This document shows positions 1 to 64,000 of a stretch of 64,000 nucleotides of DNA, in pieces. A program made the translations under genes and the position numbers. The notes under the pieces are model-generated. The model had not been told where the DNA came from. It did no database searches and saw nothing but the letters and a program-made list of their open reading frames with translations. Within the stretch, counting starts at the first letter, position 1, and the number at the start of each line of letters is the position of its first letter. This stretch comes from an uncultured Alphaproteobacteria bacterium (lineage in GTDB: Bacteria; Pseudomonadota; Alphaproteobacteria; Rs-D84), in the NCBI GenBank assembly GCA_944389385.1, contig CALXMC010000002.1, positions 15,353-79,352 of the forward strand, in the 5' to 3' direction.

Positions 1-300
1 AAACGTCCAGGCGGTTATACACGCGTGTTAAAGGCCGGTTTCCGTTATGGTGATGCTGCGCCGATGGCGATTATCGAATTGGTTGATCGCGATGTAAATG
101 CGAAAAAGGCAAACAAACCTGCTGCGGCTGCGGAAGAAAAAGCGACTGAAAAAGTTGCTGATAAAGCGGACAAAGCAGAAAAGGCGACAAAAAAAGCCGC
201 CACAACCAAGGTTGAAAAAGAAGAATCTGCACCAAAGGCTGCCAAAGCTGCGGGTGCAAAAAAGACCGTAGCGGTAAAACGCCGTACAACCGGTAAATAA
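1..300 (+). CDS. rplQ: 50S ribosomal protein L17, 5'-partial, with Lys/Ala-rich C-terminal tail
   Basis: Frame +1 reads [29 protein letters not shown], the conserved L17 C-terminal motif; stop at 298-300. Confidence 0.95.
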
Positions 301-326
301 AAAACGGGGCATCGCCCCGTTTTTTT
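299..326. terminator. Bidirectional intrinsic terminator
   Basis: aaaaaacggggc-atc-gccccgttttttt; GC hairpin with A and T tracts directly after rplQ. Confidence 0.85.
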
Positions 327-905
327 GTTACTCGTAACTCCACCGCTGTCATTGCGAAGGAGCGCGAAACGTTGAAAACGTTGTCGTACGACTGTGGCAA
401 TCCAGTTATAATATGTCTGCGGGCAAACGCCCGCAGTGCTTTTTTATTTACTGGATCGCCACGGTCGTTTCACTCCCTCGCGATGACAAAGGGGACTAAG
501 TGGCTAATCCCACACCACTCTTGTCATTCCCGCACACTCTCTCGTCACCCCGGCATCGGGCCCCCACAAACACAAATGTGTTTGTGGGGTGATAGCAGGC
601 CGGGGTCCATTGCGTTCCCTTGGATGTTCGAAATTATAGGGTACGTATGTATGTTTCCATTATTACGAATTATCATTATATCAATGGATCCCGGCCTGCG
701 CCGGGATGACAAGTTACAAATAACCAACACCTGCACTCCGCACTCTCTAACCACCCCGGCACTTCGTGCCACCCCTCCAACGGAGGGGAACTTGGTGCGT
801 TCCCGTCGCGGAACAAAGTTCCCCTCTGCGGAGGGGTGGCGGCTTGCCGCCGGGGTGGTTCATCACCCGAAGTCTTGGCGAAGGGGGAAACACGAGTAAC
901 CAGTA
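327..905. repeat. Composite intergenic palindromic repeat cluster 1
   Basis: Contains gtcattgcgaagg...cgcgatgac (348-487), gtcaccccggc...gccgggatgac (544-710) and accaccccggcacttcgtgccacccctcc...ggaggggtggcggcttgccgccggggtggt (about 750-859). Each module recurs elsewhere in the window. Confidence 0.9.
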
Positions 906-909
906 ACTA

Positions 910-3312
910 TTAAAACTGGGTATCGCTGCATGTTTCGACCGGATCCGCCCATGTTTTACAATATTTGTTACCAAACAATGGATTACCAGTTTTTGTGCAT
1001 TGTTGGGTGCGCGTGCATTTATGGCATACCAGATTTTCCCAATCAAACGTTGTTGTAATCGTTTCTTTGTAATTCCACTGATTTACCGATTTTGAACCAG
1101 TTAAATCAAGTTGACCCGCACCATCGGCACCATTCGCACTGCCAGAACCTACATTCCCTAACAATCCTACTCCACTAGTTGCTATAGCAGCACTCGCCAA
1201 CCATATTGCCCCAACAGTAGTCACAGGAACAGTAAACGCAACGACCGTTGCAGCAGCAATTGCAACCGCCGACAACATTTTTCCAAATGCGTTTTTCGGT
1301 GGTTCGGCCGATTTTGGCAAACTGGACAGTTCTGCAAAATTAACGCATGCTTCGCGTGCCATTTCACGGCGCGCATCTTTGGCATTTTCGCCATGTATTT
1401 CGGCAATGCGTTCGCCGATTGTTACATAGTCTTGCTGTAACCGTTCGGTTAATTCATCATATTTGGCGTAATAATTGTCTTTGGCGGCTTTCAGCGCGGC
1501 ATTCGCGATAATCATACGCATTTGCGTTGTCAAGGCGGGAAAACGTCCGCGGACTTGACCCGTGTTGCCGGCACGGTCGACTATGGTTTCAATACCGTCA
1601 ACCTCGCGTCCGTTCATACAGTATTGAACGTTTGGATCGGATTCAATCGCGTTAATTGCTGTGTCGATGTTACGTTGCAATACCGCCAATTCAGACGAAA
1701 TCATTTCGCGCTGACTTTCGGGGATGTTCGTTTCGCCGATATTTTTCAAGTATTCATCAACCGAGATTAACCGACCGTCTTCATTAATTTCAACACTTTC
1801 CCAATAAATCACCCCGTCAATAACCCCAGCCAATGGCTTGATTGTTCCGGGAATTTGTTCACCGGTTGCGGGGTCAATGCCCGGACTGCGCCCCAGTTCG
1901 TCATCTGTGATTTGCGAAACATCGGTGCGGCAATTTGTATAGTTGATGTCCATGCTGTCGTTTTCGCCAGAATATTCGCAAATCTTGTATTCCAACGACC
2001 GTGACCCCAGGTTTTCATCAACGGTCAGCCCCAGGCAGTTATCTGTGTCACCACATACCTTTATCATGGCTTCGTCTGCGATTTTTTGGCATTGGGTCAG
2101 CATATTATTGTCGATGTTTAAGAATATGCCTTGGGCAATGTTGTATAATTCATCATAGACCGCATCGTCACGGATGTCGGTTTCGCCATATTTTTGTTGG
2201 CACCCGACCAAGGTGTCGTACGGGCACATGCGAACGATTGTGTCTGTATCCAAACCGATACACTGTGTGTAATCGGGACCGCATCTGTCTTCGGATTGCA
2301 GACAGTCTTTGAACTGAGTCGTACAAGAATTAACGCGCATGGATGCCAAACGTGCCAATATGAAATCCCATATATCGGATTCTGGGGCGGATTCTTCTGA
2401 TATACCGCATGCGTTCAATGGTACTTTACACAGGTTTAGCATCGTTTCGGGGCGGGTCAGGCACATATCGTATGAACCGTCTGGGTCGTTGGGATCCATT
2501 GTGTCTTTACAGGCCTGTTGGAAACAAGACGATATATTACCAATACAATTTTGACGGGCGTTATCCTCGGCAATCAGTTCGGCAGATTTAACCTGGGGCG
2601 CAACCTCGCGCAGGAATGTATCCCAAACCTGGGATGCAACGTTTTGGCATTGTCTGGTGATGCCTTCACACAGCGGTTTTTTGGACAATAAAATGTCATA
2701 GGTCGATGCCTGGATTTCAATGCTTGTTGCGCTGCCTTTGATGGTGTATGTGTTGCTTAAATCGCGGTTAGTGCTGCGTGTGTTGGTGGAATCAAACGCC
2801 GCAATGGATGCGCAACCTGAAAAGTCAGAACCGCAGCCGCCTGTTTCAATCATGCAATTTTTGAATTCCACAACGCATTGTCCCAAATCATACTTGTTTG
2901 CAGACTGATATTGTTCCAATGCCGCACTGCGCAGTGCTTGCTCGGCGGTATATAATTTTTGCGCACTGGCGTTACGTTGTTGCTTTAATGAATTTTCATA
3001 CGCGGTACAATCAGAACGAATTTGTTGCGCGTACATCAAACGCAACATATCCATTTCATCGGCACATTCAGGCATTTGTTGGGCGCAAATTTCATAAGAT
3101 GCCTGATGTAATGCGTCGCCGGTTTTGTTGTCAATAGGGCTTTGGAATATGTCGGCATTGGAAAAAATGTCTTCGTCAGATACATCAACCGGCATCAGCC
3201 AAGAATTCAAATCTGTGACATTGGTCAGATCTGGCAAATCTAACGGTGGTTTGATTTTCCACATTTTTTTGATGATAAAAAATTGTCGTAAAATGATAAA
3301 AAATCCTTTCAA
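910..3312 (-). CDS. Cys-rich paralog 'B'; 5'-truncated (no signal peptide or first Cys domain), probable silent cassette
   Basis: Open frame of about 780 aa. Homology to 3361-6375 begins abruptly at 3246 (PLDLPDL vs PLKLPDL at 4003). The upstream 22 codons are not signal-like. Ends WADPVETCSDTQF. Confidence 0.8.
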   Translation of the reverse strand: MKGFFIILRQFFIIKKMWKIKPPLDLPDLTNVTDLNSWLMPVDVSDEDIFSNADIFQSPIDNKTGDALHQASYEICAQQMPECADEMDMLRLMYAQQIRSDCTAYENSLKQQRNASAQKLYTAEQALRSAALEQYQSANKYDLGQCVVEFKNCMIETGGCGSDFSGCASIAAFDSTNTRSTNRDLSNTYTIKGSATSIEIQASTYDILLSKKPLCEGITRQCQNVASQVWDTFLREVAPQVKSAELIAEDNARQNCIGNISSCFQQACKDTMDPNDPDGSYDMCLTRPETMLNLCKVPLNACGISEESAPESDIWDFILARLASMRVNSCTTQFKDCLQSEDRCGPDYTQCIGLDTDTIVRMCPYDTLVGCQQKYGETDIRDDAVYDELYNIAQGIFLNIDNNMLTQCQKIADEAMIKVCGDTDNCLGLTVDENLGSRSLEYKICEYSGENDSMDINYTNCRTDVSQITDDELGRSPGIDPATGEQIPGTIKPLAGVIDGVIYWESVEINEDGRLISVDEYLKNIGETNIPESQREMISSELAVLQRNIDTAINAIESDPNVQYCMNGREVDGIETIVDRAGNTGQVRGRFPALTTQMRMIIANAALKAAKDNYYAKYDELTERLQQDYVTIGERIAEIHGENAKDARREMAREACVNFAELSSLPKSAEPPKNAFGKMLSAVAIAAATVVAFTVPVTTVGAIWLASAAIATSGVGLLGNVGSGSANGADGAGQLDLTGSKSVNQWNYKETITTTFDWENLVCHKCTRTQQCTKTGNPLFGNKYCKTWADPVETCSDTQF

Positions 3313-3336
3313 AAATACACCGATATATGATAGAAT
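3308..3336 (+). promoter_or_regulatory. Putative sigma70 promoter of paralog A
   Basis: ttcaaa-N17-tagaat upstream of an aaggac RBS-like sequence and ATG 3361. Confidence 0.45.
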
Positions 3337-3360
3337 TATGTAAATAGGAAGGACCTTTTT

Positions 3361-6300
3361 ATGAGAAAATTTGCAATTTTTTGTGCATTGTTGATTGGTG
3401 TTGTTTATAACGCAGATGCTGCGACCGCACGAAATCCACGCGGTGGGACGGTTGCGACGACCGGGGGGGCGGCCAGTACGGGTACTCGGTCGACTACTGC
3501 GCGCAGTGCGACGACGGCGCGTGCCGCGACGGCGACACGTGGTGCTGCACCGGCGGCGGCAACAACGGCGCGTGCGGCAACTGCGGGGCGTACCACGGTC
3601 AGTCGCGGCCCGGTTGCAACAACATCTTCGTCTTCATCGGGATCTGGGGTTGCGCGCAGTGCGGTTGCGCGTGCGGGTGCCACGCAGAAGGTTATATCCA
3701 CTGGAACCAAGGTTGCCACCGCAAATGAAAATGTAGTCGTCAGTCAAGAATGTCGCCAGAAATATTACGGTTGTATGGATTCTTTCTGTATGTTGGATAA
3801 CGATAATGGCGGCCGCTGTATTTGCAGTGACCGCAGTGCTGAATTGGATTCGATTTTGGCACAAATCGAGGAACTGGATCAGCAATCTTATCAGATGGCA
3901 ACGTATGGCGTTGAACGTATCGAAATGGGTGATGCGGCCGAGACTGCAATCGCAAATGCAAATGCCGTTGCCCAGGCCATTTTGGACGAGCAAGAAAATG
4001 GACCGTTAAAATTGCCTGATTTGAATACTTGGATGACGCCTGTTGGTGCCGAAGAAGAAGATATTTTCGAAGATGTTACAAATATTTACCAAAGCCCGGT
4101 CGAAGGCAAAGAAGGGGATGCGCTGTATTCCGCTTCGCATGATATTTGCGCGGCACAAATACCCGAATGCGAGGCTGAAATGGATATGTTACAGTTGATG
4201 TATTCACAACAAATTCGTTCTGATTGCACCGCGTATGAAAATTCATTAAAGCAACAACGTAACGCCAGTGCGCAAAAATTATATACCGCCGAGCAAGCAT
4301 TGCGCAGTGCGGCATTAGAACAATATCAAAATGCAAACAAGTATGATTTGGGGCAGTGTGTTATCGAATTTAAGACCTGTATGATTGAAACTGGCGAATG
4401 TGGCGATGATTTTTCTGGATGCGCGTCCATTGCCGCGTTTGACGAAACAAATACACGTGGTGCAGGGGATCGTGCAAAAACATATAAAATTCAGGGCAGT
4501 GCCACCAGTATAGAAATTAAAGCGTCTACCTATGACATTTTGTTGTCCAAAAAACCGCTGTGCGAGAGTGTTACCAAGCAGTGTGTGGCCGCAAACGAAG
4601 CCGATGGTGGTGACCAAGTGTGGATGGCGTTCCTGCGCGAGGTTGCCCCCCAGGTTAAATCAGCCGAACTGATTGCCGAGGATAATGTTCGTCAAAATTG
4701 TATTGGTAATATATCGTCTTGTTTCCAACAGGCCTGTAAAGACACAATGGATCCCAACGACCCAGATGGTTCATACGATATGTGTTTGACAAGACCGCAA
4801 ACGATGTTTTCGCTGTGTACTGTGCCATTAAACGCGTGCGGTATATCGGCAGAAGATGGTGATGCAGACGATGTTAATGATCCAAACGGAATTTGGGACT
4901 TTGTTTTGGCGCGTTTGGCGTCTATGCGTGTGAATTCGTGCACAGACCAGGTAAAACAATGTTTGCAATCCGAAGACAGATGTGGGTCTGATTACACACA
5001 GTGTATCGGTTTGGATACAGATACAATCGTTCACATGTGCCCCGAGGAATTGTTGGTTGGTTGCCAAACATACGATGGTGGCAGCAGTGCCCAAACATAC
5101 GGTAATGATGAAGAAGATTTCTATGCCAAATTAGAGCCCATGATCCAGGGTATTTTGCTGAATATAGATAACAGTTTGTTGGAAGAATGCCAACGTGCCG
5201 CAGATGAAGCAATGATTACAGTATGTGGCAGTACTGAAAACTGCGATAATATGACTGTTGATGAGTATATCGGCGCAAATACGTTGGAGTATAAGATTTG
5301 CAGAATAATTGGTGATGACGACAGTACTGATATAGATTATAACAATTGTTATACTGATTTATCCCAAATTTCTGATACTGAATTGGGATTGCATGATTTG
5401 AACAAGGGGGCTGATGGTGTTCGGGCGGCAAACGAGAGAATAGATTTCGCCATCATTATCGAAGGCGAAATGCCGTGGGAAAATGTAATATTTGATGAAA
5501 ATGGAAAAATAGCCATAACTTCAATCGACCCAGATACACAAAACCAACGTAAAATCGAATCGGAATTGGCAACATTGCAGAATAATATAAATAATGCAAT
5601 TAACGCGATTGAATCAAACCCTGATGTGCAATTCTGTACTGTTGGGCGTATTGTTCAGGGCGTGAATGATGATGATGTCGAGGTTGGACGTACACCACAG
5701 GTGTCTCAATCGTTGCAGACGGCACAAAGATTGCAACCAAATGCGCAAGTAAATCCAAATGCACAGTTGGTTCAGACCGCGCGGTCTGTATCTGACAGAA
5801 CCGCAACCCAGGTCAGTGCATTGGATGTCGCGGTAAATAATCAGACAATTGTCGATCGTTCCGGGGCGGGCGGACGTTTCCCGGGGTTGACCATGCAAAT
5901 GCGTACTATGATTGCGACGTCGGCGATAAATCGTGCCATTGCCAATTATCGCGCAAAATATCAAGAGTTGGAAGAACGCCGTATGCAAGATTATGTGACA
6001 CTGAATGAACGTATGGCAGAAATCGATAACGAAAATACATTAGAGGCACGGCGCGAGGCTGCGCGTATGGCGTGTATCGGAACTGCGGGGGCGTCTACGT
6101 TTAGTGCTGATGCGTTTTCTGTCAAAAAAGGACGCGAAACCGCCAAAGGTGATGTCGACAGCAGTTTGGTCGGCAAAGCCAATGATGAATATGTTGGAAC
6201 CGAAGATAACAGCCGTTGGAATTATCGCGAGGTTATAACGTCTACATTCAATCCGTCGACTTTGGTGTGTAATCGTTGTACCAGAACACAAAACTGTGCA

Positions 6301-6375
6301 GACCCCAAGGGTGGACGTAAATTGTGCAAAAGATGGTCAGACCCGGTTGAAACGTGCGAAGATATACAGTTTTAA
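3361..6375 (+). CDS. Secreted Cys-rich paralog 'A' (1004 aa), function unknown
   Basis: Signal peptide MRKFAIFCALLIGVVYNADA, Thr/Ala/Arg-rich linker, CRQKYYGCMDSFC..GGRCICS motif, coiled-coil-like segments, C-terminal WSDPVETCEDIQF. Confidence 0.9.
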   Translation: MRKFAIFCALLIGVVYNADAATARNPRGGTVATTGGAASTGTRSTTARSATTARAATATRGAAPAAATTARAATAGRTTVSRGPVATTSSSSSGSGVARSAVARAGATQKVISTGTKVATANENVVVSQECRQKYYGCMDSFCMLDNDNGGRCICSDRSAELDSILAQIEELDQQSYQMATYGVERIEMGDAAETAIANANAVAQAILDEQENGPLKLPDLNTWMTPVGAEEEDIFEDVTNIYQSPVEGKEGDALYSASHDICAAQIPECEAEMDMLQLMYSQQIRSDCTAYENSLKQQRNASAQKLYTAEQALRSAALEQYQNANKYDLGQCVIEFKTCMIETGECGDDFSGCASIAAFDETNTRGAGDRAKTYKIQGSATSIEIKASTYDILLSKKPLCESVTKQCVAANEADGGDQVWMAFLREVAPQVKSAELIAEDNVRQNCIGNISSCFQQACKDTMDPNDPDGSYDMCLTRPQTMFSLCTVPLNACGISAEDGDADDVNDPNGIWDFVLARLASMRVNSCTDQVKQCLQSEDRCGSDYTQCIGLDTDTIVHMCPEELLVGCQTYDGGSSAQTYGNDEEDFYAKLEPMIQGILLNIDNSLLEECQRAADEAMITVCGSTENCDNMTVDEYIGANTLEYKICRIIGDDDSTDIDYNNCYTDLSQISDTELGLHDLNKGADGVRAANERIDFAIIIEGEMPWENVIFDENGKIAITSIDPDTQNQRKIESELATLQNNINNAINAIESNPDVQFCTVGRIVQGVNDDDVEVGRTPQVSQSLQTAQRLQPNAQVNPNAQLVQTARSVSDRTATQVSALDVAVNNQTIVDRSGAGGRFPGLTMQMRTMIATSAINRAIANYRAKYQELEERRMQDYVTLNERMAEIDNENTLEARREAARMACIGTAGASTFSADAFSVKKGRETAKGDVDSSLVGKANDEYVGTEDNSRWNYREVITSTFNPSTLVCNRCTRTQNCADPKGGRKLCKRWSDPVETCEDIQF

Positions 6376-6385
6376 TCTGTGATGA

Positions 6386-9331
6386 ATGTTGAAACGAATA
6401 CTTGTTGTTTTGATGTTTGTGTGCGGGTTTAATATTCCCGCAGATGCTGCAACACGCAGTGTTTCGACTCGTACCGTGTCGCGAAATGCTGCGCCGGTGG
6501 CGAATGCCCCGGCGACCGCGGTTGCAGCACGCAGCGCAACGACGTCAACAAATCCATCCGCCGGTGTCGCGGCGCGCGCGGCAACAACACAAAAAGTTAT
6601 CGGAACGGGTACCAAAGTTGTTGCAGCAACCAAGCCCGTCGTTTCAAACGAAGAATGCCAACAAAAATATTTCGGTTGCATGGATTCGTTGTGCATGTTG
6701 GACAGTGCCAATGGTGGGCGGTGTGTGTGCAGTAATAAAAATGCGACCTTTGATTCCATTTTGGCTGAAATCGAAGATTTTGATTTGAAAACATATCAGA
6801 TGGTAACCGTTGGTGTCGACAGTCTGGAACAGGGGTACGATATAAACGCGGTTTATGCCAAACCTGAATCTGGGGTGGATTTGTCGGCATGGAATGCTGT
6901 GTCAGATGAAGAGTTTGTGCAATCGTCGTCGGCTTTGCCGTTAAGTGACGTGACGGGTGATGCTTTGTTTTTGGCCGCACATCAAAATTGTGCTGCTGCG
7001 ATTCCTGAATGCAGTGCCAATATGCAATTTTTGCAATTGTTATACAGCCAACAAATAAATAATGATTGTGCCGCGTATGAAAATTCGTTAAAACAGCGTC
7101 GTAATGAAGCCGCACAAAAATTAGAGTCTGCCCGTTTGGGGTTGTTGGATGCGTCTTATACCGCGTTAAGTAATGCCAATAAATGGGATTTGGGACAATG
7201 CGCGGTGGAATTCAAAAATTGTATGATTTCCACGGGTGGATGTGGTGCCGATTTTTCGGGATGTGCGCCAATCGCTGCGTTTGATGCAACAAACGCCCGT
7301 TCATCTGGGGCAGGGCGGCAATATAATATCGCGGGCGAACAAACCACCGTTACAATTTCTGCATCTACGTATGATACTTTGTTATCTAAAAAGCCGTTGT
7401 GTGATAATGTTACACAAAATTGTCAATCCGTAGCGGATCAGGTTTGGGATACATTCCTGCGTGCGAATGCGCCCCAGATTAAATATGCTGAACTGATTGC
7501 CGAAGATAACGCGCGCCAGGATTGTGTCGGCGATGTGTCGTCTTGTTTCCAACGTGCGTGCCGCGATAATATTGATCCGAAAGATCCGTCGGGGTCGTAT
7601 GATGCGTGTCTGACGCGGCCCGGGACAATGTTGTCGCTTTGTACTGTGCCGTTGAATGCGTGTGGGATTTCGACTGAATCAGCCGAGGCCGCAGAAAAAT
7701 CGGATATATGGCAATTTGTTTTGGCGCGTTTGGCATCTATGCGTGTGAATTCTTGCACCACTGAATTCAAAGAATGTTTGCAATCACCGGACAGATGCGG
7801 TTCTGATTATACTCAATGTATTGGGTTGGATACTGATACAATAATGCACATGTGTCCGTATGACACCTTGGTCGGATGCCAGCAGGTTTATGGCGCGCGC
7901 AATATTCGCGGTAATGCAGTATATGACGAATTGTACAATGTTGCCCAGGGTATCTTTTTGAACATAGATAATGAAATGTTGGATTATTGCGAAGCCGCAC
8001 TGGAACAGGCGACCATTACCGCATGTGGCGATTTGGATACGTGTAAAACACTGGTTGATGATACTTTGTTGGGAACTCGTTCGTTAAATTATGAAGTGTG
8101 TGAAATTGTTTTCTTGGATGAAGGTCAAAAAATCGCGTATCAAAACTGTGTTGCAAATGCGGGATTGGTGTCGGATGAAAAATTGGGGCGCGTGGTAAAT
8201 GCAGGCGGCGAAGGACTGGGGCCTGTTACCCCGATGGGTGGTGTGATCGACGGCAATATTTATTGGGATGGCGTTAAAATTGACGACGATGGAAATATCA
8301 GCAATGTGGATGAGTATTTCAAAAATATAGGAATCACAGAACCAGAACAGGATGAATATAATTCCGTTCATCGTGAATTGGGGCAATTGCAAAATAATTT
8401 ACAGCGGATTTATGACGTAATTGAATCCGATCCCACGGTGCAGTTTTGTATGACTGGGCGCGAAGTGGATGGAATAAAGCCTTATTCGGGTACGTCTGTG
8501 CCACGTTTCCCAGAATTAACCAAGTCCACACGTCTGAAAATTGCAAATCAGGGTCTGCGCCAGGCGATGGATAATTATTATCAAAAATATGATAAGTTAC
8601 AGGCGCAACAGGCCGAAGATTATGCGACCATTACCGAACGTTTGGCGGAAAATCGTGGCGAAAACGGCAAAGATGCCCGCCGCGATGCCGCACGTCAATC
8701 CTGTGTCGATTTGGCCAAGGGTGCGGCACTGCCACGTGCGAAAACCCCCACGTCTTTGATTGGAATCATTACCACAATAGTTGTGGTTATCGCAGTTGTG
8801 ACCGTCGTTACTGTATTTACAGCCGGTGCCGGTACAATAGCGGCAGGGGCGGGTATGGCGGCCGGATTCGAGGCTGCTGCGGGTTCTGGATTATCACTTA
8901 CAACTGTTTCTACTTTGAGTGCTGTTGGAACAGGCGCGGGGTTATCCGGTGCGTCTGGGGCTGGACTTAGCGGAATTGCGGCTGCGGCTTTTAGTGCCAC
9001 TACGACTTCTTTGGCAACATCGGCAACGGTTGCAACGGTTGTTGGGGTTGTTGGTGGAACGGCCGCCGCTGCGGGTATTACGGCCGCCGCCGCGGTTGAT
9101 TACACTGGCCCCCAGGCGGTCGATGGTTCTGGGGAATTGCAGGGCAGGTATGAAAATGACCAATGGAATTATCGCGAAGTCATCGAAACGCGGTTTAATA
9201 TGGATACTTTGGTGTGTGAAAAGTGTGTAACCCAACAACAGTGTAATCAGACAAAATCGCCTTTCTTTGGTAATATGTACTGTAACAGTTGGGCAGATCC
9301 TGTTACTGAGTGCACGGATATTCAGTTTTAA
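6386..9331 (+). CDS. Secreted Cys-rich paralog 'C' (981 aa) with long Gly/Ala hydrophobic segment
   Basis: Signal peptide and the same Cys spacing as A and B; hydrophobic Gly/Ala stretch of about 110 aa (LIGIITTIVVVIAVV...AAAGITAAAAV) before the C-terminal domain ending DIQF. Confidence 0.9.
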   Translation: MLKRILVVLMFVCGFNIPADAATRSVSTRTVSRNAAPVANAPATAVAARSATTSTNPSAGVAARAATTQKVIGTGTKVVAATKPVVSNEECQQKYFGCMDSLCMLDSANGGRCVCSNKNATFDSILAEIEDFDLKTYQMVTVGVDSLEQGYDINAVYAKPESGVDLSAWNAVSDEEFVQSSSALPLSDVTGDALFLAAHQNCAAAIPECSANMQFLQLLYSQQINNDCAAYENSLKQRRNEAAQKLESARLGLLDASYTALSNANKWDLGQCAVEFKNCMISTGGCGADFSGCAPIAAFDATNARSSGAGRQYNIAGEQTTVTISASTYDTLLSKKPLCDNVTQNCQSVADQVWDTFLRANAPQIKYAELIAEDNARQDCVGDVSSCFQRACRDNIDPKDPSGSYDACLTRPGTMLSLCTVPLNACGISTESAEAAEKSDIWQFVLARLASMRVNSCTTEFKECLQSPDRCGSDYTQCIGLDTDTIMHMCPYDTLVGCQQVYGARNIRGNAVYDELYNVAQGIFLNIDNEMLDYCEAALEQATITACGDLDTCKTLVDDTLLGTRSLNYEVCEIVFLDEGQKIAYQNCVANAGLVSDEKLGRVVNAGGEGLGPVTPMGGVIDGNIYWDGVKIDDDGNISNVDEYFKNIGITEPEQDEYNSVHRELGQLQNNLQRIYDVIESDPTVQFCMTGREVDGIKPYSGTSVPRFPELTKSTRLKIANQGLRQAMDNYYQKYDKLQAQQAEDYATITERLAENRGENGKDARRDAARQSCVDLAKGAALPRAKTPTSLIGIITTIVVVIAVVTVVTVFTAGAGTIAAGAGMAAGFEAAAGSGLSLTTVSTLSAVGTGAGLSGASGAGLSGIAAAAFSATTTSLATSATVATVVGVVGGTAAAAGITAAAAVDYTGPQAVDGSGELQGRYENDQWNYREVIETRFNMDTLVCEKCVTQQQCNQTKSPFFGNMYCNSWADPVTECTDIQF

Positions 9332-9333
9332 TA

Positions 9334-9570
9334 GTTACTCGTAATTCGTGATAGATCACCCTTCGCCAAGGCTTCGGGTGATAAACCACCCCGGCACGCT
9401 TACCACCCACGAAAATTGCATTTTCGCGGGGCCCGGTATCGTGCCACCCCTCCGCTAGATGAGGAACTTTGTTCCGCGACGGGATGGGGGCGGTAGCCAT
9501 AGCCTGACTCAGAGGAGAACTTGTTCCGCGACGGTACAGTCTAACTTCCCCTCCGCTAGATGAGGAACTT
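9334..9570. repeat. Composite palindromic repeat cluster 2
   Basis: gttactcgtaa, cacccttcgccaaggcttcgggtga and accaccccggcac...cccctccgctagatgaggaact modules shared with the other clusters. Confidence 0.85.
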
Positions 9571-9643
9571 GTTATATTCCTATCGTGGGCAAATTCTCAC
9601 ACCGTTGGATGTGCGCTTCAATACCTGTTGTGTGGGTGGGGTG

Positions 9644-9670
9644 TAAAAAATCCCCCAGATGGGGGGATTT
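9644..9670. terminator. Intrinsic terminator (for 9691-11799 on the minus strand)
   Basis: aaaaaatccccc-agatg-gggggattt hairpin. Confidence 0.7.
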
Positions 9671-9690
9671 GACACCTGTTAAATTTCTTA

Positions 9691-11799
9691 CTATTCACAT
9701 GCACCGTGCGATTTCGCAACCGGATAGTTTTCCAGACATACACTGCCCGAAACTGTGCATGCGCCCGGAACCAATGTTATGGCATTGCTGTCCGCGGGTT
9801 TATAGTTAATTTGCGCCGATGCACACTGGTTCAAGTCAGTTATCGAATTGCACGAACGACGCCATGAATCACAATCTGAGGCAGAACCAGTCGGACTGAC
9901 CGTTTCCGGCAAATTCAGATTCCATTTTACATAGAAATCTTTCAGTGATTCAATTGCGTATGATTTGTTATATCCGACCTGGGCCAGGTTATCGCCAACA
10001 TGACAACTGATGTTGCTGCGTTCGACAAATGCAGTTATCGCGGTTGCCAACCCACCTGCGCCTGCACCAACGCCCGCGCCAATGCCGATTGCTTTACCCA
10101 TGTTGGATTCTTCGCCGTTTCGCAACAAGTCTGTGACGTCGGCGTTGAATATCCGTGACAAGATATCGTTTGCCTGTTGACATGTCATATATTGGGGTTC
10201 GTCACAATGCAGTAATGCCAACGGTACGTCCGTGGTTGCGTATGTTTCGGCTATTTTGGTTTGTGATACTAATTTGACCGTTGCGTGTTGTGGGTCGATG
10301 CCATACTTGTTGATGAATTCGTTTTGGCAACTTGTTGCATCATCGCTGGAACACGCGAAACTGACGTTATTCAAGTAATTTTCACATTCATCAACTGTGT
10401 CGAATTGTGTGCATGCAGTGGCGTATTGACTGAAACATTCGCCCGCATCCATGGAACCACAGTTCAATGACGTTGCAAATTTGAATATCGTGCTGTTTAT
10501 GTTGATTATGTCAAAACTGATGCCTTCCCCAAAATCAAACAGTTTTGTAATCTGTTCGCATTGGTCGATGGACACCATTTCAGTTATTGCAGATATTTTC
10601 AAAGATGGATCGTCAATGAATTCATTCACAGAACCAATCAAACCATCGTTCTTTAACAAATCGGTCAACATCTCACGATGTTTATCACGTGTGCAATCAA
10701 ACGCGCGGTCGCCATGACCCGCAATTGCACCAACGCCCGCGCCAACAACTGCGCCGCCACCGATACCCACAACCGCCGCAGTATTTGTTTGATTCATTAA
10801 CGAAAATCCGAATAAATCGCGATTGCATGTGAATGTATCGCCCGCGCGACGCCATACTTCGGCGGGTTGGTCGTTACCGACCGCACCGAATAACCAACTG
10901 TTTTTAATTTGTTGATTTTTGTTGTATGCCGCAACACGTATCCAACATTCAGCGGTTTCTGGATCCCAACGGGCGTAGTGTCCGCGTGCACCATCAACGC
11001 CCGAGTTGCCATAGTTTAATGCAGCACCCTGGGGGTTGCGTTTCACCAATATTCCGCCGTTTTGATTGTTGTATGCACCTGTGCTGATGTTGTATTCAGA
11101 TGTAACACTGCCTGCATTCGATACCGCATCAAATGATGGACCGTACGTATTTACATCCAAAAGTTTGCATGTGTTTTCAGCCTGGTACGGGGTTAATCCA
11201 GTTTTGCGTAATACAAAGTTATAGTATGTTGGTTGAACCTTGCGCGAGTTAAAGTCAATCCATACATCAGACGGCATACGATATACGTTGGAACAATCCT
11301 GGCGTACTTCGGCTATGCAGCGTTCAACCTGGGGTTGACATAAATTCATGCCGTTTATGATGGAATTGCGCAATTCCGTGTTAAACATGTCGTTAATGCC
11401 GCCGGGCAGGGCGCCACTGTTGATACATAACAACAAATCATCCATACAGTTATCAACCGTGTATGTTGAATTTTCAACGCCACCATCGGGGCATTCGGGT
11501 TCTGGATCCGGGTCTGGGTCTGGATCAGGATCTGGATCTGGGTCCGGATCTGGATCCGGTTGATCCGGATTGTCCGGCGTGACAGATGGTAAATTTGGTG
11601 AAGTATTACCGACCGTAAAATTTGGTAATGTCGGCATTGTTGGCATGCGTTGAGACGAACCGGCCGTTGTGGCCGCAGCACGCCCAGATGGTGCAGTATT
11701 GGCGCCACTGCGTGCGGTAACCGCGTCCGCCGAGCCGATTATTGCACATACAACAAATCCCGTTAATGGTGTCAAAAATAACCTGTGCCAAGATTTCAT
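9691..11799 (-). CDS. Secreted Cys-rich protein (702 aa) with Pro-Asp repeat linker and two glycine-zipper segments
   Basis: Signal-like N-terminus, (PD)n tract, AAVVGIGGGAVVGAGVGAIAG and AIGIGAGVGAGAGGLATAI segments, many Cys. Confidence 0.85.
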   Translation of the reverse strand: MKSWHRLFLTPLTGFVVCAIIGSADAVTARSGANTAPSGRAAATTAGSSQRMPTMPTLPNFTVGNTSPNLPSVTPDNPDQPDPDPDPDPDPDPDPDPDPEPECPDGGVENSTYTVDNCMDDLLLCINSGALPGGINDMFNTELRNSIINGMNLCQPQVERCIAEVRQDCSNVYRMPSDVWIDFNSRKVQPTYYNFVLRKTGLTPYQAENTCKLLDVNTYGPSFDAVSNAGSVTSEYNISTGAYNNQNGGILVKRNPQGAALNYGNSGVDGARGHYARWDPETAECWIRVAAYNKNQQIKNSWLFGAVGNDQPAEVWRRAGDTFTCNRDLFGFSLMNQTNTAAVVGIGGGAVVGAGVGAIAGHGDRAFDCTRDKHREMLTDLLKNDGLIGSVNEFIDDPSLKISAITEMVSIDQCEQITKLFDFGEGISFDIININSTIFKFATSLNCGSMDAGECFSQYATACTQFDTVDECENYLNNVSFACSSDDATSCQNEFINKYGIDPQHATVKLVSQTKIAETYATTDVPLALLHCDEPQYMTCQQANDILSRIFNADVTDLLRNGEESNMGKAIGIGAGVGAGAGGLATAITAFVERSNISCHVGDNLAQVGYNKSYAIESLKDFYVKWNLNLPETVSPTGSASDCDSWRRSCNSITDLNQCASAQINYKPADSNAITLVPGACTVSGSVCLENYPVAKSHGACE

Positions 11800-11886
11800 A
11801 AGGAATCTCCCCCTTCTGTCATTTCTGTAATTATATCACTAATCAGGATATAAACAAAGCACTTTTTGGATATAATAGTAAACGGG

Positions 11887-11914
11887 TTGACAAATATATA
11901 AAATTGTCTATAAT
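11887..11914 (+). promoter_or_regulatory. Consensus sigma70 promoter
   Basis: TTGACA-N16-TATAAT, 6 nt upstream of GTG 11921. Confidence 0.75.
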
Positions 11915-11920
11915 TTCAGT

Positions 11921-12895
11921 GTGAAGAAAATATTTAAATTTTTGCAGAAAAATAAATATGCCATTGTGTGGACGGGCTGTTATGTCGCGATAATGTGGGC
12001 AATTTTGAAATTCATGTTCAATTTTGATATGTTTTCGGTCGCACAATGGAATGTTTTGGTACATGCCCAGTTGCGCGGATTCCCGGGTTTTGTGTTTGGT
12101 ATCTTGATTCTGGCGGCTTTACCGTTATATATTGCCACAACAATGGTTGTTGTGCGTACGGGTAAACCGTTGATTAAATTAAGCGTTCCAAAGTTTATGA
12201 CACCCGTTGCAATCGATGATGGTAAAAAGAAAGATGATGCGGCACCCGTCGTAAAAACAGATCCAAAACCAGATGATAAAAAAATTATTCCCACAGAATT
12301 ACAGGCTGCATTTGACCGGGCGCGTGTGCATGGTGGTGCGGCTGCGCCAAAATCTGTGTTTGATATTGGCAACATGATGACGCAAAAATCAGAGCGCGCC
12401 GACGATAATTCTGTCCCAGAATTACAGCCGTCAGACGCGTTTCCATTGCCGAATGATTTTGATTTGTCGGTGGGGGATGCGGTGCCGTCTTTTACGCCTG
12501 TGTTTTCCGATATGGATTTCGAGGTTGAAGATACCGATGACGATGTTATGCGCACGCATGGTGTTGGTGGTGCGGTTGGCGATTTTTTGACCAATAATGG
12601 TGTTAATTTTAATATGGACGGTGATGTTGTGTTGACTGCACGGGATGCGATTGCCGTGCATAATGACCCTGATTTTTGGGTGGCGGATGATGATGCTTGG
12701 TTTGCAAATGGCAATCAGAAAACATCGCCCATTGCGAATGTGTTGGATGTGGCGGCTGCGCACGGGTTGCGGCCTGTGCTGTATTTGGGCGCGACCAATA
12801 TTATGGATTTGGATGCGCGTCGTGCGGCGTGGGAATCCATGGGTGTTACCGTTATTACTGATTTGAATGATTTGTTGGGGGCTAGTTACTCGTAA
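11921..12895 (+). CDS. Hypothetical membrane protein (two N-terminal TM segments)
   Basis: 324-aa ORF with hydrophobic YAIVWTGCYVAIMWAIL and GFVFGILILAALPLYIA; consensus promoter upstream. Confidence 0.8.
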   Translation: MKKIFKFLQKNKYAIVWTGCYVAIMWAILKFMFNFDMFSVAQWNVLVHAQLRGFPGFVFGILILAALPLYIATTMVVVRTGKPLIKLSVPKFMTPVAIDDGKKKDDAAPVVKTDPKPDDKKIIPTELQAAFDRARVHGGAAAPKSVFDIGNMMTQKSERADDNSVPELQPSDAFPLPNDFDLSVGDAVPSFTPVFSDMDFEVEDTDDDVMRTHGVGGAVGDFLTNNGVNFNMDGDVVLTARDAIAVHNDPDFWVADDDAWFANGNQKTSPIANVLDVAAAHGLRPVLYLGATNIMDLDARRAAWESMGVTVITDLNDLLGASYS

Positions 12896-13125
12896 TTCGT
12901 TACTGGTTACTCGTGCCACCCCCCGTCGCGCGGGGCGCGCCACCCCCCGCCCCCAGAATCCACCCACGCAAACTTTGTTTGCGCGGGGCCCGGTGTGGGA
13001 CGGTGGGGATTAAACCACCCCGGGCTTGACCACCCACGCGACACGTCGCGCGGGGCCCGGTGCCGCCCACCCCTCCGCTAGATGAGGAACTTAGACCGCG
13101 ACGGAATGAGGTGAGGTCCCGTCAC
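12885..13125. repeat. Composite palindromic repeat cluster 3
   Basis: gttactcgtaattcgttactggttactcg, accccccgtcgc and accaccccgggc...cccctccgctagatgaggaact modules with nested mini-hairpins. Confidence 0.85.
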
Positions 13126-13147
13126 GTGGGCAAATATTGGAATCTGT

Positions 13148-13178
13148 AAAAAAAAACGGGGCGTGCCCCGTTTTTTTT
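13148..13178. terminator. Bidirectional intrinsic terminator
   Basis: aaaaaaaaacggggc-gt-gccccgtttttttt between convergent genes. Confidence 0.8.
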
Positions 13179-13186
13179 ATATTGGA

Positions 13187-14776
13187 TTATTCCGTGATAG
13201 TGGTGGTACCACCACCGCCTGTGTCAGTATTGACGCTGATGCTGCCATTGGGGCGGGGTATTGTGTTTAATGCTTCGGTACGTCTTGCGGCTGCATCGTC
13301 TTGTATCCTTTGTGACACTTGTGCGGTGTATGTCGCTGTCTTTTCGTTGGCGGTTTTCTTTTGTTTTCTTGTGCCCGTTGGGTTTCTTTGGTTAAGCGGT
13401 TGATCGCCGCCTGGTTGTTCAGATGGTGCTTCTGTACCAGTTTTATCCCCGTCGCTGGTGGTCTGAGGGGCTTCGCCGTCGTCGGCTTTTTTATCCCCGT
13501 TGTCGCCGTAATTCTTTTCGTGTTCTTTTTCGGCCTTTCTTACGGCGTTTTCAGCCTTGGTTCGGTCAATTGCCCGGTCAATTGCGCCAGATGTTATCGC
13601 ACCCGCCGCAACACCAATACCCGCACCCATAAATCCAGATGTGGCGGATGATTGCTCGCGCGTTGCACGGTACGCATTTTCCATAAATGTTGTAACGTCG
13701 ATGCCAAACCAATTCGGGGTGCAGTCAAATACACCACCGGCATAGGCCTTTTTCGATGCGAATAATGTTGTGCTGTCGCCGGCATAGAATTCAACCGTAA
13801 ATACACAACTGAATGTACGTTCGTCAAATGTTGCACCCAACATTTGGCATTGGTTCATCATATCGTCGCGCAATTCGTACAGACGTTCTTCGTCGCGTTT
13901 AACCTGTTCTTCGGCATCAACACGCAGATTGGCAAATACCTGCATCGCGCGGGATGCCAGACCGCTGTCTTGTTCACGGCAATTTTCTGCAATTGTTTTG
14001 CATTTTGCAATTGCTGCATCGCCGGCCGACTTGCCCAGGCATTTTGAAAATGTTGTGCCGCATTCAGTAATTATGCAATCGTTGTAAGTGTTGCCGCAAT
14101 CCAATATGTTTTCATAATATGCCATTTCGGCGTTAAAATCGCGATCCGCCTTGATTTCCGCCGCAAATTTGCTGAATGCCGTGCCGGTGCAGTTTGCGTC
14201 GATGCTGTTGCGGCAACTGTCCAATTTGGTGCCCCATAATGTATCTGTGTCGCCCGCGCATTCTGTGAAATCGTTACCACATTTTTCGCGCATACAACTG
14301 CGTAATTCCACATCGCAGGCGCTTTGATTGCCACTGGTTGTGGTTGTCGCGGCCGCAATCGCATCCAATGCGTCCAGTTCCGCACGTTGAGACGCAATTA
14401 AATCGGCCAAACGTTCGGATGATGCATCCGATGATTCGGTTGTGTATGATAAATAATCGTCAAACTGGGATGTTTTGTCTTCGATAACAACTTCGGGTTC
14501 TGGTTCAGGTTCCGGTTCAGGCGTAGGCTCTGGTTGGGTTTCTGGCGTTGTTGTCGATGTGTCGGTTGATGTTACGCCAGATGACGATACCGATGTCGTG
14601 GGCATACGTGCCCCAACAGTGCCACGCGTTGATACACGTGCCGATGTTTCCGTCGGTGCCGCACGCGAAACAACCGCTGCATCCGCGCCAGGTGCAAGCA
14701 ATGCAACCACCGCGGCACATATTACACCACAATGTGCAAATTTGATTTGATAAAGATTATGTTTCAATCCAATCAT
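13187..14776 (-). CDS. Secreted Cys-rich protein (up to 529 aa) with Pro-Glu linker and glycine zipper
   Basis: Hydrophobic leader, TPEPEPEPEP linker, CMREKCGNDFTEC and CIITECGTTFSKC repeats, GFMGAGIGVAAGAITSG; start overlaps the stop of the upstream gene. Confidence 0.8.
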   Translation of the reverse strand: MIGLKHNLYQIKFAHCGVICAAVVALLAPGADAAVVSRAAPTETSARVSTRGTVGARMPTTSVSSSGVTSTDTSTTTPETQPEPTPEPEPEPEPEVVIEDKTSQFDDYLSYTTESSDASSERLADLIASQRAELDALDAIAAATTTTSGNQSACDVELRSCMREKCGNDFTECAGDTDTLWGTKLDSCRNSIDANCTGTAFSKFAAEIKADRDFNAEMAYYENILDCGNTYNDCIITECGTTFSKCLGKSAGDAAIAKCKTIAENCREQDSGLASRAMQVFANLRVDAEEQVKRDEERLYELRDDMMNQCQMLGATFDERTFSCVFTVEFYAGDSTTLFASKKAYAGGVFDCTPNWFGIDVTTFMENAYRATREQSSATSGFMGAGIGVAAGAITSGAIDRAIDRTKAENAVRKAEKEHEKNYGDNGDKKADDGEAPQTTSDGDKTGTEAPSEQPGGDQPLNQRNPTGTRKQKKTANEKTATYTAQVSQRIQDDAAARRTEALNTIPRPNGSISVNTDTGGGGTTTITE

Positions 14777-15666
14777 TGCAAATCCAACAGTTCACACGCC
14801 AAATCATAAAACTCGCACAATAATTCGGCGTTTACACGTTCCGATTCATAACCCACTGCGCATTTATTGGGCATGTTTTGTTCGCATACAGTTTCAACGC
14901 ATGTTGTGCGCCCCGATGCGTCACGGCACATCGCGCGCGCAGATGCCAATTTTTGTTCACGCGCATTCTGGTAACCGGCAACAATGCTGTCAATCAAGGC
15001 GTCCGCACTGGCAATAGCAGAATCGCGATCGTCCGTCATCGTTGTGCGAATGTCTGCAATAAACCCGCTGCAATCATTATCCTGGACCGCGCATGTTGAT
15101 AAAAATTCATCAAACGATGCGTCGTCGGCACAATTTGACCAATCAGAACCGCACCGATTCGCCGCAATCATGCACGTACGAATCGACATCGTGCATGTCG
15201 CCAGGTTCGCTTTACTTTTATTCCGGTCGGCCAAAGTTTCGGCCAATTGGGCAGAAACACCCGCCGCACGACACGATTGTTCAATTAACTTGTCATAATT
15301 ATCGGTAACATCGTCGGGGGTACAGCCCTGGACCTTTTCAATACATTTCGCAGTTGCCCATGCGTAACGTTGGCCGGGGTCGGTTGGGGCGTTTTCCAAT
15401 TCATCGTCGCTGATTGTATATCGTGCAGATGCGCCCAAAGATAAACTGACCATTCCACCCAATTTTGAAGGCGGTTCGCCCGCACTGGATGTGCCGCAAT
15501 ATTGACACCGGGCGGACGGATTCGATGATACGTTTATCGCACATACCGAGTCCAAACAACGCGTCAAATTCATTACAGAACATGTGGCCGCCGCAGCAAT
15601 CCCAGGGCAGGTCGATATAATAACCGTAAATAATAATGTGCGTGTTTTCATTTCTCTCTTGTGCAT
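14773..15666 (-). CDS. Secreted Cys-rich protein (about 292 aa; probable start at MKTRTLL)
   Basis: Signal peptide, CLDSVC...ARCQYCG and CMIAANRCGSDWSNC motifs resembling the A/B/C family. Confidence 0.8.
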   Translation of the reverse strand: MHKREMKTRTLLFTVIISTCPGIAAAATCSVMNLTRCLDSVCAINVSSNPSARCQYCGTSSAGEPPSKLGGMVSLSLGASARYTISDDELENAPTDPGQRYAWATAKCIEKVQGCTPDDVTDNYDKLIEQSCRAAGVSAQLAETLADRNKSKANLATCTMSIRTCMIAANRCGSDWSNCADDASFDEFLSTCAVQDNDCSGFIADIRTTMTDDRDSAIASADALIDSIVAGYQNAREQKLASARAMCRDASGRTTCVETVCEQNMPNKCAVGYESERVNAELLCEFYDLACELLDLQ

Positions 15667-15793
15667 CAGTATATCAAAAAATGCAATTTGTGCAAAGTGA
15701 AAATAACAGGTGGTAAATTTTTATTTTTATTATACTTGACAAAAGAAATATTTTGTCCTATGTTATAGGTGAACTTGAAACAAAGGATTAAAA

Positions 15794-16513
15794 ATGAATT
15801 GGAAAAGAGCAATTGGTTGGAGTGCCGGTGTTGTTGGGGCTGCGGCAGTTATCTTTTTGGCCGTGCGTGCATGTGACAACAGTGGCGTTCGTAACGAGAT
15901 TTTGGCGACGCGGGCCCGTGTTAACGAGGCGCGTGCCAAATTAGACAGCTTGGCAAAACAAAATCAGGCTTATCGTGATTCTGTTGCTATGTGGCGCGAT
16001 TCCACAGCAAAGGTTAATGAAAAATTGGCTGAATGCGAGAAAGGTTCAAAACCTGCACAGGCAAATCCTGGTAAAAAGCCAGCGCCGAAAAAACCGGCAA
16101 AACCACAGGATGCGAAACCAAAAGTTATTCGCGATACTGTTTTTGTCGAAAAGCAGGCTATGCCAATTATCCCAGAAGGTAATAATACAAAAATTACCGC
16201 GAATGATAACCAAAAAAATATTGTCGTTCAGAACGAAGAAGGTGGTAAAGGCAGCATGACTGAAATAAATGCTGAAAATAACCAGGGTAATATCGTTGTG
16301 AATAACGGCAGTGGTAACGTTAATATCGAAAAAGATCCATTTGTCGATATCAAGGTTGCATATCTGGAATACAAATTGGATTCGTTGGGACGTGAATTTG
16401 CCATCGTTCGTGATGAAAAAGGTAATGTAATCGACAGCGTGGTGAATGCTGTATCCCAAGGAACTTACAAAGAAGTTATCAGACGTCGTGTGAAATTTAA
16501 TAAGCAACGCTAA
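15794..16513 (+). CDS. Hypothetical membrane-anchored coiled-coil protein
   Basis: AAGGA RBS, TTGACA-N17-TATGTT promoter at 15736-15764, N-terminal TM segment, Pro/Lys linker. Confidence 0.75.
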   Translation: MNWKRAIGWSAGVVGAAAVIFLAVRACDNSGVRNEILATRARVNEARAKLDSLAKQNQAYRDSVAMWRDSTAKVNEKLAECEKGSKPAQANPGKKPAPKKPAKPQDAKPKVIRDTVFVEKQAMPIIPEGNNTKITANDNQKNIVVQNEEGGKGSMTEINAENNQGNIVVNNGSGNVNIEKDPFVDIKVAYLEYKLDSLGREFAIVRDEKGNVIDSVVNAVSQGTYKEVIRRRVKFNKQR

Positions 16514-16619
16514 TAATTTCTTGGTGTATTTATAATGTCGGTGTCATATATGTGACACCGATTTTTTTTATAGACTTATATTTTCAAAGTGTGTTAAGAT
16601 ATTTTCTGTACAGAGAGAA

Positions 16620-19600
16620 TTGTTGATGAAATATATAAGATTATTGTTGGTTGCTTTGTTTTTGATTCCGGCGGGGTCTGCGGTTGCGGCGGTTTCGGTT
16701 TCGAATAATGAATTTATGGTTGCGGCGCAATTGTTGGCGGCTGCGAAAAATGCCGATATTCAACAGGTTCAGGCCTTGATGAACGCGGGGGCGAATATAA
16801 ATTATGTCGACAGCACGGGGTTGTCGTTGGTTTGTACGGCGCTGATGAATAATGATATTCGGGCGGCGCAAATTCTGCAAATGTATGGCGCGGACGCATC
16901 AAATTGCGATCGACAGATTAAGCAATACGAATCGCGAACTAAACCCGAACCCAGTGGGGGATTGTTCAGCGGACTGTCATCCGCCCAGACAATATCTTTG
17001 GCGGCGGCGGGGGCCGCCGTTGTTGTAGGTGGACTTTTTTTATTGACTGATTGGTTGGATCCTGGAAACGAAAACGGTGGCGGTGCGTCCAGTGGTGGAA
17101 ATCGCCCGGGCCCCGGTGGCGACGAAGGCGATGACGATGTTACAACCGAAGAAATCACAATACCTGTTGGACCGGCTTATTTTACCAAAGATGGTGACAT
17201 TGCTTACAGTGAATCTGCATATCAAGATAATTTAACGATGTGGGGAAATACGCTGAAAAAAGATTTTGATTTTTTGCGGCCGTTGGAACAGCCAACTGAT
17301 AACTATTTGACGGCGGGTATTACGGTGCCGTTGCAAAATTATTTGCTGATTATGCACGGATATTCTGCGTTCGCAAACGGATATCTGGGGCAGGAAACTT
17401 TTCGCGATAAAGAACACAATCCTGTCCAGGTGATGAATAAAACCGGCGGGGGTGAACCTGTACGAGTGTCTTTGATTACTGCGAATGGTATAAACCCTGC
17501 GGGGTCGGCCGGGCGCAGTGTGGATGGAATTGCGTGGGCTTTGTCAACTGATGCCAAGGCCGAGACCAAGGTTTATGATAAATATTATAATTATGCAAAT
17601 CCATCTGGTGGAAATTTGGGCGCAGAAAAATCTGGGTTCGATTTATCTGGCAGTGGTACCGCAATGAATCCATTTGCCACGGCGAATGAATCTGCGCTGG
17701 CCAAGGTTATTGGCGGGTGGGAGGCCGGCGGTCGTGCATACGCTGATTTGTATGGATTTGTGCCAAATGGGCAATTGTCTGTATACAGAACAGGTGGCGG
17801 TAAAGAATGGGTCGATGCCGCCGAAGAAATACGCGAAACACCGGTCGGTAATTTATATGATTTGTCAACAACTGCTGATATTGCAGGCGAAGTAAATCCC
17901 GGCGATACTATCGAATTGGGCGGCGTTGTGTATAAAATTTTAAGCGTTTCGTCTGATGAGGCATTGGATAAACCCGATGGGGGCAGTTCTGACAGCGCGA
18001 CCAGCAGTGTTACACGCCCAACAATCACAATTGGTGGGACTAAGTTTGAAGTTGGTGCGGGCAGTCCTTTGTTAGTTGGGCGGTGCGATATGGAAAATTG
18101 TGCCGATGTTGGTGATATTGCAATATATCAGGGCGATGATGGATATTATTATGTGAATACTACGGGTGGCAGCGGCCCTGATATGGTTTATGATATTCGA
18201 GACGGTGTGATATATCAACAAAAGGAATTGGTGCAATCCCAGGTACGTACGTTCGAGGCTTTGTATGATGCGTTTATAGGGGATGGGGCGAATGTTTTGG
18301 CTAACTTGGCGGTTAACCCAGACTCGCGTAAAAATTCATATCTGAATACGAATCAAATCGAGGCGATTTTTGCGGGATTGGGCAATGGTACAGACGATAT
18401 GACAAAATTTGAAGCCTTGATAGATTATTATTATAAAAATCCCAATCAGACCGATGAAGATTCTGATTCTGGCCGCGGTCAGGGATATTATGCGGGATCT
18501 GTGTTCGGGCGTTATAATTCGGGATCGCCGATTTTGGTTATGCCTGCGGGTGAATTTGAATGGGGGCTGGGGGACGGTAAAAATCCCGATGCACTGGATG
18601 CAACGTTCGAAAACTATGCGCCGGCACTGTATGATAACAGATTGGAACATTTATTCATGACCGTTGTCGCGGTTCAACATGCAACAAATTCTAATTATCC
18701 ATTGGAAGAGGGTACCGCCCCCGCAGACAGTATTACTGATTATGGTAATGGGGTTGAATATGGGCCGCTGTATTTGTCCCAGTGGACGGACACCAAAGGC
18801 ACAGAAACAACCGATGATGATGTTATATATATGTCACGTAAATGCGGTATTGCAGGTTTGGGAATAAATGGTGTCGATCCGTGGTGCTTTTCGGCGGCGG
18901 GTCCCACAACCGAGATAGCGGCGGCATCCGCGGCGGGGGCTGTTGCGGCGTTGCAGGGCGCGTTTTCTTACATGAGTAATGGTGAAATATTTACTTTGTT
19001 GGCGCTGACTGCTGATGGGGCTTATTTGGGATATAAAGATGATGGCACAAGATTTACAACGGATACTTTGGTTGAATATTTGCAGGATATGTATTCTTTG
19101 CCACCGGAATATGCCAAACAAAATTTGCAGGGGAAAGAATATTTGAAGGCCTTTGCCGAGGTTTATGGTTATGGCATGATAAATCTGGAACGCGCAATGA
19201 CGCCTGGGAAACGTGTGTTTTATTATGATGGCGATGAAATTGTTTCGGGGCGTGGCGAATTTTTCCGCAGTGCGTCTGCCAATACTGTATTCCGCGCATC
19301 GTCTGTGTTTGGGCCGGGCAGTGCAACAATCAGTGCGCCGTTCTTTGATATTCTGGAAAGTGTTAATGGCGATATGTCTTTGCCACGCATTTGGAAAAAT
19401 GAGTTTGCGCTGGGGGTAACTGATAAACGTGGTTTGTATATGGGCGATGTTTTGGGCGAATTTACAACGCGCCGTGATGCACCGCAACGTGTCCAGTTTG
19501 GAAACTTTGGTTTTTCAATGACTGTGTCTGAAAAAGAATATGTCGATAACCTGAATGGTTTGGATAATATCCGTTTGGATTATACGCATGGTAATTGGAA

Positions 19601-20438
19601 TTTTGCGGCCGGTTATCAACGTCACTTTACGGACGGTGCGTCGCGGTTTGACGGAATGTCTAATCCGATTTTTGGGTTGGCGTCAAATGCGATTACCACG
19701 GATGCGTGGTATAATATGGGGCGTTGGTCGTTCGGTGCGCGTGCGTTTTCGGGTTCTGTTACAGATGAAACCATGTTGGATAATGACCCCACGATTTCGT
19801 CGCAGTATATGCCTGCGCGGTTGGGGTTGATGCAGGGGGCGCAATCCAGTGTTGCCTGGCATGGCGATAAGTTTGGTTTTAACACCTCTGTCGGTGCAGC
19901 GTTCGAATCGGATACATTGTTGGGTGCTTTGTCGGGCGGTTTATTGGACATGGGTAATGGTAATACAATATACGTTGATTCTGAATTCAGTTTCAGCCCC
20001 GCTGATGATGTGACGTTCAAATTGCGTTCCACTTTTGCCCGTACAAGTGCCGCGCCAAACGGGCAGTTTATATTGGGTATGTCTGAATTGAATTCAAATG
20101 CGTTTGCGTTTGGTGTCGATGCGGGTAATTTCAGTTTCAGTGTGTCCAGTCCGTTGGCTGTGGCGGATGGATATTTACAATATCCGTATGCTGAATACGA
20201 AATTGTAAATAATGGCGATAACGAATATGAATTGAATATAGTTGATACGCATATTGAAAATCTGTCGTTGCGTCCCGATAATCGCGAGGTTCGATTCACT
20301 GGTGCATATCGCCATAACTTTGGTGAATTTACAGACGGTGCGATTGGATTTATTTATCGTGTGCATCCGAATAACACAGATGAATTTGGTAATGAATCCA
20401 TATTTATGATGAAAATGACGCATCGTTTGGGTATATAA
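16620..20438 (+). CDS. Large exported protein: ankyrin repeats, degenerate subtilase (S8)-like domain, C-terminal beta-strand-rich domain
   Basis: Ankyrin-like LLAAAKNADIQQVQALMNAGANINYVDSTGLSLV; S8-like C-terminal PWCFSAAG..AAASAAGAVAALQGAF...LLALTA...YGYGMINLERA; alternating aromatic beta-strands at the end. Confidence 0.7.
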   Translation: MLMKYIRLLLVALFLIPAGSAVAAVSVSNNEFMVAAQLLAAAKNADIQQVQALMNAGANINYVDSTGLSLVCTALMNNDIRAAQILQMYGADASNCDRQIKQYESRTKPEPSGGLFSGLSSAQTISLAAAGAAVVVGGLFLLTDWLDPGNENGGGASSGGNRPGPGGDEGDDDVTTEEITIPVGPAYFTKDGDIAYSESAYQDNLTMWGNTLKKDFDFLRPLEQPTDNYLTAGITVPLQNYLLIMHGYSAFANGYLGQETFRDKEHNPVQVMNKTGGGEPVRVSLITANGINPAGSAGRSVDGIAWALSTDAKAETKVYDKYYNYANPSGGNLGAEKSGFDLSGSGTAMNPFATANESALAKVIGGWEAGGRAYADLYGFVPNGQLSVYRTGGGKEWVDAAEEIRETPVGNLYDLSTTADIAGEVNPGDTIELGGVVYKILSVSSDEALDKPDGGSSDSATSSVTRPTITIGGTKFEVGAGSPLLVGRCDMENCADVGDIAIYQGDDGYYYVNTTGGSGPDMVYDIRDGVIYQQKELVQSQVRTFEALYDAFIGDGANVLANLAVNPDSRKNSYLNTNQIEAIFAGLGNGTDDMTKFEALIDYYYKNPNQTDEDSDSGRGQGYYAGSVFGRYNSGSPILVMPAGEFEWGLGDGKNPDALDATFENYAPALYDNRLEHLFMTVVAVQHATNSNYPLEEGTAPADSITDYGNGVEYGPLYLSQWTDTKGTETTDDDVIYMSRKCGIAGLGINGVDPWCFSAAGPTTEIAAASAAGAVAALQGAFSYMSNGEIFTLLALTADGAYLGYKDDGTRFTTDTLVEYLQDMYSLPPEYAKQNLQGKEYLKAFAEVYGYGMINLERAMTPGKRVFYYDGDEIVSGRGEFFRSASANTVFRASSVFGPGSATISAPFFDILESVNGDMSLPRIWKNEFALGVTDKRGLYMGDVLGEFTTRRDAPQRVQFGNFGFSMTVSEKEYVDNLNGLDNIRLDYTHGNWNFAAGYQRHFTDGASRFDGMSNPIFGLASNAITTDAWYNMGRWSFGARAFSGSVTDETMLDNDPTISSQYMPARLGLMQGAQSSVAWHGDKFGFNTSVGAAFESDTLLGALSGGLLDMGNGNTIYVDSEFSFSPADDVTFKLRSTFARTSAAPNGQFILGMSELNSNAFAFGVDAGNFSFSVSSPLAVADGYLQYPYAEYEIVNNGDNEYELNIVDTHIENLSLRPDNREVRFTGAYRHNFGEFTDGAIGFIYRVHPNNTDEFGNESIFMMKMTHRLGI

Positions 20439-20539
20439 AAACGCCCCCCAAAGGGGGCTTTTTAATGAATAAATATATCTTGATAAAATCATTTTTGTAG
20501 TTTAATATATATTGACAAAAAACAAAAAGGTGATAAAAA

Positions 20540-20953
20540 ATGAAAATTTTACGTGAAATTCGCGATTATTTTTTGCCTGCGTACAGTGTGAAATACGCAG
20601 ACCCAGAAAACGATATTAAAATGTTGGCAAAAATGGTGCGCCAGACGGAACGACTGATTAATAGTAAAACAGGGAAACGGTATGTGTATTGTTTCTTGTC
20701 GGATGACAAAAATTTGCGCACAGCCCAATATTTATTCCGGCGTAATGGCGTGCCTGTTGTTTGTCACAAATCGCACTATAATTGGTCGGGGTATGAATGG
20801 GTGTTGCGTATATCCAATGATGTTTTGGATAAAGATGAAAATATAAATAACTTTATTAACAGTATCGAGGCACAGCGTCGCAGTGTATCTGTTCCTGATT
20901 ACGAAGAACGTATTAAGATAATTAAACGTCAGAAAATGGGATATGAACGTTAA
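20540..20953 (+). CDS. Hypothetical protein
   Basis: 137-aa ORF with TTGACA upstream (20512) and a terminator hairpin at about 20960-20984. Confidence 0.6.
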   Translation: MKILREIRDYFLPAYSVKYADPENDIKMLAKMVRQTERLINSKTGKRYVYCFLSDDKNLRTAQYLFRRNGVPVVCHKSHYNWSGYEWVLRISNDVLDKDENINNFINSIEAQRRSVSVPDYEERIKIIKRQKMGYER

Positions 20954-20981
20954 ATAAATAACCCCGCATACGCGGGGATTT

Positions 20982-21521
20982 TTATTTGCATACCGTTACC
21001 ATCGCGGTTCGCAGAACTGTATCGCCAAACATATATCCCGGTTGTAATTCAGATACAATTGTGTTTGGTTCTGGTTTGGGTTCAGTGTCTGCGGGGGCAT
21101 CAACAACCTGGATTGCGTTATGAAATTGTGGATTCATAATTTGCCCAACCGATTCGATTTTTGTTATCCCGATTTGTGAAAAAGCGTCATTCATTGCGGC
21201 CGCCATGGATTTTATGCCTGCGTCATCGGGGCTGTGTTGCAGTGCGGCGTCAATTGCATCCATAACCGGTAAAAACTTTTTTGCAACAGACATCGCCCGA
21301 TTGCGTGCGGTTGATTCAATGTCGATTGCTGCGCGCCGGCGTGTGTTTTCCAATTCCGCCGCCAAACGCAAAAATTTGTCGGTTAATTCCGCAATTTGTG
21401 CGTTTAATTTTTCAATTTCTGAATCAGACGCGTCGCCCGTTGTTGCGTTGTCTTTGGTATTGGTGTCATCTGTGACGGACACTGTATCTATTTTTACTTC
21501 TTTTTTTTCTTGGTCGTCCAT
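20982..21521 (-). CDS. grpE: Nucleotide exchange factor GrpE
   Basis: LRLAAELENTRRR, FLPVMDAIDAAL, PQFHNA, QPGYMFGDTVLRTAMVTV. Confidence 0.95.
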   Translation of the reverse strand: MDDQEKKEVKIDTVSVTDDTNTKDNATTGDASDSEIEKLNAQIAELTDKFLRLAAELENTRRRAAIDIESTARNRAMSVAKKFLPVMDAIDAALQHSPDDAGIKSMAAAMNDAFSQIGITKIESVGQIMNPQFHNAIQVVDAPADTEPKPEPNTIVSELQPGYMFGDTVLRTAMVTVCK

Positions 21522-21551
21522 TTTTATCTGTCCCTGGATTTTAATATAATA

Positions 21552-22253
21552 TTATTTTACGCTGGTTATTATAGGTATGAAATCATCAACTTTCAAGGAT
21601 GCGCCGCCAACCAAGACCCCATCAACGTGCGGAATGGACATAATTTGGGCGGCGTTCGATGCGCGTACGCTGGCGCCGTACAGTATCGGGGTGCCCCCCA
21701 ATCCCATGTCGGATAAAGTGTCTGCAATCAGTTGATGCGCGGATGCGATTTCGTCATCTGTTGGTGTTATGCCCGCACCGATTGCCCAGCGCGGTTCGTA
21801 TGCGATGATTATATTTTTTGTGTCCTGGGGTACAGATTCACGCACGCCCGATTGGATGATTTCCATTGTTTTACCGGCATTTTTTTCATCCATCGTTTCG
21901 CCAACGCATATAATCGGCGTCAGCCCCGCGGCAACGGCGGCGGCGGCCTTTTGCCGGACTGTGTCATTTGTGTCGCCGTTATATTGGCGGCGTTCGCTGT
22001 GGCCGACGATGGTATATGTTGCGCCGGTTGCAGCAACCATATTGGCAGAAACCTGGCCGGTGTATGCGCCGTGGTCGTGTGCGCTGACGTCCTGGGCGCC
22101 GATGGCAACGCGCGCGGATGATGCGGCCAACATTGTGTATGGAACACACAGGATAACCTTATTTTCTGTGTCAATATTTTCCAGTGCGACAATCATTTCA
22201 TTTAACAGTTCGCGCGTGCCGTTCATTTTCCAGTTACCTGCGATAATTTTCAT
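21552..22253 (-). CDS. tpiA: Triosephosphate isomerase
   Basis: IIAGNWKMN, VGHSERR, AYEPRWAIG, LYGAS, GVLVGGASL. Confidence 0.97.
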   Translation of the reverse strand: MKIIAGNWKMNGTRELLNEMIVALENIDTENKVILCVPYTMLAASSARVAIGAQDVSAHDHGAYTGQVSANMVAATGATYTIVGHSERRQYNGDTNDTVRQKAAAAVAAGLTPIICVGETMDEKNAGKTMEIIQSGVRESVPQDTKNIIIAYEPRWAIGAGITPTDDEIASAHQLIADTLSDMGLGGTPILYGASVRASNAAQIMSIPHVDGVLVGGASLKVDDFIPIITSVK

Positions 22254-22322
22254 GGAATTTTCCCCTTTTTTTCGTTGATTTTCGTGATATTGTTTTGCTA
22301 TGGTATCGCAAAAGGGGAATAA

Positions 22323-23735
22323 ATGCTAGAATATTTACGTAATGCGGCGGACAAGCCGTTGGCAAAGATTTTAATTGGTATATTGGCTTTTTCATTCGTG
22401 GGGTGGGGCGTTGCAGAATGGATTTTTGGTGGCACCGCCAGTGATACTACATTGGTACGTGTCGGGAATTCCGAAATCACCATCCAACAATTCAGTATGG
22501 AAAAATCACGTCTGTTATCAGAAATGTCGCGTGATGAACAACGTGAAACGTATGCTGACCCTGTGTTGAGTCAGGCTTTGGATACGCGCGCTTTGTCAAA
22601 TTTAACGACCCAGGCAATGGCCGACGAACGTGCGGCTGATTTGGGATTTGTTGTGTCTGATGCGCAAATTGCACGTGAAATTCGGGCGTTTCCTGAATTT
22701 CAAATCGATGGGCAATTTTCAACGTACGCATTTGATACCGTTTTAATGAACAGCGGTTATACCGAGGCCGCGTTCGCAGATGTTTTGCGGAAACAGGTTT
22801 TGCGCGGATATACACTGGGGGCGATGTCTGTGCCGGTGGCGGTGCCTGAATTCGCGGTTCGTGCTGTGTTTGATGCGCGGTATGCAGAACGCGAAATTAA
22901 ATATGCGACCGTTGATTTCGACGATTTTGATGTGGAAACGCCGACCGAAGAACAATTGCGCGCGTTCTATGAACAAAATCCGCATGTCGTGCCTGAACAG
23001 CGGACTGTGTCGTACGTTATTGTTAATGCCGATATGGATGCGCCAGATGAATATGATGCAGCGTACGAACGTGCAATCGCGGTCGAAGATGCAATTATCG
23101 GTGGGGAAACTATGGCAGATGCGGCGGATGCAAATGGCGCGAAATATGTTTCTTTGGGAACATTTGATGCGGGCAATCGGCCTGTGGATGAATTGCTGAC
23201 CGATAATATGATGGTGCGCATTTTTGATATGGAGCAGGGCTTGGAAAGCGAGTTGATTGAAACCAAAAAGGGTTTTGTCATTGTTCGTGTTGATAATGTA
23301 ATCCCATCGCATAATGCCGAATTTGATAAAATTCATGATGAATTGGTGGATGATTGGCGGCGCGCGGAACAGCGTAAACAAGCGTACGTTCGCGCGAATG
23401 AGTTGTTGGTGGGGTTAAATGAAAATGGCGAATTAGGTGGCGCAAAAAGTGTGACTGTTACACGGGCTGATGGCGCGCCGTTGGAATTATTGTCTGCGGC
23501 TTTTTCAGGCGAAATTGGGGCAAATTCGATTGTAAATGGTGCAGATTCATTTTATGTTTTGCACATAGGTGCAGAAGTAATGCCAGATGTTGATGATAAA
23601 AAATTGGCTGAAATTCGTGATGAATTGGAAGCGTTGGGTAATAATAATATCACGGATGATTATAACGAATTTTTATCGCGTGAATATCCGGTTAAGGTAA
23701 ACGAGAAAGTATATAATCGTTTCTTTGCAAAATAA
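22323..23735 (+). CDS. ppiD: PpiD/SurA N-terminal-domain periplasmic chaperone
   Basis: MLEYLRN..KILIGILAFSFVGWG, LGFVVSDAQIAREIRAFPEFQIDGQFS; divergent from tpiA as in other alphaproteobacteria. Confidence 0.75.
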   Translation: MLEYLRNAADKPLAKILIGILAFSFVGWGVAEWIFGGTASDTTLVRVGNSEITIQQFSMEKSRLLSEMSRDEQRETYADPVLSQALDTRALSNLTTQAMADERAADLGFVVSDAQIAREIRAFPEFQIDGQFSTYAFDTVLMNSGYTEAAFADVLRKQVLRGYTLGAMSVPVAVPEFAVRAVFDARYAEREIKYATVDFDDFDVETPTEEQLRAFYEQNPHVVPEQRTVSYVIVNADMDAPDEYDAAYERAIAVEDAIIGGETMADAADANGAKYVSLGTFDAGNRPVDELLTDNMMVRIFDMEQGLESELIETKKGFVIVRVDNVIPSHNAEFDKIHDELVDDWRRAEQRKQAYVRANELLVGLNENGELGGAKSVTVTRADGAPLELLSAAFSGEIGANSIVNGADSFYVLHIGAEVMPDVDDKKLAEIRDELEALGNNNITDDYNEFLSREYPVKVNEKVYNRFFAK

Positions 23736-23760
23736 AAAACGGGGCGATGCCCCGTTTTTT
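23735..23760. terminator. Bidirectional intrinsic terminator
   Basis: aaaaaacggggc-gat-gccccgtttttt between convergent genes. Confidence 0.85.
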
Positions 23761-24997
23761 ATGACAATTTGTGAATTACCAATCCACTGCGCAATTTCGG
23801 TTCAAACCATGTCGTTTTTGGCGGCATGATGTTGCCTGTGTCTGCGATGTCAATGATTTGGCGCATTGTGACAGGGTACAACGCAAACGCCACGGCCATT
23901 TCGCCGGAATCTACACGTTTTTGCAATTCGCCCAATCCGCGTATGCCACCAACGAAATCGATACGTTTGCTTGTGCGCAGGTCGCCCAAGTTCAATATTT
24001 TATCAAATACCAAATTGGACAATACCGTCACGTCCAAAACACCAATCGGATCACCGTCGTTGTATGTGCCGGGTTTGGCGGTCAAAGAATACCATTTGCC
24101 GTCCAAGTACATGCCAAAGTTATGTAATTTATTCGGCTTGTAAATTTCAGTGCCCATTTCGGTGACTTCAAACGATTCGCGCAATTTGTCCAAAAATTCA
24201 GCGGGCGTCAATCCGTTCAAATCACGAACAACGCGGTTGTAATCGATAACGTGCAACTGGCTTTCTGGGAAAATTACAGCCAAGAAATAGTTATATTCTT
24301 CGTTACCGGTGTGATTTGGATTTTGTTCGCGCTTTTCCGCGCCAACGCGTGCGGCGGCCGCAGTTCTGTGATGGCCGTCTGCAACGTACAGGGCAGGTAT
24401 GTCGCGGAAAATTTCCGTTATGCGATTTATAATTGCATCATCGTCGATTTTCCAAAAAGTGTGACCAAATCCGTCGGGTGCAACAAAGTCATATTCTGGT
24501 TCGTGCGATGCAACGTAATCAGATATGATTTTGTTCATTTCTGCAACGTCCGGGTATGCAAAGAATACAGGTTCCAAATTCGCGTTTTGAATACGAACGT
24601 GAATCATGCGGTCGTCTTCTTTGTCTTTACGGGTTAATTCGTGTTTTTTGATCTTGCCGGTCATATAATCATCCACGTTTGCGGCGGCAACCAAACCGTA
24701 CTGGGTGCGACCGTCCATTGTTTGTGCATAGATGTAATACATTTCTTTGTCATCTTGGACCAACCAACCGCGTTCTTGCCACAGTTTGAAATTTTCAACC
24801 GCTTTGTCATAGACGGGTTGTGAATGTTCGTCCGCAATCGGATCAAAATCGATTTCTGGTTTGATAATATGCAGTAATGATTTTTCGCCGGCTTCGGATT
24901 TAGCCTCGGCCGAGTTCAGAACGTCATACGGGCGTGACGCAACATCCGCCGCCAATTCACGTGGTGGGCGAACACCTGCAAATGGTTTGATTTTCAT
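23759..24997 (-). CDS. DUF1015 family protein
   Basis: IKPFAGVRP, PYDV, IKKHELTR, YVADGHHR, MPPKTTWFEPKLRSGL. Confidence 0.9.
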   Translation of the reverse strand: MKIKPFAGVRPPRELAADVASRPYDVLNSAEAKSEAGEKSLLHIIKPEIDFDPIADEHSQPVYDKAVENFKLWQERGWLVQDDKEMYYIYAQTMDGRTQYGLVAAANVDDYMTGKIKKHELTRKDKEDDRMIHVRIQNANLEPVFFAYPDVAEMNKIISDYVASHEPEYDFVAPDGFGHTFWKIDDDAIINRITEIFRDIPALYVADGHHRTAAAARVGAEKREQNPNHTGNEEYNYFLAVIFPESQLHVIDYNRVVRDLNGLTPAEFLDKLRESFEVTEMGTEIYKPNKLHNFGMYLDGKWYSLTAKPGTYNDGDPIGVLDVTVLSNLVFDKILNLGDLRTSKRIDFVGGIRGLGELQKRVDSGEMAVAFALYPVTMRQIIDIADTGNIMPPKTTWFEPKLRSGLVIHKLS

Positions 24998-25069
24998 GAT
25001 ATGATTCTCCTTGTGTTATTTATAAGGCCTGTTAATTATATACCTATAAAAACAAAAGGCAAATAAAGT

Positions 25070-26158
25070 TCATCGATCGATTTGTGCCGGGATAATCGTT
25101 TCTGATTTCGTGGCGTCCAATGGGTGCGATTGGAATTTAATCGTTGCGAAATCTATGTTTGATAAATCCAATTCGCGTATCGTGCGATTGTACATAGTGT
25201 GATAATATATCACGCGGTTGCGCATATCGTTCGCAATTGTCCATTGTGTCGCAGACGGCATATTAACCGGTGCGTCACCCGGCGCAAATTCAGTTCCCAG
25301 TGGTACGTCAAAATTATTCAGAATATGAAATGCCTGCATTGCTGCATCAAATGTGGTTTCTTGTTTTATCGAGTAAGTCTGTAAAAATGCGGCGCGAACG
25401 AATCGCGATGGCGGGGTGAAATCACCCGGCAGCCCCAACAAACCTGAACCTGTACCAAATGCCCGCAGTGTTATCGGACCGAATTTTACCGGTCCCGCCG
25501 CGCCCGGCGCCAAATTTACATAGTTGTTCAGATTTTTTAATTGCCATGGATATTCGGGCGAATTTGCCAATACGCCCAGTTGGCTGTCATACACGTTGGC
25601 GACGCCATCGACAAATTCAATGATGATTTGTTTGCCTGATGGTTCGGTTACGCGCCAATGCGCGGTGGATGCACGTGGATCTATGCTTGCCACGCGAATG
25701 TTTTTGATTGCAGATTTAACCTGATCCACGGTGGAAAAGCGCGACAGAATCCATGATACCAATTGAAAATCTGATATAGTATTTGCATTGTCGTTCGCGT
25801 CGTACGGTGGGTATTCGCCGTATCCTGGGAAATAAAACAGACCCGCCGACAGGCCGGCTTCGTTCATGCCGTCAACCACCCAATCGGGGCGAACCACCGC
25901 CAATCCGACATAGCCATACATGCTGGAAAAAGTCATGCCGCCAGTTTTGCCGCCCGGTAACATAGATTGTTGGACATATCCGCGTGGGACGATTGTGTAA
26001 AGATTGTCCATCTCGGATTCGCCCCATTCAATCGTGCGTGCGGCAACAACACCGCCGTCATTTGCAGTCAGGGTAATACCCGTACAGGCATCCGCCCCGT
26101 GTGCGCCAATAATGCCGATAATCACGGCCAGCGCAGGTAAAATCTCTCTCGGTTTCAT
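25070..26158 (-). CDS. Ntn-hydrolase, choloylglycine hydrolase / penicillin V acylase family, with signal peptide
   Basis: Start MKPREILPALAVIIG..ADA followed by CTGITL (catalytic N-terminal Cys); ARTIEW, DGMNEAGL, LPGDFTPPSRFVRA. Confidence 0.9.
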   Translation of the reverse strand: MKPREILPALAVIIGIIGAHGADACTGITLTANDGGVVAARTIEWGESEMDNLYTIVPRGYVQQSMLPGGKTGGMTFSSMYGYVGLAVVRPDWVVDGMNEAGLSAGLFYFPGYGEYPPYDANDNANTISDFQLVSWILSRFSTVDQVKSAIKNIRVASIDPRASTAHWRVTEPSGKQIIIEFVDGVANVYDSQLGVLANSPEYPWQLKNLNNYVNLAPGAAGPVKFGPITLRAFGTGSGLLGLPGDFTPPSRFVRAAFLQTYSIKQETTFDAAMQAFHILNNFDVPLGTEFAPGDAPVNMPSATQWTIANDMRNRVIYYHTMYNRTIRELDLSNIDFATIKFQSHPLDATKSETIIPAQIDR

Positions 26159-26254
26159 GATTGGATTGTGGCACAGTTTGAAATATTTTTCCACAGGAAA
26201 CATGTCGGAAAATATACAAATAAAAAAAATACCCCGGCGGGGTGTTTTTTTATT

Positions 26255-26328
26255 TGGTTGGGGCACACGGACTCGAACCGCGATATACAGAGTCAGAGTC
26301 TGCTGTTCTACCATTAAACTATGCCCCA
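26255..26328 (-). tRNA. tRNA-Gln (anticodon CTG)
   Basis: Reverse complement TGGGGCATAGTTTAATGGTAGAACAGCAGACT-CTG-ACTCTGTATATCGCGGTTCGAGTCCGTGTGCCCCAACCA folds as a cloverleaf with encoded CCA. Confidence 0.95.
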
Positions 26329-26565
26329 GTCGTGCGGGGTATTATACATTATTATGCGACATTTGCAATCTATTTTTTTATTTGATTTGGTTGTTATATT
26401 ACATGCAATTTTTTGTGAAAACGACCGTCATTTCCGTTTGGATTGGCGGTATATTTTTTTTGGGAATTTTTTCAAAATAATTTTTGTTGCAACTTTTTCC
26501 CCATGTGGTACCGTGGGTGTACAGAAGGGTTTTGTACAATAAAAAACTAGAAAAAAGGAGAAAGT

Positions 26566-29500
26566 ATGTCAGCATACAAGCATTTGACAGATTTGCTGAA
26601 AATCTGTTCTGTGTTGCCGGCGTTGGCAATTATGCCTGCGGTTGCGGCTGAAACTTCAAATGATCCGAATAAAGTTGGGCAATGGTCGGGTAATGAATAT
26701 ATAGAAGAAGAGAATGTAAAACGTGGTGGCGGTGTGTTGAAATTGGCCACTGGCGATACATATCAGAATGATTATATCCAGGCCGGTTTGGTAAGTGGAA
26801 ATTCCATATCTGTGACCAAGACAGGTGGTGGAGTAGCTAATGATGTTTATGCCCAAGGTTCTGTGTTGTACAGCCATGGTTCGTTGGGTGGTATCAGCGG
26901 TACTTTCAAAAACAACAGCGTGAATACATCTGCGGCTGAACGCGGCAAAGCGTCCGCCAATGGTGGTGCTTTTGCTTTGTATGCGGGGACGGATATAAAA
27001 TCTATTTCTGGGGATTTTATTGGTAATAGCGCGACGTCAAAAGTTGATGGTGGAAAGTATTCTGATAAAAACAACCAAGTATCCGCAGGTGGTGGCGCAA
27101 TACATATCGAGGGTCAGTATGGTAACAAAGCAGTAAGTATCGGCGAAATCGATGGCGATTTTACTTCCAATTCTGCCAATGGTGATGCGTATGCCAATGG
27201 TGGTGCAATTTATATCAAGGGCGGTGCTGATCGTGAAGGTAATTCCGGGTTTGCCGTTACTGTCGGTATGATTGACGGTGATTTTTCCAGAAATTCGGTT
27301 ACTGCAACTGCGGACAAGGGTGCGTTTGTTGCCGAAGCTTATATGAAAAACTCGACCGGTGGCGCTGTTTCCATCAAAGAAGAAAATGGTGGTGCTGCGA
27401 CTGTCACAATTGACGGCGATTTTGAATATAACACGGTAACAACAAATGCAACAAATGCGTTTGGTGGTGCGATTTATAATGAAGGCACATTGACACTGGC
27501 AGACAGTGATTTTACGTATAACAAGGCTGCATCAACCAGTGGTGACAGTCGCGGTGGTGCGATTTATAATGCCGCAACGAATGCCAAAGGCGATACCGTC
27601 GCGGGTTCTGTGACCATAAACGGTGATGTTGATATTATTGGTAACTCGGCCGGTTGGGGCGGTGCGATTTGGAATGAAGGTGAATTGGTTTTCGACAATA
27701 AGGGCCAACAGGTTACATTCGGTGGTAACAGCGCAACAGCCGGGAATGCCGGTGGTGGCGCGATTTATAACATTGGTTCCATCGGTACATTGTCGCACAT
27801 GTTGTTCCAAGGCAACAGTGCCGACATGGGTGGTGCGATAAATAATGGGTGGTTTGAGGGTAAAGGTGGCCAAATCGAAACCATAACCAATTCATTCTTT
27901 GTCGGAAATGTTGGTAAAAACGGTGGTGCAATACGCAGTAATTCTCATATTGGCAGCATTACCGGTGTTCGATTTGAACGTAATGTTTCGGCAAATGGTG
28001 GCGCATTATGGAACGGATCGCTTGCTGATCTTAACAAAATAGACGGTGTTCAATTTTTGTATAATGCCGCAACGGCAAGTGGTAAGGGCGACAGACAAGG
28101 TGGTGCAATTACCAATGGTGGTGTAATTACTTTGGTTTCAAACACGAACTTTATTGGTAACCAAGCCGGTGATATTGGTGGCGCAATTGCCAATGATGTA
28201 TCCCAGGCAGGTAAAACACCAACAATAACATTACAAAATGTCTTGTTTGATTCCAATTCAGCCGGGAAAAATGGTGGTGCCATCCACAATGTCAGTGGCA
28301 GTGTTGTTAACCTGATGGGTAACAATACGTTCGTGAATAATTTTGCGGGCGGTGTTGCCAATGATATTCATAACTTGGGGACGCTGAATATCAAGGGTGG
28401 TGTAACAACCATGACCGGCGGTATTACGGGTGATGGTGGTGTGCTGACCATTTCTGGTGGTGCAATTTTGGATATCGGCACCGCGTCAATCCAACAGTCT
28501 TCAATTAAATTTGACGGCGAAGGCGGTAAATTGTTTGCATCGTTGGTAAATGAGGACTATTATTCAAAATTGTTGGTTGATTCTATCGAAGGTGATGCAG
28601 ATATTACGCTGAAGATAGGTTCTGTTGGCGAATATGATGTCTTTGGTAAAGATGGTGTGACAAGTATAACATTTAACCACGGTAATTTGTTCAATGTCAC
28701 AACGTCCGATGACAATAAAGTAATCGTTACCACCAAAGACGTGGCGACTGTCGCCAAGGATAATGGTTTGGCAAACGAATCGGCGGCTGTTTTGGTTGGA
28801 TTGGCAAACAGTGGTAACAACGCTATGAACGCTATGGCAATCCGCGCGCAAGATGCGTTAAAAGAGCAGGGCGGTGCCCAGTATGTCCAGGCGGAAGCCA
28901 AAAAATTACTGCCCCAGGATACGCCAGTTGCGCAATCGGTTGCATCGTCTGCACAAAGCCAAGTGTTGTCTTTGGCGGCGGGACGTATGTCCGGTAATGC
29001 GCTGGTTGGACGCAGCGGTGGTGATGCGGCCAATATGGATTACGGCGTATGGGCCCAGGGCTTGATGAACCATTCGAAATATGCCGATAAGTTCAGTGGC
29101 GATACATACGGCGTTGCCGTTGGTGCGGATGCGTTGATTAACGGTAAATACACCGTTGGTATCGGTTATGCGTATAACGAAACTGATATCGATGCAACGC
29201 ATGATATGTCAATCGACAGCAGCAGTTTGTTCGTGTATGGCCAGTATAAGCCAACGCAATGGTATATTAACGCCGCGTTGAACTATACAATGGCGAATTA
29301 CGAAGAAAGTGGCGTTGCATTCGATAGGGCGTTCGATTCATATAAATATGATGTCGATTCGTTTGGTGGGCAAATCATGACTGGATACGATTTTGCATCT
29401 GGTTTAACGCCCGAGGTTGGCGCACGTTACCTGCATATCGCGACCGATGATTATAACAACGGTTTCAATGTTGAAAACGAAGATACAAATTATCTGACCG

Positions 29501-29802
29501 GTGTTGCAGGATTGAAATATGCGTTCGAAATCGAATCGGATGCACGGTTGAAATTCCGTCCAGAAATCCGTGCCGCCGCGACATACGATTTCTTGTCGGA
29601 TGAAGCGGTAACCACCGTTACAATCCCGGGTGCCAGTGCGTACGTGCTGAATGGTGAACGGTTGTCTCGGTTCGGTGGGGAATTCGGTATCGGATTGTCC
29701 GCGCTGTACGAAGGATGGGAAATTTCTGTGAATTACGATTTGGATTTGCACGAAGATTACACATCCCAGACAGGTATGCTGAAATTCAGATATAACTTCT
29801 GA
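26566..29802 (+). CDS. Type Va autotransporter / Pmp-like adhesin
   Basis: Signal peptide, many FxxN...GGAI beta-helix repeats, C-terminal barrel beginning YGVWAQG and ending KFRYNF. Confidence 0.9.
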   Translation: MSAYKHLTDLLKICSVLPALAIMPAVAAETSNDPNKVGQWSGNEYIEEENVKRGGGVLKLATGDTYQNDYIQAGLVSGNSISVTKTGGGVANDVYAQGSVLYSHGSLGGISGTFKNNSVNTSAAERGKASANGGAFALYAGTDIKSISGDFIGNSATSKVDGGKYSDKNNQVSAGGGAIHIEGQYGNKAVSIGEIDGDFTSNSANGDAYANGGAIYIKGGADREGNSGFAVTVGMIDGDFSRNSVTATADKGAFVAEAYMKNSTGGAVSIKEENGGAATVTIDGDFEYNTVTTNATNAFGGAIYNEGTLTLADSDFTYNKAASTSGDSRGGAIYNAATNAKGDTVAGSVTINGDVDIIGNSAGWGGAIWNEGELVFDNKGQQVTFGGNSATAGNAGGGAIYNIGSIGTLSHMLFQGNSADMGGAINNGWFEGKGGQIETITNSFFVGNVGKNGGAIRSNSHIGSITGVRFERNVSANGGALWNGSLADLNKIDGVQFLYNAATASGKGDRQGGAITNGGVITLVSNTNFIGNQAGDIGGAIANDVSQAGKTPTITLQNVLFDSNSAGKNGGAIHNVSGSVVNLMGNNTFVNNFAGGVANDIHNLGTLNIKGGVTTMTGGITGDGGVLTISGGAILDIGTASIQQSSIKFDGEGGKLFASLVNEDYYSKLLVDSIEGDADITLKIGSVGEYDVFGKDGVTSITFNHGNLFNVTTSDDNKVIVTTKDVATVAKDNGLANESAAVLVGLANSGNNAMNAMAIRAQDALKEQGGAQYVQAEAKKLLPQDTPVAQSVASSAQSQVLSLAAGRMSGNALVGRSGGDAANMDYGVWAQGLMNHSKYADKFSGDTYGVAVGADALINGKYTVGIGYAYNETDIDATHDMSIDSSSLFVYGQYKPTQWYINAALNYTMANYEESGVAFDRAFDSYKYDVDSFGGQIMTGYDFASGLTPEVGARYLHIATDDYNNGFNVENEDTNYLTGVAGLKYAFEIESDARLKFRPEIRAAATYDFLSDEAVTTVTIPGASAYVLNGERLSRFGGEFGIGLSALYEGWEISVNYDLDLHEDYTSQTGMLKFRYNF

Positions 29803-29873
29803 TGATGGTATGCAAATAAAAATCCCCCAATCGGGGGATTTTTTTTATCGTTTTTTTTATATTTTTTTTATTT

Positions 29874-30578
29874 TTAATCTTTGAAATAAATGTCACGTTG
29901 CGATTCGGATTTGGATTCCATTTCGTCAAACAATTTATCCGCCGCACGTTCATCAGCCGGTGCATTCCCAGATGCCATGGTGTAATCCGCACCGTTTAAT
30001 AAAATCAAACGACTGGGCATGACGTCGTCGCCATTGCATTCAATATAATACTGGGCGGCGTCGTAATATTTTCCATAGCAATTATTATTTATTGCAGCAA
30101 CGTATCCATATTCAGCCAACTGGGCGCATGTTGGTTGTGCGCCATAAGTGATTTCACCGTTCTGCATATATTCATCCGGGTTATCCAAAATGCCGTTACA
30201 CCAAACACGGGTGTATTCGCCGTTAATCATTGCCATCGCGCCGTTTTCAGTTGTTTTGCGTACGCCAAAGCAATCGCCATCCAAGATATTTGTGTCAAAA
30301 TCTGCATTTATTCCAGTTCCGTTTTTAATATCGTCGCGTCCCATCGCAACTGGATAAGTGCCACCGGACTTTAACGCTTCGGGACAAATCAGTTTCATGC
30401 CCCAACATTCGGCACCACTGTCCCATTCTTCGGGTTCATATCCAATACCCATGGATGTATAACAATCAGTCGGATCCAATTTACAGACAGTTGGTTGTTC
30501 CCACCAATTTGTTACAGCGCCCGCCATGCCCGGCGCAAACGACAAACACAGTACAGAAATGGTAAATATTTTTTTCAT
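29874..30578 (-). CDS. Secreted Cys-containing hypothetical protein
   Basis: Signal peptide MKKIFTISVLCLSFAPGMAGA; 234 aa with several Cys. Confidence 0.8.
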   Translation of the reverse strand: MKKIFTISVLCLSFAPGMAGAVTNWWEQPTVCKLDPTDCYTSMGIGYEPEEWDSGAECWGMKLICPEALKSGGTYPVAMGRDDIKNGTGINADFDTNILDGDCFGVRKTTENGAMAMINGEYTRVWCNGILDNPDEYMQNGEITYGAQPTCAQLAEYGYVAAINNNCYGKYYDAAQYYIECNGDDVMPSRLILLNGADYTMASGNAPADERAADKLFDEMESKSESQRDIYFKD

Positions 30579-30666
30579 TTTTCCTTCTCTTCTCTCTGAG
30601 ATTCTATCAAAAATTTTTATCTATGGCAACAGATAAACGCTGGGTCGTTTTACACAGTTGTTTATT

Positions 30667-33222
30667 TTATCCCCCTGGTTTGAACATTGACTGGTACGCG
30701 TTGGATACCGCTTTTGCGGAAATTTCCGCGCAAAATCCCCATTTTGTGTTCGACCCGGTTTCGTCATAGAAATATTTGAATTGTTGTTGACCCGTTTTAT
30801 CGTGCAGTTTATCGGGACCAGGGGTTCCATATTTATTATTTATTTCATCAACCCATGGTGTGTTAACCCATATACCGCCCAAACGTTCGCATTCTTTTGA
30901 TAATTCAGATGCCATGTCTGCACGGATTGAATCCATTACAACGTTAACGTCTTGTAATACGTTTTGCGGTAACTGCGAGTATCCTGCAACAATTGCATCG
31001 TATTCAGATGGACGTATACATACCTGGGTGGCATATTTAACCATTTGTTGGTACAGACTGCCGATGTAATCGTCGCCACAGTCCGTTGCATCGGCATCCA
31101 ATATGGGCGTGTCCGTTGCGCATTGTGGTTCGGCTGAACCGCCCGGACAATCGCATCCCTCGGGGCAGGGGCGACATCTGTTATTCGGGGTTGGTGTTGG
31201 ATCATATACCCATGTTGTTGCGTATTTTGATTTTGTCGCCATGTAATATCCACTGTTGCATGATACGTATGTGCGGGCGCATACATATCCGGTTTGCCCG
31301 ATTGTTATATGATCGTCGCCTGTGTCTGTCCATGGTTGGTCGCCCCCAGGTTGGGTTTGACGGTTGCAATAAGCCTTGGTTGCATATATCGCGTCGCCGG
31401 GCGCATAAACACGGCATCCGTATGGATAAGAATGCAGCGTGTCGTTGTTGCTGACGGTGCATGTGTCTTGGGCAAAAACTTCCAGTAATGAACGACATTC
31501 AGCCGCGATTTTTTGATCGGTTAAATCATGCATTGCAACCAACAATAATTCCAAACCATTTCCGCTGGGTTCGCCGTATAAATTACTGCATGCGTATAAT
31601 TTTTCTTCACATAATGTTTCAGATAATTCAAGACGTGACCCAGTTAATAATTCAGGCGGTAAATCGCCGACATAGTCTTTTAACTGTTCGCTTTGAGTGT
31701 CATAGCATATATTTACAACGTTCATACATTCGTCTTTGACGGCACGAACTTTTTGTTGTTGACCCTGATAAATTTCAACGATTGCTTGGCGAAGAAATTC
31801 ATCCCAAACCTGGTCCGCGATGTCGCGGCATGTTTCCAAACCACGTTCGGCGAAAATACGTTTTCTGTTTAATTCTGCAACTATCAGTCGGTTGGTGGAA
31901 TTTGTTAACACGTCGCCATCCAACGAAATCTGGTGTTCCAATTGGTAAAAATCAGGCGTATATATCGGTTCGCCTGTGTCGCGATTCAAATACAGACCGG
32001 TTATATCCAAACAATGTACGTAATCTGTACCGCATGCGTTGTCCGCCGTGATGTCGGCACGAACCTGGGCTATGCAGTCGTTGATGGATGTAGAATTATG
32101 GGCGTTATAATTTTCCAAGCGCGCAACATTCATTTCGCGTTCTGTGTCGCGAATTGTGCTGTTGGCCTGGGTTAATTGGGAATTCAAAGCGTTCGTTAAT
32201 GCAGAACAATCGTTTTCAATGTACATACCATACGCAGATACAACCATGTCGAATGTTGATGCAGAACACATGGGGGAAACCAAATCCGCACATTGTGAAT
32301 GGACGGCATTGTACAGCGCTTCGCCCGTAAGGTTCGCAATGTTTTCACCGGATGCCAAATTTGTAGTTGCCCAAATCTGGTTTATGTCGCCCGCTATGTC
32401 CAGTGTGCCCAATGTGCTTAACGATTGGCTTTTTGCAGATGATAATACGTCGCGTATCCCAGTCAGTTTTGCCGCTGAATCAGATGTATCTTTGGCGGAT
32501 TCTGCGGCCAATTCGCCTTCGGATGCGGTAAGCATGGCTTTGACTTCATCGGCAGTTTTGGGGATTACCTCGATATTCAAATTATGAAAATCCTGTAATT
32601 GGCCAGATGCCTGGGATAACGCGCGTTCGCGTTCTTGGATTTCAGTCAGGCGCGATGAACATACGCATCTGCGGTACGAGTCATTGGCAGTGGCGCAAAA
32701 TTGATCCATACAGGTAAAATATGCGTTTCGACACTGATTGTATTCTGTGCCAAATGTATTAGTTACACTGGCGGGGGCGACGGTTGTGTTGCGCGCGGTT
32801 GTGCGACCTGATTGTGTTGTGCCAATGGATGCGCGTGATACGGTGCCACTGCGCGCCACAGTTACAGATGAATTGCCGCGTGATGTTGTTGCAGTTGATG
32901 GGGTTGTGGTATTGTTTCGCGCAATTGTCGTTGCCGCACGGGACACAGATGTATTACGTGTTTTTTCATTTGTTACATCTTTTTGCGGTGTCGCCGTGCG
33001 GGATATTGTGTTGTTTGTATCCGCTGTTCTGGCAATTGTGTTTTTTGTCGTGTTTGTTTGTGTCGTTGTGATTGTGCGGCCGGCGCGCGCAATAACGTTC
33101 GATGATTTTTCAGTTGAGTTTTGTTGGGCTGTGCGATTTACAGTATCTGTTCCACGAACAACAGCATCAGCATTCGCGATGCTGATGCAACACGCGGCAA
33201 TAAAGAATAAAATTTTTCTCAT
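30667..33222 (-). CDS. Secreted Cys-rich family member (851 aa)
   Basis: Signal peptide, Thr/Arg-rich linker, CRNAYFTCMDQFC...RRCVCS, GEALYNAVHSQC, ACGTDYVHC; extra CRPCPEGCDCPGG module. Confidence 0.88.
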   Translation of the reverse strand: MRKILFFIAACCISIANADAVVRGTDTVNRTAQQNSTEKSSNVIARAGRTITTTQTNTTKNTIARTADTNNTISRTATPQKDVTNEKTRNTSVSRAATTIARNNTTTPSTATTSRGNSSVTVARSGTVSRASIGTTQSGRTTARNTTVAPASVTNTFGTEYNQCRNAYFTCMDQFCATANDSYRRCVCSSRLTEIQERERALSQASGQLQDFHNLNIEVIPKTADEVKAMLTASEGELAAESAKDTSDSAAKLTGIRDVLSSAKSQSLSTLGTLDIAGDINQIWATTNLASGENIANLTGEALYNAVHSQCADLVSPMCSASTFDMVVSAYGMYIENDCSALTNALNSQLTQANSTIRDTEREMNVARLENYNAHNSTSINDCIAQVRADITADNACGTDYVHCLDITGLYLNRDTGEPIYTPDFYQLEHQISLDGDVLTNSTNRLIVAELNRKRIFAERGLETCRDIADQVWDEFLRQAIVEIYQGQQQKVRAVKDECMNVVNICYDTQSEQLKDYVGDLPPELLTGSRLELSETLCEEKLYACSNLYGEPSGNGLELLLVAMHDLTDQKIAAECRSLLEVFAQDTCTVSNNDTLHSYPYGCRVYAPGDAIYATKAYCNRQTQPGGDQPWTDTGDDHITIGQTGYVCARTYVSCNSGYYMATKSKYATTWVYDPTPTPNNRCRPCPEGCDCPGGSAEPQCATDTPILDADATDCGDDYIGSLYQQMVKYATQVCIRPSEYDAIVAGYSQLPQNVLQDVNVVMDSIRADMASELSKECERLGGIWVNTPWVDEINNKYGTPGPDKLHDKTGQQQFKYFYDETGSNTKWGFCAEISAKAVSNAYQSMFKPGG

Positions 33223-33317
33223 TTCCTGCTATATTTATACAAATGATAACAAAAATATGTTTTTATGAAAAGTAATATTTACGTAATGGGAATAAAAAAA
33301 CCGCCGTTTGGCGGTGT

Positions 33318-33569
33318 TTATTTATTTTCAGTATTTTCAGCCGTCGGACGGTTGCGTTCAACGAATGTTATACGACCCTTGTCCAAATCATAAGGTGTCA
33401 TTTCAACGCGAACGTTTTCACCAACATTTACCCATATCCGTAATTTTCGCATTTTTCCACATACTGTGGCCAATATTTCGTGTCCGTTTTCCAAACGAAC
33501 CCGGAACATAGTGTTGGGTAATTTGTCAATCACTGTGCCGCTGAAAACAATAACGTCATCTTTTGCCAT
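33318..33569 (-). CDS. infA: Translation initiation factor IF-1
   Basis: MAKDDVI..G.V...[33 protein letters not shown]. Confidence 0.95.
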
Positions 33570-33716
33570 TGTGTATTCCACTTTGTATTTACGTATATTT
33601 ATTTCGCGCACTATGATATTATTTCAATTAAAAAATTGCAAGTTGTTTTTAAGTGCTTGCACAATATGGGGGTATTTGATAGAATTATGTAAGATTAACA
33701 ATGTAGGGTGGAATTT

Positions 33717-35873
33717 ATGAGAACAGGAATTTTAATCGCTTTATTATGTTTCTTGCCGGGGATTGCGGATGCCGCTACGGCGCGTGATCAGGCTGAAAAT
33801 GTGCGTGTCGGTGTAAATCGAATGGCTCAGGCGGCTGTCAGAATTCCGGATATGACTGTGGATTTACCAACAGACAGTACCACATTCCAACCAACGTTGT
33901 CGGAAAAGCCTGATGTGCCATCGACTGGCGGTGGTGATAACGATGATGATGGTGATGATGATACACCGGATCAGCCGGTTGTTGAACCGTCCAGTGAAAC
34001 ATGTCGTGAAGCGTATCGTGCGTGTATGGATGAATTTTGTTTGTTGGATGAGTCTGAAGGCAGTCGTTGTGCGTGTTCGTCAAATATAAATCAGTCGAAA
34101 TCGTTAATCCAAGAAATTCAAGATATCCAGGCCGAAGCAGATAAATTATATACCGAGGGTGTCGAACGTGAACAGATGGGTGCCCAGGCGCGTTTGGTCT
34201 TTGGTGAAAGCGAGGCTGCACAAAAAAGTTCGCGTGTGTCTGGTATTAACTTTGCAGACTGGATAAGCAGCGGCAGTGATGATGACAGTTTGGGCGCAGA
34301 CAGTGATATTGGGGATTCTTTGTATGCGATGGCGGCTGAATTTTGCGCCAGTCGTTTGGAGGCCTGTGGTGATGATGCCGCGATGGAGGAAATGTTATAT
34401 TCGCGTATGGTTGTCCAGGATTGCAAGACTTTTGAACGTTATTTGAATGATCAAAAAACTGTGGCCGAGATGAATTTGCGTACTGCTGAATCCGCCGTGC
34501 GCCAGGCGCGTTTACAAATGTTGGATACAACAAATAAGTATAATCGCGGCGAATGTTTGTTGGCTTATCGTTCGTGTATCGCAGACAAGGGCGGTTGTGG
34601 CGTTAATTTTGAAAACTGTTTGGATGCCGATTTGTTAAACCGTCGTGCGAATGCGTGCGAAAATGTTTTGGATCAGTGTATGGCTGTGCGTGAATATGTT
34701 CTGGAAGATTGGGAGGCTGAATCAGAAATGATTTTGGTCGAAGCAGCAAAATATGCCGATCGTAATGCGCGCGGAACATGTTTGGCGCGAATCCAATTGT
34801 GTTTGGAAGACAGTTGTTCGACCGAGACAAATTCTGCATGTTTAACCGACGTTAATGTCGCGGCTGGTATTTGTCCGGTTATTGACGAATGCGAGGATAT
34901 GATTCCAGGAATAAAAGCGACTGTAAATGACAAATTGGGATATTTGCGTTTGCAATTTTGCCAAAACGATGTCGATTCTTGTTTGCGTGACAGATGTGGC
35001 GAAAACTTTACTGCGCCGGAATGTGTTGGGAAAAGTGCGCGCGAAATCGCGGAACTGTGCCCCCAAAATATGTTCCCGTCTTGCAAGAATGAAACTCAAT
35101 TCGACATCATTGTCCAGGCCGCTTTGATGCAGATGGATTACCAGATGTTGCAGGGATGCTTGAATTATTTCAGTGAACAATTGGGCGCGGTTTGTGGAAC
35201 GGATATGTCTTGCTTGCCATTGGATACGCAAATTGCATCGTTGACCGAGGTTCCCGATAACCAAGAAGATTTGGCGGCCCTGCGCGAGTCTGTCAAGGCA
35301 ACTACGCAGTCGGCGGTCGATGAATTCTTTGAACAATTCGAAGCGAATAAAACGGTGGCGGCGTGTCAAGACAGTCAAAAACCGTCTGATCGGCGCAGTT
35401 TGGGCGACAGCGTATTTACCAGTGCAAAAATGATTGCGGAAATAAATGCACAAAATCGTTCTATGCGTGAACTGGAAAGCAAAATCGCAGAATTATCGCG
35501 TGAGCAAGAATTGGAAGAGGCTGAACAAAACTGCTATAATACGTACCAAGTTGAAGATCCAAAAGAAATGGAAGGGCAAAATTACAGTTATATCCGCAGT
35601 GTAACATGGGAACCTGCTTTGCGTAATTGCCATGTTTGCCGTATGCAGCAGGTTTGTGAAGAAGGTGGCCAAGACAAGATGACCGGCGCGTTACAGGGTG
35701 TCGCAGGTGGTTTGTCGGCCGGCGCGTCAATGGGTACCATGGTTAATGCCGGATGGGGTACGTTAATCGGTGGTGTGGTTGGTGCCGTTGGTGGTGGATT
35801 TATGGGCGCTGCGGCCAGTCACGAAGATACTTTCTGTCAGGAAATAGAAAGTTGTGAAGATATAAACATGTAA
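33717..35873 (+). CDS. Secreted Cys-rich family member (about 718 aa) with C-terminal glycine zipper
   Basis: MRTGILIALLCFLPGIADA, CREAYRACMDEFC...SRCACS, NKYNRGEC, GVAGGLSAGASMG...GGVVGAVGGGFMG; ends CEDINM. Confidence 0.88.
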   Translation: MRTGILIALLCFLPGIADAATARDQAENVRVGVNRMAQAAVRIPDMTVDLPTDSTTFQPTLSEKPDVPSTGGGDNDDDGDDDTPDQPVVEPSSETCREAYRACMDEFCLLDESEGSRCACSSNINQSKSLIQEIQDIQAEADKLYTEGVEREQMGAQARLVFGESEAAQKSSRVSGINFADWISSGSDDDSLGADSDIGDSLYAMAAEFCASRLEACGDDAAMEEMLYSRMVVQDCKTFERYLNDQKTVAEMNLRTAESAVRQARLQMLDTTNKYNRGECLLAYRSCIADKGGCGVNFENCLDADLLNRRANACENVLDQCMAVREYVLEDWEAESEMILVEAAKYADRNARGTCLARIQLCLEDSCSTETNSACLTDVNVAAGICPVIDECEDMIPGIKATVNDKLGYLRLQFCQNDVDSCLRDRCGENFTAPECVGKSAREIAELCPQNMFPSCKNETQFDIIVQAALMQMDYQMLQGCLNYFSEQLGAVCGTDMSCLPLDTQIASLTEVPDNQEDLAALRESVKATTQSAVDEFFEQFEANKTVAACQDSQKPSDRRSLGDSVFTSAKMIAEINAQNRSMRELESKIAELSREQELEEAEQNCYNTYQVEDPKEMEGQNYSYIRSVTWEPALRNCHVCRMQQVCEEGGQDKMTGALQGVAGGLSAGASMGTMVNAGWGTLIGGVVGAVGGGFMGAAASHEDTFCQEIESCEDINM

Positions 35874-35922
35874 TTTGTAATTTGGGCACTTTGCCCAAAT
35901 TATATAATTGTGGGAATAAGCG

Positions 35923-38433
35923 ATGAGAGTAAAAATCTTTTTGACGTCTGTGTTATGTTTGATTGTGGCGGGGGTGGCGGTTGATTCTTTTGCGTTGACG
36001 GCTGCTAAAAAACAGGCTGCGATTCAACAAGGTACGACCGTGCGTACCAAAGTTGAAGCCACTGGTTTGTACGACCAGGCGTGTTATGACGCTTATTTCA
36101 GTTGCATGGATCAATTTTGTATTACTGAAAATGCCAGTGGTGGTGCATGCGGGTGCAGTGATGATATTATTGGGTATAATTCCGAGTTGGAAGAAATCCA
36201 GGCGATGATAAATGAAGCCAACCGTATTCGCACGGAAGAGATTGAACGTGTTAAAGCCGGTGCCAATGCTGATATTGTGTTTTCGGGCGAACGCCGGTAT
36301 GATAAAGATGGTAATATTCTGGATGTGGGCGAATATACCGAAGAAGAACAGAAAGAACGTGAACGTGCCGATTTGTTGGCTATGTGGAATACCACCTATG
36401 ATGACGAAGAAGATATTTGGGATGATGGTTCTGGGGAAGATATGTCCACTATGCAGGGGGCGCAATTAAAAAGTGCCGCCAATGAACTATGTGTGAACCA
36501 GGTGCCCGAAGAATGTGCGGATGATTTGGCGTTCTTGCAACAATTATATTCGCGTCAAATTACATCTGATTGTTTGGGATTCAAAAATTCTTTGGCCAAG
36601 CAGCGCGCAGATGCGGAAATCGAATTGGCAGATGCAGAAAGCGCTGTGCGCACCGCGTTACAGGAAAGTTTTGAAAGCGCAAATAAATACGACCTGGGGC
36701 AATGTATGGTCGAGTTCAGAAATTGTATGCGTACCGAAGATGCGTGTGGTGAAGATTGGGAAAATTGCGTCGGCGTCGTTGCCGCTGAAAATGCCCAGGC
36801 TGAAACAACCAGTACCGCCGGAACCAAATATAAAAGTGTCGATACATTCTTTATATCCGATGCGACAATGGAAATTTTGAATTCAAAACGTCCGATTTGC
36901 GAAAGTGTTTTGGCACAATGTGTTGCCGTCCGGGACGAGGTTTGGCCCCGTTTCTTGAAAGAATCCGCACCCACAATTCGTGTGGCGGAAAGTATGGCTG
37001 AATCCAAATTCCGTCAATCTTGCCTGACCAAGATTTCTGATTGTATTCAAACCGCGTGCCGTGATGATATTGCGGGCAAAGGGGTCGCAACCATGGATGC
37101 GTGTTTGGCACGTCCCGATATGGCGCGCAGTTTCTGCAAGGTTGAAATTGACCCATGCGAACGCATGGAACCCCAGATTTGGGACTATGTCCAAGATAAA
37201 TTGGCCGCTATGCGTGTGGACGCATGTACCCAGGAAGTAAAAGATTGCTTTACTGCGGATACACGTTGTGGGCCGAATTTTGAAAACTGTATCGGTATGG
37301 ATTATGATTACATCCATGATATATGCCCAATTGACTCATTGGTCGTGTGTAAACAAGATAATGAAAATTTCAGTATGGATGATTTGGATGGAATCTTGAT
37401 GGGGTTGTATCTGAATATCGATAATGCCTTGATAGAACAGTGTCAAAATCTGGTCGATCAAAAAATGGCTGAAATTTGCGGCAGTACAACCGACTGTAAT
37501 TACTTCGCGGCCGATGATACGATTGGTTCGGGATCGTTGCGTTCGCAAAAAGATGGCGATATATATCGCGTGACTGGGATGATTTCGTTCGGCAGTATCA
37601 AGATGGGCGACATGGATGGTGAAACCGTTGGTGATGGTAATGGTGGCACGATGAAATTGGGCCCGGGTGAAATCGGTGTTGCGGATTATATAGAAAAAAT
37701 AAAAGAAGAAAATAAAAATAACGGCATGGATGAAGAAGAACGTAATGCCATTATCGCAACAATCGAAGAAGAACTGAATAATATCGCGGGTACGATTAAC
37801 CGAACAATAGATTTAATCGAAAGTGACCCTGAAATTCAGTACTGTGTAAGCGGGCGCGATTTATCACAAATTACCGGGGAAGAGGGCGCAAAAACATCCG
37901 CACGATTCCCGAATTTGTTGAACCAGGTAAAGATGCAGATTGCTGTATCCGCATTGCGTCAGGCCCAGGATAATTATAACGCGAAATTAAATACTGCAAT
38001 AGCAGAAGCAACACGTGATGCCGACCTGGACGTCGCACAATACATGTGCCAAAAAATGGCCGAGAATGGCGGCACGAGCACGGTGGGCGTGGAAACCCGC
38101 ACAACGTTGGCACCGCCGTACTCCATCAGTTACGAGGTTGGCGTCGGTTTGACTGCTGATGAATTGACCCAGGGCGGTTCAGGCGTTGTACGTTCCGGTG
38201 GCGTCAAGTTCAGCAATGGCGGATATTTGGGCGGTGCCAGTTTTGAAGGTGGCGGTTCGTCCAAAGAAGTTACGGCCATATTCAGTCGTGAGACCAGAAT
38301 CTGCCACATCTGTACAACAATTACGACCGAGAATTGTAAAACAACGGGCAGCAGCAGTTGGTTCCACAATAATCGGAATACATCTTGCAGCACGGAAACA
38401 ACCGATCCAATATGCGAAGATATCCAGATGTAA
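35923..38433 (+). CDS. Secreted Cys-rich family member (836 aa), closest to A/B/C
   Basis: CYDAYFSCMDQFC, ANKYDLGQCMVEF, LAAMRVDACT, IESDPEIQYC, RFPNL; ends DPICEDIQM. Confidence 0.9.
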   Translation: MRVKIFLTSVLCLIVAGVAVDSFALTAAKKQAAIQQGTTVRTKVEATGLYDQACYDAYFSCMDQFCITENASGGACGCSDDIIGYNSELEEIQAMINEANRIRTEEIERVKAGANADIVFSGERRYDKDGNILDVGEYTEEEQKERERADLLAMWNTTYDDEEDIWDDGSGEDMSTMQGAQLKSAANELCVNQVPEECADDLAFLQQLYSRQITSDCLGFKNSLAKQRADAEIELADAESAVRTALQESFESANKYDLGQCMVEFRNCMRTEDACGEDWENCVGVVAAENAQAETTSTAGTKYKSVDTFFISDATMEILNSKRPICESVLAQCVAVRDEVWPRFLKESAPTIRVAESMAESKFRQSCLTKISDCIQTACRDDIAGKGVATMDACLARPDMARSFCKVEIDPCERMEPQIWDYVQDKLAAMRVDACTQEVKDCFTADTRCGPNFENCIGMDYDYIHDICPIDSLVVCKQDNENFSMDDLDGILMGLYLNIDNALIEQCQNLVDQKMAEICGSTTDCNYFAADDTIGSGSLRSQKDGDIYRVTGMISFGSIKMGDMDGETVGDGNGGTMKLGPGEIGVADYIEKIKEENKNNGMDEEERNAIIATIEEELNNIAGTINRTIDLIESDPEIQYCVSGRDLSQITGEEGAKTSARFPNLLNQVKMQIAVSALRQAQDNYNAKLNTAIAEATRDADLDVAQYMCQKMAENGGTSTVGVETRTTLAPPYSISYEVGVGLTADELTQGGSGVVRSGGVKFSNGGYLGGASFEGGGSSKEVTAIFSRETRICHICTTITTENCKTTGSSSWFHNNRNTSCSTETTDPICEDIQM

Positions 38434-38459
38434 AAAATCCCCCGTCTGGGGGATTTTTT
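38433..38459. terminator. Intrinsic terminator
   Basis: aaaaaatcccc-cgtct-ggggatttttt hairpin. Confidence 0.75.
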
Positions 38460-38536
38460 ATCGTAATAAAATTCCTAGACATTTTTATAAATAAATGTGA
38501 TATTATATGTGCGTACAATAACAAAAGGGGTTGTGA

Positions 38537-38917
38537 ATGAAAAAAATATCGATTGTGGCGGCTGCGGTCGCTTTGGTTTCTGGGGCTGCTGTGGCTGATT
38601 TTCGTCCAAATGCGCCTCAGCCGAATGTTAATATGCGTGGTGGTTTCGTCGGTGGCGAAGAACAGATTTCAACCGTAAAACAGGCAAAAGAAATGCGTGA
38701 TGATGTTCCTGTTATTTTGCAGGGACGTATTGTTCAACGTATGGGCGGCGAAAAATATTTATTTGAAGACGCAACAGATTCAATCACTATCGAAATCGAC
38801 GATGATGATTGGCGCGGCCAGGTTGTAACACCGTCTGATACAGTAAAACTGTATGGCGAGGTTGATGCCGGTTTATTCAAGACTGAAATCGATGTAGATT
38901 ACGTCGAAAAGATGTAA
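38537..38917 (+). CDS. YgiW/YdeI-family periplasmic OB-fold (BOF) protein
   Basis: Signal peptide, GGFVG..TVKQAKEMRDDVPVILQGRI..EKYLFEDATDSITIEIDDDDW.GQ.VTP. Confidence 0.88.
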   Translation: MKKISIVAAAVALVSGAAVADFRPNAPQPNVNMRGGFVGGEEQISTVKQAKEMRDDVPVILQGRIVQRMGGEKYLFEDATDSITIEIDDDDWRGQVVTPSDTVKLYGEVDAGLFKTEIDVDYVEKM

Positions 38918-38944
38918 AAAAGTCCGCCAATCGGCGGATTTTTT

Positions 38945-39440
38945 AGTTACTTGTTATTCGTGATAGACCACCCCGCCCGGATTCTACCCACGCAAACTAT
39001 GTTTGCGCGGGACCCGGGGCGGTGGGCGTTCGTGCGACCGATGCGACGTGTAGCCCTTTCCACTCTTGGGCGGTGGGGATTAGACCACCCCGGCACGCTG
39101 GCGCGTGCCACCCCTCCGCTAGATGAGGAACTTTGTTCTGCGACGGTACTGGGGGCAGCCCCATCCGTTGTAAAGGGGGACTTAGGCCGTGGTGGGAAGG
39201 TACCAAGTTCCCCTCCATTGGAGGGGTGGCGGCTTGCCGCCGGGGTGGTTAGAGACTGCGGAATTATCCACTTAGTCCCTTTGTCATCGCGAGCGGAGCG
39301 TGGCGATCCAGTAAATAAAAAAGCACTGCGGGCGGATGCCCGCAGGCATATTGCACTGGATTGCCACCGTCGTACGACAACGGTTCCAACGTTTCGCGCT
39401 CCTTCGCAATGACAGCGGGGAAATCACGAGTAACCTGTAA
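38945..39440. repeat. Composite palindromic repeat cluster 4
   Basis: Same modules as clusters 1 and 6, including an inverted copy of the 348-487 element at 39283-39413. Confidence 0.9.
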
Positions 39441-39468
39441 CAAAAAACGGGGCGATGCCCCGTGCTTA

Positions 39469-40581
39469 TTAACGATTGGTTAATTGTAATTCTATACGAC
39501 GATTTTGTTGCAAACTGGTCGCGTCGGTACCCAAAGTAACAGGGTGTAAATCGCCAAAACCACTGGGAACCAGGCGACGACGCGATACACCATTGGCCGC
39601 CAATTCGGTCGCCACAGCGTTCGCACGCAACAATGACAGTTCCATATTATTCGAATAATCGCGCGTGCCACGCATAACTTGTTTGCGATCTGTATGTCCG
39701 TCAACGCGGATAATCCAATCGATGTCTGTCGGGATTTTGTCTTCCAAATCGCGGATTACCTTTGCAATCAAGCGCAGTTGATTTTTACCCTCGGGCGACA
39801 GGGTATAAGAACCACTGCTGAACAAAATATCGCTGGAAATTATGAAACGGTCGCCTTGGGCCTCGATAAATTTTTCTTCGCCAAGTGCGTCTTTTATTCC
39901 GCGGTAAAATTCAGATTGGTATTGTGCAACGTCATTTAATTCTGCGACTTTATCGGCCAAAGCCTGGTTCAATCGATTCGACATTTCCAGATATTCTATG
40001 TCTTTTTGGTTTGATTCTTCTTGGGCGGCATCCAGTGCGGCCTGTAACTTATTTAATTGTTCGGCCAATTCTGCACGTTGTGCTGACATTTCTTGCTGTA
40101 ATGCGCGGCGTTCTTGTTCCAGTTCAGCGGTGCGTTGTTTGTCCAAGTTGGCCTGATTCAATTGGGTGGTTAATTCAGCGACCTGGGCCGACAAATCCGC
40201 GCCCTGGGTTTGTAATTCTGCGACTTTGGCCTCGTAATCTGCAATCAGTTCATCCATTGTCATATCAACCTGTTGCAGTTCGGTGGTTAATTGGTTGTTA
40301 TTTGCAGATAAATTTTCCAATTCGGCACGCGCCAAAATCAGTAAACGTTTGGCTTCTTCTTCGTCGGCAGTCATTTGCACAATGCGTTCAGATTGTTCTG
40401 CGTTGATTTTTTTCAAATCAGCCACCGTTTTCGCACCTGTGTCACGGTTAAATACACTGGTTGTTGTCCATAAAAACACAAACACAATCAACAAAAATAT
40501 AAGTATAATCACCAGGTTCGAAAACAAATCAACGAACGCAGGCCAAGTGTTTGCACGTTCACGAAATCTGAAATTCATCAT
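39469..40581 (-). CDS. MotB/OmpA-like peptidoglycan-binding protein with long coiled coil
   Basis: TM segment WPAFVDLFSNLVIILIF (conserved Asp), coiled coil, ILFSSGS, VDGHTD, NMELSLLRA, GFGD, NRRIEL. Confidence 0.88.
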   Translation of the reverse strand: MMNFRFRERANTWPAFVDLFSNLVIILIFLLIVFVFLWTTTSVFNRDTGAKTVADLKKINAEQSERIVQMTADEEEAKRLLILARAELENLSANNNQLTTELQQVDMTMDELIADYEAKVAELQTQGADLSAQVAELTTQLNQANLDKQRTAELEQERRALQQEMSAQRAELAEQLNKLQAALDAAQEESNQKDIEYLEMSNRLNQALADKVAELNDVAQYQSEFYRGIKDALGEEKFIEAQGDRFIISSDILFSSGSYTLSPEGKNQLRLIAKVIRDLEDKIPTDIDWIIRVDGHTDRKQVMRGTRDYSNNMELSLLRANAVATELAANGVSRRRLVPSGFGDLHPVTLGTDATSLQQNRRIELQLTNR

Positions 40582-40605
40582 TTTTCTCTCTCTTTTTTTG
40601 GGACC

Positions 40606-41355
40606 TTATTGTGTAACTGTGTTTTTTATTTGGCGCAGATTGTCATTTATCTGGGGCAGAACAGTTGCGACTGTATCCGTGGTTGCGACACTTGTGTGTG
40701 CAGACAGATAATCTTCAACCTCGCGGAAAATGGCATTCTGAGCCAATTGAACCTGTAACCCCAGGAATCCGACAGCCAAACTGCCCGCCAATCCCATCAG
40801 TGAACTGGTAAATGCGGTCGCCATGCCCGACAAAGGGCGGGTCAGGCCGGCCTGCATATTTTGTAAAACCGATTCGTCCGAAAAATCCAAAGCACCGATT
40901 AAGTCTGCAAATCCGCCGACGGTTAAAATCAGTCCCCAAAATGTTCCCAATAATCCCAAAAATATCAGCGTGTTTGTGATATACCGCACCGATTCGCGTG
41001 AATCTTCGAAACGATTCAAAATCATTTCCAACATGCCGTTCAATGTTGTCCCAGATATGCGGACGGGGCGTGCACGCAATATCAACGCCACGGGCCGCAA
41101 CAAACGCGGGGGCAGGGCAACCCGTTTGCGGCCTGAAAAATACGCACGTGCCCATTTGTATTCGGGTAATAATTTGAATATTTCAACAAAGCACAGTCCA
41201 ATTCCGAAAACAGTTGTACCAATGATGATGCCGTTTAATAACACGTTTGCCGCCGCTATGCGTAAAAATGGCGCATAGAACAAAATCAACCCAACCAACA
41301 ATAATGCTGTGAACAAAGCCATGCGGTTAAGTGCGTTATGGAATTGGCGTGTCAT
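40606..41355 (-). CDS. MotA/TolQ/ExbB proton-channel family protein
   Basis: LIFLGLLGTFWGL, GMATAFTSSLMGL. Confidence 0.85.
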   Translation of the reverse strand: MTRQFHNALNRMALFTALLLVGLILFYAPFLRIAAANVLLNGIIIGTTVFGIGLCFVEIFKLLPEYKWARAYFSGRKRVALPPRLLRPVALILRARPVRISGTTLNGMLEMILNRFEDSRESVRYITNTLIFLGLLGTFWGLILTVGGFADLIGALDFSDESVLQNMQAGLTRPLSGMATAFTSSLMGLAGSLAVGFLGLQVQLAQNAIFREVEDYLSAHTSVATTDTVATVLPQINDNLRQIKNTVTQ

Positions 41356-41495
41356 GAATCTCTCTTCTTTTGGTACCTTTACAATGATGGTAGTAAATTT
41401 TTATCGTTCAAGTCAAGCGGTTACATCACCGTATCTTTGGTTATTAACACAACATCCGCATGGTATGGTACAGAAAAAGTTTGTGAATATGGATG

Positions 41496-42059
41496 TTAAT
41501 CCAAAAATGTCGTGCATGGGTCAGACTGCAATTTCTGCAAGTCTGCTTGGTCGCTTTCGGAATTGTCATAGAACAGATAAAACACGACTTTTCTGTCCGT
41601 TTTTTTATCTTCCTGGGAACCTGTTTTTACTTTGGCACATTGTGCGCCGACCCCACGACTTATAATTTTTACGTTTTCTGGCCGATTTTTCCAATTGGTT
41701 TGGATATAATCAGCCGCTGACAGTGCGCGTTTTGCTGATAATTGTTCGTTTGTACAAATCTTTTCTTTTGCGCACAAATCAGAAGTTTGGATAATCTTGT
41801 TGTTGTCTGTATGCGCAATCAAATACAATGTTGCAGGATAATCTGTAAACGATGCCGCATTTTCTTCAAATTTTTCAATAACATCATCCAAAACTTTACT
41901 ATTTTCTATCTTATACACCCCATCACCAAACAAAGACTCATTATACAGCCTCAATAACTCTGATGATTCCGTTTCTTCGGCCTGTGGGGCGTCTTCCTTT
42001 TCCTGTGTACTTGGTTGATCTGGATAACATCTGCCATTACCGGTATTCAAGGACTGCAA
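41496..42059 (-). CDS. 5'-truncated OmpA-like C-terminal cassette, paralogous to the 3' end of 43484-45373
   Basis: No signal peptide or RBS. About 77 codons near the start are almost identical to the 43484-45373 product, then a divergent OmpA-like tail (HTD..NEQLSAKRA..RGVG..DRKVVF). Confidence 0.8.
   Translation of the reverse strand: MQSLNTGNGRCYPDQPSTQEKEDAPQAEETESSELLRLYNESLFGDGVYKIENSKVLDDVIEKFEENAASFTDYPATLYLIAHTDNNKIIQTSDLCAKEKICTNEQLSAKRALSAADYIQTNWKNRPENVKIISRGVGAQCAKVKTGSQEDKKTDRKVVFYLFYDNSESDQADLQKLQSDPCTTFLD
41806..42037 (-). repeat. Left arm of 232-bp inverted repeat (partner 44763-44994)
   Basis: Manual alignment gives 232 bp with 5 mismatches. Confidence 0.95.
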
Positions 42060-42188
42060 ACGGCATAAAGCCCAAAAGAAAAAGAACCAGAATTCCGCCT
42101 TTTTTTATCTTTGAAAAATGCCGAAAAAAAAGGTTGGATTTTTTTGGCAAAATATGGGATAATGTCAAGGATCAGAAAGAATGAGAGA

Positions 42189-43487
42189 ATGAAGTTATTT
42201 CGCAGTATTTTTATTGCCGTCATTGTGATAGTTCCTGGTTTGGCGCGGGGTGAAGTTGCTAAGTTTCCAAAAGAGTATACTATGGACGCTGCCAATTCGC
42301 CAGTTTTTTATAATTCTATGATCCAACAACTTTGTGTGGGTGGCGACGGTACCATGGTGTTTATGGGATTACAGGCCATAAGGATAAATTGTACCAATGG
42401 TTGGAAAAATAACGCCGAACCAACCCAAGCAGAATTTGACAAAGCATATGATGCAGCATTGTCAACGGCCGGGATTGGTAACAGTGCCGCTGAGAAAAGT
42501 ACGAAAAACACCGATACAGTTGTATCCAGAAATACAACATCACGTGGTGGTTCTGCATCCGTTGCTACGTCGACAGTGCCGGCGTCGGGAAATCGAACGG
42601 ATTATACAGTTGTCGGCAATATTGTTCGTTACACTGGTATGATTTCTGATTGGGATTTTGTAAATGCTGATTTAAACACGGGTGGTCGCAAGGCCTTTGA
42701 CAATCATTTGACGGAAAAATTCTGTATGACCACCGCGGGTAACAACGTTACTGTTGACCAGGCAGGCATAGTAATTACCTGCAATACGATAAAACCAGAA
42801 AGTATGCGCCCCAACAGTTTATTGGAAGAATATTATTACGCCCTGTGTCGTGGCAAATGTGCTGATGGTGGGGGCACATACAGCAGCGGCAGTGGAACTG
42901 GTGACGGATGCGTTTGTAAAGGAATCGTCAAGCCCGAACCCATCCCAGAATATGATGCAGAAAAATTAGAGAGATTAAATGCCCAGGTCGCACGTCAAGC
43001 GGATAAAAGTATAAGCAAAGATGTGAAACAATTAGAACAGGAATCCGATAAGGAACTGCAAAAAGATGTAAAGGCTGACTCGCGCCAGTTGGACAAGGAT
43101 ATTCAAACGGAATTCAACGATATTGACGAAAGTACAGAAAAACTGACGGACGAATTAAATCGCCAAAAGTTCGAGTCCGATATGGAACAGGCTGCAATCG
43201 ATGATGCGTTAATTTCCGTCGATGAAATAAATTCAGAATCCGATAAGGAACTGCAAAAACAGCTAGAATGTGAATCTAAAAATCCACCAAAGGCGGCCAA
43301 GAAAAATTTCCTTGGTATTTGGGTCTGTGTTGATACCCAGGAAACTGTTGATGCACGCAAGGCTGCGCGGGCAACAAATAAAATCTTAAACGCATTCTGG
43401 AACGAAATGGAAGACTTGGAACGTGCATTTAATAAACGCGTGCGCCAGTTGCGACGTGATGCCAAACGCGATGGGGATGACAAATGA
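42189..43487 (+). CDS. Secreted hypothetical protein with Cys motifs and acidic coiled coil
   Basis: Signal-like MKLFRSIFIAVIVIVPGLARG at ATG 42189; putative -10 gataat near 42157; stop overlaps the start of the next gene (ATGA). Confidence 0.8.
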   Translation: MKLFRSIFIAVIVIVPGLARGEVAKFPKEYTMDAANSPVFYNSMIQQLCVGGDGTMVFMGLQAIRINCTNGWKNNAEPTQAEFDKAYDAALSTAGIGNSAAEKSTKNTDTVVSRNTTSRGGSASVATSTVPASGNRTDYTVVGNIVRYTGMISDWDFVNADLNTGGRKAFDNHLTEKFCMTTAGNNVTVDQAGIVITCNTIKPESMRPNSLLEEYYYALCRGKCADGGGTYSSGSGTGDGCVCKGIVKPEPIPEYDAEKLERLNAQVARQADKSISKDVKQLEQESDKELQKDVKADSRQLDKDIQTEFNDIDESTEKLTDELNRQKFESDMEQAAIDDALISVDEINSESDKELQKQLECESKNPPKAAKKNFLGIWVCVDTQETVDARKAARATNKILNAFWNEMEDLERAFNKRVRQLRRDAKRDGDDK

Positions 43488-45373
43488 TGAAAAGACCATT
43501 GGTTGCCGCTTTGATGTTGTTGTATCCGTTGGTTGCGTTTGGTGCCGCCAAGACTGATGGTGTTGATACATCCAGTTTGGAAAACGCACAAACGTTCGAT
43601 GATTTGAAAGCCGCTTACCAGGATACTTCAAATGAAGTGATGAAAAAATATGATAAGCAGATTGATCGAGAGGAAATTATTGCAGCCCAGGGTCAAGTCT
43701 TGGAGAATATAGAAGCGTTAGACGAAGTGCTTGCAGAAGACGCGTTAAAAGCAGAAAAAGAAGCAAAAAAGAACCAAGACTCAGAGCCCGATGCGACATT
43801 ATCAGAAGAAGATTCATTGGCGCAGATAGAAGAATTACAGGCGAATGCGGACGCTATGCGTGAAAAAGAACAATCGTTTGGTAATCGTATGGTTGGTGGT
43901 GCAGCCATGGGCACGATGGGGATTGGGGGTCAGATGATAGGTTCTGCGTTGGCGGAACAAAGCGCTGATTCAGATGCAGAAATGGATATGGCTGCATACC
44001 TTGCGACATTCAAATGCGATTATGGTGCCGGGAAAAATATCGCGGGCGGTACGCTGAATGTGGAATTGCCTGGTGCGAATATATTATTGCCGATATATAC
44101 AGAATACGTAACATTGGCGGCGGATTTGAAGACTCGGAAAGAAGCGTTGGGGATGGCGCCAGGGATAGAATCGAACGAGATATTGGATGCGGCGACATCT
44201 GGTTTATATGACAATGTGTCGACTGGGGTGACGGGTGGTGCGTATGCGTCGATTGCGCGCGCGCTGATGAATCCCGAGGGTGCGGATGCAGCGGCCTGGG
44301 CGGCACAAAAGGCGGAAACGTCTGAACAATTAAAGGCAGGTGCGATAACGGCTGGGGTTGGTGCCTTGGTTGGGATAAGTGGCAATGTATTGCTGAACGA
44401 GATAGGTCCGAACAAGGTTGAAGAACGCAGTGATGAAATAATGTCTGAATACGACAAGAAACGCCGCATCATCCGCGAAGAGTTGGAAGAAGTAGAAGAA
44501 GATTCATTGGAACAACAAATCACTGAAGCCCCCGACGTCGAACCGTTTAAGATAAGTGATGCGGAGTTGGCATGTCAATCTGTGGGAACGTGGGATGCAG
44601 AGTTAAATACCTGTCATTGCAATAATGGAAATCCATGGGATTTTGATAATTTGGTTTGCATGGGTGATGAAGTGATAAATGGAGATAGTTGTTTTGATTC
44701 TGGTGGTGAATGGGATGGTGATAAGTGTGTGTGTCCAGATAAGTATAGGTTGAATCCCAGTGATGGCAGATGTTATCCAGATCAACCAAGTACACAGGAA
44801 AAGGAAGACGCCCCACAGGCCGAAGAAACGGAATCACCAGAGTTATTGAGGCTGTATAATGAGTCTTTGTTTGGTGATGGGGTGTATAAGATAGAAAATA
44901 GTAAAGTTTTGGATGATGTTATTGAAGATTTTGAAGAAAATGCGGCATCGTTTACAGATTATCCTGCAACGTTGTATTTGATTGCACATACAGATCGTGA
45001 TGATGTTCGGAAAAATTCTTCTTTGTGTCGAAATGATAAGATTTGTGACAATGATGCGCTTTCCGAGGCGCGGGCGAATTCGGTAAAGAATTATTTGAAA
45101 GAACATTGGCCAAGTAATCTGACCGATGTAAAAATAAAAACGCAGGCCGCTGGGGAAAAATGTGCAGATCAGAGTGCAATTAGCGACGACAAACAGAAAT
45201 TAGACCGAAAAGTCGTGTTTTATCTGTTCTTTGATGATGTTAAAGCTGATCAGGAGTATTACGAGCAGTTACAGGACAATCCCTGTTATAAGTTAAACAG
45301 AAAATCAAGTACTGTAAGTGAAGCGGTTAGAGAGACAAATGTTTTGAAAAAATTGTTTAAAAACATGGCTTAA
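43484..45373 (+). CDS. Secreted protein with glycine zippers, Cys-rich mini-repeats and C-terminal OmpA-like domain
   Basis: Signal peptide, GGAAMGTMGIGG, AGVGALVGISG, CxxxGxW..CxC repeats, HTD...NDALSEARANSVKNYL...DRKVVF. Confidence 0.85.
   Translation: MMKRPLVAALMLLYPLVAFGAAKTDGVDTSSLENAQTFDDLKAAYQDTSNEVMKKYDKQIDREEIIAAQGQVLENIEALDEVLAEDALKAEKEAKKNQDSEPDATLSEEDSLAQIEELQANADAMREKEQSFGNRMVGGAAMGTMGIGGQMIGSALAEQSADSDAEMDMAAYLATFKCDYGAGKNIAGGTLNVELPGANILLPIYTEYVTLAADLKTRKEALGMAPGIESNEILDAATSGLYDNVSTGVTGGAYASIARALMNPEGADAAAWAAQKAETSEQLKAGAITAGVGALVGISGNVLLNEIGPNKVEERSDEIMSEYDKKRRIIREELEEVEEDSLEQQITEAPDVEPFKISDAELACQSVGTWDAELNTCHCNNGNPWDFDNLVCMGDEVINGDSCFDSGGEWDGDKCVCPDKYRLNPSDGRCYPDQPSTQEKEDAPQAEETESPELLRLYNESLFGDGVYKIENSKVLDDVIEDFEENAASFTDYPATLYLIAHTDRDDVRKNSSLCRNDKICDNDALSEARANSVKNYLKEHWPSNLTDVKIKTQAAGEKCADQSAISDDKQKLDRKVVFYLFFDDVKADQEYYEQLQDNPCYKLNRKSSTVSEAVRETNVLKKLFKNMA
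44763..44994 (+). repeat. Right arm of 232-bp inverted repeat (partner 41806-42037)
   Basis: atggcagatgttatccagatcaacc...attgcacatacaga matches the reverse complement of 41806-42037. Confidence 0.95.
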
Positions 45374-45422
45374 AATATGTATTTATGCGAGTTTTTCCCG
45401 CACGGGTTGTGCGGGATTTTTT

Positions 45423-45760
45423 AGTTACTCGTGACTTGTTACTCGTGTTTCATCCTTTGCCAGGGCTTCGGGTGATAAGTCCCCACCCCCCGTCGCGCTT
45501 TGCGCGACACCCCCCGCCCCCACACCGGGCCCCGCGCAAACAAAGTTTGCGTGGGTGGATTCTGGGGCGGTGGGCATTCGTACGACCGACGCGACGAATT
45601 ATTGTAATTCTTTCCACTCTTGGGCGGTGGGGATTAGACCACCCCGGCACTTCGTGCCACCCCTCCGCAGAGGGGAACCTAGACCGCGACGGTATGGTCT
45701 AAGTTCCCCTCCATTGGAGGGGGGGCGGTCACCAGACCGCCGGGGTGGTTAGAGACTGCG
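45423..45760. repeat. Composite palindromic repeat cluster 5
   Basis: gttactcgtg, catcctttgccagggcttcgggtga, ggggcggtgggcattcgtacgaccg...ctttccactcttgggcggtgg, accaccccggcacttcgtgccacccctcc. Confidence 0.88.
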
Positions 45761-45786
45761 ACCTTTTGTAGCTTTTAACAAAACGC

Positions 45787-45869
45787 TTGATTTTATTAAA
45801 ATTTTCGGCATAATTGGTGGGATTCCTGCTGACGACATGGGGTTGTCGGCTGTATAAACCAAAGGAAAC
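45787..45869 (+). promoter_or_regulatory. rpsF promoter and probable S6:S18 autoregulatory leader
   Basis: TTGATT-N16-CATAAT. In the leader, TTCCT (45823) can pair with the SD-containing AGGAA (45863) around an inner hairpin gctgacgac/gttgtcggc, leaving CCA unpaired before the SD, as described for S6:S18 leaders. Confidence 0.55.
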
Positions 45870-45874
45870 TTTGA

Positions 45875-46213
45875 ATGGCTTACTATGAAAGCGTCCTGGT
45901 TTTTCGCCAGGATCTGACCGAACCGCAGGTCAAAGAAAAAGCGGCAAAATATGCTGACATTGTTCGCGAATTGGGCGGGGATGTTAAATCTACCGAGTTT
46001 TGGGGATTGAAAAATCTGGCCTATATCATCCGTAAAAATCGCAAGGCACACTATGTTATGTTGAATATCGATTTGCCGGGCGACAAATTGGCGGAATATG
46101 AACGGCGTGCCCGTATCGACGAAGACGTTATTCGTTTCTTGAACGTTCGTGTCGATGAATTATCAGATGCGCCGTCAATCATGATGAAAAAGAATACCGA
46201 GGAGGCTGAATAA
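45875..46213 (+). CDS. rpsF: 30S ribosomal protein S6
   Basis: [40 protein letters not shown]. Confidence 0.97.
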
Positions 46214-46440
46214 TGGCAGTTCGTGCAGCAATTTATCGTAAGAAATCTAACCCATTAAAGGGCAAGGTTATCGATTACAAAGATGTTAAAACACTGTTGC
46301 GTTTTATCACTGAACGCGGCAAAATTGTTCCGTCGCGTATCAGTGGCGTGTCCCAGAAAGATCAGCGCGAGTTGGCAAAAGCCATCAAGCGCGCACGGCA
46401 TTTAGGGTTGTTGCCATTCGTTCGTAACAATCTGGGATAA
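46213..46440 (+). CDS. rpsR: 30S ribosomal protein S18
   Basis: [46 protein letters not shown]. Confidence 0.97.
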
Positions 46441-46483
46441 AAATCAATCATAGCGCACCATCTGCGCGCGGTTGGGCTTGCTC

Positions 46484-46712
46484 ATGTATGTCAAATACAC
46501 TACGCAATCCCAACCGGACGCATCTGGTACGTTATGATTGATTTTGCGGGGTCTGGGGTGAACGCTGCCAATCCCCGCACATAATCGCCCCAGGTGTGTA
46601 CGGTTTGTGTAATGTATGTCAAATACACTACGCAATCCCAACCGGACGCATCTGGTACGTTATGATTGATTTTGCGGGGTCTGGGGTGAACGCTGCCAAT
46701 CCCCGCACATAA
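46484..46712 (+). repeat. Two identical 101-bp direct repeats (46484-46584, 46612-46712) with a 27-bp spacer
   Basis: atgtatgtcaaatacactacgc...ccccgcacataa occurs twice. Confidence 0.95.
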
Positions 46713-46773
46713 CTGAATCAGGTACAGAAAAATATTTGGGTTTTACCCTAACTTGAAATAAAGGACAGATAAA

Positions 46774-47385
46774 ATGAAAATTATTTTAACAGAAAAAATT
46801 ACAAAATTGGGCAACATCGGCGATACTGTCGAGGTTAAAACAGGTTTCGCACGCAATTATTTGTTGCCATTGGGCAAGGCTATGCGTTGGTCGCGTGAAA
46901 ATGTGGCTTTGTTCGAAGCGAAAAAGGCTGAATTGCAGGCGCGTCAGGATGCCGCACGTAAATCTGCCGAGGCCAATGTGGATGCGGTTAAAAATGCAAA
47001 ATTGTATATGATTCGTCAGGCCGGTGATACAGGTCAATTGTATGGTTCTGTTTCTACGCGCGATATTGCGCGCACATTGCGCGAGATTGCAAATGTTGCA
47101 GTTGAATCAGCCCAGGTTATGTTGGGCGCGCCGATTAAATCAGTTGGTGTGTTCGATACGCAAATTGCTTTGCATCCGGATGTTATCGTTCCGGTCAAAG
47201 TATATGTGGCACAAACCCAAGATGAAATCGAGGCTCTGGTTGCGGGTAAAGTTCTGACGTTCGGTAATACAAAGACCGAAGAAGAGGAATCCGAGAATGC
47301 AGCGGAATCCGCAGATGAACAACCGGCTGAACAACAGCCAACAGAAGAAGCGCCGGTCGAAGAAAAAGCGGCAGACGCAGAATAA
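46774..47385 (+). CDS. rplI: 50S ribosomal protein L9 with acidic C-terminal tail
   Basis: MKIILTEKITKLG.IGDTVEVKTGFARNYLLP.GKA, GQLYGSV, LHPDV. Confidence 0.97.
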   Translation: MKIILTEKITKLGNIGDTVEVKTGFARNYLLPLGKAMRWSRENVALFEAKKAELQARQDAARKSAEANVDAVKNAKLYMIRQAGDTGQLYGSVSTRDIARTLREIANVAVESAQVMLGAPIKSVGVFDTQIALHPDVIVPVKVYVAQTQDEIEALVAGKVLTFGNTKTEEEESENAAESADEQPAEQQPTEEAPVEEKAADAE

Positions 47386-47412
47386 AAAAATCGCCCATCT
47401 GGGCGATTTTTT
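47384..47412. terminator. Intrinsic terminator
   Basis: aaaaaaatcgccc-atct-gggcgatttttt; the same stem occurs at about 49008-49038. Confidence 0.8.
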
Positions 47413-47452
47413 ATTAAATTTTTTATCGGGCTTGTTATATAATGGGCGCGAA

Positions 47453-48106
47453 ATGAAGTTGGATTCTGTTGGTGTTTTAATAAATTTGCGTCCCTTTGGT
47501 GAACGGGATTGTGTCGCACATGTTTTTACCCGTGATTTCGGTGTAATGTGTGGTGTTATGCGCGGGGCCCAGGTCGCACGAAAAAACAGACCGTTAATTG
47601 GACAAATTGGCGATGTTTCATGGAATGCGCGACTGGATTCACAGTTGGGTGCGTTTCATTGGGAGTCTGAAAAAAATTTGGCTGCACCGTTGATGATGCG
47701 GCATGAGACATTATCATATATGAATGCGACATTCGCTTTGGTTGATGCTTTGTTGCCAGAACGAGAACAGTTTTGTACGTTATATAACGAAACAATCGAA
47801 CTGATGCGCGAGTTAAACGGAAATAACCCAAAACAGGCGTATTTGGTGTGGGAAATTTCGCTTTTGCGTGAATTGGGATATGCGCTGAATTTAACGGCTT
47901 GTTCAGGATGTGGAACTTGCGAAAATTTAATGTATTTATCGCCGCGGACTGGGCGGGCGGTATGTGAAAAATGTGCCGCGCCGTATATCGAAAAATTGTA
48001 TAAATTGCCGTTGGATTTAAGTGTTACTGGGGCGTTTTTGGAACGGGCTTGCGCGGCCCAAGGTGTTGATTTGCCGTGCGCACGAAAAAAGTTGAAAATC
48101 TGGTAA
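47453..48106 (+). CDS. recO: DNA repair protein RecO
   Basis: RPFGE.D...VFTRDFG, WNARLDSQLG, WEISLLRELGYALNLTACSGCG, YLSPRTGRAV. Confidence 0.9.
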   Translation: MKLDSVGVLINLRPFGERDCVAHVFTRDFGVMCGVMRGAQVARKNRPLIGQIGDVSWNARLDSQLGAFHWESEKNLAAPLMMRHETLSYMNATFALVDALLPEREQFCTLYNETIELMRELNGNNPKQAYLVWEISLLRELGYALNLTACSGCGTCENLMYLSPRTGRAVCEKCAAPYIEKLYKLPLDLSVTGAFLERACAAQGVDLPCARKKLKIW

Positions 48107-48175
48107 ATATTCCCTTGCACAATAATTTTTTTTTCAGTATGGTGGGGTTGTTCAACAGAATAAAAGGAGAAAATT

Positions 48176-49009
48176 ATGACTTGGACAATCTTGATTCTGG
48201 TCGTTGGTATCCTGTTGTTCTTGTTTGGTGGCTTGATGTTACCCAAGGGCGACGAGAAAAAACCTTCTGCTGGAAAAATCGTTGCAAAAAAATGTATTTC
48301 TTTGATTGCAATCATCTTGATTTCGGGCAGTATGTGCCGTCTGTACATGCCGTATTACTTGACTGCGGTTAATCCTGCTATCGTTCAGGAAATGATTACC
48401 AGTATGCAGGAACAGCAGCAGGCTGAAAAGAATAAACAGATTCGCAAGTTCGTTCGTGAACAGGGCGATTCTATGATGCGCGATGCACCTGTTTTGGGTA
48501 ACCGCAAAGATGCCAAGAAAACGATTTATGTTTGGACAGACTTCTCTTGCCCATACTGCCGTCGTGTTCATGGTGAATTGGATCGTGTAATTGCGGGTCG
48601 TGATGACGTTCGCGTGGTTGTTAAAAACTTCTCGATTCATGGACCATTATCTGATGCACCGGCCAAGGCTGTGATTGCTGCGAATTTGCAGGATCCTGAA
48701 AAAGCCGCGCAGTTGACAGATATGTTGATGACTCGCGAATTTTACACCCAGGACGATTTGAAAGATCAGTCCAAGATCGGTGAAAAAGTAGAAGCCAATG
48801 TTATGAAAATGGCCGCAGAAGTTGGTCTGGATACAGAAAAGTTGGCGGAAGATATGAAAGGCGATGTTGTCGCACGTGAATTAAGAAATGTTCGTGATTT
48901 GGCACAACGTTTCGAAATTTCTGGTACGCCGTTCTTGATTATCGGTGATCAGGCATTCCCAGGTGCCATCCCGGCAGATCAAATCGAATCGGCATTGGAT
49001 GCTGAATAA
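48176..49009 (+). CDS. DsbA/Com1-like thiol:disulfide oxidoreductase, membrane anchored
   Basis: PVLGN, TDFSCPYCRR (CPYC), ISGTPFLIIG, PGAI. Confidence 0.9.
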   Translation: MTWTILILVVGILLFLFGGLMLPKGDEKKPSAGKIVAKKCISLIAIILISGSMCRLYMPYYLTAVNPAIVQEMITSMQEQQQAEKNKQIRKFVREQGDSMMRDAPVLGNRKDAKKTIYVWTDFSCPYCRRVHGELDRVIAGRDDVRVVVKNFSIHGPLSDAPAKAVIAANLQDPEKAAQLTDMLMTREFYTQDDLKDQSKIGEKVEANVMKMAAEVGLDTEKLAEDMKGDVVARELRNVRDLAQRFEISGTPFLIIGDQAFPGAIPADQIESALDAE

Positions 49010-49047
49010 AAAAATCGCCCGAATGGGCGATTTTTTTTGTTTTTTTA

Positions 49048-50148
49048 TTATGCAACCTTTTTCATATCGCGTTTAACGTCGCGCACATATTTTCTTAATT
49101 CGTCAATCGGCACCAATGAACCATCGCGTTTTTCGGCCGACCAATAATCCCACCCATTAAAACTGACCGTGTGTTGTAATCTGGCGGCCATAACGTGGAT
49201 GGATGCTTTGCCATACAGGGTATGTGTTAATTGGCCGTCGTGCGTAATCATTACGCGATCGCCGTGTGGACCGACCAATGTTTGACCGACGTATAACAAT
49301 CCTGCATCCAATAATTCGCGGAATGCAACGCGAATTTCGGCGCGTTTTGGGGTTTTAACCTCTATATCCGATAAATCGATTGGGGTAACCGCATTTACAC
49401 GTTCGCGTGCAGCCGCGACGTACGATTCTTCGCGTTCTATGCCGATAAAGTTGCGTCCCAATTCGCGTGCGGCGGCGGCGGTTGTGCCACTGCCCAAAAA
49501 TGGATCCAAAATAATATCGCCGGCATTTGTTGATGCCAAAATAACACGACGTAATAAATCCAATGGTTTTTGTGTGTTGTGCAGACTTTTACCATCGGCG
49601 CCCTTGATACGTTCTTCGCCCAGGCAGATGTTTATATTCCAATCCGACCGCATTTGTTTGCCGCCGTTTAATTTTTTCATGGTTTCATAGTTAAACGTAT
49701 ATTTGCCGGTCTTGCGGGGCGTTGCCCATATCAGCGTTTCGTGGGCGTTTGTAAATCGTGTGCCGCGGAAATTCGGCATAGGATTTGTTTTTACCCATAC
49801 GATATCGTTTAATATCCAAAAACCCAAATCCTGTAAAATTGCGCCAACGCGGAAAATGTTATGATAACTGCCGATTACCCACATGGCGCCGTCTGGTTTT
49901 AATACGCGTTTGCATTCAGTCAGCCATGCGCGTGTGAAATCATCGTACGCCGCCGGACTGTCGAATGCGTCCCATGCGTCGCGAACGGCGCGGGCCGCAG
50001 TTTGATCTTCGGGGCGGTACAAAGTTTTTGCACCCAATTGCAGATTATATGGCGCGTCGGCAAACACCGCGTCCACGGATGCGTCCGGGATGTTACGCAT
50101 GACTTCAACACAGTCGCCGGTTAAAATCTGATTCAGGTATTTTTCCAT
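49048..50148 (-). CDS. ccrM: CcrM-family (beta class) DNA adenine methyltransferase
   Basis: FADAPYNLQL, WVIGSYHNIFRVG, GFWILNDIVWVKTNPMPNFRGTRFTNAHETLIWA, QMRSDW, TQKP, ILDPFLGSGTT, C-terminal SIH..NGW domain. Confidence 0.88.
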   Translation of the reverse strand: MEKYLNQILTGDCVEVMRNIPDASVDAVFADAPYNLQLGAKTLYRPEDQTAARAVRDAWDAFDSPAAYDDFTRAWLTECKRVLKPDGAMWVIGSYHNIFRVGAILQDLGFWILNDIVWVKTNPMPNFRGTRFTNAHETLIWATPRKTGKYTFNYETMKKLNGGKQMRSDWNINICLGEERIKGADGKSLHNTQKPLDLLRRVILASTNAGDIILDPFLGSGTTAAAARELGRNFIGIEREESYVAAARERVNAVTPIDLSDIEVKTPKRAEIRVAFRELLDAGLLYVGQTLVGPHGDRVMITHDGQLTHTLYGKASIHVMAARLQHTVSFNGWDYWSAEKRDGSLVPIDELRKYVRDVKRDMKKVA

Positions 50149-50329
50149 CTCTCTCGGGTTTCGTCTTGTATTCCATTTTATCATATTTTAGGGTCGTAAA
50201 AAAGCCGGGCAGGGTGGGACGGGGTAAAATAAAGTTCTTGATTTTTATAAAAAATGCGTTTTTTGCCCGGATTTGTGGCAATTAAATTCTGCTTTACAGG
50301 TGGGGATTTGATTGCTACCGTATATGGGT

Positions 50330-50830
50330 ATGAGATGTCCATATTGTAATTCAACCGACAGCCGGGTGACTGATTCACGCCCAGATACCGAAGACGCAAT
50401 TATTCGGCGTCGTCGTGTATGCAACCAATGTGGCGCGAAATTTACAACCGTTGAACGCGTGCAGATGCGCGATTTAATGGTGCGTAAAAACAGCGGAAAG
50501 TTGGAGCCCTTTGATCGCGAAAAATTGCGCCGCAGTATTAAATTGGCGTGCCGTAATCGCGATGTCGGGGACGAGCAAATTGAAAAACTGGTAACGTCGA
50601 TACATCGGCGTTTGGAAACAGAAACCGCCGACGATACGGTGACAAGTGTCGCCGTCGGTCAGATGGTGTCAGATTCTTTGTTGAATCTGGATCCGATTGC
50701 GTTTGTGCGTTTTGTATCTGTGTATCGTAAATTTTCGCGCATTTCGGATTTCAAAAAAATCATAGAACAAATACCCGAGGCGGACGAGGGCGCTGCGGTT
50801 TGCCAGTTGCCGAAAACAACTTTGTTCTGA
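50330..50830 (+). CDS. nrdR: Transcriptional repressor NrdR
   Basis: MRCPYC..V.DSR..IRRRRVCNQCG.KFTTVE, ATP cone, AFVRFVSVY. Confidence 0.95.
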   Translation: MRCPYCNSTDSRVTDSRPDTEDAIIRRRRVCNQCGAKFTTVERVQMRDLMVRKNSGKLEPFDREKLRRSIKLACRNRDVGDEQIEKLVTSIHRRLETETADDTVTSVAVGQMVSDSLLNLDPIAFVRFVSVYRKFSRISDFKKIIEQIPEADEGAAVCQLPKTTLF

Positions 50831-50845
50831 CGCAGATAAAAAATC

Positions 50846-52576
50846 ATGAAAAAAATATTCACTTTTTTAATAGCAATATTCTTGCCGTTTGCGGCGGTGG
50901 CGTCTGATTTGCCGGATATAGATGTGTTGTCTGATGCCGACGCCAGTTTATATACACAAATATTTATGTTGCAGCGCGAAGAAGAAATCAGCGCAGCCCA
51001 GAAATTACAAAAACAATTAAACGACCCACTGCTGATAAACGAAGTTTTATATCAGCGTTTCTTTTCAAAAACTTATCGTACCCGTGGCCGGGAAATCGTC
51101 GATTGGATGAATAAATACTATGATATGCCCGGGGCGGAACGCATGGTTAAATTGGCCAAAATAAAGCAGGCCAATGTGCGCAAAGCATACATCCCACGCA
51201 GTATCAGTGGGGGCGTGTCAATTGAAACGCCCCAGTCCGAGACATGGACCGAAAAAAAATACACTGGCGATACCAATACCAAAATCAACAAATTCAAACG
51301 AGCAATTCGCAGTGGTGCAACCAAAACAGCGCGTTTAATATTGGAAGATTCATCGTTCAAACATAAATTAACCGAATCGGATTATGGACGTTTGGCGGGA
51401 CGTTTGTCGTTCATATATTATACAAATGGTGAATTTGAATTGGCCAAAAAATGGGGATTTGTGGCGTCTGATGCGAAATCTGAATATGGTTTATGGGCAA
51501 TGGGGTTGCTGTATTTCAAAGAAGAAAAATTTGATGAAAGTGAAAAATATTTCAGCGCAATATTGGATTTGCCCCAGATAAATAATGCGCGCAAGACCGA
51601 GGCTGCTTTTTGGGCGGGCCGGGCGGCCGATTCGAATGGCCGACGCAGTGCTGCAAAAAAATATTGGAAAATTGCGGCTGCACATCCCATGGCTTTTTAT
51701 GGGGCTTTGTCGTCCGTCATGTTGGGGCGTACACCACGATATGAATTTTTTGAACAAGATTGTACAGATGAAGATGTGGATACTTTGCGTGAGACAAAGT
51801 ATGGGAAAATTGCGCTGGGGCTGTTGCAGGTCGGACAAAAGGACAGGGCGGAATTGTATTTGAAATATATGATTACGTCCAAAGTAACCGATCGCACTTT
51901 GCATGCGATAAATTCAATCGCGACTGCATACGGTTTGCCGCGTGTGTCCATCCAGGCGTCCAGTTTAATCCAAGATCGTGGAATTTTAGAGATAGATGAC
52001 AATATTATTTATTCTGCACAATATCCTTTGCCGGATTGGGAGCCTATGGGTGGTTGGTCGATTGACCGTGCATTGTTGTTGGCGATTACAAAGCAAGAAT
52101 CTGGGTTCCGGGCAAATGCTAAATCAGGGGCGGGGGCAAATGGGGTAATGCAGATTATGCCCAGTACCGCCAAACGCGTCGCGCGTGAAAACAAGGTTGA
52201 TATGTCGGATATAGATATGTTGAATCCTGAACATAATATGTTTTTGGGACAACAATACATCGTCGATTTGTTGGCGCATCCAAATATTAACAATAATATT
52301 ATAAAAATGTTGGCGGCGTATAATGCAGGAATGGGCAATTTGGTTCAATTTGAAAAGATGTTTCAAACTTATGACCCGTTGTTGTATATCGAAAGTTTTC
52401 CTGCGTATGAAACGCGTGCATATATCAAACGCGTGATGGCCAATATGTGGCTGTATCGGGCGCGATTGGATCAGCCACTTACGACTATGCGTGATTTGGC
52501 GGATGGAGAATGGCCGCTGTATAACAGTGAAGACGAATATGTCCAACAACAAATTGCCAATCGTATGGCGATTTAG
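50846..52576 (+). CDS. Soluble lytic murein transglycosylase (Slt70-like)
   Basis: Signal peptide, helical repeats, AITKQESGF, GANGVMQIMPSTA, AAYNAG, ETRAYIKRV. Confidence 0.9.
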   Translation: MKKIFTFLIAIFLPFAAVASDLPDIDVLSDADASLYTQIFMLQREEEISAAQKLQKQLNDPLLINEVLYQRFFSKTYRTRGREIVDWMNKYYDMPGAERMVKLAKIKQANVRKAYIPRSISGGVSIETPQSETWTEKKYTGDTNTKINKFKRAIRSGATKTARLILEDSSFKHKLTESDYGRLAGRLSFIYYTNGEFELAKKWGFVASDAKSEYGLWAMGLLYFKEEKFDESEKYFSAILDLPQINNARKTEAAFWAGRAADSNGRRSAAKKYWKIAAAHPMAFYGALSSVMLGRTPRYEFFEQDCTDEDVDTLRETKYGKIALGLLQVGQKDRAELYLKYMITSKVTDRTLHAINSIATAYGLPRVSIQASSLIQDRGILEIDDNIIYSAQYPLPDWEPMGGWSIDRALLLAITKQESGFRANAKSGAGANGVMQIMPSTAKRVARENKVDMSDIDMLNPEHNMFLGQQYIVDLLAHPNINNNIIKMLAAYNAGMGNLVQFEKMFQTYDPLLYIESFPAYETRAYIKRVMANMWLYRARLDQPLTTMRDLADGEWPLYNSEDEYVQQQIANRMAI

Positions 52577-52589
52577 TGTCAAATAATAT

Positions 52590-52961
52590 TTATGAATTAT
52601 CCAGCTGCCATTCTGTTAATTCTGGAATAATCGCAGATTTTTCTGTGTTATCCAAAATGACAGAGTTTTGAATTTTATCTATCAATTTCAGCATATCTGC
52701 ATATTTTAACTTGCCAACTTTTCTAATAATTTTATTTGTTGGAATTTTGTATACAGCAGAACAGCACACGAATCTGTCTTGACCTTTTAAAAAATCATAA
52801 TCTGCGGCAGAAATCATAAAATCATCATACATTGTGCGATGTTGTGTGTTGATAACAAAAAATTTATTTTGGCTTGCTGCGATACATACACAATGTTTCG
52901 TGTCCCGATGTTCTATCTGGCCTCCTACGTCCATAATAAAAATATCGGCGATTTCTAACAT
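52590..52961 (-). CDS. Putative toxin (possible PemK/MazF-like fold), coupled to a Panacea antitoxin
   Basis: 123 aa; start overlaps the stop of the upstream gene; KHCVCI..FFVINT..DFL..DRFVCCS..VGKL pattern. Confidence 0.55.
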   Translation of the reverse strand: MLEIADIFIMDVGGQIEHRDTKHCVCIAASQNKFFVINTQHRTMYDDFMISAADYDFLKGQDRFVCCSAVYKIPTNKIIRKVGKLKYADMLKLIDKIQNSVILDNTEKSAIIPELTEWQLDNS

Positions 52962-53518
52962 TACAATACCATATCTTTTGCCAATATCGCCAAATCTTCA
53001 CGCAGCCAATCTTCTTCTATCATATCTTCAAAAGGGATTGGCGCGCATTCGTTGTCGCCACGTTTGGCATAATTTTTTTCCCATGCGGGTTCTTTATGAT
53101 TCTTTTTCATAACTGCGCTGAAAGACAGCCCCGCATATTCATTCAAACCATGCTTTAATGCTAAAATATCTGACGCAGATAAATAATCCAATACAGGGTC
53201 GCGCTCTGCTATTAATGAATTACCATCTTTATAAAATCCAAGCCCTTGTTTTTTTAATTTAACAGCATCATATAGCCAACTGGGCACAGTTCCGAATTCC
53301 ATGGCCATATACTTGTCACCTGTAATAGGGCGTCCGTATGTATTCAAATGATATTTTTCCGCATCAAACAATATTTTCCAAATATTATACATATTGGATT
53401 CGCCGTTTTTGATAATCCAAATAACGGCTTCTATCGCTTTTTGTGGATTTTTATTAAATACAATTGGCATTTTATCACCAGCAGTTTTTAGAGTTTTATA
53501 TCCCTTACTCGCCCCCAT
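52961..53518 (-). CDS. Panacea (DUF4065/SocA) domain antitoxin
   Basis: KAIEAVIWI..KILFDAEKYHLNTYGRPITGDKYMAMEFGTVPS..H.EPAW. Confidence 0.8.
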   Translation of the reverse strand: MGASKGYKTLKTAGDKMPIVFNKNPQKAIEAVIWIIKNGESNMYNIWKILFDAEKYHLNTYGRPITGDKYMAMEFGTVPSWLYDAVKLKKQGLGFYKDGNSLIAERDPVLDYLSASDILALKHGLNEYAGLSFSAVMKKNHKEPAWEKNYAKRGDNECAPIPFEDMIEEDWLREDLAILAKDMVL

Positions 53519-53692
53519 TATACCATAATCTGTACAAAAAGTCCATTGATTTTACAAAAAATATTTTTTGTCAGAAACTTTTGTATTTATTTTTATACCG
53601 TTTTGATTAGAATAACGGCAGAGATACATCATATTATTTAATTTCTTGGGGATGTATATAAATAAAAATACAAGTTGGTGGATTTTATCACT

Positions 53693-54319
53693 ATGAAAAC
53701 AATGCCCACATTTGATATTGAAAACGGGACTGGATTTGACATGGTCGCCGGTGTGGACGAGGCCGGTCGTGGCCCGCTGTGCGGGCCCGTGGTTGCGGCG
53801 GCAGTTATTTTTCCGCGACGCGATATTGACATTCCTGTTGTAATTCGCGATTCCAAGCAAATGACTGCGCATGCGCGCGCGGTGGCGTACGATTGGATAA
53901 CGCAAAATACAATTTGGGCGGTGGCACAATGCAGCCCGGCCGAGATAGACGAATTAAACATTTTACATGCGTCTTTGTTGGCGATGTCGCGTGCAGTTGA
54001 AAAATTAAGTTGCGCACCCCAGTTTTGCTTGATTGACGGGAACAAGTTGCCGCCGAATTTGATTGGCACGGCCGTGGTTCGTGGGGATGCAAAATCATTG
54101 TCTATTGCGGCTGCGTCCATTATTGCAAAGCAAACACGTGATAAAATTATGGATGATTTGGCGGCGATGTATCCGATGTATGCGTGGAATAAAAATGCGG
54201 GATATCCGACGGCTGAACATTTGCGCGCAATTGAAAAATATGGTATAAACGAGCATTATCGTAAAAGTTACAAACCAGTCAAGGAAAGGATAAATAAAGA
54301 TGAATTTACGCACGATTGA
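53693..54319 (+). CDS. rnhB: Ribonuclease HII
   Basis: AGVDEAGRGPLCGPVVAAAV, DSK, LIDGN, SIAAASIIAK, GYPT..H. Confidence 0.96.
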   Translation: MKTMPTFDIENGTGFDMVAGVDEAGRGPLCGPVVAAAVIFPRRDIDIPVVIRDSKQMTAHARAVAYDWITQNTIWAVAQCSPAEIDELNILHASLLAMSRAVEKLSCAPQFCLIDGNKLPPNLIGTAVVRGDAKSLSIAAASIIAKQTRDKIMDDLAAMYPMYAWNKNAGYPTAEHLRAIEKYGINEHYRKSYKPVKERINKDEFTHD

Positions 54320-55466
54320 AAATCTGGATGTACGCGGGAAATATGTTTTACTGCGTGATGATTTTAATGTTCAAATTGTGGATGGGCATATTACAGACGT
54401 GTTCAGAATTGAACAAAGTATGCCGACGATTAACGCACTGCGGGCGGGTGGGGCACGTATTGCGATTTGTGCGCATCTGGGGCGGCCAAAAGGTGCGCGT
54501 AATATGGAATACAGCCTGGCACCGATTGCAGAATATATGAAAATTCCACTGGTTGCAGATTGTTTGGACAAAGATTTTATGAAAAACATGCGTGATGGTG
54601 ATGTGGTTTTGTTGGAAAATGTGCGCTTTTATCCGGGTGAAGAAAAAAACGACCCCGATTTTTCGCGCAGTTTGGCCGATGGATTTGATGTTTTTGTAAA
54701 TGATGCGTTTGCGGTTTCGCATCGCGCGCATGCCAGTACCGTTGGTGTTGCCAAAATTTTGCCGTCCTATGCGGGGTTGTTGTTGGCGTCTGAAATTGAA
54801 AATTTAACCAACGTCATGGAAAATCCCGCGCGTCCTTTGTTGGCAATTGTCGGCGGCAGCAAAGTTTCCACAAAAATCGGTGTGCTGCGCGCGTTGGCGA
54901 AATTGGCAGATACGCTGATTATTGGGGGCGCGTTGGGGACTACGTTTAATTATGCGACTGGTGGGCGCGTTGGAAATTCGTTGTACGAGCCCGACCAAAA
55001 GCAAAATGCGCTGGATATTTTGGAATATGCCAAGCAAAATAATTGCAGGGTGTTGTTGCCGCTGGACAAAGGCGTGGCCAAAGAATTTACAGCCGCCGCC
55101 GCGCGTACAAACAAAGATTTTACCGAGATTATGGACGACGATGTGATTATTGACGCAGGCGTTGCGACGACTGAACGGGATGTGTCCGAAATTCGTGATG
55201 CTGCGACCGTTATATGGAATGGAACGGTTGGAATGGCTGAATGGCAACCGACTTGGTCATACGGTTCGTTTGCAATTGCGCAGGCAATCGCCGAACAAAC
55301 GCGTGCCGGTAAATTGGTAAGTGTTGTTGGTGGTGGCGATACAGTTGCCGCTTTGCAGGCATGTGGTGTCAAAGACGATATTACGTATGTTTCCACCGGT
55401 GGCGGCGCATTTTTGGAATTTATCGAGGGACTTGATTTGCCGGGTATTGCCGTTTTACGCGGGTAA
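54300..55466 (+). CDS. pgk: Phosphoglycerate kinase
   Basis: DFNV, AHLGRPKG, LLENVRF, NDAFAVSHRAHAS, GGSKVSTKI, GGGDT, VSTGGGAFLE. Confidence 0.97.
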   Translation: MNLRTIENLDVRGKYVLLRDDFNVQIVDGHITDVFRIEQSMPTINALRAGGARIAICAHLGRPKGARNMEYSLAPIAEYMKIPLVADCLDKDFMKNMRDGDVVLLENVRFYPGEEKNDPDFSRSLADGFDVFVNDAFAVSHRAHASTVGVAKILPSYAGLLLASEIENLTNVMENPARPLLAIVGGSKVSTKIGVLRALAKLADTLIIGGALGTTFNYATGGRVGNSLYEPDQKQNALDILEYAKQNNCRVLLPLDKGVAKEFTAAAARTNKDFTEIMDDDVIIDAGVATTERDVSEIRDAATVIWNGTVGMAEWQPTWSYGSFAIAQAIAEQTRAGKLVSVVGGGDTVAALQACGVKDDITYVSTGGGAFLEFIEGLDLPGIAVLRG

Positions 55467-55574
55467 CTGGGCGGGTTGTATTTTTTGTGGCGCGCGCTAT
55501 ATATATCATAAATTCGCGAATCGGGTTTTTGTGTGATATAGTTTTATGTGTAAAAAAAGTAAGGATTTATAAAG

Positions 55575-56156
55575 ATGGCTTTGATACCTGTTGTAATCGA
55601 AGAATCGCCCCGTGGGGAACGTTCTTTTGATATTTTTTCGCGTCTGTTGCGCGATCGAATTGTTATGATTAACGGGCAAATTGAACCAAATATGGCAAAT
55701 ACGGTTGTGGCCCAGTTATTGTTTTTGGAATCTGAAAATCCAAATGCCCAGATTTCTTTATATATAAATTCGCCGGGTGGTGATGTGTCCGCAGGATGGG
55801 CAATTATGGATACTATGCAGTATATTAAATCGCCTGTTTCAACCATTGGTATGGGATTGGTGGCGTCGATGGGTTCGGTTCTGTTGGCGGCCGGTGAAAA
55901 GGGAAAACGTTTCGTTTTGCCAAATACTCAAATCATGATACATCAACCGTTGGCTGGGGCAGAAGGTCAAATTACTGATATGGAAATTCGTATGGCTCAA
56001 TATCAGAAAAATAAGAAAACCTTGATTAAACAAATGTCTGAATTTACAGGGCGTAAAGAAAAAGAATTGTTCGACGCGATGGAACGCGACAATTGGATGA
56101 GTCCGGATGAAGCCAAAGATTTTGGACTTATTGACGGTGTGTTAAAACGTAAATAA
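55575..56156 (+). CDS. clpP: ATP-dependent Clp protease proteolytic subunit
   Basis: DIFSRLLRDRI, YINSPGG, ASMG, MIHQP, MERD. Confidence 0.97.
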   Translation: MALIPVVIEESPRGERSFDIFSRLLRDRIVMINGQIEPNMANTVVAQLLFLESENPNAQISLYINSPGGDVSAGWAIMDTMQYIKSPVSTIGMGLVASMGSVLLAAGEKGKRFVLPNTQIMIHQPLAGAEGQITDMEIRMAQYQKNKKTLIKQMSEFTGRKEKELFDAMERDNWMSPDEAKDFGLIDGVLKRK

Positions 56157-56183
56157 TTTTTTCGTATTTGGGGGATTGGGAAT

Positions 56184-57464
56184 ATGAGTGACGATAAAAT
56201 TAAATCGGGTGAAACAGACAGCGCAACTGAAAATACACCACCGCAGTTTTGCAGTTTCTGTGGCAAGGCTGTGTATGAAGTGAAAAAATTGGTCAGTGGT
56301 CGCAATGTGTGTATTTGCGACGAATGTATTAACCTGTGCAATGACATTATGGCCGATGATATGCGTAATGAAGTCGGGCATGATATGAATAAATTGCCAA
56401 CACCGCGCCAGATTTATAATTTCTTGAACGAATATATCGTGGGTCAGGATAACGCCAAACGCACATTGTCGGTTGCTGTATATAATCATTACAAGCGTCA
56501 CAGTGTGGCTCAAAATACCAAGGTCGAAATTCAAAAATCAAACGTGTTGCTGATTGGACCGACAGGTACGGGCAAGACTTTGTTTGCGCAAACGTTGGCA
56601 CGGATTTTGGATGTGCCGTTCGCAATCGCAGACGCCACCACTTTGACCGAGGCTGGATATGTCGGCGACGATGTGGAAAGCGTTTTGACGCGGTTGTTGC
56701 AAAATGCAAATTTTGATGTTGAACGTGCGGGGCGCGGTATTATCTATATCGACGAAATCGATAAAATTGCGCGCAAGTCTGAAAACCCGTCGCTGACGCG
56801 TGATGTGTCCGGCGAAGGGGTGCAACAGGCTTTGTTGAAACTGGTCGAGGGCACAGTTGCAAATGTGCCGGCCGGCGGGGCAGGGCGCAAGCACCCGGGC
56901 GAGGCCACTGTGCAACTGGATACGTCCAAGATTTTGTTTATATGCGGTGGGGCGTTCGATGGGTTAAATAAAATCATTGGCGCACGTACCAATGAACGCG
57001 CCGGCATCGGATTCGGTGCACATGTAGAATCCAAGAAAGAACGGGATGCGAAAAATCACCTGGACGATGTGCAGCCCGAAGATTTGGTGAAGTTCGGTAT
57101 TATTCCTGAATTGGTTGGGCGTTTGCCGATTGTGACGACTTTGCAGGATTTGGACGAAGATGCGTTGGTGAAAATTTTGACTGAACCGAAAAATGCAATT
57201 GTTAAGCAATATGCGGCTATGTTGGAAATGGACGGCGTGAAATTGACAATAACCGATGATGGGTTGCGGGCGATTGCAAAACGTGCGGTCGAACGTAAAA
57301 CTGGCGCGCGCGGATTGCGCAGTATTTTGGAAAAAATATTATTGGAACCTATGTTCGAAGCGCCCGAGAAAGAAGATTTGGCCGAAATCGTAATTGACAA
57401 AGATGTTGTCGCCGGTAAAAAGCCACCTGTGGAAATACTGCGCGACGCGAAAAAGGTTGCGTAA
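56184..57464 (+). CDS. clpX: ATP-dependent Clp protease ATPase subunit
   Basis: CSFCGK zinc finger, [42 protein letters not shown] loop. Confidence 0.97.
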
Positions 57465-57488
57465 AAACGGGGCGGATGCCCCGTTTTT
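57463..57488. terminator. Intrinsic terminator
   Basis: aaaaacggggc-ggat-gccccgttttt. Confidence 0.8.
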
Positions 57489-58375
57489 GTTACTCGTGCC
57501 ACCCTTTGCCAAGGCTTCGGGTGACAATTCCCCACCCCCCGTCGCGCGGGACGCGGGGCGGTGGGTATTCATACGACCGATGCGACGAATTATTGTAATT
57601 CTTTCCACTCTTGGGCGGTGGCATTAGACCACCCCGGCACTTCGTGCCACCCCTCCGCAGAGAGGGGAACTTAGACCGCAACAAGACGAGAGATAGCAGC
57701 CATATTCTGCCATAGAGGGGAACTTTATTCCGCGACGGGATGGGAGTAGCCCCATCCGTCGTAAAGGGGAACCCGGACTGCGGCGGGAACGCACCAAGTT
57801 CCCCTCCATTGGAGGGGTGGGCGAAGCCCGGGGTGGTTAGAGAGTACGGAATTATCCACTTAGTCCCCTTTGTCATTCCCGCGCCCGGGGTTCCCGCAAA
57901 TACGAATATGTTTGTGGGGTGGATAAGGCGGGAATAGGGCTTGGGTTGTTAATAATTATTTAATTTTGGGAATAATTCAGCGTTATATTTTTTATTCACC
58001 CGCAATCCGCGATATGAATTTAATAGACCCTATTCCCGCCTGCGCGGGAATGACAAGAGTGGTGCGGGCTTGAGCACTTAGTCCCCTTTGTCATCGCGAG
58101 GGAGTGAAACGACCGTGGCGATCCAGTAAATAAAAAAGCACTGCGGGCGAATGCCCGCAGACATATTGCACTGGATTGCCACAGTCGTACGACAACGTTT
58201 TCAACGTTGATCGTACTCCTTCGCAATGACAGCGGTGGGGGTACTTGTTACTCGTAACTCTTGATAAACCACCCTTCGCCAGGGCTTCGGGCGATAAGCC
58301 CCCCCGTCGCACTAAGTGCGACACCCCCCGCCCCAGAATCCACCCACGCAACCTTTGTTTGCGTGGGGCCCGATA
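57489..58375. repeat. Composite palindromic repeat cluster 6 (largest)
   Basis: All modules present, including gtcattcccgcgc...gcgggaat / attcccgcctgcgcgggaatgac (57872-58054) and an inverted copy of the 348-487 element (58090-58230). Confidence 0.9.
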
Positions 58376-58442
58376 CTGGTCGGACTCTTCTCGTCCGACA
58401 CAGGACCAAAAATAAAACCACCAAAATGGTGGTTTATATTTC

Positions 58443-58527
58443 TGGTGGCCCTGGTCGGACTCGAACCGACACTCCTTGCAGAACTTGATTTTGAGTCAAG
58501 CGCGTCTACCAATTCCGCCACGGGGCC
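58443..58527 (-). tRNA. tRNA-Leu (anticodon CAA)
   Basis: Reverse complement GGCCCCGTGGCGGAATTGGTAGACGCGCTTGACT-CAA-AATCAAGTTCTGCAAGGAGTGTCGGTTCGAGTCCGACCAGGGCCACCA; long variable arm, encoded CCA. Confidence 0.95.
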
Positions 58528-58545
58528 AAAAGGCAACGCAACAAA

Positions 58546-58920
58546 TTATTTTGTCGCCGCTTTGCGGGATTCAACCTTTTTCACCAAACGGGCACTGCGA
58601 TTCGCTTTGTGTGCCGGTTTCTTTGCCGGTTTTTCAGGTTTTCCGATTTTTTTGTTAATAGCCTTTTTAATCGCCGCCATTTCCGGTGTTAAACGGGACG
58701 GTGATTTTGACATTACGTACGCATCCAGACCGCCGTGTTTGGTCAATGTACGCAGACCGGCCGTCGAAATACGCAGCGAAAAATCACGATTCAAAATATC
58801 GCTGTGAAATTTTAATTTTTGCAAATTCGGTAAAAATGTACGCTTTGTATGACGTTCGGAATGCGATACGTTCATACCAACCTGTGTTTTCTTACCTGTT
58901 ACTTTACATACGCGTGGCAT
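58546..58920 (-). CDS. rpmB: 50S ribosomal protein L28 with basic C-terminal extension
   Basis: MPRVCKVTGK...GMNVSHSERHTKRTFLPNL, HGGLDAY. Confidence 0.95.
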   Translation of the reverse strand: MPRVCKVTGKKTQVGMNVSHSERHTKRTFLPNLQKLKFHSDILNRDFSLRISTAGLRTLTKHGGLDAYVMSKSPSRLTPEMAAIKKAINKKIGKPEKPAKKPAHKANRSARLVKKVESRKAATK

Positions 58921-59079
58921 ATTATAATCCTTTGATAACTGGGGCATAATTTATACCACAATTCCCAAAAAGTCAAGAATTGTTTTGTTTTTTATTATGC
59001 CGCAGCAGTTCGCGCATTATATCACAGTTTTTTTCAAATTGCAATATGGGATAAAAAATCAATGTTTTGATTCCTGTGT

Positions 59080-59107
59080 CTTGAAAATGGGCAAAATGCT
59101 ACTATAT
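59080..59107 (+). promoter_or_regulatory. Putative RpoH (sigma32)-type promoter of clpB
   Basis: CTTGAA-N15-ACTATAT resembles the alphaproteobacterial heat-shock consensus CTTGAA...CCTATAT. Confidence 0.45.
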
Positions 59108-59136
59108 ATAGTGAAAAATAAAGGAGATTTTGAAAC

Positions 59137-61194
59137 ATGAATCCAGAAGAAATGCAAGAAACCCCAGATCAGGCGATTGCAAAATATACGACTGATTTTA
59201 CCAAATTGGCGGCGGATGGCAAACTGGACCCGGTTATCGGGCGCGATGAAGAAATTCGTCGTACCATCCAGGTTTTATCCCGTCGTACAAAAAATAATCC
59301 TGTGCTGATTGGAAATCCGGGTGTTGGTAAAACCGCAATAGTCGAGGGACTGGCCGAACGAATCGTTTCGCGCGATGTGCCTGAAAATTTATTGAATAAA
59401 AAATTGCTGTCGTTGGATATGGGGGCGTTGATGGCGGGCGCGATGTTTCGCGGTCAATTCGAAGGCCGTTTCAAGGCGATATTAAAGGCTGTCAAAGATT
59501 CCGATGGGCAAATCATTTTGTTCATAGACGAACTGCATACGTTGGTTGGCGCCGGCAAAGGTGAAGGCAGCATGGATGCGGGAAATTTAATAAAGCCAAT
59601 GTTGGCGCGTGGCGAATTGCACTGTTTGGGTGCAACCACGTTGGACGAATATCGGCAATATATTGAAAAAGATCCTGCGTTGGCGCGCAGGTTCCAGCCT
59701 GTTTATGTTGATGAGCCGACCGTTGATGATACGATTTCAATTCTGCGTGGGTTAAAGGAAAAGTACGAAGGTCATCATGGTGTGCGTATTTCTGATGCGG
59801 CATTGGTGTCCGCCGTGCGGTTATCGAATCGGTATATCACAGACAGGTTTTTGCCCGATAAAGCAATCGATTTGATTGACGAGGCCGCCGCCCGCGTGCG
59901 TATCGAGGTTGCGTCAAAGCCTGAAAAATTGGACGAAGTCGATCGGCATTTGATGCAATTGAAAATCGAGCAGCAGGCGTTGAAAAAAGAAAAAGACGAA
60001 GATTCAAAAAAACGGCTGAAAGAATTGGAATCTGTTATCAAGGAAACCGAGGCAGAATCGGCCAAATTGACCGCTGATTGGCGCGCCGAGCAAGAAAAAA
60101 TGCGCGGGCTGTCCGATGCGATGGCCGCGTTGGATGCCGCCAAGGCCGAAGTTGCCAGTGCAATGCGCAATGGCGATTATGAAAAAGCGTCTGCGTTGCA
60201 ATATGGCAAGATTCCAGAATTGGAACAAAAAATACAGCAAATGAACGCGGATGCGCGCGAATATAAAACTGTGTTGCCGGAACATATTGCCGCCGTGGTC
60301 AGTAAATGGACTGGTGTGCCGGCCGATAAGTTAAGCATGGAAGAGCAGTCAAAACTGTTAAACATCGAAGACGAATTGCGCAAACGTGTCGTTGGCCAGG
60401 ATCATGCGTTATCCGTTGTGGCGCGTGCGATTCGTCGCAGTCGGGCGGGGCTGTCCGATCCGCATCGTCCGTCGGGCAGTTTTATGTTCTTGGGGCCGAC
60501 GGGTGTTGGCAAGACCGAGGTTGCCAAAGCGTTGGCTGAATATTTGTTCAATGATGAAACGGCCATGACGCGCATAGATATGAGTGAGTATATGGAACCG
60601 CATTCTGTGTCGCGCTTAATCGGCAGTCCCCCGGGATACGTTGGTTACGAGCAGGGCGGTGTTTTGACCGAAAGCGTGCGCCGTCGCCCGTATCAGGTTT
60701 TGTTGTTCGACGAAATCGAAAAAGCAAATCCAGATGTGTTTAATGTGTTTTTGCAAATACTGGACGATGGGCGTTTGACCGATGGCCAGGGGCACGTTGT
60801 GAATTTCACGAATACCATTATTATAATGACCAGTAATTTGCCTGATATGGATGCTGTGAAAAAACAATTCCGTCCCGAGTTTATAAATCGTATTGACGAA
60901 ATTGTATTCTTTAATCCGTTGGGCAAAGACGTTATGGCGGGTATCGTTAAAATCCAGTTGCGCAATCTGGAAAATCGTTTGGCGGAACGTCGGATAAGTT
61001 TGAATGTGTCGGACAAGGCGATTAAGTGGTTGGGCGATAATGGATACGATCCTGTGTTTGGCGCGCGGCCATTGAAAAGACTGATTACGTCCGCGGTCGA
61101 AGACAAAATCGCAGATTTGATTTTGTCTGGTACAGTGGGCGAGGGCAGTACGGTTTTTGTCGATGTCCAGGGCAAAGATTTAATTGTCAAATAA
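59137..61194 (+). CDS. clpB: ClpB disaggregase lacking the N-terminal domain
   Basis: AAGGAG RBS; [15 protein letters not shown], two Walker A motifs ([16 protein letters not shown]), long middle coiled coil, FGARPLKR; 685 aa. Confidence 0.92.
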
Positions 61195-61218
61195 AAACGG
61201 GGCATTGCCCCGTTTTTT
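61193..61218. terminator. Bidirectional intrinsic terminator
   Basis: aaaaacggggc-att-gccccgtttttt. Confidence 0.8.
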
Positions 61219-62950
61219 ATTTCTGATTATCCATTACAAATCGACGCATTTGTGCAATTTTTTTCATGCGTTCTGTTTCCAGATATACTTTGGCATTATT
61301 GCTTAATTCCAATATTGCCGTGCCGTCCGATGTATTTGTTATTCCGTTGGCATAAATATTGTACTGGGAATGCTTTTGTTTGTATTCAGGAATGCGCGAA
61401 CGTAAATTTGTGTCATACACCATCCATGTCGGAATTTCTGGATATTTTGGATTATTCACAATTGTTCCGTGTATTGCCAAAATCGTGTTACTGCACAGCA
61501 ATTTGATTTGTGTATCAACGTGATTGCCAATAAATTTTACACCGTTGATGTAAATATCATTGTAAGTGCCATCCAGTGTGGTTTTTATTGGCTTTATGGT
61601 TACGGTTATGTTTTGATATTGTATGGCGTTGGCGTTTTTGCGCACAATTTCCGGGGTGGTAACTGGCTCGTTATGCAAAATATGATGCAATAAATTGTTT
61701 TGGCGCGCTATGTTATCGGGTGTTGCGACTTGCATCAAATTGCATCGAAATTCATTGCCAGATTTGTTTATAATAACAGTATTGCTTGGTGTGGTGCGTG
61801 CCTTGATTTGGGGCGTGTTCATTGGCATAGAATACACTTGTTCGGTTATGTCGCCGTCTGAAATAGCGGTAAATTTACGTGACGAAGCGCGCGACATATA
61901 TATCTTGTGCAAATGTGGTTCGTATCCAACGGATGTCAGACCCGATTTTGAAAATGGCACAACGGTATGGTTGGTTATGTCAATCACATACAGGTTGAAT
62001 ATGTTGTCGTCTTTTTTCTTGCGTACGATGGCGAAGTTTGTTTTGCTGTCGAACAAACATAAATCGTATGGTGCGACCGCACCGGTCAGTATTGGAAAAC
62101 CACTGTTTTGATTGGCGGTGTACAAGTTAAACGTTCCGTTTTCTGTTGCTTTGCAGTACATTGGCAAATGAACAACAGTTGGTTTTTCGCAATGTGGTGC
62201 GGTGGTCTGGGGGCTTTTTTTATGCGACACGCGACGGAATGAATGTGTCGCAGAATCGTAATTTGAAAAGCGTCGTGCCAATTCAGCATCCAATGCGGAC
62301 GGGATTTCTGTGCCGGATGATTTATAACGTACCAGTATTGTACGCAGCGATGTATCGCGCATTTGGGCGAATCGTTCGGCGCGCTGTTTTGTTTCTGGGT
62401 GCGCAATGCGACCACGTTTGAATGTTCGTGTTGTGGGATTATAACTGGGGAAACGACGTGCCAATTCGGTGCTTAATTCATCATCTATTGGGGCGCCTGA
62501 TTTTTTTGTTCGCCAATAAATTTGACGCAGACGGAAATCAGACAATTTAGACAAAGGTGTATTGCCAAATGTTTCTGTTTCGCGGTTGTATCCTGGGAAA
62601 CGTTTAACCAATTCATCATTTAACGCATCGCTGATTTTGATGCCCATTTTTTTGCGACGTATCTGTGCGTGACGCAGACTTTCGTTTGATGATTTCGACC
62701 AATCTGGTTCGGTTGTTTTTCTTTTGGCGTGTGCCGATTCGCTGTCGCGTTGTGTTAATGCGTTGTGTGGCAGTTTGTTTAACGCACTTATTACAAAATT
62801 CATTGTTACTTTTTTTGTGATTGCGTCGGACAAGTTCGCAGCCGTGCGCTGGAAATCACGAAAAGCCGCCGCCACAGTTTCGTCGCTTAAAATTTTTTCA
62901 GCCAATTGTTCCAGAAACTGTTCCGGTACAGAATTTGTTTTTTTGGACAT
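61217..62950 (-). CDS. Hypothetical basic protein with three internal repeats of about 47 aa
   Basis: 577-aa ORF with AAGGA RBS; repeats ending ELVKRFPGYN, ELARRFPSYN, ELARRFSNYD. Confidence 0.8.
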   Translation of the reverse strand: MSKKTNSVPEQFLEQLAEKILSDETVAAAFRDFQRTAANLSDAITKKVTMNFVISALNKLPHNALTQRDSESAHAKRKTTEPDWSKSSNESLRHAQIRRKKMGIKISDALNDELVKRFPGYNRETETFGNTPLSKLSDFRLRQIYWRTKKSGAPIDDELSTELARRFPSYNPTTRTFKRGRIAHPETKQRAERFAQMRDTSLRTILVRYKSSGTEIPSALDAELARRFSNYDSATHSFRRVSHKKSPQTTAPHCEKPTVVHLPMYCKATENGTFNLYTANQNSGFPILTGAVAPYDLCLFDSKTNFAIVRKKKDDNIFNLYVIDITNHTVVPFSKSGLTSVGYEPHLHKIYMSRASSRKFTAISDGDITEQVYSMPMNTPQIKARTTPSNTVIINKSGNEFRCNLMQVATPDNIARQNNLLHHILHNEPVTTPEIVRKNANAIQYQNITVTIKPIKTTLDGTYNDIYINGVKFIGNHVDTQIKLLCSNTILAIHGTIVNNPKYPEIPTWMVYDTNLRSRIPEYKQKHSQYNIYANGITNTSDGTAILELSNNAKVYLETERMKKIAQMRRFVMDNQK

Positions 62951-63069
62951 ATCTTTATCCTTGTATTGTAATTATTGTGAATACACGTTAATACAAAATA
63001 CGTATTTTGTCAAGTTTTGTAATGGTATTTTTTATGGGGCGTTTTGCCCCATAATCAGATTTTGTCGTG

Positions 63070-64000
63070 TTATTTTTGTTTTTTTTCTTTGAATTGGATA
63101 TCGCGCAGTTTTTTATATTCGCCGTCCAATGCGACCAATTCCGCATCGGTTCCGCGTTCTATGATTTGACCGTCTTTGACCACGCATATAATGTCTGCGT
63201 CCAAAATGGTTGATAATCTGTGCGCGATTACGAATGTTGTGCGTCCGCGCATCAGTTTATTCAGCGCAGATTGAATCAGTTTTTCGCTTTGCGTGTCCAG
63301 TGCGGATGTGGCCTCGTCCAATAACAGGATGGGTGCGTCTTTTAATATCGCACGTGCGATGGCGATACGCTGTTTTTGACCGCCGGACAGCAATGCGCCG
63401 CCTTCGCCGACTTTGGATTTATATTTGCGCGGGAATGACATAATAAAATCGTGTGCGTTTGCGGCGCGCGCGGCGGCCTGGATTTGTTCGGTCGTGGCGT
63501 CGGGGCATCCGTATTTGATGTTGTCCTCGATTGTGCCGTTGAATAAAAACACGTCTTGGGAAACATCGGCAATATTTTTGCGCAGAGAATGCAGCGTGAA
63601 TTTTTTAATGTCTTTGTTGTTGATTTCGATTTTTCCGTGTTGCGGTTCGTAAAAACGTTCAATCAAATTGAACATAGTCGTTTTTCCGCCACCCGATGGT
63701 CCAACCAGTGCGCATACTTTTCCGGCCGGCACGTTCAAATCTATGTTGCGTAATATCGGTTCGCCCGGGATGTATTCAAAAGACACATTGTCGAACTTAA
63801 TCGACATCGGGCCCGATTTTAATTCAGTCGCGCCCGGTGCATCCATAATATCCGGTTTGCTGTCCAAGAAGTTGAACAAAACCTCGGCTGCAAGCAAGCC
63901 GTGTTGCACAGTATTGCCCGTGCCGGTTATCGCCTTGGCCGGTTTATAAGCCGCGGTTAATGCCAACAAGAACGCCGTGAAATCACCGGTTGTAATCGCG
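63070..64000 (-). CDS. ABC transporter permease/ATPase (MsbA-like), 5'-partial
   Basis: GPSGGGKTT, LSGGQKQRIAIARA, LLLDEATSALD, IAHRLST; TM remnant ITTGDFTAFLLAL..AYKPAK. Confidence 0.9.
   Translation of the reverse strand, partial: AITTGDFTAFLLALTAAYKPAKAITGTGNTVQHGLLAAEVLFNFLDSKPDIMDAPGATELKSGPMSIKFDNVSFEYIPGEPILRNIDLNVPAGKVCALVGPSGGGKTTMFNLIERFYEPQHGKIEINNKDIKKFTLHSLRKNIADVSQDVFLFNGTIEDNIKYGCPDATTEQIQAAARAANAHDFIMSFPRKYKSKVGEGGALLSGGQKQRIAIARAILKDAPILLLDEATSALDTQSEKLIQSALNKLMRGRTTFVIAHRLSTILDADIICVVKDGQIIERGTDAELVALDGEYKKLRDIQFKEKKQK

Follow-up and report, generated by a model that had tools for sequence, protein, structure and literature searches.

In Campylobacter fetus, the sap locus varies by RecA-dependent inversion of a promoter-bearing segment that lies between oppositely oriented sapA homologs. 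Another route to variation is gene conversion from silent cassettes, as in Anaplasma msp2, Neisseria pilE/pilS and Borrelia vlsE; among other Alphaproteobacteria, surface variation through recombination is well established, with Anaplasma msp2 as an example. Shufflon-like, gene-altering programmed inversions have been described by Milman et al. 2023 (PMC9881135), and "partial intergenic invertons" in a preprint by Chanin et al. (10.1101/2023.03.11.532203). Gene-altering inversion is thus a known kind of locus, and two loci in a chicken-gut bacterium with a tiny genome, from a lineage whose genomes are below 1 Mb, probably belong to it. We think it probable that each is flipped by general homologous recombination between inverted homologous stretches.

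Two loci with an inverted partial copy

The window, i.e. the whole stretch of 64,000 nucleotides that was analyzed, is C2:15353-79352 (contig C2) of the genome. A sequence-only reading of this DNA had assigned the same layout to two loci ~40 kb apart, whose products it took for surface proteins, here a putative assignment. This is correct insofar as both have a full gene with an inverted, 5'-truncated copy in open frame, but the geometries differ, with a 458-aa gene lying inside the invertible segment at locus 2. At both loci, inverted repeats inside coding sequence pair the expressed gene with the partial copy, of which there is one cassette per locus. The common design, as read from the DNA, is a 5' segment with a putative promoter between two inverted homologous 3' bodies, one full-length and the other 5'-truncated with an open frame. 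The truncated copies, called silent here, are presumably not expressed. Both full-length proteins (P0002 and P0005) have a signal peptide, and no Pfam or NCBIfam family scored above threshold on either. The parts of locus 1 are as follows.

910..3264 (part of ORF 910-3312), minus strand: silent body P0001, a 5'-truncated paralog whose frame, read from 'MWKIKPPLDLPDL', stays open for ~784 codons
2480..2556, minus strand: left arm of conversion patch 2, pairing in inverted orientation with 4690-4766 over 77 identical nt
2935..3006, minus strand: left arm of conversion patch 1, pairing in inverted orientation with 4228-4299 over 72 identical nt
3265..3360, plus strand: intergenic region with the putative promoter and 5'-UTR of P0002, AT-rich, with AGGAAGGA before the ATG at 3361
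3361..6375, plus strand: expressed full-length gene P0002, 1004 aa, with signal peptide, Ser/Thr/Ala/Arg-rich stretch and Cys-rich body
4228..4299, plus strand: right arm of conversion patch 1, within P0002, partner of 2935-3006
4690..4766, plus strand: right arm of conversion patch 2, within P0002, partner of 2480-2556
6386..9331, plus strand: P0003, a full-length paralog of 981 aa in tandem, which served as control in the codon test

P0001 is without the first ~213 residues of its paralog P0002, including the signal peptide and N-terminal domain, and its homology to P0002 begins at ~3250, a distance of 110 nt from the start codon of that full-length, divergently oriented gene. The intergenic region 3265..3360, which is kept at 89% in the sister species G071, would travel with the invertible segment. 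The inverted repeats of locus 1 are mosaic, with a background identity of 50-80% and two patches of 92-100%. The longest exact runs in these patches are 72 and 77 nt, compared with at most 23 nt in other paralog pairs. In the patch windows, the identical codon was found at 26-28 of 28-30 identical residues, whereas the value was ~50% elsewhere and in control pairs. The patches point to gene conversion between the two copies, and are compatible with tracts accompanying crossovers.

The codon test also bears on a different explanation, in which each truncated copy is a gene in its own right or just a pseudogene, and protein constraint alone accounts for the repeats. Gene callers do annotate these copies as ORFs, with 'MWxIK' or 'MQSLN' as the first residues, and some cassette records have longer N-terminal extensions. 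However, a patch codon identity of ~90%, against ~50% for equally conserved residues in the control paralog, is not what such constraint predicts, and the same applies at locus 2, where a box of 96.7% DNA identity stands beside sequence of ~50%. Moreover, neither a signal peptide nor a Shine-Dalgarno-like sequence was found ahead of the P0001 ATG at 3264, the upstream extension is stop-interrupted in the window's genome, and the inverted arrangement is present in contigs. We therefore regard this explanation as very improbable.

At locus 2, the repeat is shorter and more sharply bounded, and the parts are as follows.

41496..42059, minus strand: silent cassette P0004, made up of the box and var4 (3' part of an OmpA-like domain), without the 5' gene part
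41806..42050, minus strand: inverted repeat, left arm ("box"), pairing with 44750-44994
42051..44749, plus strand: invertible segment of ~2.7 kb, comprising upstream region U, then the 458-aa gene and the first 1266 nt of the 629-aa gene
42111-43487, plus strand: 458-aa gene P0127, inside the invertible segment
43484..45373, plus strand: expressed gene P0005, 629 aa, with signal peptide, conserved N-core, Cys-rich middle, box and var5
44750..44994, plus strand: inverted repeat, right arm, inside the expressed gene, pairing with 41806-42050

The P0004 ORF corresponds to residues 423-601 of P0005. The 245-nt repeat is identical at 237 of its positions, with exact runs of 89, 74 and 41 nt, and the bordering sequence falls to 27% identity on one side and ~50% on the other. 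A consensus promoter scan of the locus was uninformative (8 sites, 9.1 expected). The swapped module matched PF00691 (OmpA-like, peptidoglycan-binding) at 24.5 and 21.8 bits, below the gathering cut-off of 27.2, and precomputed annotation lists this family for most relatives. A structure model of the module (mean pLDDT 72, with residues 40-180 mostly at 75-92) gave 119 PDB matches at E <= 0.001 with Foldseek, the top ones being TssL, OmpA, OprF, MotB and Pal domains, with target-normalized TM-scores of ~0.5-0.7 for single-domain chains. The modeled fold is that of OmpA/MotB/Pal domains, i.e. a periplasmic-type OmpA-like domain.

Alternative states in other samples and species

The comparison of orientation across samples covered locus 2. 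In run X6, another sample of the same species with flanks ~98.5% identical to the window, the ~2.7-kb middle segment is reversed between the same flanks. On one contig of this run, the left flank is followed by var4, 297 unmatched nt and then the N-core on the opposite strand (joint 41828/44518). A second contig leads from the right flank and var5 directly to the box, U and the 458-aa gene, all three in reversed orientation (joint 44972/41829, which are equivalent positions of the two repeat arms). Run X11 has the orientation of the window, and run X7 seemingly has both forms, though possibly from two strains. The contigs of the source sample are uninformative, because they break inside the repeat. 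The orientation polymorphism implied by the sequence-only reading was thus seen at locus 2, between X6 on the one hand and the window and X11 on the other.

Protein records extend this picture. Among the 23 closest relatives of P0005, 11 carry var5 and 12 carry var4, and the var4 parts of the 12 full-length "form B" records have 97-100% protein identity to the silent cassette of the window. Eight records fall in the cassette length range: the window's own cluster P0250, two further var4, four var5 and one 131-aa fragment. All seven of the records in cassette context have the same truncated start. Because cassette records were taken as called ORFs of at least 102 aa, broken cassettes would escape such a search. 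The longest contig is 18607 for both P0021 (var4 expressed) and P0254 (var5 cassette), and 6338 for both P0028 and P0253. These records show the reciprocal state, in which var4 is expressed and var5 silent; the exchange at locus 2 is reciprocal, i.e. an inversion. In one record, P0252, each of the two box types makes up half of the box. The var4 and var5 forms are each found in both deep N-core clades, and parsimony on 24 rows needs three form changes, at least two of which are forced by well-supported branches.

At locus 1, the corresponding evidence comes from the sister species, where the same gene body is seen both full-length and headless. For example, the headless record P0168 (start 'MWQIKGPLQLPDL') shares 99% identity with the body found full-length in the reference G071. 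Another record, P0173, has the cassette start, then the first ~75 residues of P0001 type and then a body of G071 type. Its type switch sits in the conserved patch, and it is therefore a chimera as predicted for a flip at that point. In the window's species, no chimera of the P0002 head and P0001 body was present among the best 120 matches.

A second explanation of these data is that there is no switch, only rare evolutionary rearrangements in fast-evolving paralog families, in which inversions, partial duplications and between-strain allele replacement leave truncated inverted remnants, and the locus 2 forms are old haplotypes spread by between-strain recombination. Several observations fit this well. 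The type of the middle is fully linked to the type of the tail (12/12 and 12/12), and the combination of Cys-rich middle, box and var4, which a single simple flip at the 245-nt repeat would produce, is absent from the best 120 matches. The flipped strain in X6 has a different middle, of 297 nt, replacing 453 nt of the window; no copy of it was found in the window's genome, where the best tblastn match had 43% identity and covered the box only. Just two to three state changes are seen across the 24 protein clusters, and the cassettes are missing in G071 and in the complete relative G062. Finally, contig C1 carries a third inverted copy of a 3' end, and this one lacks a variable part, which means that such duplications arise without evident use.

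Against this, the silent copies hold long open frames and show protein-like constraint, with the pattern of the expressed alleles: of 243 covered columns without variation across 15 full-length relatives, P0001 retains 237, and it has 33/33 invariant cysteines, and the silent var5 cassettes are altered at 2-3 of 133 columns invariant in expressed alleles, compared with 21-27 of 66 variable columns. The near identity of the silent var4 to the var4 expressed elsewhere, the truncated start kept across species, and the occurrence of one design at two unrelated gene families 40 kb apart likewise count against it. In addition, the near-identical stretches have sharp edges within bodies that are otherwise ~50% identical, which points to recent exchange between the copies. 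Overall, we consider rare rearrangement without a switch to be rather unlikely, if a serious competitor.

Recombinases and the mode of inversion

No invertase or integrase had been noticed in the window, and this was borne out: in genome-wide scans for Phage_integrase, Resolvase and two IS110/Piv families every match lay outside the window, and Pfam scans of 41 ORFs in it detected no recombinase family. The genome as a whole is not free of recombinases, with three tyrosine and five serine matches above cut-off elsewhere. Two of the serine matches are small orphan genes of the resolvase/invertase type (198 and 231 aa) amid housekeeping genes, on contig C2 near 107 kb and on contig C5 near 112 kb.

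One of these orphan serine recombinases, or a tyrosine recombinase, could in principle act in trans on sites inside the repeats, like master invertases, and the introduction of Milman et al. 2023 (PMC9881135) states that invertible regions occur with no recombinase close by. A quasi-palindrome, TGGCAAATC-N12-GATTTTCCA, is present at the cassette boundary of locus 1 and might be taken for a site, but it is loosely matched at 11 other genome positions. The sequence-only finding that the two loci have no short site in common also held, in that no exact word of 10 nt or more is common to the repeats of locus 1, locus 2 and the third locus on contig C1. Furthermore, the repeats far exceed recombinase sites in length, and the crossover points differ between records at both loci (at locus 1, the boundary, patch 1 and the vicinity of residue 479; at locus 2, the middle and the end of the box), which fits homologous rather than site-specific recombination. 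An invertase acting in trans is accordingly judged improbable.

General homologous recombination thus remains our preferred reading. Since the genome has recA, and recO lies inside the window, the recombination is most likely of the RecA type, with flipping probably RecA-dependent. In the mechanism proposed, a segment with the only promoter and the 5' coding part would sit between two inverted, homologous but diverged 3' bodies, the 5' part supplying the signal peptide and N-terminal domain at locus 1, and the upstream gene and conserved N-core at locus 2. Recombination between the inverted homologous stretches would flip the segment, such that the head is fused in frame to the other body and the formerly expressed body is left headless and silent. 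Conversion tracts arising with these events would maintain near identity of the two bodies over short distances and make the bodies mosaic. Flips presumably recur often enough to serve as a mechanism of variation, with some benefit to the bacterium.

Spread in relatives and comparison with known systems

The sequence-only reading had further proposed a lineage-wide system driven by homologous recombination on long coding repeats. Movement of the putative promoter and 5' part between 3' bodies is supported by both orientations of locus 2, the reciprocal states, the varied crossovers, the locus 1 patches and the headless bodies of the sister species, but the lineage-wide claim is not supported. 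Neither locus has a cassette in G071, the closest species reference, where only a ~33-nt remnant is left at locus 1. No head-to-head pair was found among the matches listed for 60 genus genomes, where many matches of these families are at contig ends. The complete relative G062 (958,618 bp) has no cassette pair without a recombinase; its one such pair, at 841513-845622, is of the classical invertase-linked type and consists of a gene for an 853-aa enzyme and an inverted 3' cassette of 305 aa, next to a serine recombinase gene of 199 aa. We found no literature on recombinational surface variation in this uncultured group.

A broader proposal, which we put forward tentatively and with more doubt than belief, is that this group of gut alphaproteobacteria with reduced genomes needs no dedicated invertase to vary secreted proteins, with general recombination flipping a promoter-plus-head segment between two inverted bodies, conversion tracts preserving barely sufficient identity for the next flip, and the core of a peptidoglycan-binding domain being exchanged at locus 2. 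If so, locus 2 would vary which cell wall the protein binds rather than an exposed antigen. If the flips recur, this would be inversion-driven protein variation needing no dedicated recombinase, in genomes below 1 Mb where each retained silent kilobase is costly. Such loci would probably be missed by inverton finders designed for short repeats, because the repeats are long, imperfect coding homologies. The loci also bear on the interpretation of metagenome-assembled genomes from this group, where contigs end within these families and genes without a head are annotated like any other protein.

Among the known systems, C. fetus sap is similar in having a single promoter-bearing segment between inverted homologous genes (a layout that fits here with the promoter predicted), recombination in conserved coding stretches, no local invertase and one homolog expressed at a time. 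It differs in that the invertible segment here also bears a 5' coding part, so that chimeric proteins are made, in that there are only two bodies per locus, and in that the proteins are not of the sap S-layer family; RecA dependence, a feature of sap, is probable here. The silent-cassette conversion systems, of which one of the three examples is from an alphaproteobacterium, likewise have truncated silent copies as a reservoir, mosaic expressed genes and homologous recombination, but they are non-reciprocal and have many cassettes. Segmental gene conversion of that kind is ruled against here by the single cassette per locus and the reciprocal exchange at locus 2. The cassette of G062 is of the same bacterial genus and also combines a full gene with an inverted partial paralog, but it has its own recombinase next door and, to judge from the sequence ends only, the 853-aa gene resembles one for a cytoplasmic, restriction-modification-like enzyme. 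The closest match in kind is with the gene-altering inversions and partial intergenic invertons of those two sources, which also pair an expressed gene with an inverted partial copy via repeats in coding sequence, yield alternative protein variants and are detected by comparison of related genomes. As described there, such loci show an enrichment of recombinase genes next to them and are believed to rely on specific repeats of short length, whereas the loci described here have no nearby recombinase, homologous repeats of 70-245 nt and variable crossover points.

Reciprocal states at locus 2

The reciprocal state of locus 2 is seen directly in metagenome run X6 and is to be compared with the window's own arrangement:

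Features of locus 2 (window positions)
41496-42059, minus strand: P0004, the silent cassette, box plus var4, repeating P0005 residues 423-601
42111-43487: a 458-aa gene upstream of P0005
43484-45373, plus strand: P0005, the expressed gene, 629 aa, box plus var5, overlapping the stop of the 458-aa gene

The box, an inverted repeat, is the first 245 nt of the homology between P0004 and P0005. Its arms are 96.7% identical and include exact matches over 89, 74 and 41 nt; identity is ~50% past it, in the variable tail (var4 vs var5), and 27% on its other side. A structure model of the cassette from alignment A3 (mean pLDDT 72) matches the peptidoglycan-binding domains of OmpA, OprF, MotB, Pal and TssL, with 119 PDB matches at E <= 0.001; Pfam scores of this OmpA-like module are slightly below the cut-off. 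The box comprises the first strand and the helices of the domain, and the variable tail the remainder from the 'LYLIAHTD' strand on. Searching PDB sequences with a single module gave nothing, and with a profile one weak TssL match, while the ESM Atlas held no usable match to the P0005 N-core. A scan of the locus for consensus promoters and terminators did no better than shuffles.

When the contigs of four metagenome runs were aligned to window 39400-46400, run X6 was found to carry the flipped arrangement. One contig leads from the left flank into var4 and, across 297 unmatched nt, into an N-core that lies on the opposite strand; in another, the right flank and var5 are joined to box, upstream region and 458-aa gene, again on the opposite strand. 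The joint of this second contig (41829/44972) lies at equivalent positions of both repeat arms. The Cys-rich middle is uncovered in X6. Run X11 has the window's orientation. X7 breaks where X6 breaks, yet covers the Cys-rich middle, so that both forms, or two strains, may be present. Contigs of the source run, X1, end inside the repeat and give no orientation information.

Protein records divide in the same way. The 23 closest P0005 relatives take two forms: 11 combine the Cys-rich middle with the box and var5, and 12 have a different, shorter middle and box, followed by a var4 with 97-100% identity to the silent cassette of the window. Eight records fall in the cassette length range, and seven of them have the truncated start of the cassette and, where longer, the same upstream translation. 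A scan of JGI metagenomes with P0005 found nothing beyond a 38% relative.

Records in the cassette length range
P0250 (the window's own cluster) and P0251: box plus var4
P0252: half of each box type plus var4
P0253-P0256: box plus var5
P0257: a 131-aa fragment

The longest contig is 18607 for both P0021 (var4 expressed) and P0254 (var5 cassette), and 6338 for both P0028 and P0253. The pairing of these records rests on the equal lengths of the longest contigs, which would therefore place the reciprocal state on one contig.

In an N-core tree of 24 rows, 12 per form, each form is found in both deep, fully supported clades. Parsimony gives three changes of form, at least two of which are forced by well-supported branches; such a pattern could arise by repeated events or by recombination between strains. 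Of the 133 columns in which expressed alleles are invariant, the silent var5 cassettes change 2-3, and of the 66 variable ones 21-27, mostly to residues already seen in expressed alleles. They look like working alleles rather than decaying fragments, a comparison that covers called ORFs only and is biased by this.

A simple flip does not account for everything at locus 2. In the flipped strain, 297 nt replace 453 nt of the window; no copy of this replacement middle exists in the window's genome. Each middle type goes with one tail type throughout (12/12 and 12/12). A single crossover in the 245-nt repeat would give a product that was absent from the best 120 matches. Hence the observed states differ by inversion plus replacement. 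The one-step product may be rare or subject to counter-selection; alternatively, the two forms would be older haplotypes.

Locus 1 and its relatives

Features of locus 1 (window positions)
910-3312, minus strand: P0001, a truncated paralog directly upstream of P0002 and divergent from it, homologous from P0002 residue ~213
3361-6375, plus strand: P0002, the expressed gene, 1004 aa, with a signal peptide, a Ser/Thr/Ala/Arg-rich stretch and a Cys-rich body
Downstream of P0002, in tandem: P0003, a third, full-length paralog

The listed start of P0001 is a TTG inside the AT-rich promoter region of P0002. Its first Met, at 3264 ('MWKIKPPLDLPDL'), is without a preceding Shine-Dalgarno-like sequence; the start of P0002 is preceded by AGGAAGGA. 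The headless P0001 is an open frame of ~784 codons that keeps 237 of the 243 covered columns invariant among 15 full-length relatives, including 33/33 Cys. The ESM Atlas gave no usable match to P0002.

At the DNA level, P0001 and P0002 form a mosaic, 50-80% identical overall and 92-100% in two patches that contain exact matches of 72 and 77 nt (at most 23 nt in the other two paralog pairs). Within the patch windows the codon is identical at 26-28 of 28-30 identical residues. Codon identity is ~50% outside the patches and, in the same columns, in control comparisons with P0003. This marks the patches as recombination tracts rather than a result of protein constraint.

Headless records of the family occur in other genomes. 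P0137, P0168 and P0173 (772-780 aa) begin with 'MWQIKGPL(Q/D)LPDL', the truncated start of P0001. G071, the nearest species reference, has a full-length 978-aa gene whose body P0168 matches at 99% identity. In P0173, the cassette start is followed by P0001-type sequence for the first ~75 residues, with a 7-residue insertion, and then by a G071-type body, the switch falling in the conserved stretch that corresponds to the first patch. A flip (inversion of promoter and head between two 3' bodies) with its crossover in this patch would leave behind a body of exactly this structure. P0137 is of the G071 type to residue ~479 and of the P0002 type beyond. A chimera of P0002 head and P0001 body from the window's own species was absent from the best 120 matches.

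In G071 itself, locus 1 is the tandem pair only, with no inverted repeat of at least 60 nt in 14.5 kb, and a ~33-nt remnant of the cassette start is kept upstream of the promoter. Among the matches listed for 60 other genomes of the genus, the P0002 family occurs as same-strand tandems, with no head-to-head pair (50 further matches lie beyond those listed). Contigs end inside family members in many of the genus genomes (e.g. G060:C2:8-1282, G070:C20:1-1245 and G121:C3:24-1358), where repeats or orientation mixtures may defeat assemblers.

A quasi-palindrome, TGGCAAATC-N12-GATTTTCCA, lies at the cassette boundary (3232-3261), where reverse-complementing the 'WKI' codons gives those of 'DLP'. 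At ~11590-11625 of the G071 locus (L057) the two arms match perfectly, and the 12-nt spacer runs the opposite way to that of the window. As a recombinase site it was rejected: loose matches are common, and locus 2 yielded no partner site.

Recombinases and the mechanism of the flip

The sequence-only reading had proposed homologous recombination on long coding repeats, having seen neither an invertase or integrase ORF in the window nor a short site common to both loci. Both observations hold. The window has no recombinase gene; a search of the genome beyond it found three tyrosine and five serine recombinase matches that pass the cut-off, two of them small orphan genes of the serine type:

Small orphan serine recombinase genes
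C2:107020-107445, 231 aa
C5:111680-112105, 198 aa

They adjoin housekeeping genes (rpsB in one case, tRNA-editing and glycosyltransferase genes in the other), and the 3.4-kb loci show no mobile-element context. Between them, the repeats of the two window loci and of a third locus on contig C1 have no word of at least 10 nt in common, crossover points differ between records, and RecA and RecO are encoded. On these grounds, homologous recombination is the best-supported mechanism of the flip, though an inferred one.

Spread in the genome and genus, and known systems

Self-comparison of the genome's DNA and proteins, by which further pairs were to be sought, added one locus of the inverted partial-copy kind to the two in the window:

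C1:34969-36812 (L041:3970-5813): inverted 3'-end copy, 166 nt upstream of the start of P0126, directly beside dnaA

The copy comprises the last 66 codons and ~12 nt of P0126, a 459-aa Cys-rich secreted protein. The repeat (222 nt, 100% identical) has sharp edges and no variable part, so a flip would leave the protein unchanged, and we rejected it as a protein-altering cassette. All other close inverted repeats consist of whole genes or of intergenic repeat elements. For example, a 359-nt, 100% identical repeat on contig C4 is made up of two whole copies of a small helix-turn-helix-like gene, and the repeats at 85.8-92.2 kb of contig C2 are full-length convergent paralogs.

Other repeats of the genome
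C4:45721-46079 and 50644-51002 (L042): the helix-turn-helix-like gene copies with upstream region, inverted
Window 9329-9490, 12916-13113, 38968-39441, 45425-45782, 57500-57870, 58111-58383 and 295-913: composite intergenic repeat elements

The C4 gene copies bracket a 4.6-kb block with metK, a DHFR-like gene and a NUDIX/ASCH gene. Elsewhere on this contig, C4:21173-24780 holds about ten tandem units of ~240-320 nt each, one of them inverted (24466-24780, 71-75% identity), with no ORF of at least 120 aa across them; a 402-aa tyrosine integrase (C4:27520-28728) and a Fic-domain gene are nearby. The composite elements (families D4-D18 and several inverted pairs) are G+C-rich and follow many genes in both orientations. 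Depth over 45484-45717 is 4 to >20x that of neighbouring bins in the aligned runs; the elements are therefore multi-copy. At 46484-46723, upstream of ribosomal protein genes ending with rplI, two tandem 112-nt copies (96% identity, 128 nt apart) each contain one arm of a 42-nt inverted repeat.

The complete genome of a relative, G062 (958,618 bp), has five close inverted repeats of at least 100 nt: one weak 134-nt match, three arm pairs that represent two pairs of full-length paralogs, and one enzyme-gene cassette:

G062:C1:841513-845622: 853-aa enzyme gene, inverted 305-aa C-terminal paralog and 199-aa serine recombinase gene

Its 291-nt repeat (82% identity) and neighbouring serine recombinase gene make it a classical invertase-linked cassette, found within the same genus. 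Since no recombinase-free cassette was identified among these repeats of G062, and G071 has no cassette at locus 1 and the 60 genus genomes no head-to-head pair among the matches listed, the earlier suggestion of a lineage-wide variation system was not borne out: as far as tested, the flippable-head design is not lineage-wide.

The genome (993,017 bp in 11 contigs, 97% complete, G+C ~44%) is found in chicken-gut and faeces metagenomes; at least half of the sampled words were present in 19 of the 24 listed runs, the 19 coming from seven studies. The window encodes housekeeping functions (grpE, tpiA, pgk, clpP, clpX, rplI, recO) and numerous large secreted proteins that belong to no known family. 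The genus of the genome is probably Candidatus Enterousia, the name borne by P0115, a distant relative (48% identity). The Enterousia group is described as belonging to the order Rs-D84, Alphaproteobacteria, with genomes of ~0.75-1.0 Mb. That no such system was known for this type of alphaproteobacterium agrees with a limited literature search on this group, which found no description of one; the lists of predicted loci of Milman et al. and Chanin et al. might already include the taxon.

Both window loci pair an expressed gene with an inverted silent copy. Among known systems, they work most like the sap inversion of Campylobacter fetus. More broadly, they are of the kind described as gene-altering inversions (Milman et al. 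2023), which usually have an adjacent recombinase, but the window loci are without one.

Follow-up and report, generated by a model that had tools for sequence, protein, structure and literature searches.

An order-restricted family of cysteine-rich exported proteins in Candidatus Enterousia and a predicted shufflon-like inversion of one of its members

Proposed inversion at the A/B locus and inversion in described systems

In-frame inversion switches are typical of exposed structures. In the sap S-layer system of Campylobacter fetus a promoter segment flips between opposed homologous genes, with one surface protein made at a time, and the exchange involves long conserved 5' regions and RecA. 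In the IncI shufflon (Rci recombinase, sfx sites, PilV adhesin), site-specific in-frame inversion leaves the N-terminal part of an exposed protein constant while its C-terminal part is replaced. The sfx sites consist of a 12-bp variable left arm, a 7-bp core and a conserved 12-bp right arm (10.1101/2024.10.25.620183). For intragenic invertons of gut bacteria, PMC10028968 describes inversion breakpoints within the coding region, where one locus gives rise to two proteins.

The locus compared here lies in a 64,000-nt stretch of DNA (the window) from Candidatus Enterousia (order Rs-D84), which has a genome of about 1 Mb (993 kb). Two members of a cysteine-rich protein family are arranged head-to-head. 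B3361 (3361..6375, forward strand) is full-length (1004 aa), has a body without hydrophobic hairpin and is read as the currently expressed member. A910 (910..3312, reverse strand) is a 5'-truncated body cassette without signal peptide or N-domain; it carries a hydrophobic hairpin (residues 675-718) and a C-terminal Cys domain and would be the alternate body of the switch. The putative invertible segment of about 754 bp (3248..4001) carries the promoter-like TGATAGAAT, the RBS, the ATG at 3361, the signal peptide, a basic Ala/Thr/Arg linker and the N-terminal module of B3361, which comprises a 5-Cys N-domain and a long helix (residues 1-213). It is flanked, inside the reading frame, by two inverted sites with a common 7-bp core. 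The left site (3225..3247, reverse strand) reads from 3247 ACCGTTA, then GATTTGCCAGATCTGA, and the right site (4002..4024, forward strand) ACCGTTA, then AAATTGCCTGATTTGA. The core is identical in both and 12 of the 16 next bases are identical, a likeness of the arms that is confounded by coding homology. ACCGTTA together with the following arm has only two matches in the 993-kb genome, and these form an inverted pair. Inversion would fuse the constant head with body B, which lacks the hydrophobic hairpin, or with body A, which has it, and the unjoined body would stay behind as a silent, headless cassette.

The locus is thus predicted to be a shufflon-like in-frame inversion that swaps most of one protein's length. 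Like the IncI shufflon it would keep a constant N-terminal part and exchange the C-terminal part. Its two sites, with their 7-bp core and one-sided likeness, may resemble sfx, but the one-sided likeness is also expected from coding homology alone. Unlike the IncI shufflon, the A/B locus has two bodies only and no adjacent recombinase, the flipped piece is promoter plus head rather than the tails, and the protein is unrelated to pilins. The flipping of a promoter segment between oppositely oriented homologous genes resembles C. fetus sap; the crossover, however, is a 7-bp in-frame core here and the head domain moves with the promoter. Intragenic invertons lie entirely within a single gene, whereas the A/B inversion would span two opposed gene starts and swap bodies of about 780 aa.

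Judged from predicted proteins of public assemblies, both inversion products occur in the same species. P0397 (992 aa) has the head of B3361 (216/216 identical) on the body of A910 (764/776 identical), and P0418 (796 aa), a truncated form of the B body, has the head of A910, MWKIKPPL, on the body of B3361 (787/788 identical). Both fall in the same 90% clusters as A910 and B3361, are recorded on 3 and 2 contigs, respectively, and have a longest contig of 18,871 bp each. The crossover lies inside the 7-bp ACCGTTA.

It could be argued that A910 is the decaying remnant of an inverted duplication, that the flipped proteins stem from faulty assembly or from isolated, rare rearrangements, and that no programmed switch exists. 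Each cluster holds a single flipped form among the members listed (one among 15 listed of 37, one among 15 listed of 48), and mosaics including P0433 and P0434 lie on 3-4 kb contigs and may be chimeras. GTDB genomes of related species have mostly full-length genes only, and the head-to-head junction was found only in this genome among 257 species genomes of the genus. No recombinase gene adjoins the A/B locus in the window; the genome encodes three tyrosine recombinases elsewhere, one of them (402 aa, contig C4:27520-28728) with generic Xer-like scores only, and a large serine recombinase on contig C2 (144794-146407), and we infer that some recombinase would drive the inversion. However, in sequences of 83-94% identity that have the same junction, the headless A-type ORF has stayed intact (777-809 aa), and both reciprocal products were found on long contigs. 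The crossover falls within a run of 7 identical bases at the outermost margin of the homology; a run of this length would neither mislead an assembler nor suffice for RecA-type exchange. In addition, the same junction occurs with different bodies in other species. In one of them a truncated protein (P0344) matches, in successive windows, a full-length gene of another genome, G464, at 97-100% identity; in G464 the counterpart of 3232-3700 is contiguous upstream sequence and gene start. The head MW[KQ]IK[PG]PL starts 24 of 444 proteins, on A-like, B-like or P0344-like bodies. We therefore consider the remnant explanation very unlikely and read A910, which the first-pass annotation had missed as part of a switch, as an alternate cassette and not a dead fragment.

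A cysteine-rich family confined to the order Rs-D84

The first-pass annotation had described an expanded family of large secreted cysteine-rich proteins in this window, and this description was borne out. Besides A910 and B3361 there are four clear paralogues, six in total: C6386 (6386..9331, forward strand; 981 aa), a full-length member with a long Gly/Ala-rich hydrophobic region; H30667 (30667..33222, reverse strand; 851 aa), a divergent member without the C-terminal Cys domain; I33708 (33708..35873, forward strand; 721 aa), given previously as 33717, with a glycine zipper; and J35923 (35923..38433, forward strand; 836 aa), which is followed by an intrinsic terminator at 38438-38460. The other ORFs were found at the positions given before. 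All-against-all BLASTP gave identities of 52.6% for A-B (860 columns), 56.5% for A-C (641 columns) and 43.9% for B-C (862 columns). J35923 matches A, B and C at 32-33% (E about 1e-109) and I33708 at 30% (E 1e-59), and H30667 matches the other members at 22-26% (E 3e-12 to 3e-22). The Cys content is 3.2-7.1% in ten candidate ORFs vs 0.09-0.84% in four neighbouring ORFs. Clustering in operons was also confirmed, with a spacing of 10 bp for B-C and 49 bp for I-J and an overlap of 4 bp for F/E.

The shared motifs could be reproduced. Within the window, C...Y..CMD.[FL]C.{6,12}C.CS has B, C, H, I and J as its only carriers; outside it, four further ORFs of the genome have the motif. For CG.[DN][FYW]..C the genome has 17 occurrences, spread over 12 ORFs, compared with an average of 0.2 and never more than 1 in 20 shuffles, and five proteins (A, B, C, I, J) have the ending C-x-D-[IT]-[QN]-[FM]. 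Four more distant relatives had been suggested, of which two could be related to the family: F14773 (14773..15666, reverse strand; 297 aa, 7.1% Cys; hmmsearch E 3.5e-6, hhalign 90.7%) and E13187 (13187..14776, reverse strand; 529 aa; hhalign 90.5%, BLASTP 2.4e-4). E13187 carries the 4-Cys module, and both have the module C-x6-C-x6-CG-x-DF-x2-C in common. The ORFs at 9691 and 29874 are Cys-rich but no relation was seen: for D9691 hhalign gave 1.5% and phmmer matched just the low-complexity N-terminus of E13187, and for G29874 hhalign gave 1.7% and phmmer no match.

The survey of range and copy number that had been suggested was run with a profile of the six paralogues. It matches 14 ORFs of this genome (11,849 aa, 3.6% of the genome), and a search of 1.84 billion proteins gave 1035 cluster representatives at E<=1e-3. 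All 24 genomes of the same genus have matches (6-17 per genome). Of 16 genomes that represent other families of the order, 14 have 1-9 each, whereas none of 298 other Alphaproteobacteria was matched. The family is restricted to the order Rs-D84 and expanded in Candidatus Enterousia.

A confident match to a characterised family would have spoken against a new family. None was obtained with Pfam or NCBIfam (14 window proteins; for Pfam also 54 family members), PDB sequences gave zero matches at E<=1, and Foldseek returned none either. Two marginal hits were rejected. The helical domain of bacterial dynamin-like proteins (Pfam, E 0.035-0.057) was regarded as noise, as it appeared only in the close paralogues A and C and in 2 of 54 members, and the second Cys of the CxxC of zinc finger TIGR04104 (E 0.032) is present in only 34% of sequences. 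A search of the Enterousia and Rs-D84 literature retrieved no title or abstract describing the family, and published descriptions of these bacteria mention only "hypothetical membrane-bound proteins". The family appears to be previously undescribed.

Synteny of H(-) I(+) J(+) is conserved, with I in 79/80 and H in 80/80 loci. The median dN/dS is 0.06 for J (30 pairs) and 0.07 for I (55 pairs), compared with 0.064 for the neighbouring OmpA-like gene (13 pairs). I and J are under purifying selection, in the manner of housekeeping envelope genes. The low dN/dS and the fixed gene order speak against antigenic variation of the whole family, which was rejected for H, I and J. In contigs of 4 RNA libraries (3 studies), H, I and J are represented at low depth, like their neighbours; this is compatible with transcription and no more, as such libraries can hold DNA and contigs cannot rank genes. 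Rfam gave nothing at 38.8-39.5 kb, the site of the depth peak.

Predicted cysteine pairing and structure

Twin Cx9C (CHCH) domains and Helicobacter Sel1-like proteins carry Cys along a helix face that are bonded to an antiparallel neighbour helix. A comparable arrangement of disulfide-stapled antiparallel helices is predicted here. However, the spacing is Cx6C, the proteins have 700-1000 aa, and neither Sel1 nor CHCH had a Pfam match at E<=0.1 in the window proteins or the 54 members.

Across 125 sequences, 33 Cys columns are at least 92% conserved. Paired loss was counted in 201 dereplicated sequences (both present/both absent/discordant) and gave 177/18/0 for C379-C394, 181/10/0 for C268-C326, 185/7/1 for C442-C468 and 187/6/1 for C367-C412. 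This joint loss of four conserved Cys pairs indicates intramolecular disulfides. The i/i+7 partners yield symmetric pairs (261-333 with 268-326; 367-412 with 374-405), which together with the four pairs implies helical hairpins of an antiparallel "twin Cx6C" type. The predicted pairs also include 435-476. The 4-Cys module recurs within the protein (hhalign 94.5%), and the helices would be stapled by many disulfides in repeated hairpins.

J35923 was modelled with AlphaFold2 (pLDDT 82.7, pTM 0.50). In the model, 442 of 836 residues are helical and 81 are in strands, as counted from the element list; the paired Cys sit in helices, and a beta domain spans residues 775-835. The overall shape in the model is a mostly helical rod with this small domain at its end. 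A crude Chou-Fasman profile had given 35% helix and 17% strand and is superseded by the model. The proposed structural check against known folds gave no informative match: with the whole 836-residue model Foldseek found 0 PDB entries at E<=0.001 and VIA reached a best Z of 7.8, with generic helical bundles only. Residues 47-256 align as an elongated helical bundle with three-helix-bundle surface proteins, namely a trypanosome invariant surface protein, haptoglobin-haemoglobin receptors and the BibA N-domain (VIA Z 6.8 for 5vtl, 6.4 for 4e40, 5.2 for 4x0j and 5.9 for 6poo; identity 6-11%), where by the tool's note a Z below about 13 for helical bundles means a common arrangement only.

Hetero-oligomers had been proposed from the clustering of the genes. 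Co-folding of the I and J cores gave an ipSAE of 0.45 (three runs: 0.45, 0.59, 0.19) vs 0.00 for the best control, with agreement between runs in at least 34% of contacts and a partner pLDDT of at least 67. Of 80 solved complexes 58 attained this ipSAE mark, as did 2 of 110 mismatched pairs; at values of at most 0.60, only 7 of the 80 solved complexes did so, and both passing mismatches. Since I and J are paralogues, the pass may only reflect their likeness. The I/J result speaks weakly for the proposal, and a multi-subunit surface structure built from H, I and J, as conserved, syntenic and differentiated paralogues, is plausible.

Possible roles in the cell envelope

Export of disulfide-rich proteins, as claimed before, is supported by the paired Cys loss and by N-terminal signals (ending ADA|A) in all members except A910. 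A hydrophobic N-terminus is present in 98 of 123 full-length representatives. We lean towards reading the family as a lineage-specific, disulfide-stapled exported coat, an exposed envelope or adhesin layer, with the A/B locus as its shufflon-like switch. Its members would be Sec-exported, acidic, elongated and largely alpha-helical proteins that end in a small beta-rich Cys domain, preceded in some paralogues by a glycine-zipper or hydrophobic hairpin. H, I, J and C would be fixed, differentiated components that are probably assembled together, on the exposed side of a partner-dependent gut bacterium. The swap of one member by a DNA flip points to an exposed, variable surface coat rather than a toxin. 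The surface location and the adhesin or coat function are inferred, and the C-terminal hydrophobic segments could alternatively be inner-membrane anchors of proteins facing the periplasm. The strong purifying selection on I and J is unlike that of a rapidly varying antigen and counts against a variable coat.

A different role was seen in the first-pass annotation, which compared the hairpins with alpha-pore-forming toxins, fusogens or a membrane-attack apparatus; as a route to nutrients, such hairpins would enter the membrane of a partner cell. Glycine-zipper or hydrophobic segments do occur in A, C and I, with almost no variation in the zipper of I among orthologues (44 sequences), and the switch would toggle between a hairpin-bearing and a hairpin-free body. 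The organism is also predicted to be partner-dependent and without standard transporters (PMC12306168). However, the hairpin is a feature of a subset and absent from B, H and J, and a strongly hydrophobic C-terminal segment is found in only 24 of the 123 full-length representatives. I33708 scored 15.3 bits against Pfam Gly-zipper_Omp, below the gathering cut-off of 25, and this profile matched 2 of 54 members at E<=0.1. Neither the sequence searches nor the structure searches with the whole model turned up a toxin or fusogen family, the latter giving generic bundles only, and the evolution of the genes is that of housekeeping envelope genes. A two-helix hairpin followed by a disulfide-bonded domain suits a membrane anchor equally well. 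This attack reading is not supported and is decidedly unlikely. An autotransporter or OMP beta-barrel had no match in the family, unlike the neighbour at 26566-29802; the modelled C-terminal beta domain has about 60 residues.

The foldase genes noted before are both real, a PpiD-like gene (22323-23735) and a DsbA-family gene (48176..49009, forward strand). The latter is the sole one in the genome; its product is anchored in the membrane, has CPYC as its active site and is presumed to be the oxidant for the family. No DsbB or VKOR partner was detectable in the genome of this gut anaerobe, a point against the exposed-coat reading.

These genes bring to mind the chlamydial outer membrane complex, which likewise combines many Cys-rich exported proteins, a small-genome host-dependent diderm and DsbA, and whose envelope is disulfide cross-linked (PMC6752827). 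By analogy, the family could be a periplasmic or outer-membrane-associated skeleton that stiffens the envelope, partly by intermolecular disulfides. Sec signals are present and no dedicated secretion route was identified in the regions annotated: selected annotated regions hold no type II secretion cluster, and the secretin found is part of a type IVb pilus cluster. There are 5 conserved Cys in the N-domain and 3 in the next stretch, odd counts by which some Cys may pair across domains or molecules. The genome has 35 signal-bearing ORFs with at least 3% Cys (7.1% of the genome), and neighbouring genes encode a Chlam_PMP-repeat autotransporter and a Protochlamydia Pom-like porin domain. However, the family has no sequence similarity to the chlamydial proteins (their Cys-rich outer membrane protein profile matched none of the 14 window proteins or 54 members), its fold is helical, and the paired-loss pattern suits apparently intramolecular pairs. 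Peptidoglycan genes are retained (SLT, OmpA domains), with MreB, RodA and MrdA reported for the order (PMC12306168), and one member would have an in-frame inversion switch of the kind found in exposed structures. A skeleton is therefore unlikely, and we keep to the exposed coat.

Rs-D84 bacteria including Candidatus Enterousia are widespread in animal and human guts, uncultured, and predicted to live off other cells (PMC12306168). The analysis provides a concrete predicted disulfide map, a confident structural model without known relative, and a compact two-state DNA switch with defined sites. It also leaves a puzzle, namely many disulfide-rich proteins and a DsbA without DsbB or VKOR in an anaerobe that lacks quinone-linked respiration. 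It is quite improbable that the family is a contact organelle of an obligately partner-dependent bacterium, with H, I, J and C as a disulfide-hardened stalk on the cell surface and the A/B inversion reprogramming the tip between a soluble or adhesive and a membrane-inserting body. If this were true, the cell would switch between attachment to and membrane engagement with a partner to obtain metabolites, and the programmable interface between cells would be of a new kind, operating without a known DsbB/VKOR oxidation pathway. So far the best candidate for the means by which these cells interact with their surroundings is this family, which is confined to the order, strongly constrained and takes up 3.6% of a 1-Mb genome.

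Membership and range of the cysteine-rich family

The first-pass annotation had described an expanded family of cysteine-rich exported proteins, and this observation was confirmed. In all-against-all BLASTP, the paralogues A910, B3361, C6386 and J35923 (letter plus ORF start in the window) are linked at 32-56% identity, and I33708 and H30667 join the other paralogues at 22-30%. Cysteine makes up 3.2-7.1% of the candidate ORFs versus 0.09-0.84% of four neighbouring ORFs. The previously proposed N-domain motif is carried in the window by exactly B, C, H, I and J, and CG-x-[DN]-[FYW]-x2-C repeats occur 17 times in the ORFs of the source genome (G000) versus a mean of 0.2 times in shuffles. For the suggested distant relatives the result was divided: E13187 and F14773 share a four-cysteine module (hhalign 90.5% and 90.7%), whereas D9691 and G29874 are without it (hhalign 1.5% and 1.7%; phmmer). 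The latter two are exported and unrelated to the family: D9691 (window 9691-11799) has 702 aa with 27 Cys and two glycine-rich hydrophobic segments, G29874 (window 29874-30578) has 234 aa with 10 Cys. D9691 and a three-TM protein at 11921-12895 lie near family genes in all three relatives examined (loci L093, L094 and L095), a 1272-aa ankyrin-repeat protein (window 16620-20438) in two of them (L093, L094).

A profile built from the six paralogues recovers 14 ORFs of G000, with 11,849 residues or 3.6% of the DNA. The proposed survey of taxonomic range was carried out with this profile, and among 1.84 billion proteins it gave 1035 cluster representatives at E<=1e-3 and 475 at E<=1e-30. All 24 sampled genomes of the same genus have matches (6-17 each), as do 14 of 16 genomes from other families of the order Rs-D84 (1-9 each) and 0 of 298 other Alphaproteobacteria. 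None of the best 120 hits of one search has a Pfam domain, and the few named ones are called "hypothetical protein"; no Pfam family recurs among 54 family members, no Pfam or NCBIfam match to the window proteins exceeds the cut-off, and the profile search of PDB sequences yielded 0 matches at E<=1.

Altogether 35 ORFs of 200 aa or more, with a Cys content of 3% or higher and a signal-like N-terminus, account for 7.1% of G000. Beyond the family, G000 encodes giant cysteine-rich exported ORFs at C5:101980-109995 (2671 aa, 218 Cys), C5:30308-35680 (1790 aa, 135 Cys), C3:130286-133387 (1033 aa, 49 Cys) and C4:72728-74686 (652 aa, 60 Cys). The giant cysteine-rich ORFs of G000 carry Listeria-Bacteroides repeats and ephrin-receptor-like or TNFR-like modules, and their architecture differs from that of the studied family. 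About 7 kb past the window end, C2:86374-91076 holds five ORFs, each 240-314 aa long with 19-21 Cys, which alternate in strand; the first 30 residues of the outer two (86374, + strand; 90132, - strand) are identical, which suggests another inverted duplication.

Disulfide pattern, fold and conservation

The proteins consist of a signal peptide ending ADA|A, a basic Ala/Thr/Ser/Arg linker (pI about 12 in B, C and H) and an otherwise acidic remainder (pI 4.2-4.8). Across 125 sequences with only 19-71% identity to J, conservation reaches at least 92% in 33 cysteine columns. In 201 dereplicated sequences certain cysteines are kept or lost together (both present/both absent/discordant): C379-C394 (177/18/0), C268-C326 (181/10/0), C442-C468 (185/7/1) and C367-C412 (187/6/1), where Fisher probabilities make the case look too strong because the sequences are kin; the paired losses fall in different subfamilies. 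Each paired cysteine has a conserved cysteine neighbour 7 residues off, with equal position sums (268+326 = 261+333, 367+412 = 374+405). Judged from sequence, this spacing is the expected signature of antiparallel helices held by two disulfides, a putative "twin Cx6C" hairpin. By hhalign (94.5%), the module C-x6-C-x6-CG-x-DF-x2-C is repeated within the protein.

The AlphaFold2 model of J (83-row alignment; mean pLDDT 82.7, pTM 0.50) has, as counted from its list of elements, 442 residues in helices, which hold the paired cysteines, and 81 in strands. Long helices span residues 81-111, 196-253, 334-380, 485-519, 604-633 and 667-697, and strands make up a small stretch (540-579) as well as a beta domain (775-835). 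Foldseek with this model, a check proposed in the first pass, gave no PDB match at E<=0.001, and the best VIA-wide hits are generic helical bundles (Z 7.8), under the tool's meaningful level for helical proteins. As a protein family it is new, and its structure is without recognisable relative.

The order H (- strand), I (+) and J (+) is kept: 79 of 80 loci contain I (>60% coverage), and all 80 contain H, which the locus flank cuts in this count. For J the median dN/dS is 0.06 (30 pairs), for I 0.07 (55 pairs) and for an OmpA-like neighbour 0.064 (13 pairs); I and J are thus neither fast-evolving antigens nor arms-race toxins. This argues against a pore-forming or fusogen-like membrane-attack apparatus, as the family had initially been read, which we consider improbable. 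The hydrophobic hairpins invoked for it stood in part: A has one, and the glycine zipper of I is, like its C-terminal CQEIESCEDINM, almost invariant among 44 sequences, but of 123 full-length representatives only 24 have a segment of strong hydrophobicity within the final 300 residues. The suggested hetero-oligomers drew weak support from co-folding the cores of J and I, which gave an ipSAE of 0.45 (runs 0.45, 0.59, 0.19) versus 0.00 for the best control. Of 80 solved complexes 58 reach this mark, as do 2 of 110 mismatches, and values up to 0.60 comprise only 7 of the 80 solved complexes plus both passing mismatches. At least 34% of contacts agree between runs and partner pLDDT is at least 67; since I and J are paralogues, likeness alone may explain the pass.

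Probable head exchange at the A/B locus

A910 is without the signal peptide and N-domain that form the N-terminal head of B; its homology to B begins at B residue 215. The two ORFs are arranged head-to-head, with 48 bp between A910 and the start codon of B, and the first 20-odd codons of A910 are the reverse strand of the region upstream of B. The stretch 3232-3700 carries a TGATAGAAT -10-like box and an RBS and is contiguous upstream sequence plus gene start in G464, a genome of another species. The exchange point falls inside the 7-bp core ACCGTTA. Together with the bases that follow it, this core has only two matches in the genome, at window 3247-3225 (- strand) and 4002-4024 (+ strand), which form an inverted pair. 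A shared run of seven bases at the outer limit of homology would fit a site-specific recombinase better than RecA. In layout the sites may be akin to shufflon sfx sites, which one study describes as variable left arm, 7-bp core and conserved right arm (10.1101/2024.10.25.620183); the one-sided similarity between the two A/B sites is also expected from coding homology alone. No recombinase gene adjoins the locus; candidates lie elsewhere in the genome.

The decisive evidence for a switch comes from reciprocal forms among public predicted proteins, which sit in the 90% clusters of A and of B, one each among 15 listed members. P0397 joins the B head (216/216 identical) to the A body (764/776), and P0418 joins MWKIKPPL to the B body (787/788); the longest contig recorded for each is 18,871 bp. 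An assembly artefact is the rival here: some mosaics, on 3-4 kb contigs, may be chimeras, and the whole head-to-head junction occurs only in G000 among 257 species genomes of the genus. Seven shared bases are, however, too few to confuse an assembler, and we regard an artefact as improbable.

A switch between A and B is the reading followed here. The headless ORF is intact (777-809 aa) in clusters 83-94% identical, always beginning with MW[KQ]IK[PG]PL. The nearest relatives of the B body are headless with the same start (P0343, 75%; P0344, 63%), and in a window-by-window comparison P0344 matches a full-length gene of G464 at 97-100% identity. Full-length orthologues of other species carry a B-like head (64-81% identity) on an A-like body (72-75%, versus 51-58% to the B body). 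Identity between A and B is 86% across the Cys core and 33-55% in the C-terminal half, and the hydrophobic hairpin is present in A and not in B; the switch would therefore act chiefly on the distal half and on the membrane-active segment.

In G389, a further species (locus L112, contig C1), a 496-aa 5'-truncated cassette at 4996-6486 lies head-to-head with a full-length member, 86 bp apart, and the junction is the precise start of at least 46 identical bases shared by the two. Here a second cassette arrangement, independent of the first, has its junction elsewhere in the protein. The stretches directly behind the stops of A and C (window 849-930 and 9311-9395) are inverted repeats (40 nt at 93%, another 40 nt at 83%) with a GGGGTGGTT-type element inside, so that the whole A-B-C block is bracketed by them.

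A GC-rich intergenic stretch at window 38950-39440 has many short palindromes (GACCACCCCG...CGGTGGG). Its depth in contigs of four RNA libraries is 7.7-74 versus 0-5.4 in four bins either side, with many joints and loose ends, and no Rfam family is significant there. It may be a repeat element common to other organisms or a structured RNA of a new type.

Host and envelope setting

G000 (993 kb, 97% complete; window at C2:15353-79352) has its closest public loci in gut bacteria of animals and humans, named as Candidatus Enterousia and uncultured Alphaproteobacteria. The order Rs-D84 is uncultured, with genomes under about 1 Mb and without respiration, many biosynthetic pathways and standard transporters; dependence on other cells is judged probable, and only "hypothetical membrane-bound proteins" are mentioned (PMC12306168). 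Among the papers retrieved for Enterousia and Rs-D84, no title or abstract describes the cysteine-rich family. A choloylglycine hydrolase family gene (bile-salt-hydrolase-like; window 25070-26314, Pfam E 1e-61) is retained despite the otherwise metabolically minimal genome.

The envelope genes include lipid A genes, SLT and OmpA domains, autotransporters, two TolC-like genes and a type IVb pilus cluster that includes a secretin and TcpQ. The pilus genes (secretin, TcpQ, PilO-like, T2SSE, T2SSF) lie at C1:45079-47874 and C1:166649-171428 with DprA nearby, and could serve in DNA uptake or protein export. An autotransporter with Chlamydia PMP repeats (window 26566-29802) and a Protochlamydia Pom-like porin domain adjoining another family member (C2:95830-97281) are chlamydia-like envelope parts in an alphaproteobacterium. 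A single membrane-anchored DsbA with a CPYC active site is encoded at window 48176-49009. No match to DsbB or VKOR is detectable in G000, which makes DsbA re-oxidation a puzzle in an organism reported to be without respiratory chains yet with 7.1% of its genome in signal-bearing cysteine-rich ORFs.

Two placements of the family in this envelope were weighed. An internal envelope skeleton has some probability, albeit a small one. We lean slightly towards the best reading, in which the family would form a helical surface or adhesin layer that is exposed and hardened by disulfides, and a single member would be shufflon-like and phase-variable.

Follow-up and report, generated by a model that had tools for sequence, protein, structure and literature searches.

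The vsa locus of Mycoplasma pulmonis follows the same logic as the locus analyzed here: a single expression module is fused in frame, just past the N-terminal part of the protein, to one of many promoterless bodies truncated at their 5′ ends. The tyrosine recombinase HvsR is encoded at that locus and the vrs sites are 34 bp long. In Campylobacter fetus one promoter, that of sapA, is carried on an invertible segment between oppositely oriented surface-protein homologues with conserved 5′ regions; all homologues are complete, and recombination within the coding homology, about 600 bp of conserved 5′ sequence, is mainly RecA-dependent. In Ureaplasma parvum the oppositely oriented genes of the mba locus and the UU172 element are expressed in alternation through inversion between short inverted repeats, of which one lies inside an open reading frame, and chimeric genes can arise; the switching of mba has been demonstrated in clonal cultures (about 1-2%). 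Additional sites of inversion, with a short core of about 10 nt, have been described, and that study did not identify the recombinase (PMC3047005). Both a site-specific recombinase and particular inverted repeats are required for the hsdS shufflons of pneumococcus (SpnIII) and Bacteroides fragilis to switch (PMC11868660, PMC7641763). The small serine invertase Mpi of B. fragilis acts in trans and inverts 13 regions which carry promoters (PMC4747536). Finally, intragenic invertons have been described whose end points lie in coding sequence and which alter the protein product (PMC10028968).

Candidatus Enterousia (order Rs-D84) comprises uncultured bacteria of the animal and human gut with genomes of about 1 Mb, in which most biosynthetic pathways are missing (PMC12306168); the terms "inversion" and "surface" are absent from that paper. 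The DNA analyzed in this work, a contiguous stretch of 64,000 nucleotides referred to as the window, comes from a Candidatus Enterousia species of the chicken gut. We propose that one of its loci is probably a DNA-inversion switch of the expression-site/silent-cassette kind acting on a large secreted Cys-rich protein. A switch of this type is already known in general; the organism and the protein family are new. In the proposed arrangement a module of about 754 bp would be located between two promoterless bodies facing apart, cassette B on the left and gene A followed by gene C on the right. In the orientation found in the window the module would drive A and probably also C, and after inversion it would be joined in frame to B, an 8-codon stub being left ahead of the A body. 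The exchange would take place in a 7-nt core within short imperfect inverted repeats, which would therefore imply a site-specific recombinase acting in trans.

Compared with vsa, which has many cassettes, there is only one here, and the module, which in vsa encodes little beyond the lipoprotein signal, supplies 216 residues including a folded domain. The proteins, Cys-rich and about 1000 amino acids long, have no relation to Vsa; they come from a Gram-negative alphaproteobacterium and, unlike vsa, the locus has no adjacent recombinase gene. In contrast to the roughly 600 bp shared by the complete sap genes, identity at the junction is 7 nt and the silent copy is truncated at its 5′ end. The evidence for mba comes from clonal cultures, whereas here it is of population level and drawn from assemblies alone; the protein families and the organisms also differ. 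With the hsdS shufflons the locus shares an expressed gene placed beside inverted partial silent copies and several intra-coding inverted repeats giving different chimeras, but the hsdS product is a specificity subunit, whereas here it is a secreted structural protein and no recombinase gene lies in the locus. The targets of Mpi are intergenic promoter segments, whereas both ends of the segment considered here fall inside coding sequence, and while intragenic invertons recode a single gene, this segment holds a promoter and a 5′ coding part common to two genes.

Gene A (3361-6375, plus strand) encodes a protein of 1004 amino acids with 39 cysteines and a signal peptide, according to the list of open reading frames and the hydropathy profile. 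The putative invertible module (3248-4001) comprises the stub of B, the promoter, the Shine-Dalgarno sequence, the signal peptide, a T/A/R-rich linker and the first Cys-rich helical domain, and its share of A corresponds to residues 1-214, that domain included. Its limits are set by the reciprocal natural variants described below, which also suggest that it inverts. The predicted promoter and Shine-Dalgarno sequence (3308-3353, plus strand) consist of a -35-like motif (3308-3313), a TG-extended -10-like motif (3331-3336) and a Shine-Dalgarno site (3346-3353). They were located by a motif scan and by conservation across assemblies, since all three stretches are kept, with minor variants, upstream of the orthologue in 12 of 12 aligned sequences (the window and 11 loci from other assemblies). 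This is the only such promoter at the locus, B having neither a conserved promoter nor a Shine-Dalgarno sequence of its own. A is the full-length form expressed at present, and RNA-library contigs of run X15 lie on it. The cluster of A has 48 members. When residues 1-216 of A were used as the query, P0001 was the single listed cluster representative bearing the module of this species, because other full-length forms sit in clusters with truncated representatives.

Cassette B lies head-to-head with A on the minus strand and occupies 910-3264 when read from an ATG (784 amino acids) or 910-3312 when read from the TTG of the mechanically called open reading frame (800 amino acids). It is a 5′-truncated paralogue with 33 cysteines and no signal peptide, and its homology to A starts near A residue 210-215; everything that A has up to about residue 214 is missing, namely signal peptide, T/A/R-rich linker and first Cys-rich helical domain, and the remaining body is open over 784 codons. 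The preliminary description, made from the letters of the window, had given B as lacking the first 214 or so residues and open for about 780 codons, and both statements hold. The exact 784-residue sequence has been found in a cluster of 37 members, and B with its variants keeps open frames of 763-809 codons. Although the cassettes are only 84-88% identical in the tail (12-16% divergence), all are open to the conserved C-terminus. Each of the 24 stub-headed proteins (772-809 amino acids) has this C-terminus, the stub motif MW[KQ]IK[PG]PL is conserved among them, and both stub and truncation point are conserved over three body types. The region 1156-1278 (minus strand) encodes a hydrophobic hairpin (residues 663-703 of the 784-residue form, Kyte-Doolittle peak 2.16), whereas in A the signal peptide is the sole hydrophobic segment, so the difference in hydrophobicity between B and A noted previously is real. 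The hairpin is hypervariable among strains: the strain of run X6 has 161 other letters in place of 1143-1293, and P0121, P0122 and P0123 also differ there. Through it the switch might toggle membrane anchoring, as the preliminary description proposed.

Reciprocal natural variants from public metagenome assemblies, representing strains almost the same as this one, were found in protein clusters built at ≥90% identity. P0192 (992 amino acids, cluster of B) begins with residues 1-216 of A (216/216 identical) and continues with the B body (764/776), and P0185 (796 amino acids, cluster of A) begins with the stub of B (8/8) and continues with the A body (787/788), so that the two represent an in-frame fusion and its reciprocal product. 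Each is listed with a longest contig of 18,871 bases, and their presence on one common contig is deduced solely from this equal length; five further A/B pairs, all in the arrangement of the window, likewise match in the listed longest contig. Among the 61 cluster proteins examined, the full N-terminal module was followed by the A tail in 13, the B tail in one and a third type of tail in two, and the stub by the B tail in 16, an A-type tail in four and the third tail in four. Each of the three body types of this strain group is thus found both behind the module and behind the stub, the swapped arrangement being rare (1 of 15 listed members in each of the A and B clusters). These variants support the view that B is a silent cassette onto which the promoter and the 5′ end can be flipped.

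The site of exchange was deduced by combining the DNA of this strain with the points at which the proteins P0192 and P0185 pass from one type of sequence to the other. It is confined to an interval of 7 nt, the left core at 3241-3247 (minus strand) having the same letters as the right core at 4002-4008 (plus strand), which encodes Pro-Leu (A residues 215-216). The junction is the very start of the A/B homology, the surrounding identity amounts to merely 7 nt, and it is placed in a linker between folded parts that is predicted to be disordered (A residues 213-244, pLDDT <50, AlphaFold2). The left core belongs to site L (3233-3260, minus strand), an imperfect 13-2-13 dyad symmetric at 10 of 13 positions around the dinucleotide 3246-3247, whose inner half encodes the stub residues MWKIKP; of 63,972 positions in the window, 32 have a dyad as good as this one. 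The right core lies in site R (3989-4016), which has the dinucleotide and 11 of 13 outer-half positions as in site L and is itself weakly symmetric (6-7/13). A genome-wide search with a degenerate 14-nt core returned the two sites and one match in an M23-peptidase-like gene (C2:112182), with no family of sites. Scanning of metagenome contigs for P0192 gave matches from other species only, at ≤72% identity, and the matches in a scan of genome contigs were all from species representatives.

Downstream of this junction A and B share inverted tracts of exact identity: block 1 of 72 bp (4228-4299, plus strand, vs 2935-3006 on the opposite strand), block 2 of 77 bp (4690-4766, plus strand, vs 2480-2556 on the opposite strand) and a third tract of 32 nt (4990-5021, plus strand, vs 2243-2274). 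Nucleotide identity is patchy, reaching 0.94-0.99 at about 4198-4300 and 4633-4770 and 0.88 near 4951, compared with 0.3-0.7 elsewhere, and the C-terminal halves diverge. Shuffling of the codon columns gave longest exact runs of 19.6 on average and 44 at most, and 0 of 2000 shuffles reached 72; identical residues are encoded by identical codons in 74 of 81 cases within the tracts vs 171 of 353 outside. The sequence comparisons therefore agree with the preliminary description as regards the two longer blocks, their identity at synonymous sites, the near-identical tracts around them and the position of the promoter and signal-peptide segment between them. In a possible second layer of variation, the 72-, 77- and 32-bp tracts would serve gene conversion or homologous exchange, by which the expressed gene and the cassette would trade segments and mosaics would arise; the sequence footprints are present and such a mechanism is what they suggest.

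These tracts are also the basis of a competing explanation, according to which the switch would be a purely homologous, RecA-type one working through the 72-, 77- and 32-bp tracts, with the exchange at the start of homology being a rare illegitimate event. The extension of exact identity into synonymous sites is consistent with it, as are the lack of an adjoining recombinase gene and the breaks of related-species assemblies within the gene at the conserved blocks, which suggest repeated tracts there. Two mosaic proteins also point in this direction. P0215 combines A, B and third-type sequence, its A-to-B junction interval (residues 272-323) containing block 1, P0214 combines A with the third type, and the junctions of both to the third tail type (residues 424-457) overlap block 2. 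Their contigs, however, are short (3925 bases for P0215 and 3133 for P0214), and both may be assembly chimeras, as assemblers can join strains at exact repeats. They are the only candidate instances of a crossover within the long tracts. In P0192 and P0185, the sole clean reciprocal pair, the junction falls in the 7-nt core. This core precedes block 1 by about 220 nt, in a stretch of 0.5-0.66 nucleotide identity between A and B, and homologous recombination would favour the long blocks. The junction cannot be due to a crossover in a block, because P0192 is of B type from the junction up to block 1. We therefore regard the RecA-type explanation as unlikely. The preliminary description had placed the inversion of the promoter onto B at the blocks: the fusion of the module to B does exist, but its junction is the 7-nt core. 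Its further expectation, that several block crossovers give several chimeras, finds a counterpart in P0214 and P0215, with the reservation that contigs of 3-4 kb may be products of assembly.

Somewhat less probable still, and on the whole improbable, is that B is a dead partial duplicate, the identical tracts being due to occasional gene conversion and the swapped strain to a one-off rearrangement in the absence of any programmed switch. The listed assemblies are mostly in the orientation of the window, and a truncated copy head-to-head with the full gene was seen in 0 of 34 loci from other assemblies (some genomes being in more than one set). Reads gave no sign of heterogeneity within a sample, at a depth (about 1-5x) that gives them no power: in the raw reads of run X21 no joint at the A/B sites reached the listing threshold. 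Neither reads nor contigs showed the inverted arrangement, but the two 72- and 77-bp repeats are precisely where Logan contigs of run X6 stop, so that these can neither show nor exclude inversion, and the single X6 contig that covers both junction sites (2977-4257) is oriented as in the window. Opposite-strand joints from 804/838 to 9393-9469 and a skip from 326 to 9356 were set aside, as they involve dispersed repeats of 28-85 copies. Against a dead duplicate, the frames of 763-809 codons have stayed open in spite of the divergence of the tails, the stub and the truncation point have been conserved and both states are known for all three body types; moreover, the exchange is reciprocal, in frame and precise.

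That B would be silent in the window orientation, as proposed previously, agrees with run X15, in which RNA-library contigs are present in all 8 bins of A and all 7 bins of C but in none of the 5 bins of B (1201-3200); it agrees less well with a second RNA library, run X16, where the depth on B is low (2-4) and could stem from carried-over DNA, from a mixed population or from B being transcribed on its own. It is very improbable that B is an independent gene read from ATG 3264 into a protein lacking a signal peptide, since the gene callers' 784-residue product in many assemblies, a weak promoter-like match (3299-3272, minus strand) and the X16 depth are opposed by the lack of a Shine-Dalgarno site before ATG 3264, a promoter scan at the level of shuffled sequences (15 sites vs 16.1 expected), the absence of X15 contigs from B and the cytoplasmic location that a 33-Cys protein would then have in a family otherwise bearing signal peptides.

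The proposed switch by DNA inversion would draw its enzyme from elsewhere in the genome. A search for Phage_integrase and Resolvase matches revealed no recombinase gene in the 64-kb window, the nearest match lying about 28 kb past the window end, at position 107020 of contig C2. It belongs to the first of two Mpi-family invertases, C2:107020-107604 (NF009949, 299.7 bits, cut-off 272), the second being C5:111509-112111 (NF009949, 235.7 bits). In each protein a Resolvase domain is accompanied by a weak match to a helix-turn-helix at the C-terminus, and the family is present in 51 of 61 genomes of the genus. These two serine invertases would be the obvious candidates for the switch enzyme. No inverted repeats related to the crossover sites are present near either invertase gene, and nothing links the enzymes to the crossover sites, as the site motif is confined to this locus, apart from the one match in an unrelated gene.

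A more specific, tentative version of the inversion switch, which we consider possible rather than probable, has two tiers: an Mpi-like invertase acting in trans would flip the 754-bp module, and homologous exchange at maintained tracts would shuffle segments of the body. Both ends of the module would fall inside coding sequence, where a disordered linker separates domains, and in the silent copy the codons of the stub would double as the inner half of the recombination site. One flip would swap a body of about 780 residues and toggle both the paralogue C and the C-terminal hydrophobic hairpin, and a single cassette could in this way give many mosaics across the population.

Gene C (6386-9331, plus strand) is a full-length paralogue which starts 10 nt after the stop codon of A. 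Co-transcription with A is probable, in which case C would go off together with the A body. C takes no part in the exchange; its longest exact matches are 20 nt to A and 23 nt to B, and 15 of 15 listed members of its cluster are 972 or 981 amino acids long. Further along, the gene for a 702-residue protein (down702, 9691-11799) is inverted here in comparison with other species. The region 30667-38433 was considered as a similar inversion locus and rejected, as it has three full-length paralogues with their own signal peptides and long inverted repeats are absent.

The Cys-rich family has no match in Pfam, NCBIfam or the sequences of solved structures (PDB). An Atlas search with a homologue as the query returned unnamed clusters only (scores ≤0.83), and Foldseek comparison of the AlphaFold2 model (mean pLDDT 66, pTM 0.44) with PDB gave 0 matches at E ≤0.001.

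The present analysis indicates that public protein clusters can reveal switched states where reads are uninformative. The locus also provides a concrete substrate for asking whether the Mpi-family invertases found throughout the genus act inside coding sequence. An inversion switch, once verified, would indicate that the Cys-rich family is secreted or exposed on the surface and that diversifying selection acts on it; as a family without a sequence or fold match that is placed on such a switch, it would therefore be a prime candidate for contact with the host, partner cells or phages.

The left end of the window is occupied by the 3′ part of rplQ (1-300), followed, after about 600 bp filled with dispersed repeats, by three genes of one cysteine-rich family: B (910-3312, minus strand; 800 amino acids as a mechanical ORF, 784 from ATG 3264), A (3361-6375, plus strand; 1004 amino acids) and C (6386-9331, plus strand; 981 amino acids). 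The gap between the mechanical start of B and the ATG of A is 48 bp. Signal peptides head both A and C. The alignment of B to A starts at about A residue 210-215 and runs only onward from there, so B is devoid of the signal peptide, the low-complexity stretch rich in T, A and R, and the first helical domain with cysteines; ORFs and alignment thus bear out the preliminary description of B as an open but 5′-truncated copy of A. The hydrophobic stretch of B, described there as facing a hydrophilic part of A, has also been located (amino acids 663-703, window 1156-1278), and C carries a longer one. The intergenic DNA flanking the B-A-C block on both sides (335-535, 740-909 and 9352-9500) is made up of dispersed repeats: a unit of some 200 bp is present about 28 times in the genome, and short GC-rich hairpin-like units 40-85 times. 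These repeats account for the spikes of depth and odd joints in the read data. Large secreted proteins without known family take up much of the window's coding capacity; a 1078-residue autotransporter with Chlamydia PMP repeats (26566-29802) and a 1272-residue protein with a weak ankyrin match (16620-20438) are encoded as well.

The main evidence for inversion comes from two database proteins. The exact 784-residue B sits in a cluster of 37 proteins and A represents one of 48; among the 15 members listed per cluster nearly all A-type proteins have 1001-1004 residues and nearly all B-type ones 779-789, the exceptions being P0185 in the A cluster (796 residues) and P0192 in the B cluster (992 residues). 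P0192 has residues 1-216 of A without a single difference and from there on follows B at 764 of 776 residues, and P0185 starts with the 8-residue B stub (the first B codons) and follows A from residue 217 at 787 of 788. As judged from these sequences, they are the reciprocal pair expected from inverting the segment between both junctions, that is the module at 3248-4001 with the promoter, the signal peptide and A residues 1-214; the swapped pair is known from proteins, and the junction was placed using the DNA of this strain. The longest contig listed for each of the two has 18,871 bases. We infer that such equal values reflect adjacency of the paired genes, as supported by five more A/B pairs in the window arrangement, whose longest-contig values are likewise equal.

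The preliminary description had foreseen an inversion of the promoter and 5′ end onto B by crossover in a 72-bp block (block 1, 4228-4299 vs 2935-3006) or a 77-bp block (block 2, 4690-4766 vs 2480-2556). The kind of event stands; its main crossover point has to be moved. P0192 is B-type directly after Pro-Leu (A residues 215-216) and through the entire stretch up to block 1, so a crossover in either block cannot yield it. The interval fitting both junctions is a 7-nt core (4002-4008 on the plus strand, 3247-3241 on the minus strand) flanked by mismatches. On the B side the core centres an imperfect 13-2-13 dyad with 10 of 13 positions symmetric, a symmetry equalled at 32 of 63,972 window positions, and the inner half of this dyad encodes the stub, kept as MW[KQ]IK[PG]PL in 24 proteins. 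The A-side site has the same central dinucleotide and shares 11 of 13 outer-half positions with the B side, its own symmetry being weak. The motif Pro-Leu-x-Leu-Pro-Asp-Leu was found in 40 of 225 proteins, all from clusters of this strain group only, and the model of A places the junction in the disordered linker that joins the N-terminal domain to the body. Since the exchange is precise, in-frame and reciprocal at 7 nt despite longer identical tracts 220 and 690 nt away, the pattern argues for a site-specific enzyme and not for general homologous recombination at this point.

Homologous exchange as such, proposed for the two blocks, is nevertheless supported as a separate process. Both blocks proved exact, a third exact tract of 32 bp was found, and a codon-aligned sliding window confirmed the patchiness of A/B identity, which is 0.94-0.99 in two tracts and 0.88 in one more, against 0.3-0.7 in the remainder. 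At conserved residues the third codon positions agree almost completely inside the tracts and at about half outside, the same codon being used at 74 of 81 identical residues inside and 171 of 353 outside. The longest exact run in 2000 codon-column shuffles had a mean of 19.6 and a maximum of 44 (observed: 77), and between C and either A or B it does not exceed 23 nt.

Sixty-one proteins of the clusters were sorted by head and tail. Heads with the full module are joined to an A tail in 13 cases, a B tail in one (P0192) and a third tail in two (P0214, cut at a contig end, and P0215); stub heads precede B-type tails in 16, A-type in four (P0185 exactly, three of the P0008 group at 71%) and the third type in four, so each of the three body types occurs in both states. 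The other 21 are partial or called from a later start. The notion that B is a decaying pseudogene is hard to reconcile with the cassette tails, which differ by 12-16% and are all open up to the conserved C-terminus. Painted against the three types, P0215 is A-type to about residue 271, B-type at about 324-423 and third-type from about 457, one junction interval containing block 1 (residues 290-313) and the other overlapping block 2 (residues 444-469); in P0214 the change from A-type to third type is at block 2. The contigs of P0214 and P0215 are short (3133 and 3925 bases), and exact repeats are places at which an assembler can fuse co-existing strains. The cassettes P0122, P0123, P0044 and P0008 are also mosaic, with change-points near the same places and near residue 630, and P0208 shows a short A-type patch straight after the stub. 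These mosaics and the identity at synonymous sites support repeated homologous exchange, or conversion, at the two blocks.

Between the stub and the ATG of A, at 3308-3353, lie a -35-like hexamer, a -10 with TG extension and a strong Shine-Dalgarno sequence; all 12 sequences aligned (the window and 11 loci of other assemblies) keep these elements in front of the orthologous gene. No Shine-Dalgarno sequence was found before the B ATG at 3264, and no promoter-like site before C, which starts 10 nt past the stop of A. Because the promoter resides on the module and C has no such site of its own, a flip would probably silence the A body and C together. Contigs of the RNA library X15 cover 8/8 bins of A, 7/7 of C and 0/5 of B (1201-3200). 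Depth in run X16 (2-4 for B, about 7 for the module, 0-4 for the A body) would fit a mixed population and equally DNA carry-over. At about 1-5x depth, the raw-read run yielded no joint at the A/B sites that met the threshold for listing. In DNA run X6 the Logan contigs end at exact repeats, and the one across both junction sites has the window orientation; in the X6 strain 1143-1293 (hairpin region) is swapped for 161 other letters.

The 34 loci compared from other assemblies, among which some genomes are represented more than once, run from rplQ through one or two full-length genes to a neighbour of 702 residues, down702, usually on one strand. None has a reverse-strand family match between rplQ and the first gene, and therefore the head-to-head truncated copy is specific to this strain group among those examined. 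The gene for down702 lies here at 9691-11799 on the minus strand, but shares the strand of rplQ in the other assemblies examined; with the two-gene block of the family inverted in genome G003, this region has been rearranged more than once. Related devices seem to exist nonetheless. Genome G078 has one N-terminal contig end and separate body contigs, one with an A-type and a C-like gene and one B-type, which suggests one module with two bodies. In G079, another Enterousia species, a B-type body (locus L076, G079:C7, 3-431, minus strand, opposite the neighbour gene, the remainder off the contig) has an abrupt start, at the third conserved block (near A residue 510), after 17 unrelated codons. 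Conserved blocks inside the gene are also where several assemblies break off.

The genome encodes three tyrosine and five serine recombinases, none of the eight inside the 64-kb window; a search for IS110-type enzymes gave none. The NCBIfam model of Mpi-family master invertases is matched by two small serine recombinases (299.7 bits against a cut-off of 272, and 235.7 bits), each with a Resolvase domain and, at the C-terminus, a weak helix-turn-helix match. Members of this family occur in 51 of the 61 genus genomes, 26 of them with scores above the cut-off. According to PMC4747536, Mpi of Bacteroides fragilis works in trans on 13 distant regions. The Mpi-family invertases are only candidates for the switch enzyme: nothing near either gene resembles the site motif, and its 14-nt degenerate core has a single further copy in the genome. 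This third copy, at C2:112182 of the source genome (G000), has no inverted partner and lies within the coding sequence of an unrelated, M23-peptidase-like gene, 5 kb away from one of the two invertase genes.

Other repeat-bearing loci were also noted. Within the window a 245-nt inverted repeat (41806-42050 and 44750-44994, 97% complementary) links a 187-residue minus-strand ORF (41496-42059) with the C-terminal part of a 629-residue plus-strand ORF (43484-45373), both with weak OmpA-family matches; the silent piece here would replace a 3′ end, and no length variants of the pair appear among the cluster members listed. This pair is probably the first locus implied by the preliminary description, which calls B and A the second. 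Elsewhere in G000, C4:21254-24792 (L067) holds about nine direct copies of a unit of about 40 nt spaced by about 240-330 bp, one inverted copy at 24577-24625 and, 3 kb away, a 402-residue tyrosine integrase (C4:27520-28728; L067 7521-8729), a shufflon-like layout. Five small Cys-rich secreted genes (240-314 residues) in both orientations at C2:86374-91076 have common 5′ ends (MGRI[NQ]M...) and a common upstream 30-bp near-palindrome sharing 11 nt with the B-side site, a match that may be due to chance (about 0.5 expected in the genome). A perfect 211-bp inverted repeat (L068, C1:35003-35213 and 36567-36777) has arms separated by 1353 bp; it reaches into the 3′ end of a 459-residue ORF without known family and lies about 30 bp downstream of the dnaA stop.

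The genome (0.99 Mb, 11 contigs) is represented mostly in chicken-gut metagenomes, judging by the runs containing the stretch, and related loci come from Candidatus Enterousia species and uncultured Alphaproteobacteria. With B as the query (E <= 1e-50) the family was found in 24 of 24 same-genus genomes searched and in 0 of 16 from other families of the order; it has no match in Pfam, NCBIfam or the sequences of solved structures. About 30 cysteines are invariant across 64 homologues. The AlphaFold2 model of A (mean pLDDT 66, pTM 0.44) comprises a disordered part (11-124), a helical domain (129-212), a disordered linker (213-244), then long helices, beta parts and a beta-rich C-terminal domain; Foldseek against PDB gave no match at E <= 0.001. 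A secreted or surface-exposed, disulfide-rich protein is a reasonable reading. Neither "inversion" nor "surface" occurs as a word in the Enterousia paper PMC12306168.

PMC3047005 summarises systems of the same logic, vsa in Mycoplasma pulmonis as well as mba and UU172 in Ureaplasma, and the hsdS shufflons (PMC11868660, PMC7641763) likewise combine several internal repeats with partial silent copies. New here are the lack of a local recombinase, the size of the shared module, the protein family and the organism (Rs-D84 Alphaproteobacteria), and possibly the action of Mpi-like enzymes at sites inside coding sequence. We consider it likely that the locus works as a programmed inversion switch whose primary junction is site-specific, homologous exchange adding a second layer.

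Follow-up and report, generated by a model that had tools for sequence, protein, structure and literature searches.

The window analysed here is a 64,000-nt stretch of DNA from the genome, roughly 1 Mb in size, of an uncultured chicken-gut bacterium. Within it, the gene for a 629-amino acid (aa) protein that ends in an OmpA-like domain is accompanied, on the opposite strand, by a shorter reading frame (the cassette) with a second version of that domain. The features of the locus, in window coordinates, are as follows.

39469-40581, minus strand: MotB-like peptidoglycan-binding gene, downstream of the cassette and read in its direction.
40606-41355, minus strand: MotA/ExbB-like gene, likewise downstream of the cassette and co-oriented with it.
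41496..41805, minus strand: tail B of the putatively silent cassette, the last 102 codons and stop of an OmpA-like domain, after HTD.
41806..42050, minus strand: left arm of an inverted repeat (repeat search: 245 nt, 97%), encoding linker L1 and the start of the OmpA-like domain, to ATLYLIAHTD.
42051..44749, no strand assigned: candidate invertible segment of 2699 nt, which spans the inner flank and promoter-like site, the whole 432-aa gene, and the 629-aa gene as far as codon 422.
42134..42163, plus strand: promoter-like site inferred by eye, TTGGAT, 18 nt, TGgGATAAT (extended -10).
42189..43487, plus strand: first gene of a putative operon, encoding a Cys-rich protein of 432 aa that starts with a hydrophobic leader.
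43484..45373, plus strand: expressed gene, 629 aa, with leader, central domain, Cys-rich stretch, linker L1 and OmpA-like tail A.
44750..44994, plus strand: right arm of the inverted repeat, within the 629-aa gene (repeat search).
44995..45373, plus strand: tail A, the last 125 codons and stop.
45203..45234, plus strand: second homology island, encoding DRKVVFYLF, which pairs with 41566-41597 (32 nt, 94%).
45396..45416, plus strand: terminator-like hairpin followed by a T-run, directly after tail A.

No known family was found for the 432-aa protein. The central domain of the 629-aa protein is conserved and has glycine-zipper-like stretches. A consensus promoter scan returned 8 sites versus 8.4 in shuffled sequence, and the promoter-like site at 42134..42163 was not among them. 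On the other strand, the cassette open reading frame (ORF; 41496-42059) has a TTG start and encodes 187 aa without a signal peptide; the scan gave no promoter-like site upstream of it on its own strand. Judged from these sequence features, the tail-B copy is putatively silent, 5'-truncated and promoterless. No terminator-like site was found on the cassette strand between the cassette and the MotA/MotB-like genes, and positions 38000-47500 had no Rfam matches.

The initial annotation had described the two arms as a 232-bp inverted repeat with 5 mismatches (41806-42037 / 44763-44994). This was recovered, and the real extent of the repeat is 13 nt longer: 245 nt, 97% complementary (41806-42050 / 44750-44994), with a spacing of 2699 nt. 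The arms align at 96.7% over 245 nt, with 8 mismatches, 5 in the 232-nt core and 3 in the inner 13 nt. Their placement was likewise as described, one arm in the complete gene 43484-45373 and the other at the head of ORF 41496-42059. There is no other inverted pair longer than 42 nt in 40000-47000, so the repeat is not a product of chance. Near-identity ends exactly at the HTD codons, as had been claimed, and beyond them the nucleotide sequences are about half identical except for the single 32-nt island. The adjoining tails are ~41% identical in protein (38/92 aligned residues) versus 97% for the arms, which indicates that the arms have been homogenised.

A worry raised at the outset, that the repeat arose in assembly, was answered by public data. 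The exact 629-aa and 187-aa proteins recur on 8 and 7 contigs, respectively, the junctions between unique flank and repeat are spanned by contigs of three runs from different studies, and depth across the repeat core is about double in run X1 (53 versus 29-33). The 245-nt repeat is not an assembly artefact. Eighteen runs from 8 studies contain the stretch, and four were examined. Assembled contigs of three of them stop inside the arms, so they cannot join flank to flank. In one raw-read run, with depth of at most ~6 and hence too shallow for orientation, no strand-switch joint was seen at the arms.

Residues shared without exception by 19 homologues (TD, N..L...R, Y, G..CA and R) are retained in both tails. 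Numbered along the alignment, T84, D85, N104, L107, R111 and R156 are invariant in the 19 sequences, both tails included, which bears out the claim that the tails diverge strongly yet retain conserved positions. The TD...N..L(S)..R(A) residues and the late R residues are those expected to act in peptidoglycan binding. As single sequences, both tails fell short of the PF00691 gathering score (24.5 and 21.8 bits versus a cutoff of 27.2) and gave weak results in PDB searches. A profile of the 19 homologues matched 34 chains of solved OmpA-like structures at E<=0.01, led by 5wtp_A (E=1.7e-7, profile positions 5-132), and PF00691 was matched by 44 of 57 scanned family members (best E 9.7e-19). From these profile searches, the exchanged domain is assigned as OmpA-like and, by family, as peptidoglycan-binding.

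Inverting 42051-44749 in silico generated an in-frame 606-aa protein with tail B and a 210-aa silent remainder with tail A. The same 606-aa and 210-aa ORFs resulted whether the crossover was placed at the inner end, middle or outer end of the arms. The proposed geometry, in which a flip joins the unchanged N-terminus, still in frame, to the alternative tail, was thereby upheld, as were the expected contents of the segment: the promoter-like site (found by eye), the 42189 gene and the 5' part of the 629-aa gene, up to codon 422.

To see the locus in other strains, which are known as proteins only, we compiled a census of 100 distinct same-species proteins, including 42 full-length forms and 53 cassette-form ORFs. 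The full-length forms comprised 23 with the Cys-rich stretch, L1 and tail A, 18 with a short linker, L2 and tail B, and a single Cys-rich, L1 and tail B form. A tail-A body was found in 21 of the 53 cassette-form ORFs and a tail-B body in 32. By type, 19 were L1+A, 15 L1+B, 9 L2+B and 7 L1a/L2b+B hybrids; one had a B body with an A end, one an A body with a B end, and one was cut. All 53 open with the same inner-flank codons. None was disrupted, with the proviso that broken cassette copies would escape retrieval as ORFs of such size, and silent tails were as conserved as expressed ones.

Full-length and cassette proteins whose longest contigs have the same length were taken as putative pairs. 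Full gene and cassette were both present in 20 of 20 such pairs. Nine expressed tail B and had a tail-A cassette; the other 11 expressed tail A, with a tail-B cassette in 10 and a mosaic cassette (A body, B end) in one. Thus, at the protein level, the arrangement varies within the species. Cassette ORFs of tail-B-expressing strains run into the same antisense promoter region as that of the window, indicating that the cassette adjoins the same promoter in both arrangements. The predicted fusion itself was represented once among the 42 full-length forms, by P0035 (Cys-rich, L1 and tail B; 551 aa, cut within tail B), which is identical to the in-silico product at 534-536 of 551 residues. Its 3517-nt contig ends inside tail B, so P0035 may stem from chimeric assembly or from mixed strains. 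The mirror form, with short linker, L2' and tail A, is known from a single fragment, P0025, on a 1117-nt contig.

Within full-length forms tail A had a mean pairwise identity of 0.863 and within cassettes one of 0.906, compared with 0.872 for pairs taken across these groups, and two identical tail-B sequences occurred in both positions. A tree of 41 tail-A rows required the label for position to change 7 times, at least 3 of these changes being forced by well-supported branches, versus a mean of 12.5 when labels were shuffled. Going by these comparisons, tail alleles from expressed and silent positions intermix; between-strain recombination of tail alleles could also yield the tree pattern. 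Mosaic junctions lie at three conserved motifs, ..SLF.., ATLYLIAHTD and DRKVVFYLF. The junction of the public mosaic cassettes P0062 and P0095 is at the DRKVVFYLF island, and their partner genes are unchanged.

The linker upstream of the tails does not follow the simple scheme. In the common tail-B-expressing form, a short acidic linker and L2 replace the 75-aa Cys-rich stretch and L1. No copy of the short linker/L2 was found in the window's genome, and the two common arrangements are therefore not interconvertible by one internal inversion. A single inversion that joins the two common haplotypes, with the crossover at the inner border, SLF, HTD or DRKVVFYLF, would in every case yield a full-length protein with the wrong linker, and was rejected; a hidden second copy of the short linker/L2 was ruled out on the same absence from the genome. 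Arm similarity is lower where other strains have an L1+B cassette (68/85 and 54/65 residues), and in further strains the cassette shares half the linker or none, making the full-length repeat strain-specific. The two-state switch of the initial annotation was consequently sustained only in part: both tails occur expressed and silent and P0035 fits, but tail-B strains carry another linker. The recombining cassette locus is real; it is not a clean two-state switch.

The tail itself is sparsely distributed among relatives, occurring in 3 of 41 genomes (the window's own counted) and in 16 of 257 genomes of the genus. Two adjacent tail copies were present only in the window's genome among the relatives compared. 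Metagenome contigs at JGI had one distant locus only, at 38% identity. The window's genome encodes RecA, together with MutS and MutL, which would dampen recombination between arms that are 3% diverged. No tyrosine or serine recombinase match occurred in the 64-kb window. Elsewhere in the genome, two small serine recombinases (198 and 231 aa) lie among housekeeping genes, the nearest serine recombinase on the contig being ~46 kb away.

We interpret the locus as a two-copy cassette system for the C-terminal OmpA-like domain, exchanged by homologous recombination in the form of inversion and gene conversion, a reading to which we assign a probability of about 0.55. The 2.7-kb segment with the promoter, the 432-aa gene and the first 422 codons would sit between opposed copies of the 3' end, with A read and B silent. 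The copies would exchange by homologous recombination at conserved coding stretches, represented here by the 245-bp arms with their 97% identity. Inversion of the segment would follow from a reciprocal crossover, presumably dependent on RecA, and would leave the 606-aa tail-B protein and the 210-aa silent tail A. Gene conversion between the copies, a non-reciprocal exchange, takes place as well and is probably the source of the long repeat. The census suggests that spare and working ends swap by recombination, and switching probably proceeds by both homologous inversion and gene conversion. We infer that the tails change position by physically inverting the segment, that the driver would be RecA and no dedicated invertase, and that inversion may take place at a useful rate in the window's strain.

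A static locus is the alternative to be taken most seriously, being possible if on balance unlikely. The cassette would then be the remnant of an old duplication or inversion and the 245-bp repeat a recent conversion tract with no role in switching, while selection would maintain two fixed haplotypes, A or B expressed, that are shuffled between strains with occasional gene conversion. Several observations fit. The linker of each common haplotype is absent from the genome of the other, so one genome cannot have both as its states; across strains the repeat ranges from absent to full length; non-reciprocal conversion best accounts for P0062 and P0095, given their unchanged partner genes; and orientation heterogeneity was not seen in the broken contigs or in raw reads of depth <= ~6. 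Yet some level of recombination is to be expected across a 97% inverted repeat of 245 bp in a RecA-positive cell, public data contain both P0035, the predicted fusion, and its mirror P0025, and silent tails are conserved like expressed ones, with no disrupted cassette in 53 (broken ones not being retrievable).

Site-specific inversion at the inner arm border by a recombinase acting in trans, such as one of the orphan small serine recombinases, strikes us as quite improbable. The genome has two such proteins, and the unrelated linkers L1 and L2 start at the same inner-flank point (MQS|LN... and MPFAV|LD...), which is odd for random breakpoints; this border may also resemble Hin-type sites. Inversion at a border site, however, predicts a Cys-rich, L2 and tail B form, found in 0 of 42 full-length sequences, the window is devoid of a recombinase, with the nearest serine enzyme as distant as stated above, and the mosaic junctions fall at internal homology islands, as homologous recombination predicts. 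The least probable reading takes the cassette for a small gene expressed in its own right, or the repeat for an artefact. L2-type cassettes do have an in-frame ATG (MPFAVL...), and gene callers in many assemblies report the cassette as an ORF. Against this, the window cassette frame is TTG-started and without a leader although its domain binds peptidoglycan outside the cytoplasm, its strand shows no promoter-like site upstream in the scan, and the recurrence of the exact proteins on 7-8 contigs, the spanned junctions and the doubled core depth speak against an artefact.

The cassette system proposed here can be extended, in a doubtful and more speculative version, to the neighbouring genes. 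The three structural motifs most conserved in the OmpA-like fold would double as crossovers, the domain would be rebuilt out of alternative halves by recombinase-independent inversion and conversion, and the flip would also alter expression of the MotA/MotB-like pair, given that in the flipped state the operon would read toward these stator genes. If true, one RecA-driven switch in a gut symbiont with a 1-Mb genome would alter how an envelope protein is anchored to the wall and, with it, how a neighbouring pair of envelope motor genes is expressed.

Inversions that join a constant N-terminus to alternative C-termini are known from the phage Mu G segment (Gin), the P1 C segment (Cin) and the R64 shufflon. 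In these cases a dedicated invertase acts at short sites, and the DNA that inverts contains the variable parts. At the present locus the promoter and constant part are inside and the variable tails outside, and no dedicated invertase of the Hin/Gin/Cin or shufflon kind adjoins the locus. In the Campylobacter fetus sap system, a promoter-bearing segment inverts between opposed homologues via long conserved coding sequence, in a RecA-dependent manner and with no dedicated invertase; whole genes are exchanged at conserved 5' ends, whereas here only the last third of one gene would be exchanged, with the crossover inside a folded domain. Promoterless, 5'-truncated silent copies feed an expressed gene in Neisseria pilE/pilS, Borrelia vlsE and Anaplasma msp2, where mosaics arise at short conserved stretches. 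Unlike those copies, the cassette described here is single, inverted and adjacent, and is itself altered. One-way copying from unchanged donors does not describe the data: cassettes are mosaic (the 7 L1a/L2b hybrids, P0062 and P0095), and the hybrids point to reciprocal or two-way exchange. Coding-sequence-changing inversions have been found chiefly in genes for restriction specificity subunits, pilins, tail fibres and SusC/D-like proteins, and the OmpA-like domain is usually regarded as periplasmic and invariant.

Gene-altering programmed inversions, termed partial intergenic invertons or shufflon-like, have been described by Milman et al. 2023 (PMC9881135) and Chanin et al. (10.1101/2023.03.11.532203). 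The published signatures are gene/pseudogene asymmetry and within-species variation, and a nearby recombinase gene is usual but not obligatory (PMC9881135). As in the inversions so described, our locus has one arm within a gene, with the second arm in a shorter, putatively non-transcribed homologous fragment on the opposite strand, and a flip would swap homologous domains in frame. It departs from the typical cases in those descriptions by having no recombinase nearby and a repeat that is long (245 bp) and coding. The term 'OmpA' has 0 occurrences in the main text of PMC9881135. We place the locus among the known gene-altering inversions, with an unusual target in the OmpA-like domain.

The part exchanged is half of a peptidoglycan-binding OmpA-like domain, in a gut bacterium with a genome of ~1 Mb and at a site with no invertase nearby. 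The population mosaic, with junctions at three conserved motifs, is a clean natural case of within-domain shuffling. Should switching be inactive, the locus would be an ordinary relic with gene conversion. If switching is active, a strongly reduced genome retains a device for recombinational variation, and the OmpA-like domain would be under diversifying pressure.

An inverted-repeat search of the window identified two arms of 245 nt, 41806-42050 and 44750-44994, that are 97% complementary and spaced by 2699 nt; self-BLAST of the source genome (993 kb, 97% complete) scored the pair at 96.7% over 245 nt. The initial annotation had recognized a 232-bp core with five mismatches, and the 13 nt added here contain three more. 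The longest perfect identity between the arms, read from their alignment, is 89 nt, so 150-nt reads are able to phase them. Open reading frame (ORF) positions agree with the proposal that one arm lies inside a complete gene while the other forms the 5' part of a second frame. The features of the locus are:

41496-42059, minus strand: silent cassette ORF of 187 aa with a TTG start; the left arm is its head
42134-42163, between the arms: promoter-like site (TTGGAT, 18 nt, TGgGATAAT), read by eye
42189, between the arms: start of a 432-aa gene
43484-45373, plus strand: expressed gene of 629 aa, containing the right arm
45396-45416, just after the C-terminus of the expressed gene (tail A): terminator-like hairpin

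As initially described, and as the arm alignment bears out, near-identity between the two copies ends exactly at the HTD codons. Past this point only about half of the nucleotides match, although a 32-nt island at DRKVVFYLF keeps 94% identity. The segment between the arms also carries codons 1-422 of the 629-aa gene. The segment was inverted in silico with crossovers placed at the inner end, in the middle and at the outer end of the arms. All three gave an in-frame 606-aa ORF that closes with the cassette C-terminus (tail B), and a 210-aa ORF that closes with tail A, as expected if a flip fuses the same N-terminus to the other tail. In the inverted state the operon would face the MotA/ExbB-like and MotB-like genes (41355-39469). 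Of the contents originally assigned to the segment, the gene at 42189 and the 5' gene part were confirmed, but the promoter was read by eye only and is missing from the list of a consensus scan, whose sites were no more frequent than in shuffles. Copies of a GC-rich modular intergenic repeat (45385-45730 and about 38951-39412; GC 0.60 versus 0.457 for the window) flank the block of motB-like gene, motA-like gene, cassette and operon. This repeat has 120 BLAST matches in its own genome and no Rfam match, and metagenome depth over it climbs to 200-840.

The 629-aa protein opens with a hydrophobic leader at its N-terminus and has another hydrophobic stretch, rich in glycine, near residues 285-308. 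Eight of its 13 cysteines fall within residues 364-430. A search with its central 230 residues delineated a large family that Pfam does not name, with 826 representative clusters at E<=1e-3. Among 57 of the best 150 representatives, a scan set without the longest and some short ones, Pfam matched OmpA in 44 and CarbopepD_reg_2 in 34. The two tails scored 24.5 and 21.8 bits against Pfam OmpA, just below the cutoff of 27.2. A profile built from 19 homologues (15 belong to other species of the genus) matched solved OmpA-like domains across the whole domain (best 5wtp_A, E=1.7e-7), and both tails retain every residue invariant in the 19 sequences, as anticipated for diverged but conserved tails. 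By these matches the tails are predicted to belong to the OmpA-like domain. The repeat, in its second half, already covers the first part of this domain (..LYNESLF.. to ..ATLYLIAHTD), so that a crossover between the arms would assemble the domain from two halves. Some other strains (P0013, P0043) have a single gene of 852-870 aa in place of the 432-aa gene together with the 5' part of its 629-aa neighbour; the product of this longer gene shares the leader and the central domain and has CarboxypepD_reg-like domains. Two further central-domain copies lie outside the window in direct orientation 11 kb apart (C1:71892-72475 and C1:83400-83981); they are 96% identical over 584 nt, and one has two in-frame TAA stops.

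The stretch was found in 18 chicken-gut metagenome runs from eight studies. An assembly artefact is contradicted by recurrence: records of the exact 629-aa and 187-aa proteins come from eight and seven contigs, respectively, and the junctions of unique flank with repeat are spanned by contigs of runs from three separate studies. In run X1 the repeat core was covered about double (53 versus 29-33). Assembled contigs from X1, X6 and X12 stop inside the arms and so do not link flank to flank; those of X6 and X12 also skip parts of 42214-43392. X19, the sole raw-read run, reached a depth of no more than about 6 and gave no strand-switch joint at the arms. Other species do not share the two-copy arrangement: of 257 genomes of the genus, 16 have the tail, as do 3 of 41 in another set, and two adjacent copies occur only in the window's genome. 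A scan of JGI metagenome contigs returned one distant locus as its only match.

Public proteins of the same species were more informative on tail usage. Searches with the cassette product gave 25 clusters of longer proteins and eight of similar size; expansion of all multi-member clusters (15 of 19 members listed in one) yielded at least 100 distinct sequences, each split at three conserved motifs and compared piecewise with the window references. Among the sequences listed, 42 were full-length: 23 had the window's form (Cys-rich stretch, the linker L1 encoded in its arms, tail A), and 18 a short acidic linker with L2 or L2', linkers of other strains, and tail B. The remaining one, P0035 (551 aa, truncated within tail B; its contig measures 3517 nt), is the sole Cys-rich, L1, tail B protein. 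It matches the in-silico flipped product at 534-536 of 551 positions, and up to the HTD motif its nearest relative is P0030 (491/504). The 53 cassette-form ORFs listed, all of which open with codons of the same inner flank, comprised L1 with tail A (19), L1 with tail B (15), L2 with tail B (9), hybrids of a first L1 half and second L2 half with tail B (7), two mosaics, P0062 (body of tail B, end of tail A) and P0095 (body of tail A, end of tail B), and one cut sequence. Among five additional fragments, P0025 has tail A behind the short linker and L2'.

Twenty full-length/cassette pairs were matched by longest contigs of identical size and the same sources, and taken as sharing a contig. Tail B was expressed in nine, with L1 and tail A in the cassette; tail A was expressed in 11, with cassettes of L1 (3), hybrid (4) or L2 (3) plus tail B and one of A body with B end. 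Long cassette ORFs of tail-B-expressing strains reach into the opposite strand of the promoter region found beside the window's cassette; thus the silent copy adjoins the same promoter with either tail. A full gene and a silent cassette seem to be present in every genome, with either tail able to be the expressed one.

The proposed two-state variation is supported insofar as both tails are expressed in the species and P0035 is the expected fusion, but the two common arrangements do not represent alternative states of a single genome. In the proteins that end in tail B the 75-aa Cys-rich stretch is missing and the linker differs; cassettes start only at the linker, and the other linker is absent from the window's genome. 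A single internal crossover, tried at each homology island, converted neither arrangement into the other. Within-pair linker identity is 77/85 in the window, 68/85 and 54/65 in two other strains, about 50/85 in hybrid cassettes and about 24/82 in L2 cassettes. The long repeat is strain-specific, and that of the window's strain is the longest and most similar of those seen.

Mosaic junctions fall at SLF, ATLYLIAHTD and DRKVVFYLF, the sole stretches common to both modules, a signature of homologous recombination. Tail alleles of expressed and silent positions are intermixed (22, 15, 18 and 31 tails compared, excluding odd-length, cut and hybrid ones). On a tail-A tree of 23 full-length and 18 cassette rows (excluding P0025, P0062, P0091, P0095 and P0096), position required seven changes, at least three forced by well-supported branches, and 0 of 500 shuffles went as low. 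Recombination between strains could also produce this tree pattern. In the P0094/P0095 pair the partner gene is unaltered, which fits non-reciprocal gene conversion; P0062, without a contig-matched partner, is compatible with the same process.

The window contains no tyrosine or serine recombinase match, the nearest serine recombinase on the contig being about 46 kb off, and the genome encodes RecA, MutS and MutL; absence of a recombinase in the window and presence of RecA therefore favour RecA-dependent recombination between coding repeats. Exchange would be reciprocal (inversion) and also non-reciprocal (conversion), at a rate that would depend on how long and how similar the shared stretch is. 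In its working the locus would most resemble the sap inversion of Campylobacter fetus, which depends on RecA, and it would have traits in common with silent-cassette conversion systems. Two small orphan serine recombinases (198 and 231 aa) lie elsewhere among housekeeping genes (C5:111680-112105, C2:107020-107445), with a YbaK-like editing protein, a glycosyltransferase and rpsB as neighbours; one is about 2.5 kb from a 1831-aa paralogue of the central domain. Perfect (100%) inverted repeats outside the window, one of 211 nt (C1:35003-35213/36567-36777) that encloses a 459-aa gene with a leader-like N-terminus and includes its stop codon, and one of 359 nt (C4:45721-46079/50644-51002) that duplicates a 101-aa ORF, may be other invertible segments. 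Window positions 913-9328 hold three large paralogous ORFs (800 aa, minus; 1004 and 981 aa, plus) with 74-79% nucleotide similarity, inverted and direct, and no Pfam family.

The architecture is that of 'gene-altering programmed inversions' (Milman et al., PMC9881135) and 'partial intergenic invertons' (Chanin et al., 10.1101/2023.03.11.532203). What sets the locus apart is that no recombinase gene adjoins it, that its repeat is long and coding, and that its target is OmpA-like. The main text of PMC9881135 does not contain the word 'OmpA'. Collectively, the observation made in the initial annotation stands and its interpretation stands in part: a cassette system for a C-terminal domain recombines at this locus, and active two-state switching in the window's strain is plausible.
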